Source: Elusimicrobiota bacterium (GTDB lineage: Bacteria; Elusimicrobiota; Elusimicrobia; F11). Taken from it: DNA of 64,000 nt. The translations under genes were made by a program, and so were the position numbers. Shown here one piece after another: positions 1 to 64,000 of the stretch. Location: positions 256,001 to 320,000 of the forward strand of contig JBGAON010000003.1 of the NCBI GenBank assembly GCA_044221725.1, read 5' to 3'. Position 1 is the stretch's first letter, and the number at the start of each line of letters is the position of its first letter. Below the pieces are notes generated by a model, which was not told where the DNA came from, did not search any database, and saw only the letters and a program-made list of their open reading frames with translations.

Positions 1-40
1 CGAAAGAAAACGTTTCCCCGATCCCAAACGAAGTGTAAAC

Positions 41-95
41 CCCTCACCCTGGCTCTCTCCCCTCACTTCGTTCGGAGGGAGGGCCAGGGTGAGGG
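41..95. repeat. REP-like GC-rich palindrome, possibly a bidirectional terminator between convergent genes
   Basis: ccctcaccctggc (41-53) is the exact reverse complement of gccagggtgaggg (83-95). Same family as the elements at 32487 and 61824. Confidence 0.8.
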
Positions 96-101
96 CCTCC
101 T

Positions 102-491
102 TTATTTATTCTGGCGCTGCATCCTTTGTTGCTGATCCTGCAGGCGTTGGTTCAGTTCGTTGATGCGGTTGATTTCCTGGAGCGTTTGCAATTGGCGCTG
201 GATGGCTGCGTCGTTCGCGGTGGTGGATTGCGGTGGAGTGTACGGCTGTCCCGGCAGACGCTGGCCTTTTCTCCGCGCTTCCTCGATGTCTTTTTGCGTG
301 TAGGTTTTTGTTGCGCGTCCGTCGGTGGTCGTGCGCTCCGCGAGATTTGGTGGTGGCATTTCTCTGAAATTCATGGCCGACGCGCGGTCGCGTTCAAATT
401 TTCGGAACAGAAAATATCCACCGGCGGCGACCGAAACCGCTGCAACCGTTACTCCGGTCCATAACGCCATCCGTTTCCATCCAAAACTCAT
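102..491 (-). CDS. Hypothetical membrane-anchored protein with Gln-rich C-terminal coiled coil
   Basis: ATG at 491 preceded by GGAGG. N-terminal hydrophobic helix (ALWTGVTVAAVSVAAGGYFLF) and Q-rich tail. Divergent from the giant gene. Confidence 0.7.
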   Translation of the reverse strand: MSFGWKRMALWTGVTVAAVSVAAGGYFLFRKFERDRASAMNFREMPPPNLAERTTTDGRATKTYTQKDIEEARRKGQRLPGQPYTPPQSTTANDAAIQRQLQTLQEINRINELNQRLQDQQQRMQRQNK

Positions 492-548
492 TTTTATCCT
501 CCAAAAAAGCAATTCCCATCGTGAAATCAATATGAAACAAGCGCTTGA

Positions 549-592
549 ATTTCACAGGTTTTTAACCTGATTTTAATGAGATTTTAATGCAT
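549..592 (+). promoter_or_regulatory. Array 1 of 11-bp-periodic direct repeats, putative OmpR/PhoB-family binding site
   Basis: atttcacaggt / ttttaacctga / ttttaatgaga / ttttaatgcat in exact 11-bp register. Confidence 0.55.
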
Positions 593-628
593 TTCGCCCA
601 TAATCAAAGAGTGATTTTTCGCGCCAAA

Positions 629-699
629 AACACTGTTACAACACTGTTACAACTAATTTACAACTCGTTAATGCGATCTTAATCGCCTCTCGATAAACT
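629..699 (+). promoter_or_regulatory. Array 2 of 11-bp repeats (Pho-box-like) plus -10 element of the giant gene
   Basis: aacactgttac twice (perfect), then aactaatttac, aactcgttaat, gcgatcttaat (629-683). TAAACT at 694-699. No canonical -35 or Shine-Dalgarno. Confidence 0.6.
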
Positions 700-704
700 A
701 ACTT

Positions 705-3700
705 ATGATGCGTCGAATACCGTCGAAAAACGTGAGCATTTTAAAAAAATTCACAGCGGTTGCTGTGTCGGCTATTTATTTGCAGGTGAACATTGTTTGG
801 GCCACTCCCACGCAAAATCCTGCCACGCTTCTCACGCATTCTCCGACGATTTCACAATTCTTCACGCACTTCTCCAAACCTGCCGATAACACTCCGATTG
901 TTTTCCACGCGAATCCCGCCGACGATCCGAACCGGTTCCTCCGCAATCAACGTAACGAACAAGCGTTCATGAACCCCGCCGACGTGGCGACACGCGAAGC
1001 GCGCGCGAACGACGCGCAAGTCGGGCTGGGATTCACGGGCCGAAACCCCGCGGGCCAGATAACACAACGGTTGGGGCTGCCCGTAGAAAATTTGACGGTC
1101 GGCGACCTGTTAAGAGTGGTTCCAGTTCGAACACGCGAAGCAATTCTCGATGCATTCAAGAAAGACGACGGCGCTGCGCTGAAGCTCGACGTGCAAAACG
1201 GAAGGATCGTGATCACCGGAAAAGAAGGCAACAACACGGTCACGATCAAAGCGGACATCAAGCACGAAGGTGGCCGGCAAATTCTCGCGGTGAATCGGAT
1301 CGACAAGTCTGTTACGCAAGAGCGCCGACCGGAGAACGCCGCCGACAAACAGGAAAAAGGAAAAGTCACCGAGCAAGATGTGCTCGGCAAGCAGCACACG
1401 ATTGACGGCCAGAAATTTGACGTGAAGAAAAACGAAGCCGGTCAGTTGGTGCCGGTCGACCCGGCGACGGGCAAACAGATCAAGCCGGTCGTCGAGAACA
1501 AAATGAAAGACGTGTACGGCCGAATCCACAACGTGAAGATGGAAGTGGATCATTTCGAGCTGCGCGACGGCCAGCTGTTGGCGGTGGGACGAAACCTGAA
1601 CCTGAAAGGCGGTGTGGATTTCCGTTTCGGTGGTGCTGACGACGGCGCGGGCGACGGAAAAGGTTTCGGTAACGTTCCGGGCAGTCACAATATTACAGCG
1701 ACGATTCGCGACGGCGGCGTCGGCGTGTTCCAAGTGACGGACCCGAAAAAAGAGTCGGCGGTGGGTGTGATTGTGCGCGTGAACTTGGAAAACGGAAACG
1801 CACGGCTTGATCACGCGGCGGTTACGTACCAGCCCATCAATCCGACATCGACCGATGTGAAAATTCAATTTCAAGCGAACAACGGCGCGATCACGCAACT
1901 CGCGACATCGAAAGACGCCGGCACAACCGCGGTGGGTAATCAACAGCTCCACATGACCACCTGGAATGTGGAAAGCGGCGCCGAGACAGTGAAGATGAAC
2001 GTGAAAGGCAAAGAAGTCGGTGTGCTCGCGTACCTGAACATTCAACGCGGCACAATTTTATCCGATCAAAAGGGCGGACTCGTTGGGCACGCGGTTGTCG
2101 ACGAGAAAACAAACACGGCGACACAAATCTATTTTGCGGGGAACGCCCGCGGGCAAGAACTTGCGGCGCTCGCGGTCACGGACAAACAAAACGGCAAGCT
2201 TGAAAAAGTGGACGTGATTCTGCAGAGCGAAAGCGGAAAGATGAACAAAACGCTGAACAAAGATTCGGACGTGAAAGTCGAAGCTGCTACGCTCGCGAAG
2301 CTTGAGAAGTTGGATTTCAACGGGATGGACCGCGCCGCGATAAAACAAGCGATCACGGCCGTCGTCGGCACCGGCAAAGAATCGTCGGGTTACGAAGTGA
2401 ACACGAAGGTGAAGGTGAACGGCGCCGAAGCCGATTTGAGAATCACGACCGGAAAAGACAAAGACGGAAAAATGGTCATCCTGATCGGAACGAACAACCG
2501 TGACCTGGCGATAAAAATCTTTGGCTCAGAAACGGTGGCGAAAGCCGAGAACAAAGTCAAAGAACAATTCGACAGCGTGAAGAAGGAGCTTCCCGCCGAC
2601 GCAAAATTCACCTACCTCGAAGCGAACGGCCGCATGCAGGCGCAAGTGGTGTTCAAAGTTCCAGGAACGGACCGCTTGGCGTCCATTCTCGTCGACGTGA
2701 ATCTCGAAAAAGCGGACGAGCCGACGACAGTCGTGCGCGACGGAAATGCCACCGAATATCTTTTTGGCGCTGGGCGCGCTCCCGGCATATCCGTGGAAGG
2801 ATTGCGCACCAACATTCGCGAATCGATTGGCAATCTGGACAGGCAGATCGCGGCCGAAACGACGCCGAGCAAGAGACTCGACGAACTAAAAGCAACGCGC
2901 GCGAATTTCGCGGAAAGCCTGAAGAAGCTTGATTCTCCTGAAACAAGAATCAAAGTCACGCAAAGCACATCGATTGGTGCGCTGAATTTCAATCACCTGA
3001 GCATCACTTACAAAGACGGCGGGGAAGAAAAAACGATTTCTGCCGTTTCTATCTCGCAAGGCGAAAACCCCGGCGTGTTGCGGTTTTCCGTTGAAGCGAT
3101 GCAAACGCTGGCTGGAAAATCGGCAATGGATTCACTCGAAAATCGCGTTGTTGGCAACGCACTGCCGCTTTTCGAAGCACTGGGCATTTCAAAAGCAAAC
3201 GTGAGTGTGAAGTTGGAAGGCGTCACTGTTGGGGCGGACATCCAATTTAATTCGCTAGCGACGGTCACGCGGGGAACCGAAAAAATTGCGGTGCCGGTGA
3301 ATGGTTCCATCGCGAACCCCACGATTGACGTGGACTCCGCCGTGCGCCTCGTTGGCAAAGACAAAATCCAAGGGTTCGAAAATGCGCTTCGTCAGGACGC
3401 TCTTGGCGGCGTGCAGCTCGCCATCGCGCAGGCGCCCACCCCGCAAGCAAAAGCGGAAGCTGAAAAAGTGCTCGCTGTGATGAAAGCGGCGTTGGCGGAC
3501 CCCAACACAAAGGCCATGCAATTTTCTGTGGGCGACAACGGCCAGTTAACAATGACGATGCGCGGTAAAGATTCGAACCAGCAAGATTTGCTGATCGTCG
3601 GCACCATGGGCTACAAGGGATTTGAAATAGCGGCCGCGCGCGGCGCCAATTGGCTGCTGTCGCAGACAACGATGACAGACCCATCGACGAGAGCGGTGGT

Positions 3701-6700
3701 GCAGCAAACGTTTATCACGGTCTCACGACCAACCGAGGCGCTCGCGTCTGTTATCGGCGCCGTCTTCACGCCCGCATCAACATCAATCGAAGTCATGCGG
3801 GTGACGGCCGATCGTGGGCTGGTCTCGCGCGATTCTGTGAGATCCATCGAGCGCATCGCCGGCCGAGAAATTGTGTCAGAGAAAATAATTTCGAGCGATC
3901 AATCGACCGGTCAGCGCATTGAAGATCTTTATACACCAGGTTCCCACACAACCCGCTATTTCGAGAACGGCGTTGAAGCGGCCCAGCCAATCCGCGGCAT
4001 TTGGGGCGCCGTGAGTGGGATTACTTACCAGTTCAACGGACGCGACCTGGCCGCCTCGTGGACCAACTTGGAAAGCCGCGCCGGCGATGGCACCAGCATT
4101 TTGTTCCTCACACGAAATGGTGTGCGCGAAGGGCACGTAGAGAAATCAGCGGAAAGAAATTCGCTCGATTTCATTTACACGAACGCTTCCTCGAACGGCG
4201 CTGTTTCGTTCGTCGGCCAAAGAATTGAACGCACGAGCGATTCTTCGCTGACCGCGCAGTCTGTCGGACAATTGGTTCACTTAAAAATGGACGACGGAAA
4301 AATTGTGTTGGGTATTTACGGGGAGGGCCGGGGCCTCACGCTTGAGCGAAATTTAACCGACAACAAAAAAATCGGACTTGGAGATTCGTTCCGGTTTGAT
4401 GGAAACCAAGTTACGATCATCGCGAAGCCCGGCTCGCGTACCGGTGAAACTCAGATTGATACGGCGATCGAAGGTCAAATTGGTCGTTTGACAACAGTTC
4501 TCTCGCCCGACGGTCTAAAAACCGGCGTCGTCACAAAAATCGAAAACGAAACAAAGTTGACGCACACATCCAACGGACGAACGAGCGAGTTTACGCTTCC
4601 CGCCGGCACGGTTGGCCTCACCATTGGAAACGAATTCGTGGTGACCTCACAAACTCGAGCAACCGTGGTATCGGATGGCCGGACAAATAACGTTTTGATT
4701 GATCCCGGATCGAAATTTTCGTTCGCGGTCACGCCGACCAACAATGTCGGCGGTCAACTCGGAAGTATGGTGAGCGGAAGTTACTACGTCGAAAATGGTC
4801 ACCTGAACGCCGGAAAAATTTCCAACGAATCGAGTGTCCTTCAAATGCAGGGTGGTGGTCGTGGTGCGCAAGCAAATGAGGTGGTCGACCGCGAAGTGGA
4901 TGCTGAAGGCAACACCGTGGTGGTTCGTGGACGAATTTATGTGCAAGACAATCAGCTGAAGTTCAGGGAAGGAACGCTGTTCAATAACGTCGCCGTTGAT
5001 GAGCGGTACGTGCGAAGTTTTGATTACCGCGTCGGCGCCGGCGACAAATACGCGGTGCTTCAAAAAGATGGATCGTTTCAGGCGGCGTTCCGTTCGCGCT
5101 TCTCGTTAAACAATGAAATTCGCGCCGACATGGAAAAATTTATCGACAAAGCCGAAATTCGCGCTCAATACATCAAAGAAAATGTTGCGAAGGTTGTCGT
5201 TTTCGACTCTCAGGGACAGCGCGTCGGAGAGTATTCGGTTAACTACAAAGATGACATGCAGCGCGTCCAAGAGGCGCACGGCGTATCCGGAGGTTCCGGG
5301 GGCGCCGGAGTTTATTTCACAGATACGAATCGCGTTCGAATCAAAAATGGTGCACTTCAATTTGACAGCGAGAAAAATGACGAGAAAGAGGTTTTTCACG
5401 TCCTCGATGGCAACGGAAAATTCCAGCAGCGAAACGAAATCTCAATCATCCCGAAATTCGAGATCCAAGTTGGCAATCAAAAGGCAACGGTAAAAATTAC
5501 CGAGCTGCAAGACGCCGGCGGAAAAACCATTGTTAAGTCGATCAAGTTGTTCGATGGCGCCGGCAAACTGTTAAGAGACGTTAGCGAGGTTTCCAATCTA
5601 AGACTCGCGAAGGCCGAACAAGGCAAAGATCAGCAAACCAAATACGACGCCCGAGAAAATCTCGAGCGTGAGATTCAAGACTGGAAGTCGTACGCGGAAA
5701 CCAAAAAGGTGCCGGGTCAGGAAAATGCGCTCGGCTATCTGTTACGTGACCGATCGGCTGACATGTTTGCTGTGCAACGCAATGACATCGGCCGCCCCAG
5801 TTTCATCGGACTTCTGCAAGTAGCCGTTCAAGGAGTTGTTGTTCAGCCCCTCGAAGCTCTGTATTCACTGACGATTTCTCGCACGACAACTGTTTCCGAT
5901 TGGATGGCGCGCAACAATCTGTCGATTCAAGGGATCGAGGCCAAAGGCAACGCGGCCGACTGGTCCGCTTTTACGAGGCAGATCGAACGCGGAGAAAAGC
6001 CGTCGTCGGATATTTTGAAAGCGGTGGGCCTGCAGAAAAACGGATTTGCGCTCGATACGTTCATCAGCGTCGATTCGTTTTTGGGACATATGTTCGCCGC
6101 TGACAAAGCGATGAACATGGTAGATGCGAGGGGAAATGTCAGCATTAAGAATATTGGACTCGCGGGAGGAATTTGGGTCGCCACCGTATTGTCGGGTGGG
6201 AGCGCAAGCGCGGCGACAAGCGTTGCGGCGAACGGCGTTCGTGCCGGTTGGTTGTCACGTGTGGTTTGGGGTGGCGCCAGCAGCACCCGAGCTGCCATCG
6301 GTGCGCAGCTTGCGCGCTACAACGTTGTGGGTGCGGTGAGGGGCGCGGGTTTTTGGGGCACAGCGAGGGGTATAACACTCGGTGGTTTTCAACTTATGTT
6401 GCGCGCCGAAGCCGTTAACGCAATCGATCAGGTGCTCACCTCCTACAACATAGAAGGATTTTCCGATAACACCTCAAAATTAACGGTGACCGCCATCTGG
6501 AAAGTTGCGCTCAGCGAAATTTATTTTGCGGCACCGTTGCTCGCTCCTTTGTTCGGATCGTCGCGGGCCGCGACGTTTGGAGTTACGGCAAATTGGCTAA
6601 CCACGGCGAAAAATTTTTCGGAATCGTCCGCAGCGGGTACGTTGCTCGTCCTTCGTTATACATCCACGGCACTTGTCGGCGCAGCAATCGGAGCTGGCTC

Positions 6701-9700
6701 GCAAATTTTGGAAAACCAAGGAAAGTTGACCTGGGATACTGGATGGGCGGCTGTGAAAGGGGCGTTGACAGCTGTTGTGGTGCGCGCGGTATTTACCGGT
6801 ACGACAATCGCCATCAATAAGATTGGAAATAAGATTGAACAAAAAGCCGCTGCCGGCAATCCATCCTTAACAAAAGAATCATTCTCTCTTGATAAACGAA
6901 CTGAGAAGCTGGTGGAACATTCTCAGACCGGAAAAAATCTCGCGGGACAGAAAGCGGAGTCCTTCCGCGAATCCAGCAATGTTCATATTCGAATCGCCGG
7001 ACTACGGTCGCTTCAAATTGGCCGTGACTTGGTGACGGGGATTAGCGGATCGATCACCTTTCAAATTCTGTCCGGTAAGAATGTGCTCGAACGTCAAAAC
7101 GCAATTGATGCGCTGAGGCAGGGCGCGTTTATGGGCTTTATCTTCGGTGGCGCGCGCATGGCCGTTACGAATTGGGCGACGGCTTTTAAAAATATGAGCA
7201 CGGTCGGCGGGTTGGCCGCGTTCAACGCGCAACGCATTCAATCGGGTGTGATGATGGGTGTTTGGGAAGTGAGCGTGGCGCCGTTCACCGGTTTTATTTC
7301 TGAAGCGTTTTACGCGGCGACAGATTATCTCGGCCTCACGACCGACAAGGACAGAGCGGACCGCAACGAACAAAAAGAACAACAGCAAAAAGAACGCGCG
7401 GCGCTCAAAGAAAATTTTGGGGCAACGCTCGGTGAGGTTCGCTTTCAGTTCAATAAATTCTGGGGCACGTTCCAGAATATTTCAGGTCTGCATCCGTTCT
7501 TCTCTCTCGGTCGCCCGGGTGTCAACATTTTCTCGAAACCTGTCGAGGGAATTGTCGGACGCTACACGAACGCGACCTTCAATCAGATTTCCAGTGCCCT
7601 CACCAAAGTTCGGATCACGGGGACCGCAAACAATGTTCTCTCTAATATCTTGTGGCAAGCGCGCGGCACGGTGCAGTTCTTGTCAACGAACGCGATTGTT
7701 AACCCGATTAACATCAACACATTCTTCATTTATGAAACGGTGGGCTTAAAGGGCGCGATGGCTATCGGACTCGTTACGCCGATGAAAGAAGTGAATGGCC
7801 AGTTGGTTCTCGTCGACAAAAATGGCGATGCGATTAAGGGGGACGCCGGCAAGCCGAGTTTCTTCCAAGAAACTGTTGCGACTGTTTTTCGAGTGGCGGG
7901 GTTTATTAGTGCGCCGATTCATGCGAGCCCAGATAAGAGTGCCGAAGGGGCGTATGCTCGTGGACAGATCGGTTCGTTGAGTGCACCGGAGACCTTTATC
8001 GGCAAAAGCGTGCGAGCGGTGGAAGAAACCGTCGGCATCGTGGACAGACGAAACCCACAAGCCTTTACACTAGCGAACAACCTGAAAGAACACTTGGAAA
8101 GCGGAAAAGGCGGCGATTTCGAATTCACGGCGACGGACGGACGTCGTTACACGTTGAGCGGCCAAGAAGCGCGCGACCTTGGAAACCAGGCACGCGTGGC
8201 GGTTTTGTCGACGCCGGAAATTGCGAAGGCCGCGGAGAAGGCGGGCGTGTTGCCGGAACATATCGCATACAACCCAGTGACCGGAGAAGCGCGCGTGCTA
8301 ACGCCGAACCACTCCGCGCCCGCAGGATTTTTTGAAGTTCGTCTGCCAAATCGAGCCGCTGAAACAGCAGCGAAAGAAACCGCTTCGGCGAAAACCGGTG
8401 CTGATGTTGCGGGTTCCGCCGATACGTCAAAGCCCGCGACCAACGATTCCACGAAAGCGCCGTTGGCGGAAACGAAACCCCAGGAGCCTACGAAACCCGC
8501 GAACCGCGCGGACATCGGAAAAATTAACGGAGTAAAAGTCGAAGCTGTCGAAGACGTGGACGGCAACATCCGCATAAAGATTGCCGAGCCTGTGACCGAT
8601 GACGTGGCCCGCGATCTCGAGAGCAGAGTTTTTGTTGTTGAGAACGGTAACGCAAAAGAAGTGGCCGTGGGGCGCTTGGGCGACATTGTCGTCAAGAACG
8701 AAGACCGAGCCAACAACGCGCCGCTGAAAGTAACCGAACTGACGCCCGAAACAGCACTCGATCGTGCCGCCCGGTCCGATGCGAGCCCTGATGTGCGTTC
8801 GGTCGCCGGACTTCGACCAGGGGAAGTTGTCGTAAAAATGGGTGTCGAAAATTTTGTGGTTGCCGTGAAAGCGAGAGCCGAAGGCGCGTTGGCAAACAGC
8901 CCAGCGCAGGATACCAGCGTCAAAGCCCGAGCGAAAGAAGAGGTGAACGCAAAACCAGAAGATGCGGTGAAGAACGTCGCGGGTTGGGACAAGCTCGCTC
9001 CGGAAACACAAGCCGCGGTCCAACGTTTGATGGCGGATCCAACGATTGGCGCAAAAGTTCGCGGCATGCTGGCCGAGATGGGTGGGCGCGGTCTTGAAAT
9101 GTTGGGCGCTCTTTACGATGCAGCGGGTCACGATACCTTCACCCGCGTTATCGAAAGCTTATCGCCGGAGCAGGTAAAAAGTTTGGCGAAAACAATGAAC
9201 GAACTGTCGCCGCTCGCGAAATCCAATTTTGTTTCCATGGTGAAAGATCTAGCGCGTAATGGCGAAGCGGCGCTGCGCACGTTTCTCGCTGTTGTCTCAA
9301 CGCTTGGACCGAAAGTATCGAACGCTTTATTTGAGGGCCTGAAGCCCGCCGGCCGGGAAGCGTTTCAAAAAATCATTTCCATTTTTTCGGATGCGACAAA
9401 AGCGACCGCGCTGCAAGGTTTCAAAAATGTTTTGGCCGAACTAACGCCAACGGGTGCGCAGGCCTTGGCTTCTTTCTTCAACGAAATTGGCGGCAAAGAC
9501 GGAAAAGGGGTGACGACGTTCGCAAAATTTTTGGAGATCGCCGGGCAAAAAGGCAACGAGAATATCGCGAAGACCTTCGGTAAGCTATTAAATGGCCTTA
9601 CGCTTCTCGGTGGCGCCGCGCTCGGCGCCGCGTTCACTCAACTGGGCCGTGCCCGCGAACAAACGTTTGCGCAACTGATGCGCACGTTGAGCAAATCCGA

Positions 9701-12700
9701 TTTGCAGGGCTTCGCAGCGTTCGTGAACACGCTGGGTGAAAAAGGTCAAGGCGCAATTCTCGGGAAAATTTTGAATCTGCTTCCGAACGCGAACGGTATT
9801 CCGAAACAAGTGATTACGCTTGGCAACCTGTTTGCGCAATTGAACAAAACCGCCGGTCAGCGCTTGGCCGATATGTTCATGCGTGCCGACGCTAAAAATG
9901 AACTGGTTAATCTTGTTAGTTCCGTGACGAAGCTGGAACCGAAAGCGGCGGCCGCGTTCGCCGAGGTGCTGAACAACGGGGCGGCTGCAACGGTCATCGC
10001 GCTCGGCATCTTGTTGGGATCAAACGATAAGGATGTTCGTTTCGGCGCGGCCGAATTGCTTGCAAGCGCCGGCAAAGAAGGTGCCCTTGGACTGAAAAAT
10101 GTTTTGGATGCGTTCGCGAATCTCATTGAGCGCGGCATTGGTCATCCCGATGCCAAAAGTGATACGGCGCTCGAGAATGTCGCGAAGCTCGCGGCGGCGC
10201 AACTTTCAAAATTTGTGAAAGAGTCCGACAGCGCTCAGAAACAAACGTTTGGCCAGGCGCTGCGCGAATTGTCGAGAAATGCGAACGGACCCAAAGATGC
10301 GGCCGACATCATGGCTCATTTCCTAGCGAGCGATGTTGGTCACGCAGCGCTCGGTCGCGCGCTCACTTCGTTTGCGGAACACGGCGGGATGTTGGGACGC
10401 GTCCTGATGACGGTCACCCAAAACGCACCAAAAAAAATTGTGGATCCAATATCGGGTCGCGAAACAGATACAACCAACAGTTGGGTTGCGAACCTCCTTA
10501 TTAATTCCATTGAAGTGAGCCAGGTGGGCGGTGCTCGCGATGTGTCGCCGGGAGAGATGGCTGGCCGCATGCTGCGCCCCGCGTTCTTCGACGTCCGTGG
10601 GAAACCGCGCACCGCGGACGAAACCACAAAATTCACCGAAGGTGTGTTGGGCAGCGTTTTCAACAAACCACCCGAAGCGTTCAACGATCGCGAGAAACAA
10701 ATGGCGGGCGACATGCTCGAACATTTGGCGGCAACGATGTCCGATACCCAGAAAGTCGCCGCGCGAGCGCTTGCCGACAAATTCGGAATCGAAGTGGACT
10801 TCGGTGCCTCGCCCGAGGCGCTTGCCGCAAAAACCGAAGGCAAAGATGCCGAAGCGAAAGAAGACGCCGCGGTATCAAACAATTCCGTTGCCGACGGAGA
10901 AGAACCTCACCCAGACACCGGACGCGCCGCTGTGGAGCGGAGCGCGGTCGGACGCGTCTTAAAAGCGGTCAAAGACTTTTTCCGATCCGACTATGGCGAC
11001 GAGTTCATGACGCACGAAGACGTCATGGCGAAAATTGCTTACGTGGAACAGAAACTTTTTGGTGAAGACAGCGAACATAAAAAAGTGGAAGCGGGAACGT
11101 TCGGTTCCCAATCGGGAAAAGATTGGTTTGACAGCATTCGGTGGACCGATAAACAAGTCATCAAAGAGAACAAGCTTGGCCAAGAGGACGACGTCATCAT
11201 TCTGCGTGCCACCACCGGCGGAAAGACGGTGTTCCTAATGCTCCGCGATGGAAAAGTTTGGATTTCGAAAACGACGCTAAGGAAAAATGCGTCGGACGTT
11301 ACGTTCTTCCTGGTTTCGGACGCGGCACGCACCAAGGAGCTAAAGAAGAGCCTACAGGGAGCGGAAGGACTGGCGGAAACCAGCAACATAAAAAAGGTCT
11401 TTTATAAACCGTGGATTGATTCAAAGGAAGACAAAGCCCAGTTCCTCGACGCGCTAAAGAACGATCCGGCGATTCTATCGATGCTTCATTTCTGGTTGGA
11501 GCGCGGCGTCACACCAAAAATAATGGGCCGATTAATCGTCGGCGACAACGCGCGCAACATGGGCTACATGCACAATGGGAGTATCCATCGCGGAATAGAA
11601 ACGACCGATATCGATGTGTTCATTCACGAAGTGTTTCATCTGGCGTTCGATACGAAACTAACGCCCGCACAAAAAGAAGCCATTCGAAAACGTTATGTGG
11701 ATGCCAACGGAGAACGTTCCGCAGAATACATGAAACTTTTTGATGAAGGGATTTATGACGCTGCGAAATACAAATCCGGAATTCAGAAAGCGGACGAGGC
11801 TTTTGCGCAGTACATGGAAATGATTGCGGCAGGCACCACGTTCCTCGAATACAAGCGCAAAGGGGACGTTGTTGTACGTCTTGAACTAACGAAAGGCGAC
11901 GTAGAGTTTTTCCTTTCTCAGGGCCTCATCACAAAGGCGGTAGCCGATCGCGCGATGAAGTTGCTCGATGCCGGGGCCGCGTCCAAAGAGTCGGAAGCGA
12001 CAAAGGATTCAAAGCCGAAAGAATCAACGTTCGAGCGGGCCACGAGCGCGCTTCGTCCTATTATTACCGCGGTTGGAGTGGCTGTCGGTGTCACCGAAAG
12101 GGCAGCAGAGGCTCCCCATGGCGCTCAAGTTGTTCGCACGGAGCCAGCCGGTGAGGCGAAGCCCGTAGAGCCTGCTGCCGAAACCGAATCTCGACCGGCC
12201 GCAGGTCGCAGCGAAGCCGAACCTGCGAAACCCGGTGAAAAGCCGCTGCCACAAGACGGATTTGATTTCACCGAAACAAAAAGCGATTCAAACCCGACGC
12301 GCCTGACCGACACTCCGGTCAACATTTTACGTAAAGCGGCGTATGTGGAAGCGTTGCACGGCCGCGAAGCGAAGCTCGTGTTCGAAGCTCTCTATCGAGA
12401 AAGTGCGGGTGTCGACGCAAAGTCCCTCAAAGCGGCGCTGGAAAAGATTATCGACAACGGTGTCAAAGAAGGCACCGGTTCTGACGCCGATTATTGGCGC
12501 CGTTCGGACGGAACGATTGTAACGCGGCGCGGCACTGTGATCAAAGAGACCGGGAAGTCTTACATTGAACGCCGTGAAAATTCCGGTGATCCGGGAAAAA
12601 CGAACACTATTGTTCGATTGTTTGATTTCGATGGAAACCAAATCGGTGAGCAAATTGCGATCCGCGGCGACGCGGCCACCGCGCGTAAGCAAGCCGAAGA

Positions 12701-15700
12701 CCTGAAGATGACCAAGACCGACATCGAGATCGTTACGAAAATTGCCAAACAATACAAAGGCAAGGCCGAATTCCGATTTGAAAAAGATGACGCGACGGGT
12801 GTCTATAAGATTGTGGAAATAATTTTCCCGCACGGTGCGAAGAACGTCGCCCGGTTCAATAAGACCTTTTATGCAGCGTGGCTTAATCTCGGTGCTGTCG
12901 ATGAAAAAGACAAACTGCCGGAAGCAACGAATCAAGTAAAGGCGCTCGCAAAAGATGTGGCGGACAAATTGGTCGACGCGAACGGCAAAACCAAGAATTT
13001 TGATCTCCTCGCTCAGGAGTTGGACCGCGTTTTGGAACAAGTCAAAACTCCGGCCGACAAAAAAGTCCTTATTAACGAAGTCGTTAAGGCCCTGCAGGCG
13101 CGAGACGATATTTCCGCCAGCACAAAGGGTGCCCATGTTCGGGAACTCGAAAAGGCGGGCGGAAAACAATTGGACAAAAAAGACTTTTATCGCGATCTCG
13201 TGACGCAAGTGGATTTAAACGCGTGCAGCAATTGTGCGGTGAATTACAACGGTCCGATGCGCGACGACGCATTTGCCCGCGTTCGCAGCGATGTTCAACG
13301 GGAATATCCTGGAATGTCGCCGGCTCGTCGCGAACGTTTCGCGATGGGTCGCATTGACGCGTCCCTGTCGCCCGCCCAACGATCGGAGCTCGGGAGAAAA
13401 GAAATTGCGAACGGATTCGAAAACTACGCGAACGGACTTTCGCCGGATCGTTTGAGCGATGCCCTTTTCTATCGCAACATGGCCGACGCGATTCGTAACG
13501 GGGACACGCGGCCATCAACAACTGCCCGCGGTGCCGAAGAGTCAGTATGGGCGCAAAACCGCGTTGACGTTGCTCGCGCGCGCGTGAATTACACGCTGAA
13601 CCGCACCTCCGGCGCCCTCGATTGGATCCTCGGGAAACTGGAAATCAATGTTGATGCCGCGCGTGTTCTCACTTCTAGCGGATGGGCATTGGACCGCGCC
13701 GAAAATACGTACATGAGTCTTCAAATGAGAGACAAATTAGACGTTGATCAGGGAAAACTTATTGAACTCGTATCCCAACTTCCTTCCATCGAGAACGGAG
13801 ATGCTCGCAAGAGTGCCGCTGAGGACGTTGCTGCTGCAAAACTGCACTTTGAACAAGAAAAGCGGCGTTTGGACCGAGGTGAATTACCGAACGCCTCAGA
13901 TTTCTTGGATTTCCAGAACATATTGGTTGACCAGGAAAAAGAGAGCCGCACTCCGCTTGATTTGGCCGAGAAGAGTGTAAAAGAGGCCAAAGAGCTTTCC
14001 GCCGGAGAGAAATTTTACGGTCCGGGCTTACGCGAAGCAATTGTGGAATCCAAAAAAGGAGAGGACGCTCGTTTTTCACTGATTTATGACCGAGTTCAAA
14101 CTGTCATGAAGGATCTGCTGATAGCACCTGATGTGTACCGCGTGGAAAAGGATGGTACACGCACAAAGTTGACGGAACTCGATAAAGTAAACCCACAAGA
14201 CGTTATCGTACTTCAGCTGCCGCGAAGCGTTGCGGCAAAAATTGATCGTCTGAAAAGGCGAGAAAATACTCAGGCTGACTGGGAAGCTGCCGTGGTTGAT
14301 CTGTTGGCCGTGGGTAAGAACGCCGCTGATAAACCAATCGACAACAAAGGTGCCGTGGTTAATGCTGCGGAACTTAATATTCATCAACGCACCGCTCTGC
14401 TATGGGCCGTTAGTCAACGAACCTTCGAAGACCAAAGTCAGCCGATGACCCGCGAGGACATTGCTATGGACCAAGGAAAACGCATGGCCTTCTTCTTTGG
14501 TTTGGTTCGCGGCAACGAAGTGGTCGCTTTGCCCGCGGCGGGCGGAAAAACCGGCGCGTTTATTTTGGCGCAGGCGGATTTTGTGCTTCGAAATCGTTCG
14601 AAGAAAAACGGCGAAAAGTTTGTTTTGGAATTGGACGTGTTCAATTCGGCAGAAGCCGAAAAATATATTAGCGAACGAGAAAGATATGAGGGAATGGCCA
14701 TCGGGGCCGCCCTCATTCGTCCGGTGGATGGCCGCGATTTTCATCAGAACATTAAAAAAGCGGAAGAGGCGTACGACGTTAACAAGTCCGTGATAAGCGA
14801 CAGGGGTATTAAGCTCGAGGGTGTGAAAATGATTGTTCACGACCTCAATAGTTTCGGTTTCTTAATGCTGCATATGGGAGAAAATCTGACCGCGCGCGTT
14901 TCTACACTGGTCAGAGAAAATGTGAAAAGCGTCATGATGGATGAGGTTGACGCGATCCTCATGTCCATGATGTCTTTTATTAACAGCAAAACAGAATTAC
15001 ACGCTTCGGATGATGACCTTTCCCGCGGTGCCGTTACGGTTCGTGCGATCCTCAAAACGTTGGAGTTAAATCACACAAAAGTCGACGTCGCGCGTTACAA
15101 AGAACGAAGTGAGGAAAAAGACGCCGCCGACCACCCCAATTACCGCTATTTCCCCAGTGGAAGAGTGTCGGACGAGGACAGAAAAGACGGTGTTTGGTTT
15201 ACGATTACCGCGGCGGGTAAGGTTGAATACTCCGACAAATTTCTGGAAAAAGTCCGCTCGAATCTAGAAGAAAAGAGCATTTCAAATAGAGAAATCCAAA
15301 ACGCGTTGCGTGCTTTTGCTGATACCGGGGACGGAAATCGGTCCACAATTAGTCGTGTCGATGGGAAGTTGAAAATTGTTCCTGTCACGCGGCACGGGCC
15401 ACAGAAGGGGCTCGTTGATTCCTACCGCATGTACAACGTAGCCCGTACGCTTTTTGAAAACATGTCGCGTCGGTTACGCAACGAAGAAGAACTGGACGAG
15501 AAGCAGGTTCCGATTTCAAAATCTTCGGCGACCGCTACGTTAATTCAAGCAATCGCATTTCGCATAAACGCGATCAAAGCGGCTGCTACCGGAACGAAGG
15601 ATGATATTGATTCCGCCGATCCGTCGTTGGCTCCGTTTGCACAATTGTTGACCGGAATGGGTGTGTCGGTTGTCAGTCAGTCGTCCTACGCCGACCTCAA

Positions 15701-18700
15701 ATATTTCGAGGCGATCTCCGCGAGGGAAGGATTATTGAAGCAGCAAAATTATCGCTCAGATGCGGGCGATCGTAAAGCTTTACGCACGATTGCCCTCGTC
15801 GGAGCCAACGGCGATGCTCGCTACCGCGTGGCCGCGGAGGGGATCAATCTCATGCGTGGGCGTGGACCGGACGGCGGATCTTGGAATTCCATCGATCGCG
15901 ATGCGGCGGTTCTCATCTACTCGGCCGATCAGCGATACCATGTGAAGGCGTTCTACGAACTTCTTGAGATCAACGGAGCCTCCGGCGTTGTGGCGGCACT
16001 AAAAAAGAAAAACGTTAGTGGCATTCAAGATGCGATCGATAAAGCGAAAAGTATTATTGATAGCAAAGAAGCAAATGCGAGTGCGTGGTTGCGCGCCGAA
16101 CTTGATACGCATAGGGTGATTGATGGTAATCGTCCGGACCTTGCAGAGTTTATTGCAAAAACGGCCGCGGAGCGAAAAAGCATTGTTTGGTCGACGATAG
16201 GCCGAGCGCTCAGCTTCAACGCAATTGGCAAAAACCGCATGGACGAGATCATCCTCGGAACGGACACATCGTTTACGGAGGCCGCTGAGTTCCATCAGAT
16301 AGTTAATCGGGTGGATCGTAACTTCACTGGTGAAAACCGCAGTTACCGTTTGCAGATCGTGGACCCGACTAATGTCGACGCGCGGTTTTCAGAAGTGGTT
16401 AGCCTGAACGACGACGTGAGGCGGTTTGGTCGCCAAGGTTTATTCACCGACGATTACTTCGGCAAAATTTGGGAATCACATAAAAATGGCGACACTCTGA
16501 CGCTCGAACAGAAGGTGAAGCTCAATTCGCAGCTCGCGTCGTTAGAGAACCGGTCTCGAAACGGACAGCATCATTTGCACGAACAGGTTGGCGCAAAGTT
16601 AACAAACGAAATTGTAACGCTAATTGGTGCGGAACTTATCCGTCGCGGGAATTCTCTCGGGGCCGAGGCTCTCGAAAAAATCAAAGGTGAAATGTTGGAT
16701 CATGACGAGCGCGGCAACGATGATGGTGGCACTTACAATCAAAGTCCGAACGAAATTGCCTACAGGATTGTGAAACGAGAGGTTGAGAAGGCCGAAATTT
16801 TTTATTCAAAAATCATTAATTCCGAACACGTGGATCTTGATCTTGTTCAATTCGCTCGATCGCGCTTAACGGAAATTCAGACCGAATTCTTGGGTTTTTC
16901 AAAACGGGTTATTAACGACGTCGATAAGAAAACCGGGTACCACGTTGGCGAAAACTATCGGAATGCGAGTTTTGCAACGGCGAACACGGTTCGCAAAGTT
17001 TTTGACGCTGCGATTGCAACCTCGGACTTTTTGTTACCGAACGTGGAGCTAAGCCATGCGCCGACAGCATTTACGGCGGCAGTGACACATATGGCTTTTG
17101 GCAACGTGCGCGCGCCGCGCGATGCGTTGCCTGCTGTTGCAAACGATAACGTTTCGAAAGTCGCGTTTGTGAACGCAATTAATCCGCACGCTCCGGAATC
17201 CGTATCCGCAGAGAAACCCACCACGATTGACGGGAAACCCGTCGCTCTTCCGCCTCTCCAAAATTTAACGCTTTGGCAACAAGCCGCGTACAGCGTGTAC
17301 TCTTATTTCTCACCGGCGCGGCAAAGTATTGACGATGAAAAGCGCCGCGCCGACGCGATGTTGCTCGCGCGAGCGGGCTTCGTTAGCCAGGCTGTCGCTG
17401 ACAACGTGGCAAGCAACGATCCGGTTGTCGCGGGTCGCGCGCTGCGCCAGATGGCCATGGAAGTGGCGGACCGATGGGAACGGTCGGGTCAGCGCATGGA
17501 AAGGTTTGATTTGCCGACTCTTATGTTGGTAGCGGAGAACGTTGTGACGCAGATGGATCAGGTTCGCGCGGCGATTGCGCCAAATATTCTTCCGAAAGTT
17601 GATGCGGACTGGGCGGGCCCGGCGCAACTTAATCGAATCGTGGCGATGGCCGCCGCAAGCCCAAACACGCCTGCTGTTGGCAGTTGGGAGTCGGACAGCG
17701 AAAAAACCGCGAAACGACGCGACTTGCCTTCGGTTCGTCAGGAAGTGATCGCCCAAGGGATTAGTGATTTAGCGGCGCTTCTTCCGGTCGATACGCGCGC
17801 CACGGTAGTGCCTATTGTGCGCAACGCGCGCGCGATGCTTACGACCATAAACCAAGCGCGCGACTACGAAGCGCAGCAGAGAAATATTGCGTTGGGTGCC
17901 GGAGGCATCGGTGCCATGATCATGCTTCAACTCTCTATGCTCTATTACTCACCGCCGCGGCAATACAATCGCGTGCTCGATCAATCGTTGGCGACCCTTG
18001 CGGGCAAAGGCGAACCTGCGAACCGTGCGGCTATTGTGGTTGGCGTGATGGCGCTCTTCCACCTGAACACTCCGGTTTTGCGGCAACGTTTGCGCGACGC
18101 CGTGGACGTGATTGCGAACACCGACCCGGGTTTGTTGGATCATGTGACCGCGCGGGAACTCGCGAACGTGGTACGGGCAAAAGATCCACAAAAGGAACTC
18201 GAGAATCTTCTCTATAAAAATATTGGTTTTGCGTTGCCGCTTCCGACGGCCGTCACGCAAACGCTGAAGGTTGCCGGTGTAGCGGGGAGCGTGGTCGCCG
18301 GTCTGGGCACAATGTTCGGATTCCTATCGCTGAATTCAGCGCTCACCATTTTCTCGATCGCGTTCGGTTTGAATTTCTTGTCCGCCGAGCGACCCACCGG
18401 AGATGGACCCAGCGTTTGGGCGCGTCTGCAATCGTTCGGCACCGGCGTAAAAAATGTCGGTGGTGAAATCGGTCGATGGGTGTGGAACAACAAAGTGAAA
18501 TCCACAATCGCTGTTTCGCTGGTGGTCGGAACGGTCGCGACCGGCGGAATGACGGGCGCGTTTGGCTCCGTTGCTGACCTCGGAAGTTATTTTACGGCCG
18601 CCAATTTGAGCAGCGCTTTGGAAACCGTGTTGCCCTTCGCGCTGCCGCTTTTGGGTGGCCTCGCCGGAAAGATGTTTAAGAAGTACGAACTCGAGATCGC

Positions 18701-21700
18701 GATCCGCGAAGGACGAATCCTACCGTTCACCAATATCCGAATTCCTGGCTTTGATCGCGTGTTTCGTCAACCGTCGCCCGCGTTGTACGCGTTGATCGCG
18801 TTGCGCACCGCGCGTGAAGCGAAGGAGAAAGATTTAAAGAGCCGTGACACTGCCGTGGCGGAAAATCCCGAATATCAAAAATTAAAAAACCAGCTCGATA
18901 ATTTTGATGCGGATCTCGAAAAGAAGTTGGACAAGATGCCCGAACAATACCGCGGCACGATGCGCCAATTTTCTCAGCAGCAGAAGAAAGAGATTGAAAA
19001 ACAAATGAACGATTTGCGCGACAAAACACCGGTGCCCGGATTAACTGTGGGACGCCTTGTCGATGCGATCGAAACGCGCCATGGGAAAAAGAGCAACGAC
19101 GACAAAAACGAAATTTTGCGCTTGGCGCTGATAACGTTGGGTGTTTCACCGGACAAAGCGCTGCGCGCCGTAGCGGCCGTCGACGTGTTGCGCGAAGCAA
19201 CGGCCGAAGATTCCGATTACGATCCGAAAGAAGTGGCGGCCGTCAAAGAAGCTTATCACGAACTCGATACCGACGTGCTGAAAGGAAAGGGTTCGTTATC
19301 GCTGGACCTGCGAATGGATTTTGCACGCTTCGGAGCACAGATGAAAGCCGACGGAAAAGAAGTGACGCCGGATGCGCTGCGCGGCGAATACAACGGCGCC
19401 GAATTCAAGCAGGCGATCCGCTACTTCGCGCAGCAAAAAAATATCACCGATGATGAGGTTGCTCTGATCGCGCAGTTCCATGACGACCGAAATATTCCTG
19501 TCAAAGATTTGGCCGCGGCCATCCGCAAAGACAATTTGAATTCGTTGCGCGCCGACAAATTGGCGAGCGAACACGAGAAAGAAAATCCCGATTTGGCGAA
19601 GGCGCTTAAGAAAGTGGGCGCGACTTATGACGCGGTTTCTGCGCACGTGCGCACGTATCTCAAAGAAGAAGCACGCATGACCGACGACGAAGCAACGCAA
19701 GTTCTTACACTTATCCACGGTTCGTTCGGCACGAATACAACCATTGATTTTGCCGCGCGGGTGGCCGAGCCGATTCTCTCGAATCCACTCGTTCAAAATC
19801 CGGAAGCGGTGGTAGCGGGGCTTTTGAGGATTTTGATTGACCACGCCTATTCTGATTACGGCGTTCAGCTCGCCGCGATTGAACATAACTTGCCGGTCGA
19901 AAGAGATGCCGACACCATGAATTTGCTGCGCCGTGTGCAACACCCGAACGCGCCGCGCAACACGACGCTCGATTTGGGTTTTGCGCGTGCGCTCACCACA
20001 ATTTATGGATTCCAGCTGCCGCTTGACGTGCAAGCGAGCGGCATGCGTCAGACCGGTTACGAGCTGCGAAACAGTAACGGGACGGTCGCGCGCGTTGCGC
20101 TCAGTGGAAACACCGGAATTCAAGTTCGCGTGAACGTGGCTCCAAACGGCGAGGCACCAATTTATGGCGAATTGAATTATCGGCTCGCGAACAATCAAAT
20201 TGTGGATGTTGATGTGCAATCACCGCTTGGTTATCAGGCGCGCGTCGGCGGATCCGTTACTACCTCGGGACACGCCAACAATATTGCGGGCCAAGCGATT
20301 CAATTTGAAAAAGTAGAAGTGGGAGAGAAGCCGCTCAAAACGTCGCTGTTCGCATCGTCCCTCGAGAGACCCGTCACCGAGACGCCCGTCGGTCTCAAGA
20401 TCGAGACACCGGCGCAGTTGGTGGCCCCAAGCGCGGTGGCGCACCTGATGGGAGACAGCCTTCCTGCGAAGCCAGCGCAAACGACGCCGCAAAAACTCGT
20501 TAACCGACCCGTGGATATGAAACTCGATGATTTGTTCGGCCTTCCGGTCGTGGGTGTGTTGCTTGAGAGTGCGTACAAAGCCGTGTTTGGCCGGGCTCCA
20601 ACCGACGCGGATAAACAACAGTTAGCGCAGTTGAATAGCGACCATAAGAGTTTGGCGGAATCGCTGTTTGGAACAAACAAGGTGCCCGATCAATACCGTT
20701 CGCTTCCGTTGCCGATCGCAATGAAAGGGGAGGCGGCCGTTCGTTCGTTCCAATCCGAAATGATTTTGGCCGCAATCAAAAACGGAACCGTGTCGCCGAC
20801 GTTCCAAGCGTTGCGATTCATTCCGAACGACATGTTGCCGCAAAATGGCGGCACGCTGATCGTGCTTGATCGAAACAATTCCAATGGGTGGGACATCCGC
20901 GTCGGAGAAAATACCATCGGCACGATTTCGAAATCCAATAATGTCGTCACGTTGACGCTGATTTCACGCCAAGAGATTCCCGCGCAGATTATCGAACCGA
21001 CGCCGCCCACGAATATGACCGAGTGGGGACACTATTTCTACGACGGGAAACCGGCGCCCAAGGTGATCGCGGCGCGAAGCGTGGAGGTGCGCAACGAAAT
21101 TATCCTGACGGTCGACGAATCTCCGACGGCTCCGTATGTTGTCACCGACATTCAAGCGAAAGCGGGTGGCGAGAATGGTCGGATCGTGCGCGAAGGGGAG
21201 AAGCCGCTCATGGAAACCAGCGGGTTCACATTCGCTGCATCGCCGGCTGGTTTTAAGACGATGGAAACGGAAATAACAATCCCCGGAGATCTGCGGGCCG
21301 TCGAAGAAGATGATTTCAAATCGGCAAAAACCGTAGTGATGGAAAATGTGACGGCCGCCATGGAAGAACGTTTCGGATACGACCGCGTCTCCAACATGGA
21401 CGGCATGGAAGCCGTTGTCGATTTGTTGTTCGCGCTTCACCCGGATTTGCCGGAATCTTTATCGGCCGATGAAATTATTGATTTGGCTTTTAGTGCGAAC
21501 CCGTCAAAAGATTTGACCGATATCATTTCCGAAAAAGACGGTTCGGTGTTCGCGCGTCTCGCGTCCGATGGCGCGGAAAATCCCGACGCGGTCAAACAAG
21601 CGTGGGAGTTGGTGTCGTCTGGAAAAGCGGAAACCGTTGGTGGCCTCGTCCAAGCGTTAATGGCGGACAATCGTATCGGTGACCGGCTGGGCGTTTTTCG

Positions 21701-24700
21701 TTTGGCCGCCGTGATGTCGGGCTTTTCCATCTCAGAGGCGATTGCGTTAGCGAACATCATGAAATCAACCGACGCTCGGTTCTTCTCCGGTTTTTCCATG
21801 AATTTCTTGGCGACCGTTGGTGTGCCGGTGCAAACGGTCCTCGAGGTGAGACAGTGGCAAGACAAGCAAAGCCAAGCCGGCGCGATTATGTACGAAAACG
21901 TGCGCGCGCAGTGGGGAACAACAAGCATTGGCACGAATCGCGCGCTTGATATTTTGAAAGGTGCACCGCTCTCGAGCGTGGAACGCACTTCGCTTGAAAC
22001 ACAGAGCCAGCTGAACGAAACTTACGCGGTCGTGAACGCGGGTCCAAACGCAAATCTAAGATCGCAAATTTTGGCGAGCGCCCAGACCCTGCTGGAGCTT
22101 GCTGGTGTGAGCGCTCCGGTTGTTGCTTCGTATCTGCGGTCCGTTGTTTCTGCGCGCAGCGCTGAAGATATTCACACGCTGAAAGTGCAGACGTCGCAGC
22201 AACTTCCTGACCGTCAAACCGCGACGTTGCTGCACAATTTGATCGATGCGTTCCACGCCCCGACCGCCAATTCAGCGACGATGGTCGTGTTTCGTGCGGT
22301 CAAGCAACTTAATGTTGACGATTCGTTTGTCCTGCTGCTCAACCAAACGAATGCCTCAAATGGTACGTGGCAGGTAACCGGCGTGGTGCCCGCGGGTCCA
22401 AACGCCGGACAAAAAATAAACGTTGCGGTTGTGACAGTTTCGCCGCAATCACCGCGCACCACCATCGCGATTCAAATCGGCGTAGCGGAAGGTAAGAACG
22501 GCCCGGTTGTCGAATTACCGACCACCCATGCGAACGGTTCGACGTTGCTCCTTATTAATAGTGGCGATTACCAGGTGGTCACCAGCGGTTTTGGTCCGCA
22601 GCCCAAAGCGCAAGCGCTGAATGGAAACCTTGGGAATGCTGCGCCGACCGCGCAGTCCGTGCAATTCACCGATGGAAAGAATACGTTGCCGGTGCGCATT
22701 GCGGTTCCGACGGCGATCACGAACGAAGCCATTCGTTCGTCGCGCGCGCAAGCGGCGATGGTGTTTGGCCGCCTCAATCAATTGGCCACGGCCAACGATG
22801 CAAGTCCGATGGATCCACTCGTGTTTCAACAAGTGGAGCGATTCTTATCACCGGCGATGCTGCCGCTTTTGCGCGGTAACGGTTCGAACGAGGGAAGCGA
22901 GCCCGATCTTTTCGTGGTGCGCGGCACGAACAATCAAATCGAAAGCATGTATGTGCTGAACGCGAACGGTTCCTATGGCGTGTTTCGACGCACGACAGTG
23001 GACGGACAACAAACCGTAACGCGCGGCGAACCCACGCACGTTCCGCCGATGAACGCCGACGCCTACGAGATGGCGCAAATGCCAAACGGTCAATGGTCGG
23101 TTGTGCCGGTGCTCACGCCCCTTTCAACGATTCCTCGCTCGGTCGCCCGCGAACGTCGCGATCACGGCGTTACAAATGCCGGTGTGGCGATGCGCGTGCT
23201 GGGTGGGATGCTGGCGGCTCCCTTCGCGATGTTCCGGGGTGTTGCCAATCAAGCAAGTCGTCACCGCATGGCGTCCGCGTTGGTGTTAATGTTGGTCGCG
23301 GTGGTGTCGGCAAACGCGCAAGAGCCAATGATGCATCAAACGGTTTCCACCGCGAAAGATTTGGTGGCGCAACCGATTCCCCACATGTCGGTCGGCGCGG
23401 TGGCGGCCGTGACCGCGATGGGGTCTGCGCTCCTCGGCTTCATGGGCGTTCGGTCGTACCTTGCGATACGCCGTGAAGCACCACCGGCGAATATACCGAT
23501 CGTCATGTCCGCGAAAGATTTCAACACAAGGGTGAACGAACAAAAACTTTCCTCACCGGACGGAATCTATTTTGCGTCTCAAGAATTGCTCGGCGTGCCG
23601 TACAACGGCGCCGAAAACGCGGTGGCCGTGAAGGTTCAGGAAGTTCGAATCGCCGGCGACGGACAAAGCCGTTACGTGCTGTCGTTGCTCCCCGCAAACA
23701 CGGATTCCGCTAGCACCGCGCCACTGCAGTTGGCAAATTTCAGTGGGTATATGCCGAACGCGGTGGTGCGAATGTTCACGAAGTTGCCAACCAATGCCGC
23801 GCAAATTTCCGCTTTCTTGAAATCGGATGATGGTCGTCTCGCTAATTACATCAGCGTGCCCGCATTGTTCGGAACAAATCCATCGTTATTGAGCGGTCTC
23901 AACCTTGGATTGGATGACGTTCAGGTCCATTTCAAAACACTAAAAGACGTATTTGAACCGTCGACGCCCGAAGCGCAACGATTGGCGTCCAGAGAATTCA
24001 AAGCGTTGGTGGCGAAACTTGTAGCGGAGGCGAGCGCGTTTGCGTCATCCGAAAGCGTTCAATTGCGGCCCACCTACGTGGACGCCATCATGAAAAAATT
24101 TGGTCCAAACGTTTCGTTCTTGCAACGCGATCCGAGTGGCCGTGCGTTCGTGTCGAGCGGTTACGATTATTCAGCGGCGCTCGCGTTGTGGCGAAAGGGC
24201 GTTGTGCACCCGGTTCTCGTGTCGAACGGCCAGCAAATCTATTTTGTGTTTTCGAGCGGCGAAAGCGCGCTCAGCAAACTTAATTACGACGGTACGAAAG
24301 GCAAGACCGAGCGCGGCAACGAAAAGCGCTATCTGAGTTCGGAACCGGACGGAAGTTTGCTCGCGGTCGCGGGCAAACCCTACTTGAACGAAGGGCAGAA
24401 GGCGATTGCGCGACGCGCCGTCGAAATCTTGTCGGACATTTTGGTGGGCGACGGCCGCGCACCGCTCGTCTTGACCGACAGGCAAGTGGCCCAGCTTTTT
24501 AACTCCATCGGCGACTTTGTGCGTGGTGGCACGCCGAAGGTCAACGTGCGGGGTTCCGATCTCGGATTGCCCGGCACCGATGTCGACAAATTGATTCAGG
24601 AGCTCGGCGAACAGATGCGTTCGCTCGCGCAATCCAACGCGCAGATTCTTGATCTCGCGCAGCGTGGACAGATGAGCGCTGTCGGTGTGTCGGCGGTGCA

Positions 24701-25814
24701 CCATTTGGGTCTCGTTGTCGGCCTGACTCGGAGCGGAATCTCGATTCAAGACTTGTCGGCGGATGTGGTTCGCGGCATGGACGCGGATTTGAGCGCGTCT
24801 TTGGTGCGCGGTGCGCAGGCGAAGAAACGTCTTTCGGTGCTCACGAAAATGGATCCGCAACAATCACAGAAACAGATGCTGCACGAATTCTTGGCGCTTA
24901 CCGGCTTTGATCAGAATTATGTTCTCAAGAACGAGCGCGGTTATTTCACGCGAGATTGGTTTGAGAAAGCTCTTTTTGCTGATGCGTCGGAGAATCGAGA
25001 GGAAGCGGTGCGCGCGATTGTGGTCGCATTCGCAAAAGATATTGCGAACCAGCAAGGTTTGTCGGCGTACAAAAACCAAATTGAAAATGTTGAAGTTAGG
25101 CTGCTGCCCAAAGCCGCGTTTGAAGAAAAATATGGCGTGGGTCCGGCCGCGTTTGAATCGAACACGATTATCATTCAATACAACGAAGGCTTAACCGGTG
25201 ACGCGATGAAACAACAAATGTTGCTCGCGGTCGCCGCGGGTCTGCACGAAGTATTTCACCCGGTGTTGGATGCGGTGGCGCCGGAATCCATGGCGCCGGT
25301 TTTGGCAGAAGCGATCATCAATAATTGGGTGCTGCAGGCGTTGCGCGGTGAAGGGGGGCATCAATTGCCGGAGCTCGCGCGGCTGTTTGAAATTTTTGTG
25401 ATTCAACGCATCGTGAAGCAAGAAGAAACGCCGGTGCTCGTGATTCCCGAAAATATTGCGCTCGCGATGGCAAAGTCGAAAATGCTCAACGATTTGGCGA
25501 CCGCGAACGCTATCGCGGTTCTGGCGGGCAATTCTGCCAATCATAATCCTTTGCTCGCGCGGTTCCGCCATGTGACCGAAGCCGAACTTTTGAAGAAGAA
25601 AGTGGGCGAGACGCGCAATTCAATCGTGTCGTGGGCGTTCGATAACTTTGGAACATCCAAAATCATCGTGCTTCAAAACGACGAAGCGAAAGCCACCTTC
25701 GCTCAAGTGTTCAACAATTTGCCACCCGAATACATTCTGCCGCTGGCGAACAATCTGTCCGACATCGCCGCTCTGCAACAGAAAATCGCCGAACTCGTTA
25801 AATCCCAAGCCTAA
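705..25814 (+). CDS. Giant (8,369 aa) secreted/membrane multidomain protein with embedded SecA-like ATPase and two HExxH metallopeptidase motifs
   Basis: 25.1-kb ORF without stops. Signal-peptide-like N-terminus ending IVWA. HEVFH at 11625 and 25245. Walker A ALPAAGGKT at ~14526-14552 and DEVD at 14940. Several transmembrane-like clusters. Confidence 0.9.
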   Translation: MMRRIPSKNVSILKKFTAVAVSAIYLQVNIVWATPTQNPATLLTHSPTISQFFTHFSKPADNTPIVFHANPADDPNRFLRNQRNEQAFMNPADVATREARANDAQVGLGFTGRNPAGQITQRLGLPVENLTVGDLLRVVPVRTREAILDAFKKDDGAALKLDVQNGRIVITGKEGNNTVTIKADIKHEGGRQILAVNRIDKSVTQERRPENAADKQEKGKVTEQDVLGKQHTIDGQKFDVKKNEAGQLVPVDPATGKQIKPVVENKMKDVYGRIHNVKMEVDHFELRDGQLLAVGRNLNLKGGVDFRFGGADDGAGDGKGFGNVPGSHNITATIRDGGVGVFQVTDPKKESAVGVIVRVNLENGNARLDHAAVTYQPINPTSTDVKIQFQANNGAITQLATSKDAGTTAVGNQQLHMTTWNVESGAETVKMNVKGKEVGVLAYLNIQRGTILSDQKGGLVGHAVVDEKTNTATQIYFAGNARGQELAALAVTDKQNGKLEKVDVILQSESGKMNKTLNKDSDVKVEAATLAKLEKLDFNGMDRAAIKQAITAVVGTGKESSGYEVNTKVKVNGAEADLRITTGKDKDGKMVILIGTNNRDLAIKIFGSETVAKAENKVKEQFDSVKKELPADAKFTYLEANGRMQAQVVFKVPGTDRLASILVDVNLEKADEPTTVVRDGNATEYLFGAGRAPGISVEGLRTNIRESIGNLDRQIAAETTPSKRLDELKATRANFAESLKKLDSPETRIKVTQSTSIGALNFNHLSITYKDGGEEKTISAVSISQGENPGVLRFSVEAMQTLAGKSAMDSLENRVVGNALPLFEALGISKANVSVKLEGVTVGADIQFNSLATVTRGTEKIAVPVNGSIANPTIDVDSAVRLVGKDKIQGFENALRQDALGGVQLAIAQAPTPQAKAEAEKVLAVMKAALADPNTKAMQFSVGDNGQLTMTMRGKDSNQQDLLIVGTMGYKGFEIAAARGANWLLSQTTMTDPSTRAVVQQTFITVSRPTEALASVIGAVFTPASTSIEVMRVTADRGLVSRDSVRSIERIAGREIVSEKIISSDQSTGQRIEDLYTPGSHTTRYFENGVEAAQPIRGIWGAVSGITYQFNGRDLAASWTNLESRAGDGTSILFLTRNGVREGHVEKSAERNSLDFIYTNASSNGAVSFVGQRIERTSDSSLTAQSVGQLVHLKMDDGKIVLGIYGEGRGLTLERNLTDNKKIGLGDSFRFDGNQVTIIAKPGSRTGETQIDTAIEGQIGRLTTVLSPDGLKTGVVTKIENETKLTHTSNGRTSEFTLPAGTVGLTIGNEFVVTSQTRATVVSDGRTNNVLIDPGSKFSFAVTPTNNVGGQLGSMVSGSYYVENGHLNAGKISNESSVLQMQGGGRGAQANEVVDREVDAEGNTVVVRGRIYVQDNQLKFREGTLFNNVAVDERYVRSFDYRVGAGDKYAVLQKDGSFQAAFRSRFSLNNEIRADMEKFIDKAEIRAQYIKENVAKVVVFDSQGQRVGEYSVNYKDDMQRVQEAHGVSGGSGGAGVYFTDTNRVRIKNGALQFDSEKNDEKEVFHVLDGNGKFQQRNEISIIPKFEIQVGNQKATVKITELQDAGGKTIVKSIKLFDGAGKLLRDVSEVSNLRLAKAEQGKDQQTKYDARENLEREIQDWKSYAETKKVPGQENALGYLLRDRSADMFAVQRNDIGRPSFIGLLQVAVQGVVVQPLEALYSLTISRTTTVSDWMARNNLSIQGIEAKGNAADWSAFTRQIERGEKPSSDILKAVGLQKNGFALDTFISVDSFLGHMFAADKAMNMVDARGNVSIKNIGLAGGIWVATVLSGGSASAATSVAANGVRAGWLSRVVWGGASSTRAAIGAQLARYNVVGAVRGAGFWGTARGITLGGFQLMLRAEAVNAIDQVLTSYNIEGFSDNTSKLTVTAIWKVALSEIYFAAPLLAPLFGSSRAATFGVTANWLTTAKNFSESSAAGTLLVLRYTSTALVGAAIGAGSQILENQGKLTWDTGWAAVKGALTAVVVRAVFTGTTIAINKIGNKIEQKAAAGNPSLTKESFSLDKRTEKLVEHSQTGKNLAGQKAESFRESSNVHIRIAGLRSLQIGRDLVTGISGSITFQILSGKNVLERQNAIDALRQGAFMGFIFGGARMAVTNWATAFKNMSTVGGLAAFNAQRIQSGVMMGVWEVSVAPFTGFISEAFYAATDYLGLTTDKDRADRNEQKEQQQKERAALKENFGATLGEVRFQFNKFWGTFQNISGLHPFFSLGRPGVNIFSKPVEGIVGRYTNATFNQISSALTKVRITGTANNVLSNILWQARGTVQFLSTNAIVNPININTFFIYETVGLKGAMAIGLVTPMKEVNGQLVLVDKNGDAIKGDAGKPSFFQETVATVFRVAGFISAPIHASPDKSAEGAYARGQIGSLSAPETFIGKSVRAVEETVGIVDRRNPQAFTLANNLKEHLESGKGGDFEFTATDGRRYTLSGQEARDLGNQARVAVLSTPEIAKAAEKAGVLPEHIAYNPVTGEARVLTPNHSAPAGFFEVRLPNRAAETAAKETASAKTGADVAGSADTSKPATNDSTKAPLAETKPQEPTKPANRADIGKINGVKVEAVEDVDGNIRIKIAEPVTDDVARDLESRVFVVENGNAKEVAVGRLGDIVVKNEDRANNAPLKVTELTPETALDRAARSDASPDVRSVAGLRPGEVVVKMGVENFVVAVKARAEGALANSPAQDTSVKARAKEEVNAKPEDAVKNVAGWDKLAPETQAAVQRLMADPTIGAKVRGMLAEMGGRGLEMLGALYDAAGHDTFTRVIESLSPEQVKSLAKTMNELSPLAKSNFVSMVKDLARNGEAALRTFLAVVSTLGPKVSNALFEGLKPAGREAFQKIISIFSDATKATALQGFKNVLAELTPTGAQALASFFNEIGGKDGKGVTTFAKFLEIAGQKGNENIAKTFGKLLNGLTLLGGAALGAAFTQLGRAREQTFAQLMRTLSKSDLQGFAAFVNTLGEKGQGAILGKILNLLPNANGIPKQVITLGNLFAQLNKTAGQRLADMFMRADAKNELVNLVSSVTKLEPKAAAAFAEVLNNGAAATVIALGILLGSNDKDVRFGAAELLASAGKEGALGLKNVLDAFANLIERGIGHPDAKSDTALENVAKLAAAQLSKFVKESDSAQKQTFGQALRELSRNANGPKDAADIMAHFLASDVGHAALGRALTSFAEHGGMLGRVLMTVTQNAPKKIVDPISGRETDTTNSWVANLLINSIEVSQVGGARDVSPGEMAGRMLRPAFFDVRGKPRTADETTKFTEGVLGSVFNKPPEAFNDREKQMAGDMLEHLAATMSDTQKVAARALADKFGIEVDFGASPEALAAKTEGKDAEAKEDAAVSNNSVADGEEPHPDTGRAAVERSAVGRVLKAVKDFFRSDYGDEFMTHEDVMAKIAYVEQKLFGEDSEHKKVEAGTFGSQSGKDWFDSIRWTDKQVIKENKLGQEDDVIILRATTGGKTVFLMLRDGKVWISKTTLRKNASDVTFFLVSDAARTKELKKSLQGAEGLAETSNIKKVFYKPWIDSKEDKAQFLDALKNDPAILSMLHFWLERGVTPKIMGRLIVGDNARNMGYMHNGSIHRGIETTDIDVFIHEVFHLAFDTKLTPAQKEAIRKRYVDANGERSAEYMKLFDEGIYDAAKYKSGIQKADEAFAQYMEMIAAGTTFLEYKRKGDVVVRLELTKGDVEFFLSQGLITKAVADRAMKLLDAGAASKESEATKDSKPKESTFERATSALRPIITAVGVAVGVTERAAEAPHGAQVVRTEPAGEAKPVEPAAETESRPAAGRSEAEPAKPGEKPLPQDGFDFTETKSDSNPTRLTDTPVNILRKAAYVEALHGREAKLVFEALYRESAGVDAKSLKAALEKIIDNGVKEGTGSDADYWRRSDGTIVTRRGTVIKETGKSYIERRENSGDPGKTNTIVRLFDFDGNQIGEQIAIRGDAATARKQAEDLKMTKTDIEIVTKIAKQYKGKAEFRFEKDDATGVYKIVEIIFPHGAKNVARFNKTFYAAWLNLGAVDEKDKLPEATNQVKALAKDVADKLVDANGKTKNFDLLAQELDRVLEQVKTPADKKVLINEVVKALQARDDISASTKGAHVRELEKAGGKQLDKKDFYRDLVTQVDLNACSNCAVNYNGPMRDDAFARVRSDVQREYPGMSPARRERFAMGRIDASLSPAQRSELGRKEIANGFENYANGLSPDRLSDALFYRNMADAIRNGDTRPSTTARGAEESVWAQNRVDVARARVNYTLNRTSGALDWILGKLEINVDAARVLTSSGWALDRAENTYMSLQMRDKLDVDQGKLIELVSQLPSIENGDARKSAAEDVAAAKLHFEQEKRRLDRGELPNASDFLDFQNILVDQEKESRTPLDLAEKSVKEAKELSAGEKFYGPGLREAIVESKKGEDARFSLIYDRVQTVMKDLLIAPDVYRVEKDGTRTKLTELDKVNPQDVIVLQLPRSVAAKIDRLKRRENTQADWEAAVVDLLAVGKNAADKPIDNKGAVVNAAELNIHQRTALLWAVSQRTFEDQSQPMTREDIAMDQGKRMAFFFGLVRGNEVVALPAAGGKTGAFILAQADFVLRNRSKKNGEKFVLELDVFNSAEAEKYISERERYEGMAIGAALIRPVDGRDFHQNIKKAEEAYDVNKSVISDRGIKLEGVKMIVHDLNSFGFLMLHMGENLTARVSTLVRENVKSVMMDEVDAILMSMMSFINSKTELHASDDDLSRGAVTVRAILKTLELNHTKVDVARYKERSEEKDAADHPNYRYFPSGRVSDEDRKDGVWFTITAAGKVEYSDKFLEKVRSNLEEKSISNREIQNALRAFADTGDGNRSTISRVDGKLKIVPVTRHGPQKGLVDSYRMYNVARTLFENMSRRLRNEEELDEKQVPISKSSATATLIQAIAFRINAIKAAATGTKDDIDSADPSLAPFAQLLTGMGVSVVSQSSYADLKYFEAISAREGLLKQQNYRSDAGDRKALRTIALVGANGDARYRVAAEGINLMRGRGPDGGSWNSIDRDAAVLIYSADQRYHVKAFYELLEINGASGVVAALKKKNVSGIQDAIDKAKSIIDSKEANASAWLRAELDTHRVIDGNRPDLAEFIAKTAAERKSIVWSTIGRALSFNAIGKNRMDEIILGTDTSFTEAAEFHQIVNRVDRNFTGENRSYRLQIVDPTNVDARFSEVVSLNDDVRRFGRQGLFTDDYFGKIWESHKNGDTLTLEQKVKLNSQLASLENRSRNGQHHLHEQVGAKLTNEIVTLIGAELIRRGNSLGAEALEKIKGEMLDHDERGNDDGGTYNQSPNEIAYRIVKREVEKAEIFYSKIINSEHVDLDLVQFARSRLTEIQTEFLGFSKRVINDVDKKTGYHVGENYRNASFATANTVRKVFDAAIATSDFLLPNVELSHAPTAFTAAVTHMAFGNVRAPRDALPAVANDNVSKVAFVNAINPHAPESVSAEKPTTIDGKPVALPPLQNLTLWQQAAYSVYSYFSPARQSIDDEKRRADAMLLARAGFVSQAVADNVASNDPVVAGRALRQMAMEVADRWERSGQRMERFDLPTLMLVAENVVTQMDQVRAAIAPNILPKVDADWAGPAQLNRIVAMAAASPNTPAVGSWESDSEKTAKRRDLPSVRQEVIAQGISDLAALLPVDTRATVVPIVRNARAMLTTINQARDYEAQQRNIALGAGGIGAMIMLQLSMLYYSPPRQYNRVLDQSLATLAGKGEPANRAAIVVGVMALFHLNTPVLRQRLRDAVDVIANTDPGLLDHVTARELANVVRAKDPQKELENLLYKNIGFALPLPTAVTQTLKVAGVAGSVVAGLGTMFGFLSLNSALTIFSIAFGLNFLSAERPTGDGPSVWARLQSFGTGVKNVGGEIGRWVWNNKVKSTIAVSLVVGTVATGGMTGAFGSVADLGSYFTAANLSSALETVLPFALPLLGGLAGKMFKKYELEIAIREGRILPFTNIRIPGFDRVFRQPSPALYALIALRTAREAKEKDLKSRDTAVAENPEYQKLKNQLDNFDADLEKKLDKMPEQYRGTMRQFSQQQKKEIEKQMNDLRDKTPVPGLTVGRLVDAIETRHGKKSNDDKNEILRLALITLGVSPDKALRAVAAVDVLREATAEDSDYDPKEVAAVKEAYHELDTDVLKGKGSLSLDLRMDFARFGAQMKADGKEVTPDALRGEYNGAEFKQAIRYFAQQKNITDDEVALIAQFHDDRNIPVKDLAAAIRKDNLNSLRADKLASEHEKENPDLAKALKKVGATYDAVSAHVRTYLKEEARMTDDEATQVLTLIHGSFGTNTTIDFAARVAEPILSNPLVQNPEAVVAGLLRILIDHAYSDYGVQLAAIEHNLPVERDADTMNLLRRVQHPNAPRNTTLDLGFARALTTIYGFQLPLDVQASGMRQTGYELRNSNGTVARVALSGNTGIQVRVNVAPNGEAPIYGELNYRLANNQIVDVDVQSPLGYQARVGGSVTTSGHANNIAGQAIQFEKVEVGEKPLKTSLFASSLERPVTETPVGLKIETPAQLVAPSAVAHLMGDSLPAKPAQTTPQKLVNRPVDMKLDDLFGLPVVGVLLESAYKAVFGRAPTDADKQQLAQLNSDHKSLAESLFGTNKVPDQYRSLPLPIAMKGEAAVRSFQSEMILAAIKNGTVSPTFQALRFIPNDMLPQNGGTLIVLDRNNSNGWDIRVGENTIGTISKSNNVVTLTLISRQEIPAQIIEPTPPTNMTEWGHYFYDGKPAPKVIAARSVEVRNEIILTVDESPTAPYVVTDIQAKAGGENGRIVREGEKPLMETSGFTFAASPAGFKTMETEITIPGDLRAVEEDDFKSAKTVVMENVTAAMEERFGYDRVSNMDGMEAVVDLLFALHPDLPESLSADEIIDLAFSANPSKDLTDIISEKDGSVFARLASDGAENPDAVKQAWELVSSGKAETVGGLVQALMADNRIGDRLGVFRLAAVMSGFSISEAIALANIMKSTDARFFSGFSMNFLATVGVPVQTVLEVRQWQDKQSQAGAIMYENVRAQWGTTSIGTNRALDILKGAPLSSVERTSLETQSQLNETYAVVNAGPNANLRSQILASAQTLLELAGVSAPVVASYLRSVVSARSAEDIHTLKVQTSQQLPDRQTATLLHNLIDAFHAPTANSATMVVFRAVKQLNVDDSFVLLLNQTNASNGTWQVTGVVPAGPNAGQKINVAVVTVSPQSPRTTIAIQIGVAEGKNGPVVELPTTHANGSTLLLINSGDYQVVTSGFGPQPKAQALNGNLGNAAPTAQSVQFTDGKNTLPVRIAVPTAITNEAIRSSRAQAAMVFGRLNQLATANDASPMDPLVFQQVERFLSPAMLPLLRGNGSNEGSEPDLFVVRGTNNQIESMYVLNANGSYGVFRRTTVDGQQTVTRGEPTHVPPMNADAYEMAQMPNGQWSVVPVLTPLSTIPRSVARERRDHGVTNAGVAMRVLGGMLAAPFAMFRGVANQASRHRMASALVLMLVAVVSANAQEPMMHQTVSTAKDLVAQPIPHMSVGAVAAVTAMGSALLGFMGVRSYLAIRREAPPANIPIVMSAKDFNTRVNEQKLSSPDGIYFASQELLGVPYNGAENAVAVKVQEVRIAGDGQSRYVLSLLPANTDSASTAPLQLANFSGYMPNAVVRMFTKLPTNAAQISAFLKSDDGRLANYISVPALFGTNPSLLSGLNLGLDDVQVHFKTLKDVFEPSTPEAQRLASREFKALVAKLVAEASAFASSESVQLRPTYVDAIMKKFGPNVSFLQRDPSGRAFVSSGYDYSAALALWRKGVVHPVLVSNGQQIYFVFSSGESALSKLNYDGTKGKTERGNEKRYLSSEPDGSLLAVAGKPYLNEGQKAIARRAVEILSDILVGDGRAPLVLTDRQVAQLFNSIGDFVRGGTPKVNVRGSDLGLPGTDVDKLIQELGEQMRSLAQSNAQILDLAQRGQMSAVGVSAVHHLGLVVGLTRSGISIQDLSADVVRGMDADLSASLVRGAQAKKRLSVLTKMDPQQSQKQMLHEFLALTGFDQNYVLKNERGYFTRDWFEKALFADASENREEAVRAIVVAFAKDIANQQGLSAYKNQIENVEVRLLPKAAFEEKYGVGPAAFESNTIIIQYNEGLTGDAMKQQMLLAVAAGLHEVFHPVLDAVAPESMAPVLAEAIINNWVLQALRGEGGHQLPELARLFEIFVIQRIVKQEETPVLVIPENIALAMAKSKMLNDLATANAIAVLAGNSANHNPLLARFRHVTEAELLKKKVGETRNSIVSWAFDNFGTSKIIVLQNDEAKATFAQVFNNLPPEYILPLANNLSDIAALQQKIAELVKSQA

Positions 25815-25877
25815 GCGCTTCGCTTGCGCGTTGAAGTATAATTTCGCCGCCTGATGTCTCACCCCTCTGGAGAACAC

Positions 25878-26075
25878 ATGCAGAAGAGGTCAAAAATGAA
25901 ATTGCTAAAAAGATCGTCTCCAGCAAGAATTGCGACGAACGAACTGATGTCCGATCCTCTGTGGAAAGTCCGATTGTCTGCCGCCAAGAGAGAATCAAAA
26001 GAAGGAAAAGGCATTTCCTTGGAAGCCTATCTCAAGAAACGATCAAAGGTATTACCCCGCCAAAAAGCCGCTTAA
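25878..26075 (+). CDS. Putative type II antitoxin
   Basis: Small ORF directly upstream of a RelE/ParE toxin. ELMSDP..AKRESKEGKGISLE resembles antitoxin C-terminal toxin-binding segments. Start uncertain (25854/25878/25896). Confidence 0.6.
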   Translation: MQKRSKMKLLKRSSPARIATNELMSDPLWKVRLSAAKRESKEGKGISLEAYLKKRSKVLPRQKAA

Positions 26076-26078
26076 GTT

Positions 26079-26333
26079 GTGCGGCACATCATCATATTGC
26101 CGCTGGCTCAAGCGGATCTTAATACGATTTCCGATCCACTGTTCTCGATTCTCATAGATCAGATTGAAAACCTGCGATCGTTTCCTCATTTGGGCCAGCG
26201 GCTCGAAAGTCCGTTCGTCGGTTACAGGCGGCTCGTTATAGGCATTTTTCGAATCATTTACCGAGAGTTGGGGAATTCGATCGAAATAGCTTACGTCTGG
26301 CACGTTCGGCGACAACTTCCCGCGAGACGTTAG
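26079..26333 (+). CDS. RelE/ParE family type II toxin
   Basis: 84 aa with pattern A..DL..I, L..FP.LG, YRRLVIG.FRIIYR, I..VWH.RR. Confidence 0.85.
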   Translation: MRHIIILPLAQADLNTISDPLFSILIDQIENLRSFPHLGQRLESPFVGYRRLVIGIFRIIYRELGNSIEIAYVWHVRRQLPARR

Positions 26334-26377
26334 CCGCATCGACGACAACGGTCGCGTTAAATGCTGAAATGCGCGTC

Positions 26378-26878
26378 ATGGAAATTTATTTGATGCGGCA
26401 TGGCGAAGCGGTTTCGGCAAATCATTGGAGAAAATCGGATGCGGAACGTCCGCTGGCCCCGATCGGCATCGCGAAGCTGGAAGCCGGCCTCAAAGAAATG
26501 AAGCGCGCCGGTTTTTCCGTGCCGGTGATCTTCACGAGCCCGTTCCTTCGGGCCAAAGAAACCGCCAATCTCGTCTCGAAAGTCCTCGATCTTTCTGCCC
26601 CAATCGTGAAAGCCGATCTCGCTTCCGGGGCGTCCATGGACACATTGAAAAAACTCGTTTTGTCGCACACCACGCCGGCGCCGGTGCTGTATGTCGGTCA
26701 TATGCCCGAACTCGCGCTTTTTGGATCGCGTATGACATTTGAGCCCAAGTTGTTGGATGGCGGACTTGAGCCGGCCGATATTTTGGCCGTCGAAACCGGT
26801 CCGCTCGAAAAGAACTGGGGGGAAGGAAAAATTCTCTGGTGGCGAAAGATTTCGGATTGGAAAGAAGTGACGGCATGA
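26378..26878 (+). CDS. sixA: Phosphohistidine phosphatase SixA (histidine phosphatase superfamily)
   Basis: LMRHGEA, D.ERPL, TSP..RA.ETA and VGHMP motifs. Confidence 0.88.
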   Translation: MEIYLMRHGEAVSANHWRKSDAERPLAPIGIAKLEAGLKEMKRAGFSVPVIFTSPFLRAKETANLVSKVLDLSAPIVKADLASGASMDTLKKLVLSHTTPAPVLYVGHMPELALFGSRMTFEPKLLDGGLEPADILAVETGPLEKNWGEGKILWWRKISDWKEVTA

Positions 26879-27618
26879 AAGACCCTTTAATTCCATCGGC
26901 CGCGCTGGAAGGCCTCATGAAAAAAGCATTCCAAGAACAGGCCGTGAGCCCGGGTCTGTTTTGGGACGCGCTCCTCAATTCCAATTTGGTGGCGCCGCTT
27001 TCGCCGTCAACGGAGGACAGAGAAAATCAGGTGCCCATTTTGCTCGGTGTGGATTCGCAGGGCAAACACGTGATCTGGCTTTTCACATCGCCGCAAGCGA
27101 TGGTTGAATACGTCGAACAAGATTTGAAGTTCCTTACCATGGCGTCGCGCGATTTGTTTAAGAAACTGGCGGGCAGTACGCACGAAATTGTTCTCATCGG
27201 TCCGGAAGGGATTACTCTTAATCTTCACCCGGAATTTGTGGCGTCGCTTGCCGAAGGTCGCGTTCCGGAAATACCCACCGAGGAGATTCGCCACATTCCG
27301 AAAGATACCGCGGTACAGGTCGGGAAACCAACCGACGATCCGAGCAAGCTCGAGTCGCGTTTTAAAGAACTTTTCACAAAACTGCCCGAAGTTCTTGAAG
27401 CGACATTCATTCAGATTGCCGATGATTCCGGATCGCGTCTTCTGCTGGGGGTTCGCCTGCAAGACGAATCACGTGAGCGTTTCAAACACATTGCGGGCCT
27501 GGTCGCGCACGCGGCCGAAGGTGTGCTTGAGAAGGGCAAAACGATGGACATCACGCTGCTGGATCGCTCCATGAAGGGTGCGTTCGAAAAATTCGGCGTT
27601 GCATTCTTCAAACGATGA
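26875..27618 (+). CDS. SseB family protein (SseB N- and C-terminal domains)
   Basis: F...LLNS.L..P, LFTS and C-terminal GKP..DP / F..LPEV.EA / LLLGV pattern. ATGA overlap with sixA. Confidence 0.7.
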   Translation: MKDPLIPSAALEGLMKKAFQEQAVSPGLFWDALLNSNLVAPLSPSTEDRENQVPILLGVDSQGKHVIWLFTSPQAMVEYVEQDLKFLTMASRDLFKKLAGSTHEIVLIGPEGITLNLHPEFVASLAEGRVPEIPTEEIRHIPKDTAVQVGKPTDDPSKLESRFKELFTKLPEVLEATFIQIADDSGSRLLLGVRLQDESRERFKHIAGLVAHAAEGVLEKGKTMDITLLDRSMKGAFEKFGVAFFKR

Positions 27619-29072
27619 AAATTTCCCGCATTTCGTTCTTACTTTTCTTTTTTGTTGCAACCGTTCCGTTACACGCCGCTGATCCCATCGCAGAATTTCC
27701 GCAGCGCGTCCACAAGATAACGTTGAAAAACGGAATGCGTGTGCTCACTGTTGAGCGTCCTTCCTCTCAGACCGTTTCGTTTGCGATGTACATCCGCACC
27801 GGCGGCCTGGATGATGAGTCCGGAAAGTCCGGGCTTGCCCATATGTTCGAGCACATGCTCTTCAAAGGCACAAAAACCATTGGCACGAAGAATTATTCCA
27901 AAGAATCGGCGTTGCTCGATGAAATCGATAAAGCGGAAGCCGCTGGAGACACGAAGCGCGTTGAAGAATTGGATAAGCAACACGAAGCGTTGCTTGAGCC
28001 CGAAGAATATTGGCGTATCTATGAGCGCGCCGGTGGCCGCGAGTTGAACGCTTCGACCGGATACGATTTCACGGATTACACGGTTTCGCTTCCGCTGAAT
28101 GCTATTCCGTTGTGGTTTGCGATGGAATCCGACCGCATAAGAAATCCCGTGTTGCGTGAGTTTTATAAAGAGCGATCGGTCGTGCTCGAAGAGCGTCGCC
28201 TGCGCATCGATACGTCTGCTCAGGGAAAACTTTGGGAGAATTTTCTCGCAGCGGCGTTCATGGCGCATCCGTACGGTCGTCCCATCGTCGGATGGGAAAG
28301 CGATATTTCCAAAGTAACGCGGGCCGACGCGGAGGATTACTTCAAGCGCCACTACGATGTGAGCCGCTTGGTGGTGAGCGTTGTGGGCGGCGTGAAAGCG
28401 AGCGACATCGAAGCGATGTGCCGCAAATATCTCGAACCGATCCCGTCCTTGGCACCGTCTTCTAACGAACGCATCTCCGTTGAACCGCCGCAAGAAGGCG
28501 AACGCCGCGTGAAAGTGGAATTCGACGCCGAGCCTTCCATTATGATTGGGTTTCATCGGCCCGATATGAAAGACGCGGACGAACCGGTGTTCAACGTGAT
28601 CGAAGATATTCTTACCTCCGGCCGCACATCGCGCTTCAACCGCACGATTGTTGAGAAAAAACGGATTGCTGTTTCGATGTGGGCCTCGGCGTCCGCGCCG
28701 GGCGAACGCGATCCGAATCTTTTTGTTTTGGGCGGAACGCCGCGCGCGCCGCACACAGTAGCGGAGTTGGAAGCGTCGATGCTCGAGGAACTGGACACGC
28801 TGAAGAAAGTGGGGCCGTCGGATATTGAGCTCGAAAAAGTGAAAAACAATCTTGAGTCCGGTGTCATCCGCGGTTTGTCGTCCAATTCCGGGCTCGCGCA
28901 GCAACTGGCGTATCATGAGGCGGTCGCTGGCGACTGGGCGTACTTGCTGAGCCTCATCAAAGGCATACGCGAAGTAAAGCCGGCCGATGTGCAACGCGTG
29001 GCCACGAAATTTTTCACGGCGTCGAATCGCACGATCGCCGTGCTTCAGAAAAAAGGGATGCCACCCCAATGA
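27615..29072 (+). CDS. M16 (pitrilysin/insulinase) zinc peptidase, catalytic subunit, exported
   Basis: Inverted zinc motif GLAHMFEHMLFKGT, LNA.T..D.T.Y, ER.VV.EE, HPYG.P..G. Signal peptide. Confidence 0.93.
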   Translation: MKISRISFLLFFFVATVPLHAADPIAEFPQRVHKITLKNGMRVLTVERPSSQTVSFAMYIRTGGLDDESGKSGLAHMFEHMLFKGTKTIGTKNYSKESALLDEIDKAEAAGDTKRVEELDKQHEALLEPEEYWRIYERAGGRELNASTGYDFTDYTVSLPLNAIPLWFAMESDRIRNPVLREFYKERSVVLEERRLRIDTSAQGKLWENFLAAAFMAHPYGRPIVGWESDISKVTRADAEDYFKRHYDVSRLVVSVVGGVKASDIEAMCRKYLEPIPSLAPSSNERISVEPPQEGERRVKVEFDAEPSIMIGFHRPDMKDADEPVFNVIEDILTSGRTSRFNRTIVEKKRIAVSMWASASAPGERDPNLFVLGGTPRAPHTVAELEASMLEELDTLKKVGPSDIELEKVKNNLESGVIRGLSSNSGLAQQLAYHEAVAGDWAYLLSLIKGIREVKPADVQRVATKFFTASNRTIAVLQKKGMPPQ

Positions 29073-30475
29073 CCGAAAGATTTTCGATTGCCGCGCTGGT
29101 GCTCGCTTTTCAGCTCGCCTCGTCGGTCTCGTTCGCGGCGCCGCCGGCGGTGAAGGTGCCGCCGGTTGATTTTAAGCCGGCGCAGGTTGAACGGCTTATG
29201 TTGTCGAATGGCGTTGTGGTCTATCTCAAAGAAGATCACGAATTGCCGACGTTCGATATGACCATGCGCATGAAGACAAGCCCTGCGGACACTCCGGAAT
29301 GGGACGCGTTTGGTTTTCTTGGCACCGTGTGGCGGGCGGGCGGAACAAAAACACGAAAACCGGAAGCGCTCAACGAAGAATTGGAACGCCGCGCCATTTC
29401 GATTGAAACAGGCGTCGACGAGGAAAGCGCCACGGTTTCGTTGTCCTGTCTCTCGAAGAATATTGGAGAAGGAATCGATGTGTTTTCGGACGTGCTGTTC
29501 AATCCAGCGCTCGACGAAACTCAGTTGGTTATTGCGAAAGGAAAAGCGCTCGAAGGAATTCGCCGCAAAAACGACACGCCGGCCCAAATTTCGCGACGGG
29601 CGTTTCGTGATGTCACTTACGGAAAAAGCCACATCTATGCTTACGAACCGACCGAAAAGTCTGTCGCGCGCGTGACACGAAAAACGTTGGCCGACTTGCA
29701 CCGCAAAATTTTGTCGCCCGAACAGGCCATGATCTGCGTGTCGGGCGATTTCAATAAGACGGATCTGTTGGCGCAGCTCGAGCAATATTTCTCGAGCTGG
29801 ACCGCCACGGGCCGCTCGGTGTTGCCGTACGATTACTCGGTTAAGAACGCATCGCCCAGTCGCATCTTCGTCGTTGATAAAGATTTTAACCAGTCGCGTG
29901 TCACGGTGGCGCGTGTTGGCGTGGCCCGTCACACGCCGGATCATTTTGCACTCGAACTCGGAGATTACATTCTCGGCGGAGGCGGCCCTTCGCGTTTGTT
30001 TGGAGAAGTGAGGTCACGCTTGGGGCTCGCGTATGTGGTGGGGAGCTTCGTGCAGGAACCGGCAGGGCCTGGACTTCTTGGTGTGGTTTGCCAGACCAAA
30101 TCCGCATCCACGGTGAAAGCAATTGAGGCGATCAATGCGGAGTTAACGAAGTTTTCGACCACGCTCGTGACGCCGGACGAATTGCGTTTGGCCAAAGACG
30201 CGTCGATTAACTCTTATGTGTTTGGTTTTGATTCGCCGTGGGATCTCGTCAATGCGCGTGCGTCAAACGAATTTTTTGGTTTTCCGCCCGACTATCCGGA
30301 CACCTACACGGAACGCCTCGATTCAATCGGTCGCGAAGATATTCAGCGCGTCGGAAAAAAATATTACGGGCCTGCAAATATGAAGATTTTGGTGGTGGGA
30401 AACGAAAAGAATTTCGATGCGCCGCTGGATTCTTTAGGGAATGTCGTTCACATCCCAATTTCGGAGATTGAGTAA
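29069..30475 (+). CDS. M16 peptidase non-catalytic partner subunit, exported
   Basis: LSNG..VY..EDHELP and ILGGG..SRLF.EVR...GLAY. Lacks HxxEH. ATGA overlap with the catalytic subunit. Confidence 0.9.
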   Translation: MTERFSIAALVLAFQLASSVSFAAPPAVKVPPVDFKPAQVERLMLSNGVVVYLKEDHELPTFDMTMRMKTSPADTPEWDAFGFLGTVWRAGGTKTRKPEALNEELERRAISIETGVDEESATVSLSCLSKNIGEGIDVFSDVLFNPALDETQLVIAKGKALEGIRRKNDTPAQISRRAFRDVTYGKSHIYAYEPTEKSVARVTRKTLADLHRKILSPEQAMICVSGDFNKTDLLAQLEQYFSSWTATGRSVLPYDYSVKNASPSRIFVVDKDFNQSRVTVARVGVARHTPDHFALELGDYILGGGGPSRLFGEVRSRLGLAYVVGSFVQEPAGPGLLGVVCQTKSASTVKAIEAINAELTKFSTTLVTPDELRLAKDASINSYVFGFDSPWDLVNARASNEFFGFPPDYPDTYTERLDSIGREDIQRVGKKYYGPANMKILVVGNEKNFDAPLDSLGNVVHIPISEIE

Positions 30476-31129
30476 TTAGGAAATTTTTGAGCGGACGATA
30501 AAGCCAACAACACCAGCGGCGCTCATGACCATTCCTGTCCGCGCCATGCTGGACACTTGTTCCTTCGAAATTTTCCCTGCTTTTAAGAGGGCCGGAGAAG
30601 CGATCAACGTGCCGAGTCCCAAAAAAAGACAGATGAGCGAGGCAATCAGAAAAATTTTTCGTAGCGGGCTCGCGCCGCTGTCACCGACGCTTACGCCTTG
30701 CGGCATCATCGCCATCGAGAGCGTTATGATATTTTTGTTGCATTGCTGCAGCAGCGCGTTGTCCGGATTGTTTTTTGCGAGCGTGGCGTATTCCGCGTGA
30801 AGTTCGTCGAGAAGTCCCATCTGTTGGCCCACCATGATGTACTGGTTGTGGGCTGTTTCGTTTGTTCGGTCAAGCCGCGCCGCTTTGCGGAAGGCTTCGA
30901 GCGCGTAGCGAAGAAACGTGCGATCTGTTTTCGCTTTGACCCGGCACTGAAAACCAATTTCAAGCTGCGAATTAAAATGATTGGGGTCGAGAATGACGGC
31001 GCGCCGAAATTCCGTCAGCGCAGCGTCGGGTTGGCCATTGGCTTTTAATTCCATGCCGGACTTGTAATGCTTGTCGGCTTCAGAATTGGATGGTGGCTGC
31101 ATCGGTTCGGGTTTTGATTGCTCGTCCAT
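30476..31129 (-). CDS. TPR-repeat protein with two C-terminal transmembrane helices
   Basis: HY..G, A..EFRRA..LDP and A..AFRKA..LD TPR patterns. Two hydrophobic segments at the C-terminus. Confidence 0.7.
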   Translation of the reverse strand: MDEQSKPEPMQPPSNSEADKHYKSGMELKANGQPDAALTEFRRAVILDPNHFNSQLEIGFQCRVKAKTDRTFLRYALEAFRKAARLDRTNETAHNQYIMVGQQMGLLDELHAEYATLAKNNPDNALLQQCNKNIITLSMAMMPQGVSVGDSGASPLRKIFLIASLICLFLGLGTLIASPALLKAGKISKEQVSSMARTGMVMSAAGVVGFIVRSKIS

Positions 31130-31156
31130 CTTTTGTAATTCTGAAGGAAACTCAAC

Positions 31157-31639
31157 ATGAAGTCAAGAACTGATCTCCATATTGTGCTCGTTGAACCCGA
31201 AATTCCTCAGAACACCGGGAACATTGGGCGGACCTGCGTTGGTTTGGACGCTACGCTGCACCTTGTCGGTAAAATTGGTTTCTCGCTCGCTGACAAAGAC
31301 TTGAAACGAGCGGGATTGGATTATTGGCCAAAACTGAAAATCGAACGGCATCTGGCCTGGGAGGAGTTTCTCGCGCGGCGCAACCTTGAGAGTCAAATGG
31401 TTTTCTTCTCAACGCACGGGAAAAAATCTCTCTGGGACATTAAAATTCAATCGCCCTGTTATCTGGTTTTTGGTTCCGAGTCGCGTGGCTTTCCGCCGTC
31501 GTTCTATGAGCGTTACGCGGACGATCTCGTGCGAATCCCAATCAATGGCGAAATCCGGTCGTTGAACCTTTCCACGTCCGCCGGCGTCGCCGCGTTCGAG
31601 GCGATGCGCCAAATACTCAGTTATAATCGCGCCCCATGA
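31157..31639 (+). CDS. trmL: tRNA (cytidine/uridine-34 2'-O)-methyltransferase TrmL (SPOUT)
   Basis: EPEIPQNTGNIGRTC, RAGLDYW, FGSESRG, RSLNLS. Confidence 0.95.
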   Translation: MKSRTDLHIVLVEPEIPQNTGNIGRTCVGLDATLHLVGKIGFSLADKDLKRAGLDYWPKLKIERHLAWEEFLARRNLESQMVFFSTHGKKSLWDIKIQSPCYLVFGSESRGFPPSFYERYADDLVRIPINGEIRSLNLSTSAGVAAFEAMRQILSYNRAP

Positions 31640-33066
31640 TCGAATCACTGCTGGCTGAACTTCCAAAAAAATTCTCAAACGCGACCGTGCCCGCTAACGT
31701 TCGGGCGGAAGCAAAAAAGCGCGTCCTGGATACGCTGGGCTGTTTTTACGGGGCTTACGGGGAGAAGCCCGGCCGTGTGTTGCGCGCGGCGCTGCTCGAG
31801 AATGTCGAAGGAGACGTAGCGTTGTGGGGAACGCCCCGCACGGTGCCCGCTGAGCTAGCGGTGTGGGCAAACGGTACGTGCGTCCGAACGCTTGACTACA
31901 ACGATACCTATCTTTCCAAAGAACCCTGCCATCCAAGCGATTTGATTGCGGCGCTGTGGGCCGCGTGTGAACTTTCCGGCCGAAAGAATCAAGGGAGGTT
32001 GCTGGTCGATGCCATCGTGCTCGGCTACGATGTGATGTGCCGCCTGTGCGATGCGAACTCCATCCGCGTGCGAGGCTGGGATCACGTAACCTATCTACCG
32101 ATCGCGAGCGCCGTGAGTTGCTCCTATATATATGGGCTAAACGCCGAGCAAACGAGACATGCTATTGCGCTGGCTGCCGTGGGAAATAATGCGCTGCGGC
32201 AGACGCGGGTCGGAACCATTTCGGATTGGAAAGCCGCCTGTGCCGCCTACGCCGCTCGGGCGGGATTGGCAGCGGCTCGCCTGGCAGCCGCCGGCTTCAC
32301 GGGTCCGTCGGACATTTTTGCGGGTCGCCACGGTTTCTTTAAGCAGGTGTCCGGAGAATTTAAATTTCCGGAGGGCGCGTTTGGAAGCCCGTGGAAAATA
32401 ATGGAGACGCATACGAAATATTTTCCGGCCGAACATCACGCACAGTCCGCGATCGAAGCGGCCATCACTTTGCGTGGGCATCTTTTCCCTCTCCCTTTAG
32501 GGAGAGGGCAGGGTGAGGGAAAGACCCCCTCGTCCGATAGGCTTCGCCCATCGCCTCTCCCGAAAGGGGGAGGTATAAGGAAAATTATCATCGAAACCTT
32601 CGACGTCGCCGTCTCGATCATCGGCAGCGAAAAAGAAAAATGGTTGCCCACCACGCGCGAGACCGCGGATCACAGCATGCCGTACTTGGTGGTGGCCGCG
32701 CTGCTTGAGGGCGATGTGAATTTGAAGCAGTACGAGCGCAGACTTTTCTTACGCAACGATGTGCGACGTCTCATGAAGCGCGTCGTGGTGAAAAGCAATC
32801 GTGCGTACACGCATCTTTATCCGAAAAAAATGCCCAGCCGTGTTTCAATCGAATTTACGAATGGTCGCCGTGTGAGCGATCTCGTGCTTTTGCCCAAAGG
32901 TTACGCGGGCCGCCCGATGTCGTTGGCCGAGGTGCAATGGAAATTTGAACGCATGGCGTCCCGAGTAATGGGCTCCAATCAACAGCGACGGATTGTTGCT
33001 CTGGTGGATCAATTGGACCGCCTCACAGATTTAAAGATGTTGTCCTCGGCAATGAGACTCGAATGA
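31636..33066 (+). CDS. prpD: MmgE/PrpD family 2-methylcitrate dehydratase (carries an in-frame REP-derived insert)
   Basis: LDYNDTY, HPSD, GWDH, TRETADHS.PY. Adjacent to prpB and prpC. Confidence 0.88.
   Translation: MIESLLAELPKKFSNATVPANVRAEAKKRVLDTLGCFYGAYGEKPGRVLRAALLENVEGDVALWGTPRTVPAELAVWANGTCVRTLDYNDTYLSKEPCHPSDLIAALWAACELSGRKNQGRLLVDAIVLGYDVMCRLCDANSIRVRGWDHVTYLPIASAVSCSYIYGLNAEQTRHAIALAAVGNNALRQTRVGTISDWKAACAAYAARAGLAAARLAAAGFTGPSDIFAGRHGFFKQVSGEFKFPEGAFGSPWKIMETHTKYFPAEHHAQSAIEAAITLRGHLFPLPLGRGQGEGKTPSSDRLRPSPLPKGGGIRKIIIETFDVAVSIIGSEKEKWLPTTRETADHSMPYLVVAALLEGDVNLKQYERRLFLRNDVRRLMKRVVVKSNRAYTHLYPKKMPSRVSIEFTNGRRVSDLVLLPKGYAGRPMSLAEVQWKFERMASRVMGSNQQRRIVALVDQLDRLTDLKMLSSAMRLE
32487..32573. 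repeat. Paired REP-like palindromes inserted in frame in prpD
   Basis: ccctctccct-tt-agggagaggg (32487-32508) followed by cagggtgaggg, and cctctccc-gaaa-gggggagg (32554-32573). Confidence 0.85.
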
Positions 33067-33962
33067 AAAGTCCGGGCCGGCAATTGCGCGCGCTGTTGAA
33101 AAAGCAGCCCGTGGTCATGCCCGGAGCCTACGACGCTTTGAGTGCGCTTATCATCAAGGATGTTGGCTTTGACGCCGGCTATCTGACCGGCGCCGGTCTG
33201 TCGGTTAGCGTTCACGGCAAACCCGACATCGGACTTCTCACGTTGGACGAAGTGACTGACACGATGCGTCGCATCGCGCGGGCGGTCGATCTTCCCTTTC
33301 TCGTGGATGTCGACACCGGTTTCGGCGGTACCGTGAACGTCGAACGCACGGTGCGGGAAATGGAAAAGGCCGGAGCCGCCGCCATCCAAATCGAAGACCA
33401 AGAGTTTCCGAAACGTTGTGGACATCTAAACGGCAAGAAGCTGATTTCGAAGGAAGCGATGGTGGAAAAAATCAAAGCGGCGGTCGCCGCGCGCCGCGGT
33501 CGCGACTTTCTCATCGTCGCCCGCACCGACGCGCGCGGCGTGACCGGGCTTCGCGACGCTTATGCGCGCGCGCAGGCTTACAAAATGGCGGGGGCCGACA
33601 TTATTTTCCCGGAAGCGCTTGAATCGGTGGGAGAATTCCGTTGGTTTGCCAGTCGAAAGGCTCACAAAACCAAGGCCCTTGGAGTTCTTATGGCAAATAT
33701 GACAGAATTCGGTCGCTCACCAGCATTAACAGTTGAGGAGTTGGCTCACCTGGGATACCGGTTGATTCTTTATCCGATGACAGCCTTTCGTGTCGCTGCT
33801 TTTGCGATGGAACGAGCGCTACACCGACTTCATCGAGCCGGCAGCACAACGGCCTTAACAAACCAGATGCAAACGCGAGTGAATCTTTATCGGTTAAATC
33901 GTTACGCCGATTTCGACGAGCGCGAGCAGAAAATTTTAGAAGAAGCGAAAAAAGTTATTTAA
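33063..33962 (+). CDS. prpB: 2-methylisocitrate lyase
   Basis: PGAYD, D.DTGFG, IEDQ..PKRCGH, ARTDA, ANMTEFG. Confidence 0.92.
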   Translation: MKSPGRQLRALLKKQPVVMPGAYDALSALIIKDVGFDAGYLTGAGLSVSVHGKPDIGLLTLDEVTDTMRRIARAVDLPFLVDVDTGFGGTVNVERTVREMEKAGAAAIQIEDQEFPKRCGHLNGKKLISKEAMVEKIKAAVAARRGRDFLIVARTDARGVTGLRDAYARAQAYKMAGADIIFPEALESVGEFRWFASRKAHKTKALGVLMANMTEFGRSPALTVEELAHLGYRLILYPMTAFRVAAFAMERALHRLHRAGSTTALTNQMQTRVNLYRLNRYADFDEREQKILEEAKKVI

Positions 33963-33970
33963 AGGGACAC

Positions 33971-35119
33971 ATGATCGACACAAAAACCGCCCTTCCAGAG
34001 GGGTACAAGCCAGGTCTCGAGGGCATTATCGCCGGGACCAGCTCCATCTCGGAAGTTAACGCCGATAAAGACGCTCTTAGTTACCGTGGTTACGATGCGC
34101 ATGTTCTCGCCGAAAAATCCACCTACGAAGAAGTTAGTCACCTGCTCTTAAAAGGCAAGTTGCCAACCAAAGCAGAGCTCGCCATCTTTCAATCCGAATT
34201 GCGCAAAGAGCGCACGCTTTCCATGTCCGTTCTTAAATTCGTTTCGCAACTTCCCAAGACCATTCACCCTATGATCTTGCTGCGCACAACGGTGGAACTA
34301 ATATCGATGGAAGATCCGGACGGCGATAAAGCCGATGCGGATGCGAGCTTACGAAAAGCGCTTCGTTTGGTGGCCAAAACACCGGTTGTTGTGGCCGCGA
34401 TTTCACGCATGAAGGCCGGTAAAGATCCGATTGCTCCCAAGCCAGAGCTCGATCATGCGGCGAACTTCCTTTATATGACGCTCGGTAGAGAGCCCGAGCC
34501 AGAAGTAGCACGCATTTTCGACGCCACCAATATTCTTTACGCCGACCACGGTTTCAACGCGTCCACGTTTGCCGCTCGCGTAACCGCTTCCACGCTTTCC
34601 GATTTGCATTCGGCCATCATCTCGGCCATCGGTACACTAAAAGGCCCGTTGCACGGCGGCGCCAACGAAGCAGCGATTGAAATGCTGCTCAAAATTGGTG
34701 ATGCGAACGCCGTTGAGGGCTGGGTCAAATCCGCGTTGGCGCGCAAAGAGAAGATTATGGGGTTCGGCCATCGTGTTTATAAGAAACAAGATTCGCGTGC
34801 GCCGTACATGAAAGAGCTGGCCGACCAAATGTCGAAGCGCGTCGGCGACACAAAACTTTTCGCGATGTCGTGCAAACTCGAAGAGCTCATGAAGAAAGAA
34901 AAGAATCTCTTCCCGAACGTGGATTACCACTGCGCGGTTGCCTACTATTTGATGAATCTTCCAATTGAGATCTACACGGCGATCTTCGCGATGTCGCGTA
35001 TGTCGGGCTGGACGGCTCACGTCCTTGAGCAGCACGCGTCCAATCGATTGATTCGCCCCGAGTGTTTCTATACGGGGCCGCGCGACCTAGCGTTCGTTCC
35101 CATCGACCGTCGGAACTAG
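33971..35119 (+). CDS. prpC: 2-methylcitrate synthase / citrate synthase
   Basis: GLEG, YRGY, DHGFNASTF, GPLHGGANE, GFGHRVY, PNVD. prp operon context. Confidence 0.85.
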   Translation: MIDTKTALPEGYKPGLEGIIAGTSSISEVNADKDALSYRGYDAHVLAEKSTYEEVSHLLLKGKLPTKAELAIFQSELRKERTLSMSVLKFVSQLPKTIHPMILLRTTVELISMEDPDGDKADADASLRKALRLVAKTPVVVAAISRMKAGKDPIAPKPELDHAANFLYMTLGREPEPEVARIFDATNILYADHGFNASTFAARVTASTLSDLHSAIISAIGTLKGPLHGGANEAAIEMLLKIGDANAVEGWVKSALARKEKIMGFGHRVYKKQDSRAPYMKELADQMSKRVGDTKLFAMSCKLEELMKKEKNLFPNVDYHCAVAYYLMNLPIEIYTAIFAMSRMSGWTAHVLEQHASNRLIRPECFYTGPRDLAFVPIDRRN

Positions 35120-35134
35120 GCAACCTCCAATCCC

Positions 35135-36532
35135 ATGGCCGCCTCCCGCACCGAAAAAGATTCCATTGGCACAAAAGAAATTCCAGCGAATGCCTATTAC
35201 GGCATCAACGCGCTGCGCGGCCAGGAAAACTTTCCGATCTCCGGTTTAAAAACGCCGCCGCGTTTGATTGACGCCTTCATGTTGATTAAGAAAGCGGCCG
35301 CCCAAGCCAACAAAGAACTTGGCCTCATTAAAGCCGAACAGGCCGACGCCATTTCTCAAGCTTGCGACGACATCTTGAACGGAAAATTCCGCGATCAGTT
35401 TATTGTTGACGTGTTTCAAATGGGCGCGGGCACGGCGCTGCACATGAACGTGAACGAGGTGCTCGCGAATCGTGCGGTTGAAATTCTCGGCGGTTCGAAA
35501 GGCGATTACACAAAGGTAAACCCGAACGACCATGTGAATTTCGGCCAATCAACAAACGATGTGTTCCCGACGGCGATGCGCGTGGCCGCTCGGCTGGCGC
35601 TTAAAGAACTTTTGACCGCAACCGATCAACTGGCCGACGTGTTTTTCGAAAAAGGAAAAGAGTTCGATCATGTGATTAAGTCCGCGCGCACACATTTGCA
35701 GGACGCGGTTCCGATTCGACTTGGACAAGAATTTGCGGCGTACGGTCTGGCGATCAAGCGGTCCGCCGATCGTATTGCGCAGGCGGCCAAAGAAATCGAA
35801 GAGCTCGGAATCGGCGGAAGTGCGGCGGGCACCGGCCTCAACACGCATCCGGCCTACGCGAAACGCGTGGTGGATCTTCTCACGAACGAAACGCGAGTGA
35901 CGTTTCGCCCCGCCGAGGATAAGCGCGAGGCGATGCAAAGCCAGCGCCCTATTGCCGAGGTGTCGTCGGCAATTAAGAATCTTGCGCTGGAAATGACACG
36001 AATTTCGAACGATTTGCGGCTCTTGTCTTCTGGCCCCACCACCGGTTTTGCCGAAATCTTCTTACCGGGTTTGGCAGCGGGCTCCTCGATCATGCCCGGC
36101 AAGGTCAATCCGTCCATGCCCGAAATGCTGAACATGGTCTGTTTCCAAGTGATCGGCAACGATCTTGCAATCTCGATGGCCGTTCAGGCGGGTCAACTGG
36201 AACTGAACGTAATGATGCCACTCATGGCGTTTGATCTGTTGTTCTCGATTGAAATTTTCAAGAACGCTCTCAAGGTGTTCTCGGATTTGTGTGTGAAAGG
36301 GATCACCGCCGATGAAAACAAATGCCGTCGCTACGCCGAGATGTCAATGTCGCTCGTGACCGCCTTGAACCCAATTATCGGTTACGCGAAGGCGGCCGAA
36401 ATTGTGAAAGAAGCACTTAAGTCCGGTAAGACGATCGTCGAGATGATTGAAGAGAAAAAAGTTTTGACGCCTGAAAAATTAAAAGAAGTGCTTAACCTCA
36501 AATCTTTAACCGAACCCGGAGTCCATAAATGA
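35135..36532 (+). CDS. aspA: Aspartate ammonia-lyase (fumarase/aspartase superfamily)
   Basis: R.EKDSIG, GAGT..MN.NE, QSTND.FPT, THLQDA.P, GSSIMPGKVNP. GAGT favours aspartase over FumC (GSGT). Confidence 0.75.
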   Translation: MAASRTEKDSIGTKEIPANAYYGINALRGQENFPISGLKTPPRLIDAFMLIKKAAAQANKELGLIKAEQADAISQACDDILNGKFRDQFIVDVFQMGAGTALHMNVNEVLANRAVEILGGSKGDYTKVNPNDHVNFGQSTNDVFPTAMRVAARLALKELLTATDQLADVFFEKGKEFDHVIKSARTHLQDAVPIRLGQEFAAYGLAIKRSADRIAQAAKEIEELGIGGSAAGTGLNTHPAYAKRVVDLLTNETRVTFRPAEDKREAMQSQRPIAEVSSAIKNLALEMTRISNDLRLLSSGPTTGFAEIFLPGLAAGSSIMPGKVNPSMPEMLNMVCFQVIGNDLAISMAVQAGQLELNVMMPLMAFDLLFSIEIFKNALKVFSDLCVKGITADENKCRRYAEMSMSLVTALNPIIGYAKAAEIVKEALKSGKTIVEMIEEKKVLTPEKLKEVLNLKSLTEPGVHK

Positions 36533-37905
36533 AAAGCCGACTGTTCTTGTTTGCCGCTGTTACCGCTCTTGCGTGGCCCATCGTTCACGCGGATGACGAT
36601 CTTGCGGCGCAAGGGAAGATCTCGTTTGGAATGCACTGTGCGCGTTGCCATGGCGCGGAAGCAAAAGGCGATGGCCCCGACGCAAAGCGGTTGACGGTTG
36701 TCCCGCGCGATATCACCTCCGGAAAATTTAAATTCAAGAGCACCGCATCGGGAACGCCGCCAACCGACGACGATATTGCGAACGGAATCCTCGGCCACGG
36801 TTTGGCGGGTAGCGGTATGCCAAGTTTTGGGGATTTGGATAAAAACGTTCGGGCGGGTCTGGTTGCTTACATAAAAACGATTTCACCGGCGTTTCAAAAC
36901 GGACAAAAACCTGAGCCAATTCCTGATCCGGCCAACAAGAAAGCAAGCCCTGATCTCGCAAAAGGAAAGGAAGTGTTCAATAAATTGCAGTGCGGTCTTT
37001 GTCATGGTCCAAACGGTCATGCGAACGGCACGTCCTCGTTTGCGCTCGTGGATGCGTCGAACCACCCGATCAAGGTGGCCAACCTCACGCAAGGATGGAC
37101 GTATCGTGGGGGCTCCAAGCCGATTGATATTTATCACCGCATTCTTGCCGGAATTGAGGGCGCGCCCATGCCCAGCTACGAAGGCGCTGCGTCACACGAA
37201 GATATTTGGCAGCTTTGCCATTACGTCGCCTCGCTTCAGTTGAAGACGAACTGGTCCAACGAAATCACGGCCACGAAAGTGAGCGGCGCTCTTCCCACAA
37301 AATTGGATGATGCGTTGTGGCAAAAAGCCGTTCGCACCGACGTGAACATGCAGAATTATTTGTACGAAGGCGACCATCGCGCTTCCCTCACGGTAAACGC
37401 GGTGTCCGTGCAAGCTGTTTATAATGAGAGTGCGATTGCGTTTCGAATTTTCTGGGACGACCCGGTTCAAAACAACGGCGACAATATGTCCGATGCGCTG
37501 ATGATCGCGCTGAAACCAAACGATTTCGCAGGCGACACGCGGTCGAATCTTCATACTCTCTATGGTGCGGATGCTCCCGCGCTTGATCTCATGATATGGA
37601 ATGCGTCCACGCCGAAAGCGGTCGCGCAAAACAAATCCAATCTCGCGAGCGCCACGCGTTCAAGTTGGAATCATAATCAAATCCTTGAATCGTCCGCGCA
37701 ATACGAGGACGGTCGTTGGACGATAATGTTCACACGTCCGTTGGAGTTGTCCGGTGCTGACAAAATCGATCCGGCCAGCCATGATGTTCGCTATGTGGGC
37801 TTCGCTGCGTGGGACGGGAAAAATCGTGAATCGGGCATAAAACATTCCACGTCGCAGTGGATTCGCTTGGCGCTCGGCTCAAAATCCCACGGTTCAAAAG
37901 AATAA
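36529..37905 (+). CDS. Periplasmic diheme c-type cytochrome with C-terminal DOMON-like (ethylbenzene dehydrogenase-type) domain
   Basis: Signal peptide. CARCH and CGLCH with distal MPSF and MPSY. C-terminal W.D, GRWT..F.R.L and FAAWDG. Confidence 0.82.
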   Translation: MKSRLFLFAAVTALAWPIVHADDDLAAQGKISFGMHCARCHGAEAKGDGPDAKRLTVVPRDITSGKFKFKSTASGTPPTDDDIANGILGHGLAGSGMPSFGDLDKNVRAGLVAYIKTISPAFQNGQKPEPIPDPANKKASPDLAKGKEVFNKLQCGLCHGPNGHANGTSSFALVDASNHPIKVANLTQGWTYRGGSKPIDIYHRILAGIEGAPMPSYEGAASHEDIWQLCHYVASLQLKTNWSNEITATKVSGALPTKLDDALWQKAVRTDVNMQNYLYEGDHRASLTVNAVSVQAVYNESAIAFRIFWDDPVQNNGDNMSDALMIALKPNDFAGDTRSNLHTLYGADAPALDLMIWNASTPKAVAQNKSNLASATRSSWNHNQILESSAQYEDGRWTIMFTRPLELSGADKIDPASHDVRYVGFAAWDGKNRESGIKHSTSQWIRLALGSKSHGSKE

Positions 37906-37937
37906 CGGCGTTCCCGCCCTGATGTGGCTGGGCCCTT

Positions 37938-38711
37938 ATGCTATCTGTTCAGTCCCATGGTTCCGGCGTACCGCTTGTTTTCTTGCATGCGTTTCCGTTA
38001 TCGCAGCGCATGTGGGAACCCAACAGACCAGCGTTCACGAAGCATTTCCGCTTTATAACGGTTGACCTTCCCGGTTTTGGCGCGTCTCCATTAACGTCTG
38101 ACACGAGCCGCATGGCGGATATGGCCGCCGGCGTTCTCGAAGCGCTCGATTCCATTAAACTCACCGAGAAATTTGTGTTGGGCGGCCTTTCGATGGGCGG
38201 GTATGTTCTTCTGCAGGTTTTGCGTTTGGCTCCCACGCGCATTCGCGCGGCCGCCCTTTTCTCAACGCGTTCGGTGGCCGATTCACCCGAAGCGCGCGAG
38301 AAAAGATTCAAAACGATCGAGTTCGTTCAGAAAGAGGGAGTTCTGCCATTTGCTGGAAAGCAGGTTCAAACGCTTCTCGGAAAATCAACGCAGGTCGAAA
38401 ACAAACCGGTTGTTGATCACGTGAAATCGCTGGTCGAACAGGCGAACCCCAACGGTATTTGTGCGGCGCTTCGAGGTATGGCCGAGCGACCGGATACCAC
38501 CGAGGTCCTTTTGTCCGCGAAAATTCCCAAGCTTTTTGTGGCAGGGCAAGAAGACGTGGTAATTCCGCCCACTGAGATGGAAGACCTTGCGAAAAAAAAT
38601 GCGAACTCGGATTTTCGTATCTTGCCGAAAGCGGGGCATTTGATCAATCTCGAGCAACCGGCCTTATTTAACGATACATTTTTGCATTTCCTGAAGCGTC
38701 GGGTGTTGTAG
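37938..38711 (+). CDS. Alpha/beta hydrolase
   Basis: FLHAFP, DLPGFG, nucleophile GLSMG, G.ED, AGHL..LEQP. Confidence 0.9.
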   Translation: MLSVQSHGSGVPLVFLHAFPLSQRMWEPNRPAFTKHFRFITVDLPGFGASPLTSDTSRMADMAAGVLEALDSIKLTEKFVLGGLSMGGYVLLQVLRLAPTRIRAAALFSTRSVADSPEAREKRFKTIEFVQKEGVLPFAGKQVQTLLGKSTQVENKPVVDHVKSLVEQANPNGICAALRGMAERPDTTEVLLSAKIPKLFVAGQEDVVIPPTEMEDLAKKNANSDFRILPKAGHLINLEQPALFNDTFLHFLKRRVL

Positions 38712-38716
38712 CGCAG

Positions 38717-38742
38717 GGAACCGAATCATAGACCATTTGTTA
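38717..38742 (+). promoter_or_regulatory. Putative autoregulatory ECF sigma promoter GGAAC-N17-GTT
   Basis: GGAAC at 38717-38721, 17 nt spacer, GTTA at 38739-38742, immediately upstream of a SigH/SigR-like sigma gene. Confidence 0.65.
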
Positions 38743-38750
38743 TACTGGCC

Positions 38751-39422
38751 ATGAATACTGCGCTTGTGCTGGAACCTATGAACGAAACCGACGAAAAAAC
38801 ACGCCAAGAATTCGCCGAAGCCGCCTTCCCTTACATGGATGAAATGTACGCGGGGGCTTTGCGCATGACAAAAAACCCGCAGGCCGCAGAAGATTTATCA
38901 GCCGAAGTGTTTTCAAAAGCTTGGAAGTCGTTCCATCAGTTCGAACGCGGTACAAATATGCGGGCGTGGTTGTACCGAATCCTCACGAACACCTATATCA
39001 ACAGTTATCGGCAAAAAGTACGGCACGGTGTGCCGGTTCACATCGACCAATACGAAAACCAAGATGAGTTTTACATTTACAACAAGATTGCGGAGAGCGC
39101 GCGTCACGACGATGAAGATCCCGCCCGCAAGGTGCTCGAGAAATTCGCCGAGCAAGATATTTTGAACGCGATGGAGCATTTGCCCGATGGATACCGCGAA
39201 ACGGTTATTCTCTCGGACTTGCAAGGGTTGTCCTACGAGGAAATCGCGGAAGCATTGGATATTCCGATTGGAACGGTTCGCTCGCGTCTCAATCGCGGGC
39301 GCCGCCATTTGCAGAAGGCACTCTGGGAAGAGGCCGTAAAATCAGGTTATGTGACGGACAAGACAATGAACCCCATGAAACGGTGGTCGAACAAGCTTTT
39401 CCGATCGATGAGGGGGAGATAA
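38751..39422 (+). CDS. ECF RNA polymerase sigma-70 factor (SigH/SigR-like)
   Basis: [48 protein letters not shown]. Confidence 0.93.
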
Positions 39423-39646
39423 TGTGGAGTTGTGAACAGGTGATTCAGGATATTTGGATTTATCTTGACCGCCGACTCGGTGACGACGATCTTGTTCACA
39501 TGCAGAAGCATATTGAGCTGTGCCGAAGCTGTTTTTCCCGAGTGGAGTTTGAGAGATTGTTGCGTGAATCGATGAAGCAGAAAACCAACCATTGCTGCCC
39601 CGGAAAAGTAAAAGACCGCATCAAAAAGATTCTCGATCAATTCTAA
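39422..39646 (+). CDS. Zinc-binding anti-sigma factor (ZAS, RsrA/RshA-like), cytoplasmic
   Basis: C...YLD...HIELCRSC (HxxxCxxC) plus additional Cys. 1-bp overlap with the sigma stop codon. No transmembrane segment. Confidence 0.88.
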   Translation: MWSCEQVIQDIWIYLDRRLGDDDLVHMQKHIELCRSCFSRVEFERLLRESMKQKTNHCCPGKVKDRIKKILDQF

Positions 39647-39652
39647 TCGTCG

Positions 39653-40999
39653 TTATTTCGCGTAGTTTACCTGCCGCACGATAACCGTCTCGTTTCCGTT
39701 TGCATCCCGGGCTACAATCTTTATTTTGTTGGTGCCCGGCCTTAAAAATGTGCGGGTGCTGAAATGCCCATTGTTCCCTAAAAACACAACCTCGCTGTTA
39801 ATGGAAACCATGACCGCATCTTTCGCGTTGCCGCTAACGTCGCACGACGCCTCCGCGCCAGAAAATTGAGAACCCTCGTTCGGGACCACGTCCGTCAGAA
39901 TTGGCGGTTGCGTGTCTTTGATGATCACGGTCGGCGCCGAATATTGGCCTTGAACCCCGAACGCGTCCAAGAACGCCACGCGCATGTAGTAGCGGCCATC
40001 CGGAATCGATTGCTTCTTGACGTCAAACGAGGTGGCTGTAGCTTCCGTCTTTTCAAGAATGGTCGTCTGGAATTTTTCGTCATTTGATAGCTGCACGCGA
40101 TAATTAACGAGCATGTTTTGAGCAATAACGGATTTTGATTTTCCGGACGGGTTTGGATTTTCTTTTGGTGGTGCCGGAGGCGGCGTGAATTTGATCGGTT
40201 TGTCCGTGGGTTCACCGAAGGGCACTTTTTTCGGTGCTTCAAGCTTCATTTCGGCTGGATTAAAATCTTTGAAGTTTGAAAGCGGCATCGGTTCGATCGG
40301 GGGCGCCGATTTCGGAACTTGCGTACCAAAGCCTTCTTTCACGTGAACCGTTTTACCCTTGGCGGTGACGTTCACTTCTCCTTTGTACACGAAAACCACT
40401 TCGGTTTCATCTTCTCGAATCTTCGCTTGGTATTCGGAGCCCGCGTTCTTCGGATTCACGATGGTGCCACCGGGCATGATGACTTTCGCATGCGATGCGC
40501 GAACGTCACCTTGGAGCAACTGGATCTCTTGAAGAATTTTTTCCGGCTTTAGCACGACGTACGAATTTTCGTTAATTTGCACGACTTCTTTGGATGGAAA
40601 CCTCACGCGCGCTTGTGCGCCTTTCATTGTGCGCAAGCTGTCCTCGTAACGCAAAACCATGTCGGGGCTCGCCACTTTAAAATCCGCTTCGTCCCGCCGT
40701 TTGTAGCGCACCTCGGGTATCAGCTTAATGATTTGCGCGGTGCGATATTCTTCCTTGATGAGGCTCACCGGAATTTTTATTCGGCTTCCGGGCAACGCGA
40801 TCGTGGGGTCCGACGTCGGCAAATTGTTGACCTTTACAATCTCGGGCCATTTCTGGGGATCTTTCAAATATTTGTTTGCGATGTTCCACATCGTATCGCC
40901 GGGTGCGACGATCACTTCCTGCAAGCTGTCTTGTGCGTGCACGCGCCGCGGCATGACGGTGCTCAGCGTCATCAAAATGGCAAGCAGAAAGCGTTTCAT
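39653..40999 (-). CDS. Exported LysM-FecR-Ig-like domain protein
   Basis: Signal peptide (VHA/QD). LysM V.PGDTMWNIA.KYL.DP.KWPEI...N. FecR-like D.LRT...A.V.F...I.ENS. Pro-rich linker and C-terminal beta-sandwich (PG.N.I...A.D..GN). Confidence 0.82.
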   Translation of the reverse strand: MKRFLLAILMTLSTVMPRRVHAQDSLQEVIVAPGDTMWNIANKYLKDPQKWPEIVKVNNLPTSDPTIALPGSRIKIPVSLIKEEYRTAQIIKLIPEVRYKRRDEADFKVASPDMVLRYEDSLRTMKGAQARVRFPSKEVVQINENSYVVLKPEKILQEIQLLQGDVRASHAKVIMPGGTIVNPKNAGSEYQAKIREDETEVVFVYKGEVNVTAKGKTVHVKEGFGTQVPKSAPPIEPMPLSNFKDFNPAEMKLEAPKKVPFGEPTDKPIKFTPPPAPPKENPNPSGKSKSVIAQNMLVNYRVQLSNDEKFQTTILEKTEATATSFDVKKQSIPDGRYYMRVAFLDAFGVQGQYSAPTVIIKDTQPPILTDVVPNEGSQFSGAEASCDVSGNAKDAVMVSINSEVVFLGNNGHFSTRTFLRPGTNKIKIVARDANGNETVIVRQVNYAK

Positions 41000-43158
41000 G
41001 CCGCTTTCGCTTCCGTGAGTTTCGGTAAATTTTTGGGGATCGTAAAAATAAATGATGCGCCTTTGCCGACTTCGGACTCCACCCAAATTCGTCCCATGTG
41101 GGCTTCAACAATGCGTTTGCAGATCGTGAGCCCCAAGCCCGCACCGCCTTTGAAATGACCGTCGACCTGGCGAAACTTGTCGAACACCTTTTCGAGATAG
41201 TCTTCCGGAATGCCTTCCCCGGTGTCGATGACCGCGCAGCGAATCGCGTCATGGTCGTCATTGATGCGAATCTGGATCGCACCGCCATCCGGCGTGAATT
41301 TCGTGGCGTTACCAACCAAATTCACGAACACGCGTTCGAGCAAGCTAGGGTCAACAGGCGATGTCGGGATGTCGCCAATCACGTCGAGAGTAAGTGCAAT
41401 GTTGTTGCTTTTTGTCTGTGGTGTGAAGAGTTCGATCACGCGATTGGCAACATCCTGAAAGCGTGACGGTTCAATGTGCAGCGTCAAATGGCCAGATTCG
41501 AGCCGTGCCAAATCCAAAATATCGTTCACCATGTTCGTAAGTCGCAGCGATGCTTTGTCCATGGTTTCGAACATCTTCGTCTGTATCGCCGTGAGGGGGC
41601 CTGTCTGGCCCGTCTGAAAAAGTCGGATGAATCCACGAATGGCGGTCAGCGGATTACGCAGATCGTGTGTGATCGAATGGAGAAATTCTTCTTTCATTGA
41701 TTCGAGTTCTTTTTCGAGCGTTACATCGTGCAGAACGGTTACGAGTCCCAGAATTTCTTCTTTGCCCGGCGTGCGAACTTGCGCGGCGGACAACGCATAA
41801 AATTCATCCTTGTCGTTTCGTGTCATCTTTACTTCGATCGTCTTGTTTGTGTTGGGGTTCGTTAAGACGTCCATGCAGGCGGCTTTGAGGTCCGACGACG
41901 GCAGAAACTTCCATAGCGGCTGCCCCAGAATTGATTCCTGTTCGGCGATGTGAAGAATTTGTTTGGCCATGCGACTCATCAATTGAATCTTTCCTTGATA
42001 GTCGGTCATGATGATGCCGTCTTTGATCGAGAAAATGATGGCCTCGGTTTTCTTTTGTTCGATGATGAGTTTTTCCACTTGGAGTTCGGCGTAGCCTTTT
42101 AATTTCTCAAGCATTCCATTGAACGTTTGCGCGAGTTCTTGAATTTCGTCTTTGCTATCCACAACGATCGGATCCGGGAACTGTCCGTTCGCCAAATCCA
42201 CGCCCTTCGCAACGGTTGTAATGTGCAACAATGGTTTTACAAGCGACCGTGTAATAAGGACCGCCGCGAGAATTGCAAAACACATCGTTAGCAGAATAAA
42301 AAGAACGGCCTGTCTTTTTCCGCGCGCGCTGGCCGCGTAAGCCTCTTGTCGCGTCTGTTGCGTGAAAATCGCACCACCCCATTGTACGACGGGCGCCGAA
42401 GCGCCTACCCATTCCGTCCCAAGCGCATCCTTGAACTCCCGCGCACTCAGGTTTCCCGAGAGCGCGGCTTTGAGGATGGACTCGTCCAACTGTCCCGTGT
42501 TGTTTGATGGGTTGTGTGGCGCGGACAACTGTTGCCTATCTTGCCCAATATATCGCGCAAAGCCTGTTTGACCGATCGATTCGCGTGTGATCATTTCGCA
42601 CAAATCGTTTAGCGATACCTTCACGTACAATGCGTTCTTTCCTGACGGAGAATCAAAAGGGATAAAGAGCTCGGCCATCGTCTCGCCATCGGTGCGCGAT
42701 ACGCGGGTCGCTTGTTCACCGGTTTGTTGAAATTTTCTGAACAAAGGTTCGTTCGCGTAAGAAATGAGCGTCGGATTTTTTTCAACATCGGGTGCGAGCG
42801 CGGGGTTAAACGCTTTCATTACTTCTTGTCCCGCCGGTGTCACCGCCGAAATAATGGCGAACGTTGGCGATGAATCAATGAGCGCGCTCAAAACTTTTTG
42901 ACGATCTTCCCAGCTGACGCTCGGGTTTTTGATCGTGTCGAGCGCCAGCGCCATCTGTGTCACCACCGCCGCGAGGCGGTCATCCACTTTCTCGGCCAGG
43001 GACTGAGCCAGTTTTAGATGGTAGCGCTGCACTTCAAACTGAAGGCTTTCGTTGTTGATGCCGACAACGATCTTTCCAACCAGTGCCACGGGGATGACGG
43101 TGATCAAAAGCAGGAAAATGAGAAAACGCGGAAATAGGCGTAAATTCCGAGCGAACAT
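40996..43158 (-). CDS. Membrane sensor histidine kinase (periplasmic Cache-like, HAMP, PAS, HisKA, HATPase)
   Basis: Two transmembrane helices, DEI.EL...FN.M, H-box THDLRNPL, NLVGNA.KF, DTGEGI, GAGLGL. Confidence 0.93.
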   Translation of the reverse strand: MFARNLRLFPRFLIFLLLITVIPVALVGKIVVGINNESLQFEVQRYHLKLAQSLAEKVDDRLAAVVTQMALALDTIKNPSVSWEDRQKVLSALIDSSPTFAIISAVTPAGQEVMKAFNPALAPDVEKNPTLISYANEPLFRKFQQTGEQATRVSRTDGETMAELFIPFDSPSGKNALYVKVSLNDLCEMITRESIGQTGFARYIGQDRQQLSAPHNPSNNTGQLDESILKAALSGNLSAREFKDALGTEWVGASAPVVQWGGAIFTQQTRQEAYAASARGKRQAVLFILLTMCFAILAAVLITRSLVKPLLHITTVAKGVDLANGQFPDPIVVDSKDEIQELAQTFNGMLEKLKGYAELQVEKLIIEQKKTEAIIFSIKDGIIMTDYQGKIQLMSRMAKQILHIAEQESILGQPLWKFLPSSDLKAACMDVLTNPNTNKTIEVKMTRNDKDEFYALSAAQVRTPGKEEILGLVTVLHDVTLEKELESMKEEFLHSITHDLRNPLTAIRGFIRLFQTGQTGPLTAIQTKMFETMDKASLRLTNMVNDILDLARLESGHLTLHIEPSRFQDVANRVIELFTPQTKSNNIALTLDVIGDIPTSPVDPSLLERVFVNLVGNATKFTPDGGAIQIRINDDHDAIRCAVIDTGEGIPEDYLEKVFDKFRQVDGHFKGGAGLGLTICKRIVEAHMGRIWVESEVGKGASFIFTIPKNLPKLTEAKAA

Positions 43159-43243
43159 ACAGTCAAGTGTACGTGGCAAGACAGGCCTTTCAAGAGAGAA
43201 AAACAAGGATTCATTTGGTACACTGCACGGCAATCAATCGCTC

Positions 43244-43975
43244 ATGAACGCTCGAATTCGAGTCAAAAACACCTCGCTAATTCAAATCGTTTTATCCGCA
43301 CTGGCTCTCACTGTTCTATATCCGCATCCGGCTGTTCCGTTGGAATGGGTTTCCTGGACAAATCACCCTCGGATCGCACTAACCTTTGATGATGGTCCGC
43401 ATCCGGAACCAACGCTTCTTTTGTGCGACGTGCTCGAACGCTATCACGTTCCGGCCACGTTTTTTATCGTCGGGCGCGTAGCCGTTCAGTACCCGACGCT
43501 GTTGCACAAAATTGTTCACGATGGGCACGAGCTTGCGAGTCACACGTGGACGCACGCGAATATCCGCAATCAATCAACCGAGAAATTGCGCGAAGAATTG
43601 GACCGCACGCGTGAGTTGATTTGTACGGTCACGGGCCAACAGACATTTTTGTTCCGAACGCCCGGCGCCACCGAAAGTTATTTGCGGCACATGTTTCGCG
43701 TCCCCGTCGGTTATCAATTGGTGCTGTGGGACGTGCACAGCTTGGATCAAGAAGGAATTTCGCCGGAGCAAATTGCCGAGCGGGTGCTGTCCCAAGTGAA
43801 AAGCGGCGACGTCGTTCTCATGCACAACGGAATTGAAAACACGCGGGACGCGCTTGGGATCATCATTCCCACATTGAAGAATCGCGGATACGAATTTGTG
43901 ACGGTATCGGAACTGTTGAAGCATCGACCATCCTCTGAAGCGCACGTTGCGCGTCCCACGTTCGTTCAAGGCTAG
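43244..43975 (+). CDS. Polysaccharide (peptidoglycan/chitin-type) deacetylase, CE4/NodB
   Basis: LTFDDGP, HTWTH, FRTPG, VLMH. N-terminal hydrophobic segment. Confidence 0.9.
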   Translation: MNARIRVKNTSLIQIVLSALALTVLYPHPAVPLEWVSWTNHPRIALTFDDGPHPEPTLLLCDVLERYHVPATFFIVGRVAVQYPTLLHKIVHDGHELASHTWTHANIRNQSTEKLREELDRTRELICTVTGQQTFLFRTPGATESYLRHMFRVPVGYQLVLWDVHSLDQEGISPEQIAERVLSQVKSGDVVLMHNGIENTRDALGIIIPTLKNRGYEFVTVSELLKHRPSSEAHVARPTFVQG

Positions 43976-44908
43976 ATGAAAACAAAGATTTTGGTTTGCG
44001 TGGCGGTCCTGTCCCTGTGGATTCTATGGCCCGGTACCGGTCAGCATTGGGTTGAAATCAATATTTCCGAAGGCGAAAACGCGCACGATGTGGTGAAAAC
44101 GTTGAAAGAAGCCCGGCTCGCGCGCTCGCCGATCCCATTTCTCGTTTGGGTGAAATTGCGGCGCGCTCAAAACAAGTTGCAAGTTGGGCGGTACCGCATT
44201 TCGTCGGGGCGCTCGGCGTTTTGGATTGTTGACGACATTATCCAAGGACGCGTGGAGAAAACAAAATTCGTTATTCCAGAGGGGTTCGCTTCGTGGCAAA
44301 TTGCCGAGCGGCTGGGCGATTTAAAACTCTGTGACGAGCAAACGTTCAAAGAGGTTGTGCAAAAAGAGAGCCTCGAGGGTTATTTGTTTCCGGCTACTTA
44401 CGAACTCGGTTTTGGATTAAGTCCGACGTCGCTCGCGCACAAGTTTAAAAGCCAATTCGACGCACGTTGGACGCCGGACATCGATCAGCGCGCGAAAGAG
44501 GTGGGCCTTTCCAAGGAACAAGTGGTGACGCTGGCATCGATCGTTGAGCGCGAAGTGCGCAAGCGAGACGAACTTGCGCTCGTGGCGGCGCTTTACCTGA
44601 ACCGTCTTCGCAAACGTATGCGGTTGGAAGCCGACCCGACGGTGCAGTACGCGCTTGGCTATTGGAAAACGCGGCTGACCTACGACGACTACCACAGCGT
44701 CAAGTCGCCCTACAACACGTACTTGAACACCGGTTTACCACCGGGCCCGATTTGCAGTCCTGGCTGGGACACAATCAAAGCCGTGTTGTGGCCCGCTCAG
44801 TCAAACGCGCTTTTTCTGCTCGCGCAGGAAGACGGTCATCACACGTTTTCAGAGACCTATCGCGAACACACGAACAAGGTAAACAAGCGCAATCGGAAGA
44901 AGAAGTGA
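43976..44908 (+). CDS. mltG: Endolytic transglycosylase MltG
   Basis: IPEG, LEGYLFP.TY, LASIVE.E, NRL...M.L.ADPT, SPYNTY...GLPPGPI. Confidence 0.93.
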   Translation: MKTKILVCVAVLSLWILWPGTGQHWVEINISEGENAHDVVKTLKEARLARSPIPFLVWVKLRRAQNKLQVGRYRISSGRSAFWIVDDIIQGRVEKTKFVIPEGFASWQIAERLGDLKLCDEQTFKEVVQKESLEGYLFPATYELGFGLSPTSLAHKFKSQFDARWTPDIDQRAKEVGLSKEQVVTLASIVEREVRKRDELALVAALYLNRLRKRMRLEADPTVQYALGYWKTRLTYDDYHSVKSPYNTYLNTGLPPGPICSPGWDTIKAVLWPAQSNALFLLAQEDGHHTFSETYREHTNKVNKRNRKKK

Positions 44909-46491
44909 CGCTTTCCGCAACCGACTTCGAACTGTTGCTGCAGGCAAACCGTATTCTTTCATCGAAGCTTCGTACCGATGACGTGCTGCAGGCCGTGATG
45001 GAACTCGCTACAAAAGTTGTGCGCGCCGAAGCATCGTCTTTGTTGTTGCTCGATGCGGCGACCAATGAACTTTATTTTGATGTGGCGCTCGGCAGTGCGA
45101 AAGATGCCGTGAAACAAATTCGTTTGAAAGTTGGCGAAGGCATTGCTGGCTGGGTCGCCAACGAGCGCCGCCCGCTCATCGTTAACGATGTGTCGCAAGA
45201 CAAACGGTTTAGCGGAAAGGCCGACAAGTCGACGAGCTTTAAGACGAAATCCATTTTGGCGGTGCCGCTATTAGCGAAAGGGCGACTTGTTGGTGTCGTG
45301 GAAGCGCTCAACAAGGAAATGAACGGAATCTTTTCGGACCAAGACCGAGAAGCATTTGAAGTTTTCGCAAGCCAAGCCGCCGTCGCCATCGAGAACGCGC
45401 GGCTTTTCTCGGAAGTCACGCGCGAGCGTGAAAAACTGCACACGGTGTTCGCGCAAATGTCCGATGGCGTGATCCTCCTTGATTTCGCTGCGCGGGTTCT
45501 GTTAATCAACGATGCGGCCAGCCGGCTGCTGGGTATGCCGCGCGAAAAAGCCGAAGGCAACGTGTTTGATGATAAATTGTTAACCGGCTTTCAGTTCTCG
45601 GTGCCGCTCGCCGAGGTGATTGCCTCAAAAAACAAGGTTACGGAAATTGATATCACGCGGCGCGCCGTTAAAGATCTTACGCTCGGTGCGCTCGTCATGC
45701 GGTTGGCACCCGACGATCACGGGCAAGAGAACGGTTTTCTTGTCATGCTGCGCGACCTCACGGAGGAGCGACGCGGTGAAATGCTCAAGCGAAATTTTTT
45801 ATCCCTCATTTCACACAAGCTTAAGACACCGCTCACCGTCATTCTCGGTTACGCGCCAATGCTCCGCATGCAAACCGATAATTTGAACGATGCACAGAAA
45901 AAGGCCGTGAAGGCGATTGGTGAACAAGGCGAACATCTGAACGGGCTGGTTGACAAACTTTTGCGCTTTACCATCGTCGAATCCGAATCATTGGACCGAA
46001 AAATTGAACCGAAAGAACTTGAACCATTGGTTGCGGAAGCGGTCAAAGCGATTGCGCCGGATCAAGAGCATGGAAGCGTTAACGTGGATGTAACGGCGTC
46101 GGTGCGATCGGTTCCTTCGCTCATGGTGGATGGGAATTTGATGGTCGAAGTATTTAAAAACGTAATTGAGAACGCGATAAAATTTAACGACAAACCAAAA
46201 AAAGAAATTTCCATTACGGCTGAAAAGAAAAACGGCTCCGTGCTCATTCACATTCATGACAATGGCGTGGGCATTCCTCCGGAAGAACGAGAAAAAGTTT
46301 TTCAAAAGTTTTATCAGGTGGAAAATTCGTTCACGGGGCAAATCCCGGGCGCCGGGCTGGGCCTCGCGCTGTGTAAGAAGGTCGTTGAAGCGATGGGCGG
46401 CACAATTTCAATCGAATCGACCATTGGCGTTGGCACGGACGTTGTGTTGTCGCTCCCCGAGAAAAAACGCGGGCCGGCCGTCGCGTGTTGA
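44905..46491 (+). CDS. Cytoplasmic GAF-PAS sensor histidine kinase
   Basis: GTG start overlapping the mltG stop. GAF (GIAGWV, NK..F...D), PAS, H-box SHKLKTPL, N-box, DNGVGI, GAGLGL. Confidence 0.9.
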   Translation: MTLSATDFELLLQANRILSSKLRTDDVLQAVMELATKVVRAEASSLLLLDAATNELYFDVALGSAKDAVKQIRLKVGEGIAGWVANERRPLIVNDVSQDKRFSGKADKSTSFKTKSILAVPLLAKGRLVGVVEALNKEMNGIFSDQDREAFEVFASQAAVAIENARLFSEVTREREKLHTVFAQMSDGVILLDFAARVLLINDAASRLLGMPREKAEGNVFDDKLLTGFQFSVPLAEVIASKNKVTEIDITRRAVKDLTLGALVMRLAPDDHGQENGFLVMLRDLTEERRGEMLKRNFLSLISHKLKTPLTVILGYAPMLRMQTDNLNDAQKKAVKAIGEQGEHLNGLVDKLLRFTIVESESLDRKIEPKELEPLVAEAVKAIAPDQEHGSVNVDVTASVRSVPSLMVDGNLMVEVFKNVIENAIKFNDKPKKEISITAEKKNGSVLIHIHDNGVGIPPEEREKVFQKFYQVENSFTGQIPGAGLGLALCKKVVEAMGGTISIESTIGVGTDVVLSLPEKKRGPAVAC

Positions 46492-47870
46492 AACCCACCG
46501 ATCTCACAGAATTCCTTGGTTACGGTGAATTCTCCGAAGCGTACGCCGAGGAATCCGCTACGCTGGCGATTCGTTGGGAAGGCGGCCAGGTGGAATCCAT
46601 TTCGCGCTCCGACGACTCCGGCATTGGACTTCGCTATCTGAACGGACCCGAGACGCGGTTCGGACACGCGGATCTCGCGCTTCCAATTACCGGCGACTGG
46701 AACAATGTTCATCGCTCCAAGCTCGCGGGAATTCGCAATCAACTCGTCGACAAATTAACGCACGCTCAACCGCGACCGAACGCCGCACCGGCGCTCAGCA
46801 CGCACACCATTAAAATCGCGCCGGACAAGATCGGCCTCGATAAAAAGATTGAACTTCTCGAGCGCGCGTTCCGAGCGGCCAAAGACGGTCCTTACGTGCG
46901 ACAAGTGTCGATCAACTACGGCGAGAAATTGAAGACGGTTTTCTATGTGAATGGTTTTGGTGAAGCGTTTCATGAGAAGCGCGTGTACGTGGTGTTCAGC
47001 ATCACGGTGACCGTGGAACGAAACGGCGACCTGCAAACCGGCTACGATTCTTTGGGCGGACTGATCGGTCACGAATTGTTTGATGGTGGGCGCGTCGAAC
47101 AGATCGCGCGCGAAGTTTCAAAACGCGCACACGAAAAATTGGACGCGCCGTCAGCACCGGTGGGCGAGATGCCGATTGTAATCGCCTCGAGCGCGGGCGG
47201 CACGTTGATTCACGAAGCGATTGGTCATTCGCTGGAAGCCGATGCGGTGCTCGAGGGAACGTCACCATCCTACGTCGGTAAAGTGGGGAAGGTTGTCGGA
47301 AACGAAAAACTCACGGTGTTTGATGATCCCACGGTCGCGGGCGCGCGCGGGTCATTCCATTTCGACGATGAAGGAACAAAATCCGAAGCGACGAAGCTCA
47401 TCGAGAACGGCGTGCTCAAGACGTATTTGTTCGACCGCATGTCCGCCACAAAAGCGAAGCGCGCTTCGAACGGGCACGGACGCCGCGAATCTTACGCGCA
47501 TCGACCAATTCCACGTATGTCGAACACCTTCGTGGCACCCGGACCGGACAATCCCGCGGAAATTCTTAAGTCGTTTAAGAATGGTTTGCTGGTCACGAAA
47601 ATGGGCGGGGGCCAAGTGAACACCGCGAACGGCGATTTTGTGTTTGAAGTCGAAGAAGGCTTCGAAGTGAAAGATGGAAAGAGAACAATGGTGCGCGGCG
47701 CCACGCTTTTGGGGAACGGACCCGAGACGCTGTTAAATATCGATCAGATTGGTTCCGATCACGGCTGGGCTATCGGAACATGCGGCAAAGAGGGCCAGGG
47801 TGTTCCCGTCTCTGATGCGCTTCCCACGGTACATATCAAGAAACTTGTTGTAGGCGGACAGAAAATTTAG
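46485..47870 (+). CDS. tldD: TldD/PmbA family metalloprotease (TldD-like)
   Basis: HEAIGH.LEAD, FDDEG, GHGRRESY...P.PRMSNT, GGGQV, CGKEGQ.VPV. Confidence 0.9.
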   Translation: MLKPTDLTEFLGYGEFSEAYAEESATLAIRWEGGQVESISRSDDSGIGLRYLNGPETRFGHADLALPITGDWNNVHRSKLAGIRNQLVDKLTHAQPRPNAAPALSTHTIKIAPDKIGLDKKIELLERAFRAAKDGPYVRQVSINYGEKLKTVFYVNGFGEAFHEKRVYVVFSITVTVERNGDLQTGYDSLGGLIGHELFDGGRVEQIAREVSKRAHEKLDAPSAPVGEMPIVIASSAGGTLIHEAIGHSLEADAVLEGTSPSYVGKVGKVVGNEKLTVFDDPTVAGARGSFHFDDEGTKSEATKLIENGVLKTYLFDRMSATKAKRASNGHGRRESYAHRPIPRMSNTFVAPGPDNPAEILKSFKNGLLVTKMGGGQVNTANGDFVFEVEEGFEVKDGKRTMVRGATLLGNGPETLLNIDQIGSDHGWAIGTCGKEGQGVPVSDALPTVHIKKLVVGGQKI

Positions 47871-48442
47871 GCGTTCAGAATTTTTTCGATGCGACTGTCC
47901 GGCACGAACCAAATCAGTGCAACAAACACGTACATACCGAACGCCACCGGCGCGTGCCAAAATGCCACCGGAATCGCGGCCGCGTAAATCACGACCGAGA
48001 TAATTCCCTTCTCATCTTTCCCAACAGCCAACATCAACGGGGAATCTTTTCGCTGACGACGAATAAGCAAGACCGTTAGGATGTAATACGCAACACCCGC
48101 CATCAGCATGACGACGCCATAACCGGCCACCGGCCACGGCGCAAAATGATTTTCTCCGGTCCATCCGGTAACGAACGGTACGAGCGACAACCAAAACAAC
48201 AGGTGCATGTTGGCCCACAAGATTTTTCCGTTCACGCGTTCAACCGCGTGCAACAGGTGATGATGGTTGTTCCAATAGATTCCGACAAACACGAAGCTGA
48301 GCACGTAGCACAAAAAGGCTGAGCCAAGCGGCCGAAGCGCGACCAAGCTCCCATCGTGCGGCGCGTGAAGTTCGAGCACCATGATCGTGATGATGATCGC
48401 AATCACGCCGTCGCTGAACGCTTCGAGGCGGTTCTTGCTCAC
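47867..48442 (-). CDS. TMEM175 family potassium channel
   Basis: RLEAFSDGV.AIIITIMVLE and YW.NHH. Six hydrophobic helices. Confidence 0.93.
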   Translation of the reverse strand: MSKNRLEAFSDGVIAIIITIMVLELHAPHDGSLVALRPLGSAFLCYVLSFVFVGIYWNNHHHLLHAVERVNGKILWANMHLLFWLSLVPFVTGWTGENHFAPWPVAGYGVVMLMAGVAYYILTVLLIRRQRKDSPLMLAVGKDEKGIISVVIYAAAIPVAFWHAPVAFGMYVFVALIWFVPDSRIEKILNA

Positions 48443-48443
48443 G

Positions 48444-48560
48444 TCACCGTCCCAAGGTTTTCGCGAGGACTTTTTTTATTTCGGCTTCGTATTGCGGTCG
48501 ATAAAAACCAAGCGTTGCTTTATCGGCGTATTTAAATCCAATGACATTGACGGGACCCAT
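48444..48560 (-). CDS. Possible 38-aa small protein or gene remnant (not in the ORF track)
   Basis: MGPVNVIGFKYADKATLGFYRPQYEAEIKKVLAKTLGR. TAAGGT 6 nt upstream. Stop lies 1 nt before the TMEM175 GTG. Confidence 0.4.
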   Translation of the reverse strand: MGPVNVIGFKYADKATLGFYRPQYEAEIKKVLAKTLGR

Positions 48561-48594
48561 GGCGTTACCTTATCGTTTTTTGCGGATAATGCTA

Positions 48595-48849
48595 CTACTG
48601 CAAGGCAACAACCTGACCTTGTTTCAAAGCACTCTCATCTTCGGCGCGCTTCAGCTGAAACGAGAACAGTTTTTGGTTGGGTTTGCCATCCGGCGTTACG
48701 CTTCGAGGTTGATCCATCCATTGTTCCACTGGCACAGCACCCAGCCTCGAGTCACGGTCGAGTTTAAATTGCTCGCTGTCCAGCTGGGTCGCAATTACAA
48801 CGACTTTTCCTTTGCGTTCGATGATTTCATCAATCCTAAAACTAGCCAT
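48595..48849 (-). CDS. Hypothetical protein (84 aa)
   Basis: Protein-like composition, co-oriented with neighbours, AAGGGG upstream of the ATG. Confidence 0.55.
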   Translation of the reverse strand: MASFRIDEIIERKGKVVVIATQLDSEQFKLDRDSRLGAVPVEQWMDQPRSVTPDGKPNQKLFSFQLKRAEDESALKQGQVVALQ

Positions 48850-48906
48850 GATTAACGCCCCTTCTGTTTGTTTTTCCACTTCTATCTATGCTTCGGGTTC
48901 AGCATG

Positions 48907-49410
48907 TTAGTCATGCGCGCAATTCCCATCTTTTGTTCCGGGCACTTCAATTGTTCCTTTGACCGCAAAATCCGCACTCCCTTTTTCGTCGTTCCAGGGT
49001 TGGACAATATATTGACCGTCGGTCGAGGTTTTCGCACCGCTTTTGATCGAAAACATCAAACTGCGGCCGGGAGCGATGTCGTTTTCGAAAGGCTTCGCGC
49101 TGTCTTTGCTTGTCCATGCAACGGTGCTGCAACCATCGGTTTGAGCAGACCATCCGTTTGGTGTGTTTTCTACTAGGAACGGAGCTTCGATCATAAGAGT
49201 GACCACGCTAATCGGATGACGTCCCAGATTTTTGACTTTGTAAGTCCAAATATCTCCTTTCTGGGTGACATTGATTTGCACGTCTTTTGATTCTCGATTG
49301 TGTTCCAGTGGTGAAGTCGCAAACACGTTTGATCCCAGTAGAAGAGCAAGTAGCGGAGTTGCGACTCTAAATAACCGCAAACAATCAGCCCGTGCGCCCG
49401 GACTCAGCAT
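48907..49410 (-). CDS. Hypothetical exported beta-sandwich protein
   Basis: Signal-peptide-like LLALLLGSNVFA. W.Y.V.N, P.GW and DIAPG.SL.F pattern. Start uncertain. Confidence 0.6.
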   Translation of the reverse strand: MLSPGARADCLRLFRVATPLLALLLGSNVFATSPLEHNRESKDVQINVTQKGDIWTYKVKNLGRHPISVVTLMIEAPFLVENTPNGWSAQTDGCSTVAWTSKDSAKPFENDIAPGRSLMFSIKSGAKTSTDGQYIVQPWNDEKGSADFAVKGTIEVPGTKDGNCAHD

Positions 49411-49414
49411 TGAA

Positions 49415-51424
49415 TTAATAAGACCTTTTCCCTTTACGGACCAATCGGACTTGGCAGGCGTTCGCGAAGAAAGGGAGCAGGGACTTTATTTTCGGCATTA
49501 CTTCTTCGGCGGTGGCTTCTCCCATTTTGATCATCTCTTTCGCGCGGTCCAAATCCCACCACAATAGGTCATGTGATTTGATGTTCATGACCACGTGCGC
49601 AATTTCGGAGCGCGCTTGCGAGATTTCGTACTGCATGATGTAGATGGTTTTGAGCATAATCTCTGGAATCGACGGGCCCCGCAGCACCGACGGCATATGG
49701 CGACGCCACCAACCAATCATTCGCGGCACGCGGCGCTCCCCGGCTTTTGATGTGAGATTGGCCGAAATTAAAATATTCGCGCCCTGAGAAACGCTGATGG
49801 AGGTTGGCACCGGATTCACGAGCCCGCCATCGACCAAGTAGCGGCCTTCAAGATAATACGGCTGAAAGAAAAACGGTAGCGACAAACTCGCGCGCACCGC
49901 CTCGGCGACGTTGCCACGGTCCAGAATCATTTCTTTGCCGGTTTGAATATCGGTGGCCACGCATGCGAACGGCAGCAGCAAATCACCGAACGATTGGTCG
50001 TTCAGGTGCGACTTCAAAAAGTTTAAAACGCCGTTGCCGCGAATTAGGCCCGTGCGCGGAACAATCGGGTCCGCCATCATCCACAAACGTTTCCTCGTGA
50101 TTGAAACGGCGATGCGCTCGAGTTCGTCGGGTCCGATGCCGGCCGCGTAGAACGCGCCGATCAAAGCCCCCATTGATGTGCCACTGATGACATCCGGAAA
50201 AATATTTTCACGCTCGAGAATCCGCAGCATACCGATCAGCGCGTATCCAAACGCCGCGCCCGAGCCCATCGCAAACCCGATTGAAAGTCCCGTTAATTTT
50301 CGGGCGAGCCGGTCCACGCACTTCTGACCGGAGATGGCGTCGGGCGTAAAAAACGGAGCCCCTTTCGCTCGAAATTTTTCGGCCCATTCGTCGCGCCAAT
50401 CCACGCGAATGTCCGGCGGAAAATCAGGCACAACGGTTTCCAAACTTTGCGAAAGCCAAACACGCTCCGGCTTCTTAGCGATCACGCCCGTGCCCATCTT
50501 CCGAATTTTATCGATGTCGGCCGGCGAACTCTGAGGGCCCGCCACGATCACCACACGATCAAATTCGTTCAACAAGATGACCGCGTTCTCGCGCGTGTCG
50601 GCGGGCAAAACAAACACGCACAGGTCGTAAAGATCTTTGATCAGTGCGAACAACGAATAAACAACGTTGTTGATGACGCCGGACATGATGCGCGCGTCCA
50701 ATTCCAACAGCTCGAGGCCCGATGGATGGACGGCCACGGATTCATTGAAGCGTCTTGTGTCTTGCAGCACTCCGTTTCGGAAATCGCGTTCGGAAATGGT
50801 GGGTGCGTGAACGCCCAGACTTTTGGCGAACAAATGGTCGCCGGTGTCGAGCGCGCAAACAAGCACGCGCCGCCGCGTTTGTTCGGCGAGTGAGATGGCG
50901 AGATTGACCGAAAAGACCACCCCGTCAGTGGGCGGTAGCGCAGAAACAAGCGCGAAAATTTTTGCGGGCTGATTCGTCGGAGTCCCGCTGCGGTGAATCG
51001 AGGCAAGACGACTCGACAAAATTCGCGACAGGTGCACGCCCATTGTTGGATTTTTCTCGAGAATCGCATCGAAGTCGCGTTTCGAAAGCACGAGCAGTTC
51101 GGCCGTTGTGTCGACAATGGCCGTGTTGGTCCGCGGCTCGCCGGCCAGAAGCGCCATTTCGCCGAGCACGTCGCCACGGTTTAGGAACGCTAGCGTGTTC
51201 TTGTCGGCATCGCGCAGCGCCGTGTTTGACTTCAAGATTCGCACGGTTCCAGAGAGAACGATATACAGCGAATCACCCGAATCGTTTTCCTGGAACAGCA
51301 CAGCGCCCTTGGGGAACGACACCACGGTCATGCGTTTGGCCAGAAAAGAAAGTTGGTTTCCAGTAAAACTGGAGAACAAGAACACTTTTCGAATAAATGG
51401 AATCCAATCTGTCGAACTAGCCAT
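49415..51424 (-). CDS. cNMP-binding domain, degenerate MinD/ParA-like domain and patatin phospholipase
   Basis: GEMALL...PR (cNMP). Patatin GSGAAFG, GTSMG and DGG. Confidence 0.9.
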   Translation of the reverse strand: MASSTDWIPFIRKVFLFSSFTGNQLSFLAKRMTVVSFPKGAVLFQENDSGDSLYIVLSGTVRILKSNTALRDADKNTLAFLNRGDVLGEMALLAGEPRTNTAIVDTTAELLVLSKRDFDAILEKNPTMGVHLSRILSSRLASIHRSGTPTNQPAKIFALVSALPPTDGVVFSVNLAISLAEQTRRRVLVCALDTGDHLFAKSLGVHAPTISERDFRNGVLQDTRRFNESVAVHPSGLELLELDARIMSGVINNVVYSLFALIKDLYDLCVFVLPADTRENAVILLNEFDRVVIVAGPQSSPADIDKIRKMGTGVIAKKPERVWLSQSLETVVPDFPPDIRVDWRDEWAEKFRAKGAPFFTPDAISGQKCVDRLARKLTGLSIGFAMGSGAAFGYALIGMLRILERENIFPDVISGTSMGALIGAFYAAGIGPDELERIAVSITRKRLWMMADPIVPRTGLIRGNGVLNFLKSHLNDQSFGDLLLPFACVATDIQTGKEMILDRGNVAEAVRASLSLPFFFQPYYLEGRYLVDGGLVNPVPTSISVSQGANILISANLTSKAGERRVPRMIGWWRRHMPSVLRGPSIPEIMLKTIYIMQYEISQARSEIAHVVMNIKSHDLLWWDLDRAKEMIKMGEATAEEVMPKIKSLLPFFANACQVRLVRKGKRSY

Positions 51425-51500
51425 TGCAAATAGCAGCTTAACCCCGGTATGCTTCGTTTGTCAATTTGGGTGGTAAAAACAAAGTGATACACTTAAAAAA

Positions 51501-52217
51501 ATGAAACCAGCAAAAGCCGCGAAATCCGTCGACGTTCATCAGCTCTCCACCTTCTTACGGGGCGTCGAGCTTTTAAATGGTTTGTCGGCCGAAGATTTGT
51601 TGCGCGTGGCGCAAATGTGCCAATTGGTCAAATTTCGGCGCGCGGAGCGGATTTTCACCGAGAAGCAACCGGGCGCCTGTTTGTACGTGGTGATGGCCGG
51701 TCGCGTAAAGATTTTTGGTTCGTCGATTCAAGGCCGATCGAAAACGTTTGCCTACTTGGAGCCAGGAGATTTTTTTGGAGAGATGTCCCTGATCGATGAT
51801 GATGTTCGTTCCGCCTCGGCGGCGGCGCTGGAAGATTCGGTGCTCATCATGCTGAAGAGCGACGACTATCGAAAACTCATGCTGTCCCGTCCGGCTATCG
51901 CGCTTGCCGTTTTAAAAACGCTCGCCCTGCGCCTGCGCCGCGCAAACAAAGAGATCGAAGCGCTTTCGTTTAACAATGTGCTTGGCCGAATCGCTCAAAT
52001 TTTGCTCGACTTGGCGGACCGTTATGGCAAAAAAACCGACGAAGGCATTCGCATCGAAATGGAATTGTCCCACAAAGAACTCGCCGAAATGGCCGGCACG
52101 GCCCGCGAAGTGATCAGTCGCGTGATCTCGCGATTCCGGCGTATTGGTTGCGTCAACTTTTTCGACAACAAACTCATCATCACCGACCACAACAAGCTAA
52201 AAAGCTGGATTTTCTAA
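51501..52217 (+). CDS. Crp/Fnr family transcriptional regulator (cAMP-binding type)
   Basis: FGEMSL...RSA and HTH ELA.MAG.AREVISR. Confidence 0.93.
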   Translation: MKPAKAAKSVDVHQLSTFLRGVELLNGLSAEDLLRVAQMCQLVKFRRAERIFTEKQPGACLYVVMAGRVKIFGSSIQGRSKTFAYLEPGDFFGEMSLIDDDVRSASAAALEDSVLIMLKSDDYRKLMLSRPAIALAVLKTLALRLRRANKEIEALSFNNVLGRIAQILLDLADRYGKKTDEGIRIEMELSHKELAEMAGTAREVISRVISRFRRIGCVNFFDNKLIITDHNKLKSWIF

Positions 52218-52223
52218 AGATTC

Positions 52224-53477
52224 ATGACAGCCTCCATTCAAGTCCCGAAAGGGACGCGTGATATCACCGGCAGCGAAGTCATCGCCTTCCAAGAACTCGA
52301 AGCGGTCGCTCGCTCGACGTTTCACTTGTTTCAATTCTCCGAATTGCGAACGCCGATCTTTGAAGCGGTCGAACTTTTCTCGCGTTCGCTCGGCGAGACG
52401 TCCGACGTCGTCGAGAAAGAAATGTTCACGTTCACGGACCGCGGCGAACGCACGTTTGCGCTACGTCCCGAAGGAACTGCCGGTGTTGTGCGGCACTACA
52501 TCGAAAACAATTTGGCTGTGAAAGGCGGGGCGCAACGGTTCTTTTACGTTGGACCTATGTTTCGCGCCGAACGTCCGCAGGCCGGGCGTTACCGTCAGTT
52601 TTGGCAAATCGGCAGCGAACATTTCGGTCCATCGGATGCCGCGGCCGACGCGGACACAGTGGTGATGATCGCGAAGATTCTTAAGGATTTTGGTCTTTCA
52701 AATTTTACCGTCGAGGTGAATTCTATTGGGTGCAGCAATTGCCGACCGAAACACCGCGAAGCGTTGCTCGCCTATCTGAAGTCAAAAGAAAGCGAATTAA
52801 CAGAGGAGTCGCGTCGCCGCATGAACGTGAACCCGTTGCGCGTTCTGGATTCGAAAGTGGACGGACCGAAGCTGGGCGGTGCCCCAGTGATCACCGATTT
52901 TCTCTGCGTCGATTGCCGTGCGCACCACGATACGTTTCTCGAGCTGTTAAGAAATTCAGCGCTTCCGTTCCGCGAGAATCCACGGCTTGTACGCGGTCTC
53001 GACTATTACACACGCAGTGTTTTCGAATTCGTATCGCCCGATTTGGGCGCGCAAAGCGCGCTTGCCGCCGGGGGCCGCTACGACGATCTTGTGGCGCACC
53101 TTGGCGGGCAGTCGACCCCCGCTGTCGGGTTTGCTCTTGGGATGGACCGCGTTGTCGGTGCGCGAGCGGCGCACGCGGCCGAAACAAAAAACGGTCAACA
53201 ACCGATTGCCGTCGCAATTCCGCTCATGAAAGAAGCGGTCTCGATTTGTTTCTCGATCGCACAAACGCTGCGATCAAAAGGAATCTCTGTGCCGCCCGTC
53301 ACCGCTGCGAAGAAGCTCAAGAACCAATTAGCAAACGCCGTTGACATCGGCGCCAACTGGGCTATCCTTATTGGCGAAGATGAAATCAAGGCAAAACAAG
53401 TGACGGTGAAAAATTTGTCGACCCGTGAACAAACCCAAATCGCCGAAGAAAAGTTGATTTCCTTCCTGAAAGGGTAG
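52224..53477 (+). CDS. hisS: Histidine--tRNA ligase
   Basis: KGTRD, LRPEGTA, FRAERPQAGRYRQF, LVRGLDYY, GGRYD. Confidence 0.97.
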   Translation: MTASIQVPKGTRDITGSEVIAFQELEAVARSTFHLFQFSELRTPIFEAVELFSRSLGETSDVVEKEMFTFTDRGERTFALRPEGTAGVVRHYIENNLAVKGGAQRFFYVGPMFRAERPQAGRYRQFWQIGSEHFGPSDAAADADTVVMIAKILKDFGLSNFTVEVNSIGCSNCRPKHREALLAYLKSKESELTEESRRRMNVNPLRVLDSKVDGPKLGGAPVITDFLCVDCRAHHDTFLELLRNSALPFRENPRLVRGLDYYTRSVFEFVSPDLGAQSALAAGGRYDDLVAHLGGQSTPAVGFALGMDRVVGARAAHAAETKNGQQPIAVAIPLMKEAVSICFSIAQTLRSKGISVPPVTAAKKLKNQLANAVDIGANWAILIGEDEIKAKQVTVKNLSTREQTQIAEEKLISFLKG

Positions 53478-53479
53478 AC

Positions 53480-54349
53480 GTGCTCGGCACGTATCACATG
53501 GGCGCGCTGTTGGAAGCGCTCTCGGATATCCACCATCTGCACGAGGAAGGATTGCTTTACGCGTTTGTGCTGAACCGTTGCAGCGACGTGTTAAAAGCGC
53601 AAGGCGGCACGTTCTTCTCGGTGCGCGAAGAAGAAGGCGAACTTTACCCCGAAGCGACGAAAGGCGTCGCGTTGTCGTTGATCCGCGAAATCCCGTTCAA
53701 AATGAAACTCGGGATTGCCGGTTGGGTCGCTTCGAACCGAAAACCCGCAATCGTGGAGAATGCACAGGCCGATGAACGGTTCAATCGCGCGGTCGATGTG
53801 ATCACCGGCGTGCGCACCCGCTCAGTTCTCTGCGTGCCGATAACACGCAAGGATGAATTGCTCGGCGTGGTCGAACTGGTTAACCGCGTGGATGGCGTGT
53901 TTCGCGAAGCGGATCTTGAATTTTTGCAGCACCTTGGAAATCAAGTCGGCGTGGCGCTCGAGAATTGCCGTTTGTATCAAAACACCGAAAATTTGCTCAC
54001 CTACACGAACAGTGTGATTAACAGCTTGACCGGCGGATTTATTTCAACCGATTTGAAAGGCAACGTCACGCGCTGCAACAACGCTGCGTGTCGCATTCTC
54101 GGTGTTTCGTTGGAAGATGTGATCAACAAACCGCTGCTCAAAGCACTGCCGAACTATCCGGCGTTTGCGGCCATTCTCGAGGTTACACAGAAGCATCAAA
54201 CGAGCGTGACGCGCCAGGAAATCGGTTTGCAAAAACCCGATGGATCCACGATGATCGTCGGTTACAGTACGTTTCTCATTCGCGACGACAATCAACTCCA
54301 CGGCGCCGCAATTATTTTTCAAGACCTCACCAACCTCAAAAAGAAGTAA
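53480..54349 (+). CDS. Stand-alone GAF-PAS sensor protein (no output domain)
   Basis: GAF (GIAGWV, VELVNR..F...D) followed by PAS ending FQDLT, then stop. Confidence 0.85.
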   Translation: MLGTYHMGALLEALSDIHHLHEEGLLYAFVLNRCSDVLKAQGGTFFSVREEEGELYPEATKGVALSLIREIPFKMKLGIAGWVASNRKPAIVENAQADERFNRAVDVITGVRTRSVLCVPITRKDELLGVVELVNRVDGVFREADLEFLQHLGNQVGVALENCRLYQNTENLLTYTNSVINSLTGGFISTDLKGNVTRCNNAACRILGVSLEDVINKPLLKALPNYPAFAAILEVTQKHQTSVTRQEIGLQKPDGSTMIVGYSTFLIRDDNQLHGAAIIFQDLTNLKKK

Positions 54350-54386
54350 AAAACGTCGCCCCGGCCCGCCGGGATGACGAATCAAC

Positions 54387-56042
54387 ATGAATAAAAATAC
54401 GGCACTTACGTGCGACTTCCTTATTATTGGATCCGGCTTGGCCGGTTTGTCGACAGCGCTTAAGCTCGCGCCGCATGGGCGTGTGCTGTTGCTGACGAAA
54501 GACACATTGGAAGACGGCGCCACCGAATACGCCCAGGGCGGTATTGCGGCGGTGACAGAGAAAAGCGATTCGTTTGCCTCGCACGTGAACGATACGCTGT
54601 CCGCGGGCGCTGGCCTGTGCGACAAACGTGTTGTTGAAATGGTCGTGACCGAAGGTCCGGCGCGCGTTCAGGAATTGATTCAGCAAGGCGTTCGTTTTTC
54701 GCTGCGCGAAACGTCGGGCGATGCGCCCGAAACGTTCGCTCTCGGTTTGGAGGGCGGCCATTCGCATCGGCGTATACTTCACGTCGCAGACCGTACCGGA
54801 CGCGAAATTCATCGCACGCTGATCGCGCGGGTTAGAGAATCTTCGCGCATCAAAGTTCTTGAAGGCCATTTTGCGGTCGATTTGCTTTCGACGCGGCATC
54901 AGGACTTGGGTGCGTTGAATGCCTGCCTTGGCGCTTATGTGCTGGACCGCAAAACTCGAAAAGTCCGTACCGTGCTCGCCGGTGTGACCATTCTCGCGAC
55001 CGGCGGCGCCGGCAAAACGTATTTGTACACATCGAACCCTGACGTCGCGACCGGCGACGGTATGGCGATGGCGTTCCGCGCGGGCGTGCCGCTGGCGAAT
55101 ATGGAATTCGTGCAGTTCCATCCGACGTGTCTTTACCACCCATACGCAAAATCATTTTTGATCAGCGAAGCTGTGCGGGGGGAAGGCGGCGTCTTGCGAC
55201 TTCGCTCCGGCGAAGAATTCATGAAGCGTTACAGCGTGCAAAAAGAATTGGCGCCGCGCGACGTGGTCGCTCGCGCGATCGACAAAGAGCTCAAGAAGCG
55301 CGGTGAGGATTGCGTTTATTTGGATATTCGACATCGCAAGCCACAATTTATCCGCAAGAGATTTCCAGCGATCTACAAGAAGTGCAAACAATTCGGCATT
55401 GATATCACGAAGCAACCGATCCCGGTGGTGCCGGCCGCCCATTATTTTTGTGGCGGCGTCAAAGTTGACGAATGGGGGCAAACGAATTTGCCTCGATTGT
55501 TTGCGGTGGGTGAGGTGACGTACACCGGACTTCACGGCGCCAACCGGCTCGCCTCGAACTCGCTGCTCGAATGTGCGGTGTTTGCGCATCGGGTGGCACT
55601 CAAAGCGCAGCAAGTGGCAAAGAAGCCGCTGCCAAAGATTTCGGTCCCCAATTGGAACCCGGGCCAAGCGCGCGACCCGGATGAGCAAGTGGTGATTTCC
55701 CAAAACTGGGACGAAATTCGTCGCGTCATGTGGAATTATGTGGGTATTGAGCGTACGGACAAACGTCTCGCGCGCGCGTTACGTCGAGTCGAACTTTTGA
55801 AACAAGAGATTCAAGAGTATTACTGGGATTTCCACGTTACAGCCGAACTCCTCGAGTTGCGAAACTTGGCCACGGTGGGAGAACTGGTGATCCGTTCGGC
55901 GCTCGCACGCCAAGAAAGTCGCGGTCTGCATTTTAATTGCGATCATCCGAAGCGCAGTGATGCCCATTGGCGCCGCACCTCCACGATCAGCCGCAGTCCT
56001 CTCCCCAGCGAATCACCAATTATCACGTTCGACAAAATCTAA
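54387..56042 (+). CDS. nadB: L-aspartate oxidase
   Basis: [49 protein letters not shown]. Confidence 0.96.
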
Positions 56043-56093
56043 GCCGCACTTGAATTTCATAGAGGTTCTGAGCATGCTTGAAGGGATCTTCCT

Positions 56094-56702
56094 ATGAGAA
56101 AAATCTTCCTTCTTTGCGTGTTTGTGTGTGCTCCGCTCGTGCTTCACGCCGACAACGACGCCCTGCGCCGACTCGCTCGAGATTTCGGAAAGAAACTGCA
56201 GCCGTTGCACAAACCGCGCGTGGCGTTGTTGCCGTTTCCGTACCACAACGGAAAAATTTCGAGCGGATCTTCAATTCTTTGCGAGCGGCTCACCACGTAC
56301 ATGGCCGAGACGAAAAAGGTGCGCGTGATTGAGCGCAATCTCATAAAAAAACTTTTGGAAGAGCAGCATTTGTCGGAAACCGGTGTTGTGGACGCGTCCG
56401 CCGCGCAGAAGATCGGCAAGGTGGTCGGCGTCGATGTGATTATCACTGGAACATTGAACGATTTCGGTGAAAACGAAACCGAATTGAACGCGCGCGCGCT
56501 CGAGGCGGCGTCTGGCGAAGTTGTGGCTGCTGGGCGCGTCGTGGTCGAACGCGAATGGCAGGACCGTCCTCGCTCACCGAAGCCAATCGCGCCAATTGTC
56601 GTACAGGAGGACGAAGACGAAGAGAGAGCGGTTCCCAACGAGGCGATTGAAATCGGATTCCCGGGGGGTCGCGGCGGACCAGCTCCACGCCGCGGGCGTT
56701 AA
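56094..56702 (+). CDS. FlgO/CsgG-like exported protein, paralogue 1
   Basis: Signal peptide. VA.L.F, VIER..I..LL.EQ.LS.TG, IGK..GVD.I..G, NAR...GEV. Confidence 0.8.
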   Translation: MRKIFLLCVFVCAPLVLHADNDALRRLARDFGKKLQPLHKPRVALLPFPYHNGKISSGSSILCERLTTYMAETKKVRVIERNLIKKLLEEQHLSETGVVDASAAQKIGKVVGVDVIITGTLNDFGENETELNARALEAASGEVVAAGRVVVEREWQDRPRSPKPIAPIVVQEDEDEERAVPNEAIEIGFPGGRGGPAPRRGR

Positions 56703-56707
56703 CCGCA

Positions 56708-57520
56708 ATGGGCTACAGGACGTACGCGTCCATGACGTTCGGTATGTTCCTTCTGATGCCAAGTGTATCCCACGCCGATGAATTTTCTCAGTTGGCCAAA
56801 GACCTCGCACAAGGCGCATCCGAATTGAAATACAAGAAAGTCGCCGTGCTGACGTTTCCCTATCACGATGGGCGTATGTCGAGCGGTTCGTCCATCGTAT
56901 CCGAGCGCCTGACCACCGACCTCGTCGGAAAGAAAAAACTTCGCGTCATTGAACGCCGGCTCATCGAGCAACTGTTGACCGAGAAGAAATTGAGCGAAGA
57001 GGGTGTGGTGAATCAGGAGAATCTGAAAACACTCGGCACCGTGCTCGATGTGGACGCTATCGTCACCGGAACCTTGATCGATCTCGAAAACAACCGTACA
57101 GAAATAAATGCGCGAATGATTCGTTCGGACTCGGGAGAAGTTCTGTCGGTTGGACAAGTGATTGTTGACCGAACGTGGAAAGACGAACCAGTTTCTCCAC
57201 GCCCGGCGGCGAAAATAAAGCGTGTTGCGGCCTCGCCCGCGCCAGCACCGGCGCCGCCACCATTGTTGGATGACATCGATCCATCCAGCGCGAAATCACC
57301 GGTTAAACTTTCGAACGAGAGTTTCCCGCCGAGCCGCCGCATTTATCACACGGTCGGTTATGGCGAGCCGAAAAAGAAACCGGAAATCGAAAAGATGTCG
57401 CCGGGGCGCGACGATCAAGACCACGAAAAGGTCGAAGAACCCATCGTCATTCGCAACGAGACGAAGCAAAAAGAAGCACCTACAAAACCCCCACCACCAC
57501 CGCCCGGCCGTCGTCGATAG
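56708..57520 (+). CDS. FlgO/CsgG-like exported protein, paralogue 2, with Pro-rich tail
   Basis: Strong similarity to the preceding gene (FPYH.G..SSGSSI..ERLTT). Confidence 0.8.
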   Translation: MGYRTYASMTFGMFLLMPSVSHADEFSQLAKDLAQGASELKYKKVAVLTFPYHDGRMSSGSSIVSERLTTDLVGKKKLRVIERRLIEQLLTEKKLSEEGVVNQENLKTLGTVLDVDAIVTGTLIDLENNRTEINARMIRSDSGEVLSVGQVIVDRTWKDEPVSPRPAAKIKRVAASPAPAPAPPPLLDDIDPSSAKSPVKLSNESFPPSRRIYHTVGYGEPKKKPEIEKMSPGRDDQDHEKVEEPIVIRNETKQKEAPTKPPPPPPGRRR

Positions 57521-57551
57521 CCAAGATCGTTTTTCTTTGTAAGATTCCGCG

Positions 57552-58100
57552 GTGACGATCGATAGAGTTTTCGATGTTGTATCCGAAGATTTCGGCAAAG
57601 GAAAAATTCCGTGCGTGGTTATTGGTGGTATCGCGGTTAATTTTCATAAGTACGCGCGGCAAACGACCGACGTCGATTTCATGCTTTGCAAAGAGGATTT
57701 TTCGCGTGCCAAACAGAGTCTGGAAAAACGCGGCTATTCGCTTTGGCATGAGCAAGATACCTTTGCCCAATTCCGAACGAACGACAAATCTTTGGCCGAT
57801 GTTGATTTGATGTTTGTCGATAAAGCAACGCTCGACGAAATCTTAAAAGATGCGCAAGAGCTTAACGTTCGAGGAAAAATATATTGGGTCCCCTCGTTAA
57901 AAAATCTGATGGCGCTTAAATTGCATTCGAGCAAGGGAAGCAAATTTCGAGAATTGAAAGATTTGTTGGATATCGTTTTATTGGTGAAAGCCAATAATGT
58001 CGATGTGAATTCCCAGGAATTTCGAGCGTTGTGCGTGAAATATGGGAATGACGAGCTTTATAAAAAAATAGTTGAGCATTTGCCCACGAGCGAAAAATGA
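57552..58100 (+). CDS. Nucleotidyltransferase (pol-beta superfamily, AbiEii/MNT-like)
   Basis: IGGIAV..H...R.TTDVD, L.ALKL and R..KD..DI. Confidence 0.8.
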   Translation: MTIDRVFDVVSEDFGKGKIPCVVIGGIAVNFHKYARQTTDVDFMLCKEDFSRAKQSLEKRGYSLWHEQDTFAQFRTNDKSLADVDLMFVDKATLDEILKDAQELNVRGKIYWVPSLKNLMALKLHSSKGSKFRELKDLLDIVLLVKANNVDVNSQEFRALCVKYGNDELYKKIVEHLPTSEK

Positions 58101-58291
58101 GTGATTTGAATCTTCCTACCATTAAGAATGATTTTTTGCCGCCGCCGGCCAAGGATATGAATGAAATTTTCGAGTTTTTGAAATTTCCTTTTGAGAACAA
58201 TTTAATCGACCTTTCGGCTGTTCGTCTTCAAAAGGAATTGATGCGTTTCGACGTGCCTTTCGTCATAGAACCGTCGAGAAAAGCTGCCTAA
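58097..58291 (+). CDS. Small hypothetical protein coupled to the nucleotidyltransferase
   Basis: ATGA overlap, 64 aa. Confidence 0.6.
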
Positions 58292-58325
58292 CAATTCGAA
58301 AATCTTTGATATATTGCTCGCTCCC

Positions 58326-61154
58326 ATGGAAGAGAACATCGTTGTACGTGGGGCGCGGACACACAACCTCAAGAACCTAACCCTCCGTATCCCTCGCAAT
58401 AAACTCGTGGTCGTCACCGGCTTGTCGGGTTCCGGAAAATCGTCGTTGGCGTTCGATACGCTGTACGCTGAAGGTCAGCGTCGCTACGTCGAGTCGCTGT
58501 CCGCTTACGCGCGTCAATTCTTGGACGTTATGGACAAGCCCGACGTGGACGTCATCGAAGGATTATCGCCCGCGATTGCGATTGAACAGCGAACGCCCAG
58601 TCACAACCCGCGCTCGACGGTGGGCACCGTCACCGAAATTTACGATTACCTGCGGCTGCTTTACGCGCGTGTTGGAACACCGCACTGTCCGAGTTGCGGG
58701 AAAGTCATTCGTCCGCAATCAGCCCAGCAAATCATCCAAGATGTGGCGGCGCTCCCGGAAGGAACGCAAGTGACCGTGCTCGCGCCTCTCGTTCGCGGAC
58801 GCAAAGGAACTTACGAGGAATTGTTCAAACGTTACGCGCAAAACGGATACGTGCGGGTGCGCGTGAACGGAAAAATTTACCGACTCGAAGAGAAGATTTC
58901 GCTCGATCGTTACAAAAAGCACGACATCGAACTGGTGGTCGACCGTGTGCTCATCAACAAAGAAAACCGTGACCGGTTGGCCGATTCGATCGAAACCGCG
59001 TTGCGCGAAGCGCGCGGTCTGCTGATGACGGAAATTCCCAAAGACGGCGTGAAGCTGTACAGCGAACATCATTCGTGCCCCGATTGCGGAATTTCGCTTC
59101 CGGAAATCGAACCTCGTCTGTTTTCGTTCAATAGTCCGTACGGCGCGTGTCCCGACTGCGATGGTCTCGGTTCGCAGGTGAAAGTGACGGAGGATTTGGT
59201 TGTACAGGATCCTGATAAATCCGTCGATGAGGGGGCGCTTACCGCGTGGTCGGATCCGGTCACGACACGAACGAACCGCTGGAAAAATTCTTGGGCGTCC
59301 TATTATGAAGACATTTTGTCTGGCGTTGCGCGCCGCAACGGAATTTCGTTGTCGACACCGTGGAAAGATTTGTCGAAGCCGCAAAAGAAAATGTTGCTGT
59401 ACGGTGACGGTGAGTTTGAAGGTGTGATTAACAATTTGGAGAGGCGCTACCGCGAAACCGAATCCGAGTTTGTGAAGGAAGAAATCCAAGACCGGTTTAT
59501 GTCTCGGCGCGAATGTCCCGGTTGCCACGGGGCGCGGCTCAAGCCCGAAGCACTCGCGGTAAAAATTGGCGGACTATCGATATCCGATTTGTGTTCGAAA
59601 GACGTGAAGGATACAGAGAAATTTTTTGAATCGCTGCCATTGTCGGATCGCGACAAGACGATCGCGCGGCAAATTCTTCAAGAGATCACGTCGCGCCTCA
59701 ATTTTCTTGTGCGCGTTGGCTTGGACTACGTGACGCTAAACCGCGAGAGCGCCACGTTGGCCGGAGGAGAAGCGCAGCGCATTCATTTGGCCACGCAGAT
59801 TGGCGCCGGTTTGGTGGGCGTGTTGTACGTGTTGGATGAACCGACCATCGGCCTTCACCCGCGCGACAACACGCGTTTGCTCACCACGCTGGCGCGCCTA
59901 CGCGATGCGGGGAATACGTTGGTGGTCGTCGAACACGACGAAGAAACCATTCGGATGGCCGATTGGCTGATTGATTTGGGCCCCGGCGCCGGTGTGCACG
60001 GAGGGGAAATTGTCGCCGAAGGAACACCGGCCGAAGTCCTTAAGAATATGAAGTCTTTGACGGCGCAATATCTTGAAGGCGGAAAAACCATTCAAGTGCC
60101 CGAGAAACGGCGCGCGCCAGGCAAAGAATGGCTCTCGATTTTTGGTGCGCAGCAATTCAATTTGAAAAATATCGACGTGAAAATTCCGCTCGGTGTGTTT
60201 GTCGCAGTGACCGGCGTTTCGGGTTCCGGAAAATCGACGTTCGTGCACGAAATTCTGCACAAGGGTTTGGCGAAGATTTTGCACGGTGCGAAAGACGAGC
60301 CCGGCAAGCACAAAGCCATCAAAGGTCTCGAGTTTCTCGATAAAGCAATTGTTGTCGATCAAGATCCCATTGGCCGCACGCCGCGTTCGAATCCGGCGAC
60401 GTACACGGGCGCGTACGCGCCGATTCGCGAGTTGTTTGCACAAGTACCCGAGGCGAAACGTCGCGGTTTTGGTCCGGGTCGGTTCTCGTTCAACGTAAAA
60501 GGCGGACGCTGCGAAAACTGTCAGGGTGACGGCACGCTAAAAATTTCGATGCAATTTTTGCCGGACGTTTATGTGATCTGCGACGTATGCAAAGGGGCGC
60601 GCTTCAACGACGATACGTTGGCCATTAAATACAAAGGGAAATCCATCGCTCAAGTTCTCGATATGACGATCGAGGAAGCGTCGGATTTTTTCTCAGCGAT
60701 TCCCTACGTTGTCCGGATTTTGAAAACGCTGACGGACGTGGGGCTTGGCTATATGAAACTCGGGCAGCCCGCGACCACGTTGTCGGGTGGTGAGGCGCAG
60801 CGCGTGAAACTGGCGACCGAGCTATCGAGACGCGCAACGGGCCGCACGCTCTATATTTTGGATGAACCGACAACCGGGCTCCATTTTGCCGATGTCGATA
60901 AACTTTTGCACGTGTTGCACCGCTTGGTCGACGCCGGGAATACCGTGGTGGTGATCGAACACAACTTGGACGTAATAAAAACCGCGGATTGGTTGATCGA
61001 CTTGGGCCCCGAAGGCGGTGACCGGGGAGGTGAGCTCGTTGCGGCCGGTACGCCGGAAGATGTTGCCGAAAATAAAGTGTCTCACACGGCGCGGTATCTG
61101 TTGCCTCTCGTCAAACCCCGCCGCAATTACGATATAATCCCGGCCTCTCTGTAA
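58326..61154 (+). CDS. uvrA: Excinuclease ABC subunit A
   Basis: GAR.HNLKN, two GxSGSGKS Walker A motifs, zinc fingers, [16 protein letters not shown]. Confidence 0.98.
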
Positions 61155-61238
61155 CCCGCGCGTCGTGTTTTTACATCGTCGCAAAACGGAAAATTTCTTA
61201 TGAGAATCAAGGGCGAGAAGCCCGCAAGGAGGAGTAAA

Positions 61239-61817
61239 GTGAAGAATCGTTTCAGTATTTCTATGTTGGTGATGTTTTTGGCGGCTGCGTTTGCATTGAC
61301 GGGTTGCCCGCCGAAAAACAAATTGGCCATTGATGAGAAAGCAAAAGAAGAAAAGCCCGCCGAAGAAGTGAAGACCGACGAAAACGCCCTGTCGAAAGAA
61401 TTGCAGCCCGGCGATGTCCAGATTCAACAAGACTGGACCGAAATTCCGAGCCTGCAATTGGTGCCGTTCGGTTACGATTCCGCAAACATTGATGATGCGG
61501 CCCGCGCAGCGCTAAAGGCGAACGTGGCTCTCATTAAAAAACTTCCGAAAACCGTGGTGGTTCGCGTTGAAGGACATTGCGACGACCGTGGTACCGTCGA
61601 ATACAATATCGCTCTCGGTCAGCGCCGCGCGAACGCCGTGAAATCGTATTACGCGACGGCCGGCATTGCAAAATCCCGACTCGACACCATTTCGTTTGGC
61701 GAAGAGCGTCCGCTTTGCAACGAAGAAACCGACGCCTGCTGGGCCCGCAATCGCCGCGGCGTCACGAAATTGAAAAACGCCGAAGCGATTGTTATCAAAG
61801 CTGATCAATTGAAATGA
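61239..61817 (+). CDS. pal: Peptidoglycan-associated lipoprotein Pal (OmpA family)
   Basis: AAGGAGG then GTG. Lipobox LTGC. EGHCD.RGT.EYN.ALG.RRA, SFGEERP, NRR. Confidence 0.92.
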   Translation: MKNRFSISMLVMFLAAAFALTGCPPKNKLAIDEKAKEEKPAEEVKTDENALSKELQPGDVQIQQDWTEIPSLQLVPFGYDSANIDDAARAALKANVALIKKLPKTVVVRVEGHCDDRGTVEYNIALGQRRANAVKSYYATAGIAKSRLDTISFGEERPLCNEETDACWARNRRGVTKLKNAEAIVIKADQLK

Positions 61818-62584
61818 AGCGGGCCCTCTCCCCAACCCTCTCCCTAAAGGGAGAGGGAGTTGCGCTTTTGTTGTTGTCGGTGTTGTTCTCGGGGTGCGTC
61901 ACGCGCCAAGATATTCGTGGGATTCAGACGGACCTGTACACGATTCAAAAAGGAATTGAAGCGCGTCTGGGTAACGTAAAAGATCAAACCGATAGTGTTC
62001 AAACCTCTCAGGCCGATCTTCTGCAGGAAATTCACGACTTGAGTGCGAATCTTACGGTTCTAAAATCCGATCTTGCGGATTATCAGCAGCGCATGGGTCA
62101 GTTGTCGATGCGCCTGGACGATCTTGAGGCATCCCTCACGGCGCGTATGGATTCTCAGATTGAGCTTTTATCGGGCTCAAAGTTTGTCGAAAAACCGCTC
62201 CCGAGCACTTCGTACAACCTCGCGAACACGGACTTTGTGCGGGGAAAGTACGGTGAGGCGATCACTGGTTTTCGGAATTACATCAAACAATTCCCGAAAG
62301 GCGACAAAGTTTCGGAGGCGAAGCTGAAAATTGGTGATGCTCTCGCGAAACAGGGCGATCACGAGGGCGCGTTGAACGCGTACAACGATCTGCTGCAGTC
62401 TTCGCCAAAAGATTCGTTGGCGCCGGCGGCGTTGTTGCGCAAAGCCGCCACGCTGGAGTCGCTGGGGCGCAAGCCTCAAATGAAAGAAGCGCTTACGGCG
62501 CTGATCAAGACCTATCCCTATTCCAACGAAGCAAAAACCGCGCAGGACCGTTTGCGCGGGATGCCTGCTGATACCGCGAAATGA
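61814..62584 (+). CDS. cpoB: Tol-Pal associated TPR lipoprotein CpoB/YbgF (REP insert in signal peptide)
   Basis: Lipobox FSGC, coiled coil, TPRs (A...F..Y...FP). Follows pal. Confidence 0.82.
   Translation: MKRALSPTLSLKGEGVALLLLSVLFSGCVTRQDIRGIQTDLYTIQKGIEARLGNVKDQTDSVQTSQADLLQEIHDLSANLTVLKSDLADYQQRMGQLSMRLDDLEASLTARMDSQIELLSGSKFVEKPLPSTSYNLANTDFVRGKYGEAITGFRNYIKQFPKGDKVSEAKLKIGDALAKQGDHEGALNAYNDLLQSSPKDSLAPAALLRKAATLESLGRKPQMKEALTALIKTYPYSNEAKTAQDRLRGMPADTAK
61824..61857. repeat. REP-like palindrome in frame within the cpoB signal peptide
   Basis: ccctctccct-aa-agggagaggg (61836-61857) is the exact reverse complement of 32487-32508. Confidence 0.85.
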
Positions 62585-63849
62585 TGCGCCGTTCCATCGC
62601 GTTGCTGGCGTTCGCGTTCATCGGTTCCTTTCACTTTGTCGCCGCGGATCCCATTGATGTTCAGATCGATCGTTCCAAAGAAAAGTTCAATCTCGGGCTG
62701 TCCGATTTTATTTCCGACAACAGCTCTGTTGATGTCAGCATCCTAAACGCGTTCCAGAATGTTATCGGTCCGGATCTCGATTATTCTCGGCTGTTCAATG
62801 TTGTGAAAAGCGGGCCCGTGGTTCGTTCGAAAAACGACGCGCTCGCGTGGGGGAAGCTGGGTTCCGAAATGGTTTTGTCGGCGTCGGTTCGTGGCAAGCA
62901 GCCCGACAGTGTAGACGTCGTCGCGCACCTCAACGAAACAAAATCCGGGAAAGAAGTGATGAGTTTTTCACGGAAGGGCACACGCGCCGAAATTCGCACC
63001 ATGGCGCACGATGTTTCGAACGAAGTCGTGAAATATTTTACGGGCAAGCCCGGAATTTTTAATTCGAAGCTCGTGTTTGTGAACGATGGTACGGGTCGCA
63101 AAGAACTTTATATTTCCGATTACGACGGAAAAAATCCGAAACGTCTGACGAACGACAACTCGATCGTCATCCTGCCAAGGTTGTCGCCCGATGGGAAAAA
63201 GATCGTGTTCACGTCGTACGCGTCGGGCAATCCCGATTTGTATCTGGTGAACCGAGACGGAACCGGGAAAAGGAAACTTTCGTCCAAGGCCGGATTGAAC
63301 GTTTCTCCATCGTGGGCGCCGAACAGCCAAGAACTGGCTGTCACTCTTTCGAAGGATGGGCCGCCGAATATCTATTTAATGGATTTGCAGGGTGTCATAA
63401 AGCAGCGTTTAACCGACGCGCAGACCGCGGACACGGCACCCTCTTTTTCGCCCGATGGCAGCCAAATAGCGTTTACGTCGGACCGCGCGGGTGCGCCGCA
63501 CATTTACATCATGAACATCGATGGCTCAGGATTGCGCCGCATTACAACCGCGAGCCATTGCGACTCGGCCGCCTGGTCACCCGACGGTCAAACAATTCTC
63601 TACGTGAAGAGCCAAGACAAAAACTTTGATATTTTCTCGATCGAAGTGTTGACGGGCCTTGAGCGACGGCTTACCTGGGGAAAAGGGGACAACGAGAATC
63701 CGTCCTGGTCACCCGACGGTCGATTCATTCTGTTTTGCTCGACGCGCAACGGCAAGTGGGAGCTTTTTACAATGGCCGCCGATGGCAGCGATCAGAAACC
63801 GATTCCAATTACGAAGGGTCAGTCGTACACGCCTTTCTGGTCCAATTAA
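62581..63849 (+). CDS. tolB: Tol-Pal beta-propeller protein TolB
   Basis: Signal peptide, TolB-N-like region (AH..S.E....FTG.PG.F), repeated PD40 P.(W/F)SPDG motifs. Confidence 0.9.
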   Translation: MMRRSIALLAFAFIGSFHFVAADPIDVQIDRSKEKFNLGLSDFISDNSSVDVSILNAFQNVIGPDLDYSRLFNVVKSGPVVRSKNDALAWGKLGSEMVLSASVRGKQPDSVDVVAHLNETKSGKEVMSFSRKGTRAEIRTMAHDVSNEVVKYFTGKPGIFNSKLVFVNDGTGRKELYISDYDGKNPKRLTNDNSIVILPRLSPDGKKIVFTSYASGNPDLYLVNRDGTGKRKLSSKAGLNVSPSWAPNSQELAVTLSKDGPPNIYLMDLQGVIKQRLTDAQTADTAPSFSPDGSQIAFTSDRAGAPHIYIMNIDGSGLRRITTASHCDSAAWSPDGQTILYVKSQDKNFDIFSIEVLTGLERRLTWGKGDNENPSWSPDGRFILFCSTRNGKWELFTMAADGSDQKPIPITKGQSYTPFWSN

Positions 63850-63858
63850 TTTCCTTTT

Positions 63859-64000
63859 ATGGTGACACCGTCCGGTCGTGATTTCATTTCGTTTTCTGAT
63901 TTTTCCCAATCCGAAATTTGGGAATTGCTGGCGCTCGCGCGCAAGCTGAAAGCGAACAAACAAAATAAATCACTGAACGGAAAATCCGTTGGCCTTATTT
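63859..64000 (+). CDS. argF: Ornithine carbamoyltransferase-like protein, 5' part (truncated by the window end)
   Basis: Own translation: MVTPSGRDFISFSDFSQSEIWELLALARKLK...LNGKSVGLI, a typical carbamoyltransferase N-terminus. Confidence 0.7.
   Translation, partial: MVTPSGRDFISFSDFSQSEIWELLALARKLKANKQNKSLNGKSVGLI

Follow-up and report, generated by a model that had tools for sequence, protein, structure and literature searches.

A giant Elusimicrobiota protein carries a predicted SecA-like motor and is encoded beside a TolC/RND operon

Introduction

How proteins of 8,000 to more than 100,000 residues cross the cell envelope is an open question, and the locus analysed here, from an uncultured Elusimicrobiota bacterium, poses it for a chain that seems to contain a motor of its own. 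Elusimicrobiota are rich in large genes according to the accessible part of West-Roberts et al. (10.1101/2023.11.21.568195), and huge proteins of this phylum are called poorly characterised in the portion of PMC11573180 drawn on here. The window, by which we mean the whole stretch of 64,000 nucleotides that was analysed, contains at 705..25814 (+) a single ORF of 8369 aa, P0001, and the host genome (2.82 Mb in 5 contigs) holds 44 ORFs of at least 1,300 aa. A first-pass annotation had read this ORF as a toxin- or predation-like, membrane-embedded polyprotein for contact-dependent interaction with other cells, and had seen no secretion genes next to it. The question is whether such a chain is a lone toxin-like polyprotein or a giant linked to export.

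The giant gene is intact and its module order is conserved

Window bases 1-28000 were found within one 43,170-base contig at a depth of 32 with 0 differences, in a run that is possibly the source of the analysed DNA, while a second run from another study covered 30/30 and 28/30 bins in short pieces. The metagenomes holding the sequence came from a bioreactor, wastewater and sludge. A joint between 21911 and 27783 (depth 3.2, with a 20-letter side) is probably foreign and was set aside. RNA contigs lay along the gene in 15-22 of 30 bins in two runs of one study, in which carry-over of DNA is possible. The homologue search returned collinear orthologues and no paralogue in the genome's own complement; in these orthologues the leader is followed, in turn, by the variable arm, the Gly/Ala region, the CxxC module, the SecA-like domain and the C-terminal domain, and the modular layout proposed earlier was borne out. 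When the full-length protein was scanned in five tiles with Pfam and NCBIfam, no match passed the cut-off, nor did any in sub-regions, and no toxin family or domain was identified; an Rfam scan gave 0 matches. Downstream of the gene lie a His-phosphatase, SseB and M16 peptidases, a housekeeping-type neighbourhood, in which no immunity gene is evident, as the annotation had stated; these neighbours are conserved in genomes G001, G003 and G006.

It is extremely improbable that P0001 is an assembly chimera, an ordinary adhesin or a phage tape measure. Such a reading could draw on the N-terminal arm, for which the orthologues contain almost nothing that matches, and it is largely refuted by the spanning contig, the collinear orthologues and the shared downstream genes; the absence of tandem self-matches, of Pfam or NCBIfam family matches and of prophage context also agrees with the earlier view that this is not an RTX or BAP adhesin or a tape measure. 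The features of the window are as follows:

1..38, + strand: 3' end of RND2, the last operon gene (operon at G000:C5:243260-256038; PorV, TPR, OEP and ACR_tran matches)
636..682, + strand: direct-repeat promoter box TTACA-N6-TTACA-N5-TTAA-N7-TTAA (pattern scan)
705..25814, + strand: giant ORF P0001, 8369 aa (ORF call; spanned by one contig)
705..803, + strand: signal-peptide-like leader, aa 1-33 (read from sequence; kept in orthologues)
804..5984, + strand: variable N-terminal arm, aa ~34-1760, probably beta-rich (composition)
5988..8234, + strand: Gly/Ala-rich, acid-poor, weakly hydrophobic conserved region, aa ~1762-2510 (orthologue comparison, composition)
9012..10154, + strand: degenerate helical repeat or solenoid-like region, aa ~2770-3150 (matches in some orthologues only)
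11253..11939, + strand: zincin-like module 1, aa 3517-3745, HExxH at 3641 (orthologue comparison)
12951..13367, + strand: helical module with CxxC, aa 4083-4221 (kept in P0002-P0005 and G008)
14280..16844, + strand: SecA-like SF2 ATPase, aa ~4526-5380 (predicted fold, Atlas, motif alignment)
16653..16817, + strand: helix-loop-helix, aa 5317-5371, putative two-helix finger (DSSP and aligned ranges)
17886..18575, + strand: hydrophobic cluster 2, aa 5728-5957, marginal (hydropathy)
23178..23456, + strand: hydrophobic cluster 3, aa 7492-7584, marginal (hydropathy)
24432..25811, + strand: conserved C-terminal domain with zincin-type HExxH (8181) and E8202, an alpha/beta part and a last helix ending Gln-Ala (alignment)

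Most modules named in the annotation were recovered, at differing strength. The signal peptide, with a putative cleavage, is conserved among orthologues and has a polar Y..Q/T.N core; the large proteins described below, which are co-regulated with P0001, have similar leaders. Composition weakly suggests that the ~1,600 aa arm is beta-rich as claimed. The Gly/Ala-rich region is present at aa ~1760-2510 and acid-poor, and is a candidate for a membrane-inserting or pore part. For the helical pseudo-repeat there was no self-match, but matches to orthologues at multiple offsets and a sub-cut-off ERAP1_C match lend it slight support. Both zincin motifs (HExxH at 3641 and at 8181) and the CSNC at 4174-4177, which contains both Cys of P0001, were located. 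In the C-terminal zincin signature both Glu are conserved in 12/12 rows, each His in at least 11/12 and the final Ala in 10/12, and this HExxH with its downstream Glu marks the domain as zincin-like at the level of sequence motif; it was found in 9/11 same-family genomes, and a PDB sequence search with the C-terminal module gave no relevant match. The two transmembrane clusters are indeed hydrophobic at 5728-5957 and 7492-7584, but only weakly so: the best 19-residue Kyte-Doolittle mean of P0001 was 1.78, with 0 peaks >2.0, against 7 in each of the RND controls. The multi-pass embedding that had been proposed is uncertain, given this marginal hydrophobicity of the helices and the lack of any hydrophobic peak beyond the SecA domain in 7/20 homologues.

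A SecA-like motor domain within the giant

The SecA-like motor noticed in the first reading was supported by its predicted fold. An AlphaFold2 model of aa ~4526-5380, made with a 37-row alignment, reached a pLDDT of 81.2 and a pTM of 0.82, and when it was searched with Foldseek, ranks 1-27 were all SecA or SecA2 (best E 8.6e-12; TM 0.27-0.40, with high rmsd). With VIA-align, residues 11-865 of the model were placed on residues 31-777 of the chain in 6itc (Z 17.4, rmsd 4.7, 599 residues), and the longest structural alignments were those with SecA-SecY-substrate complexes (6itc, and 5eul with 592 residues); Z alone separates little here, because other SF2 helicases reached up to 16.4 across ~357 residues. 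In addition, of the 10 best Atlas matches that have a family, 10/10 belong to SecA_DEAD or its clan, the highest score being 0.93. At the level of sequence, the motor was not detected over the cut-off by Pfam SecA_DEAD, a PDB profile search gave 0 matches, and hhalign against SecA gave a probability of 1.4%. The model has two RecA-like domains and a clamp insert in a SecA fold, which would place the motor in the SecA superfamily. After the second RecA domain, the model contains a scaffold-like helix of 47 residues (aa 5267-5313), to which the helix-loop-helix is joined by a turn of just 3 residues; since the helix-loop-helix comes directly after the long helix, the model has no helical wing domain. 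From secondary structure and aligned ranges, the motor thus appears to retain the scaffold helix and the two-helix finger and to be without the wing only.

The landmarks of the motor are Walker A K4615, Walker B D4746-D4749, T4964, R5167, Q5198/R5202/R5205 and the clamp-like insert. Counted over those of the 37 aligned rows that have a residue at the site, the Walker A G-K was conserved in 27/27, the Walker B D, E and D in 26/26, 25/26 and 26/26, the motif III Thr in 27/27, R5167 in 29/29, Q5198 in 28/29, R5202 in 27/27 and R5205 in 28/28, with an overall identity of 17-36% across the homologues; the finger-tip residue is not conserved among them. In a comparison by eye with the SecA that this genome encodes as a separate housekeeping gene of 895 aa, the Walker A, the DEAD-type Walker B and the motif V/VI arginines were intact, and the SecA-like giant domain occurs in one copy in this genome. 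We take the Walker A Lys, the Walker B acids, the motif III Thr and the arginines to have the roles assigned to them in SecA. Given that the Walker A Lys, the Walker B acids, the motif III Thr and three arginines are near-invariant, the motor is likely an active ATPase.

When aa 4501-5400 were used as a query, 7/11 same-family genomes and 0/29 other genomes of the class were matched. A SecA profile matched 21/301 sampled genomes of the phylum (16/89 in family f17 and 0/88 in f7), in open frames of up to 18,984 aa, and 64 proteins among 1.84 billion representatives; these profile counts are floors that miss diverged copies, and the copy of G006, with an intact Walker A and a changed Walker B, was itself nearly missed. 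A Gly/Ala-rich, acid-poor segment lies ahead of the motor in 19/20 homologues of several families, a count that stands without a control set and includes P0005, which is possibly truncated. Since the hydrophobic-region profile A2 did not match the distant homologues, their Gly/Ala regions were matched by composition only; many homologues have peaks >2.0 in the corresponding region. The final residue is Ala in 9/10 distant SecA-giants that have a stop.

An export operon lies beside the giant gene

The statement that no dedicated secretion genes are adjacent did not hold, as an operon in the order PorV-TPR, TPR, TolC-like, RND1, an unannotated ORF of 289-337 aa and RND2 ends at window base 38. 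The TolC-like protein has a weak AMIN match (E 0.09), the RND2 transmembrane motif retains its acid pair as in ordinary RNDs, and no M50 or GAF domain was found among the six operon genes scanned. An orthologue of an HlyD-type adaptor is encoded at the same locus, 46 kb upstream; here, beyond an 8,776-aa secreted giant, lie the adaptor gene with a second FtsH directly upstream of it, a histidine kinase and response regulators; a response regulator lies at C5:212297, and one regulator is OmpR-like by eye and conserved in the locus of G035, G020 and G252. With the export operon adjacent, P0001 reads less like a solitary toxin-like polyprotein and more like a giant linked to export.

The pairing recurs in other genomes. 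Among seven picked for their RND match, six had a very long ORF within ~4 kb (G194, G035, G020, G014, G252 and G008), and in the seventh, G002, the contig ends; the operon stays beside a giant gene even where the order is rearranged. SecA-giants with an adjacent operon were found in G000, G007, G008, G024, G053 and G223. No RND was found in the flanks seen of the SecA-giants in G074, G263, G126 and G009, and the RND orthologue lies on a different contig from the SecA-giant in G074, G263, G126, G087, G119 and G243. Among the genomes in which the operon borders on a different giant or on the end of its contig (G194, G035, G020, G252, G002), 0/5 had a SecA-like match. In the giant of G194, RHS-like repeats extend over ~7,000 residues ahead of a Gly/Ala region, and farther along G194 has an ORF that carries HExxH and has Ala as its final residue. 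Over the sampled phylum, 76/301 genomes have the RND orthologue, including 21/21 SecA-giant genomes, often unlinked; 55 of the 76 are without a SecA-giant by the profile, which misses diverged copies.

A promoter box and an Ala tail connect P0001 with 26 large proteins

The promoter box occurs in an exact copy at 647-682, in a copy with one mismatch at 636 and in a weaker one at 552; because the pattern was partly derived from the 647-682 site, the match there is not independent. Genome-wide, with at most 3 mismatches, there were 35 matches, against 2, 2 and 0 in shuffles. A first promoter scan, which used the wrong spacing, gave 0 matches. A head domain is common to 26 of the 1,215 ORFs of at least 300 aa, and the box was present at 21/26 of these head-domain ORFs versus 5/1,189 others, with Ala at the C-terminal end in 21/26 versus 124/1,189. 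P0001 has box, leader and Ala tail in common with these 26 large proteins, all of which match one another in the head domain, whereas P0001 gave 0 matches to it; a pairwise comparison of the C-termini of the 27 class members found no domain in common. The box is also upstream of RND-adjacent giants in G007 and G008 (0 mismatches), G020 (1) and G194 (2). Searches ahead of the homologues in G087 and G243, and scans near the RND operon, did not reveal it. In the 301 genomes, RND orthologue and head-domain family occurred together in 70, RND only in 6, head only in 10 and neither in 215, with a cut-off of E<=1e-92 that was set after the values were seen (70/28/10/193 at a looser cut) and among kin that are not independent.

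Proposed route and alternative readings

We tentatively favour, as a quite possible explanation, a giant that is a membrane-tethered export motor built into its own cargo, and P0001 likely helps push itself or co-regulated giants across the cell envelope. We infer the topology, the substrate and the role of the RNDs in such a route along the following lines. The SecA domain requires ATP and hence would lie in the cytoplasm, so that in the simplest arrangement the arm would be outside and the motor inside, with the Gly/Ala helices seated in the inner membrane of the producer. The leader would route the N-terminal arm outward via ordinary Sec; the Gly/Ala-rich helices would then halt transfer, tether the chain in the producer's inner membrane and perhaps line a pore; and the SecA domain, remaining at the ATP side, would clamp the chain and push it with the two-helix finger, driving polypeptide from the cytoplasm towards the neighbouring TolC/RND/adaptor conduit. 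The first substrate would be the protein's own downstream half, with the zincins and the C-terminal domain, and the 26 co-regulated Ala-tailed proteins may be additional ones. TolC, RNDs and adaptor would bring the product to the surface or anchor it there, and the variable arm would then contact surfaces or other cells. By analogy with the Omnitrophota giants, a contact-dependent or predatory use could be imagined.

RND transporters are known for small molecules and a TolC channel cannot pass folded domains, both of which count against the proposed conduit, and the export motor as a whole has against it the often unlinked RND, the box missing at G087 and G243 and the 55/76 RND genomes without a SecA-giant. 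A more far-reaching version, which we consider rather unlikely, is an undescribed Elusimicrobiota secretion route in which one chain would be motor, pore and stalk at once, by way of the finger-bearing SecA, the Gly/Ala helices and the beta arm respectively, with the TolC/two-RND/adaptor set as conduit and a dedicated two-component regulator, and would export or inject ~26 large Ala-tailed proteins; if true, this would mean protein export by AcrB-family RNDs. An unannotated giant becomes a set of testable parts: the motor, of ~860 residues, can be expressed alone, and the locus offers candidate partners in TolC, two RNDs, an adaptor, a response regulator, a promoter box and a C-terminal tag.

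Other readings divide the same evidence differently. The SecA-like domain might be one active cargo enzyme in a mosaic membrane giant, such as a protein- or nucleic-acid-remodelling ATPase with other substrates, while TolC and the RNDs export a small molecule, lipid or glycan and are linked to the giant by regulation or ancestry only. This is possible, if on the doubtful side, and would fit the broken operon-giant linkage in many f17 genomes, the RND-adjacent giants without detectable SecA, the ordinary acid pair of RND2 and the mobility of zincin 1, whose homologue in P0003 sits after the SecA domain. It accounts less well for a motor whose position behind the Gly/Ala region is constant in 19/20 homologues of several families, and which is single-copy in the genome and retains C-terminal helices aligning with SecA translocation elements, or for an operon that stays beside the giant gene in rearranged order. 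An unlikely further reading, near the idea of the first-pass annotation, is a contact-dependent effector that is exported whole, its Gly/Ala region inserting in a target membrane and its SecA domain using the target's ATP to pull the zincins and other modules in. The marginal hydrophobic segments of P0001 would suit this, as would the Atlas leads for the Gly/Ala region (RHS-associated at 0.87 and PT-TG at 0.83, neither of which reaches the bar of 0.9), the RHS-like arm ahead of a Gly/Ala-type region in G194 and, in the part of PMC3482391 drawn on here, the listing of SecA-like domains among Amoebophilus effectors; against it stand the peaks >2.0 of many homologues in the same region, a C-terminus that is conserved and not polymorphic, and the lack of any matched toxin family or evident immunity gene among housekeeping-type neighbours.

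The Ala tail, finally, might serve a protease, for example the second FtsH of the locus, as a grip for degrading or extracting the protein and have nothing to do with export; this is improbable, although it could hold alongside the other readings. Non-polar C-termini can act as degrons, the FtsH paralogue is next to the adaptor gene and, in G008, on the same contig as the operon, and 5/5 system-bearing genomes have two M41 genes; on the other side, a second M41 gene is also present in 2/5 genomes without the head family and lies far from the operon in G035.

Comparison with known systems

In the full-text literature searched, outside which most subscription journals lie, neither an RND/TolC link in Elusimicrobiota nor a retained finger was found, and preprint supplements may list such proteins. 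A 2026 preprint (10.64898/2026.06.07.730766) has a 20-protein SecA_DEAD cluster, and its main text, as far as it was accessible, is silent on RND, TolC, efflux and AcrB. Kamneva, Poudel and Ward 2015 (PMC4452313), in the portion used here, linked secondary SecA_DEAD proteins to T1SS-related HlyD and OEP genes. P0001 resembles those loci, whose function is untested there, in having a second SecA paralogue with HlyD and OEP genes nearby; however, the SecA proteins of that study are separate, are without all or most of SecA_SW and have M50 and GAF partners, whereas the motor of P0001 is fused in an 8.4-kaa chain and its inner-membrane partners are two AcrB-family RNDs. With polymorphic and RHS toxins, as the accessible part of Zhang et al. 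2012 (PMC3482391) presents them, P0001 shares a long arm, a Gly/Ala-rich region and zincin-type modules, but it differs in its conserved C-terminus, its internal ATPase motor and the lack of a recognised toxin or immunity gene. Canonical SecA and SecA2 (PDB 6itc, 5eul, 1tf2, 4uaq, 6sxh) resemble the motor in the fold predicted for it between NBD1 and the final helices, and in the residues of Walker A and B and of motifs III, V and VI. The motor differs from them in its low identity of 10-15%, its large insertions, the missing wing and its place within a giant chain, and no cognate SecY was found for it.

The closest likeness is to the SecA-bearing giants of West-Roberts et al. (10.1101/2023.11.21.568195), of which the consulted part describes such giants in Actinobacteria and in Omnitrophota (Archaeovorin and Dockerin types), reports for those of Omnitrophota divergent SecA domains that are without scaffold and wing, and suggests self-export. 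Like the Omnitrophota SecA giants, P0001 combines a signal peptide with hydrophobic segments and has a divergent SecA within the chain in addition to a separate canonical one; like some of their relatives, it has a long arm, here probably beta-rich. The absence of scaffold and wing, as reported, had weakened the published idea that an internal SecA performs the export; the domain modelled here appears to lose the wing only and to retain the pushing element, and has all catalytic residues. In contrast to the T2SS/pilus genes that neighbour the Omnitrophota giants in the text available, P0001 is beside TolC, RNDs and an adaptor; its SecA domain escapes Pfam SecA_DEAD, its length is under the 10,000-aa class of that study and its phylum is Elusimicrobiota. 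It is also without the C39/S8 peptidase, glycosyl-enzyme or dockerin matches of those types as described there, and a search at P0001 for Archaeovorin and Dockerin markers (GT/GH/methyltransferase/C39, dockerin repeats, upstream T2SS-like genes) found none. P0001 is thus akin to the SecA-bearing giants, yet is distinct from the Archaeovorins, the Dockerin-type giants and canonical SecA2.

Genes flanking the giant gene

The giant gene, which encodes 8,369 aa with an internal predicted SecA-like domain, shares the window with the following features.

102-530, minus strand: small ORF, approximately 129 aa counted from the likely ATG
26839-30475: SseB-like gene and M16 peptidase pair, after the giant gene
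31636-36532: methylcitrate-cycle-type cluster (PrpD, PEP-mutase/ICL family, citrate synthase, fumarase C)
56094-57520 and 61200-63849: two CsgG/FlgO-like proteins; OmpA, TPR and PD40 beta-propeller genes

The small ORF is transcribed divergently from the giant gene, with a weaker copy of the promoter box between the two (position 552); its product has one hydrophobic segment, near the N-terminus, and a tail rich in Gln, and a Pfam scan gave no match. The order of SseB-like gene followed by M16 pair, judged by translated starts, also occurred in the related genomes G001 and G003 and in both G006 copies. The OmpA, TPR and PD40 beta-propeller genes resemble Pal, CpoB and TolB.

Export operon and second FtsH

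The relevant genes in G000, the genome under study (L numbers denote excerpts), were:

G000:C5:246623-248689 (L082:8623-10689): TolC-like protein
G000:C5:248674-251862 (L082:10674-13862): RND1
G000:C5:207924-209594: second FtsH, 556 aa, immediately upstream of the adaptor gene

The TolC-like protein carries an N-terminal extension with weak likeness to an AMIN domain (E 0.09). The TM4-like motif of G000 reads Asp-Cys in RND1 as opposed to Asp-Asp in RND2; the RND1 change was also present in G002 and G008, while G194, G020 and G252 have Asp-Asn at this position. The second FtsH is 39% identical to the housekeeping FtsH of G000, and two M41 genes were found in five of five genomes with the system and in two of five without the head family of large proteins.

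Variant giants and other large proteins

G194:C2:5031-40841 (L091, L093): RND-adjacent ORF of RHS-like repeats, 7,931 aa, then smaller ORFs
G006:C55:12218-30685 (L131, L132): orthologue of the giant
G000:C2:219180-273230: 18,016-aa ORF, the genome's longest

The last of the smaller G194 ORFs contains HExxH and ends in Ala, and together with the 7,931-aa ORF they possibly represent one giant, split or frameshifted. In G006, a genome with 14% contamination, the SecA-like domain of the C55 orthologue has Asn replacing the first Walker B Asp, and the second copy matches solely over a Walker A-like stretch.

The 18,016-aa ORF is preceded by two TTTACA repeats and does not end in Ala. G000:C5:215673-242003 and further long ORFs encode large secreted proteins of a second class, which have in common a beta-type C-terminal motif in place of the Ala end, and one such protein precedes the PorV-like gene in G000, G008, G020 and G035; this motif class and its PorV-like neighbour hint at a T9SS-like sorting route.
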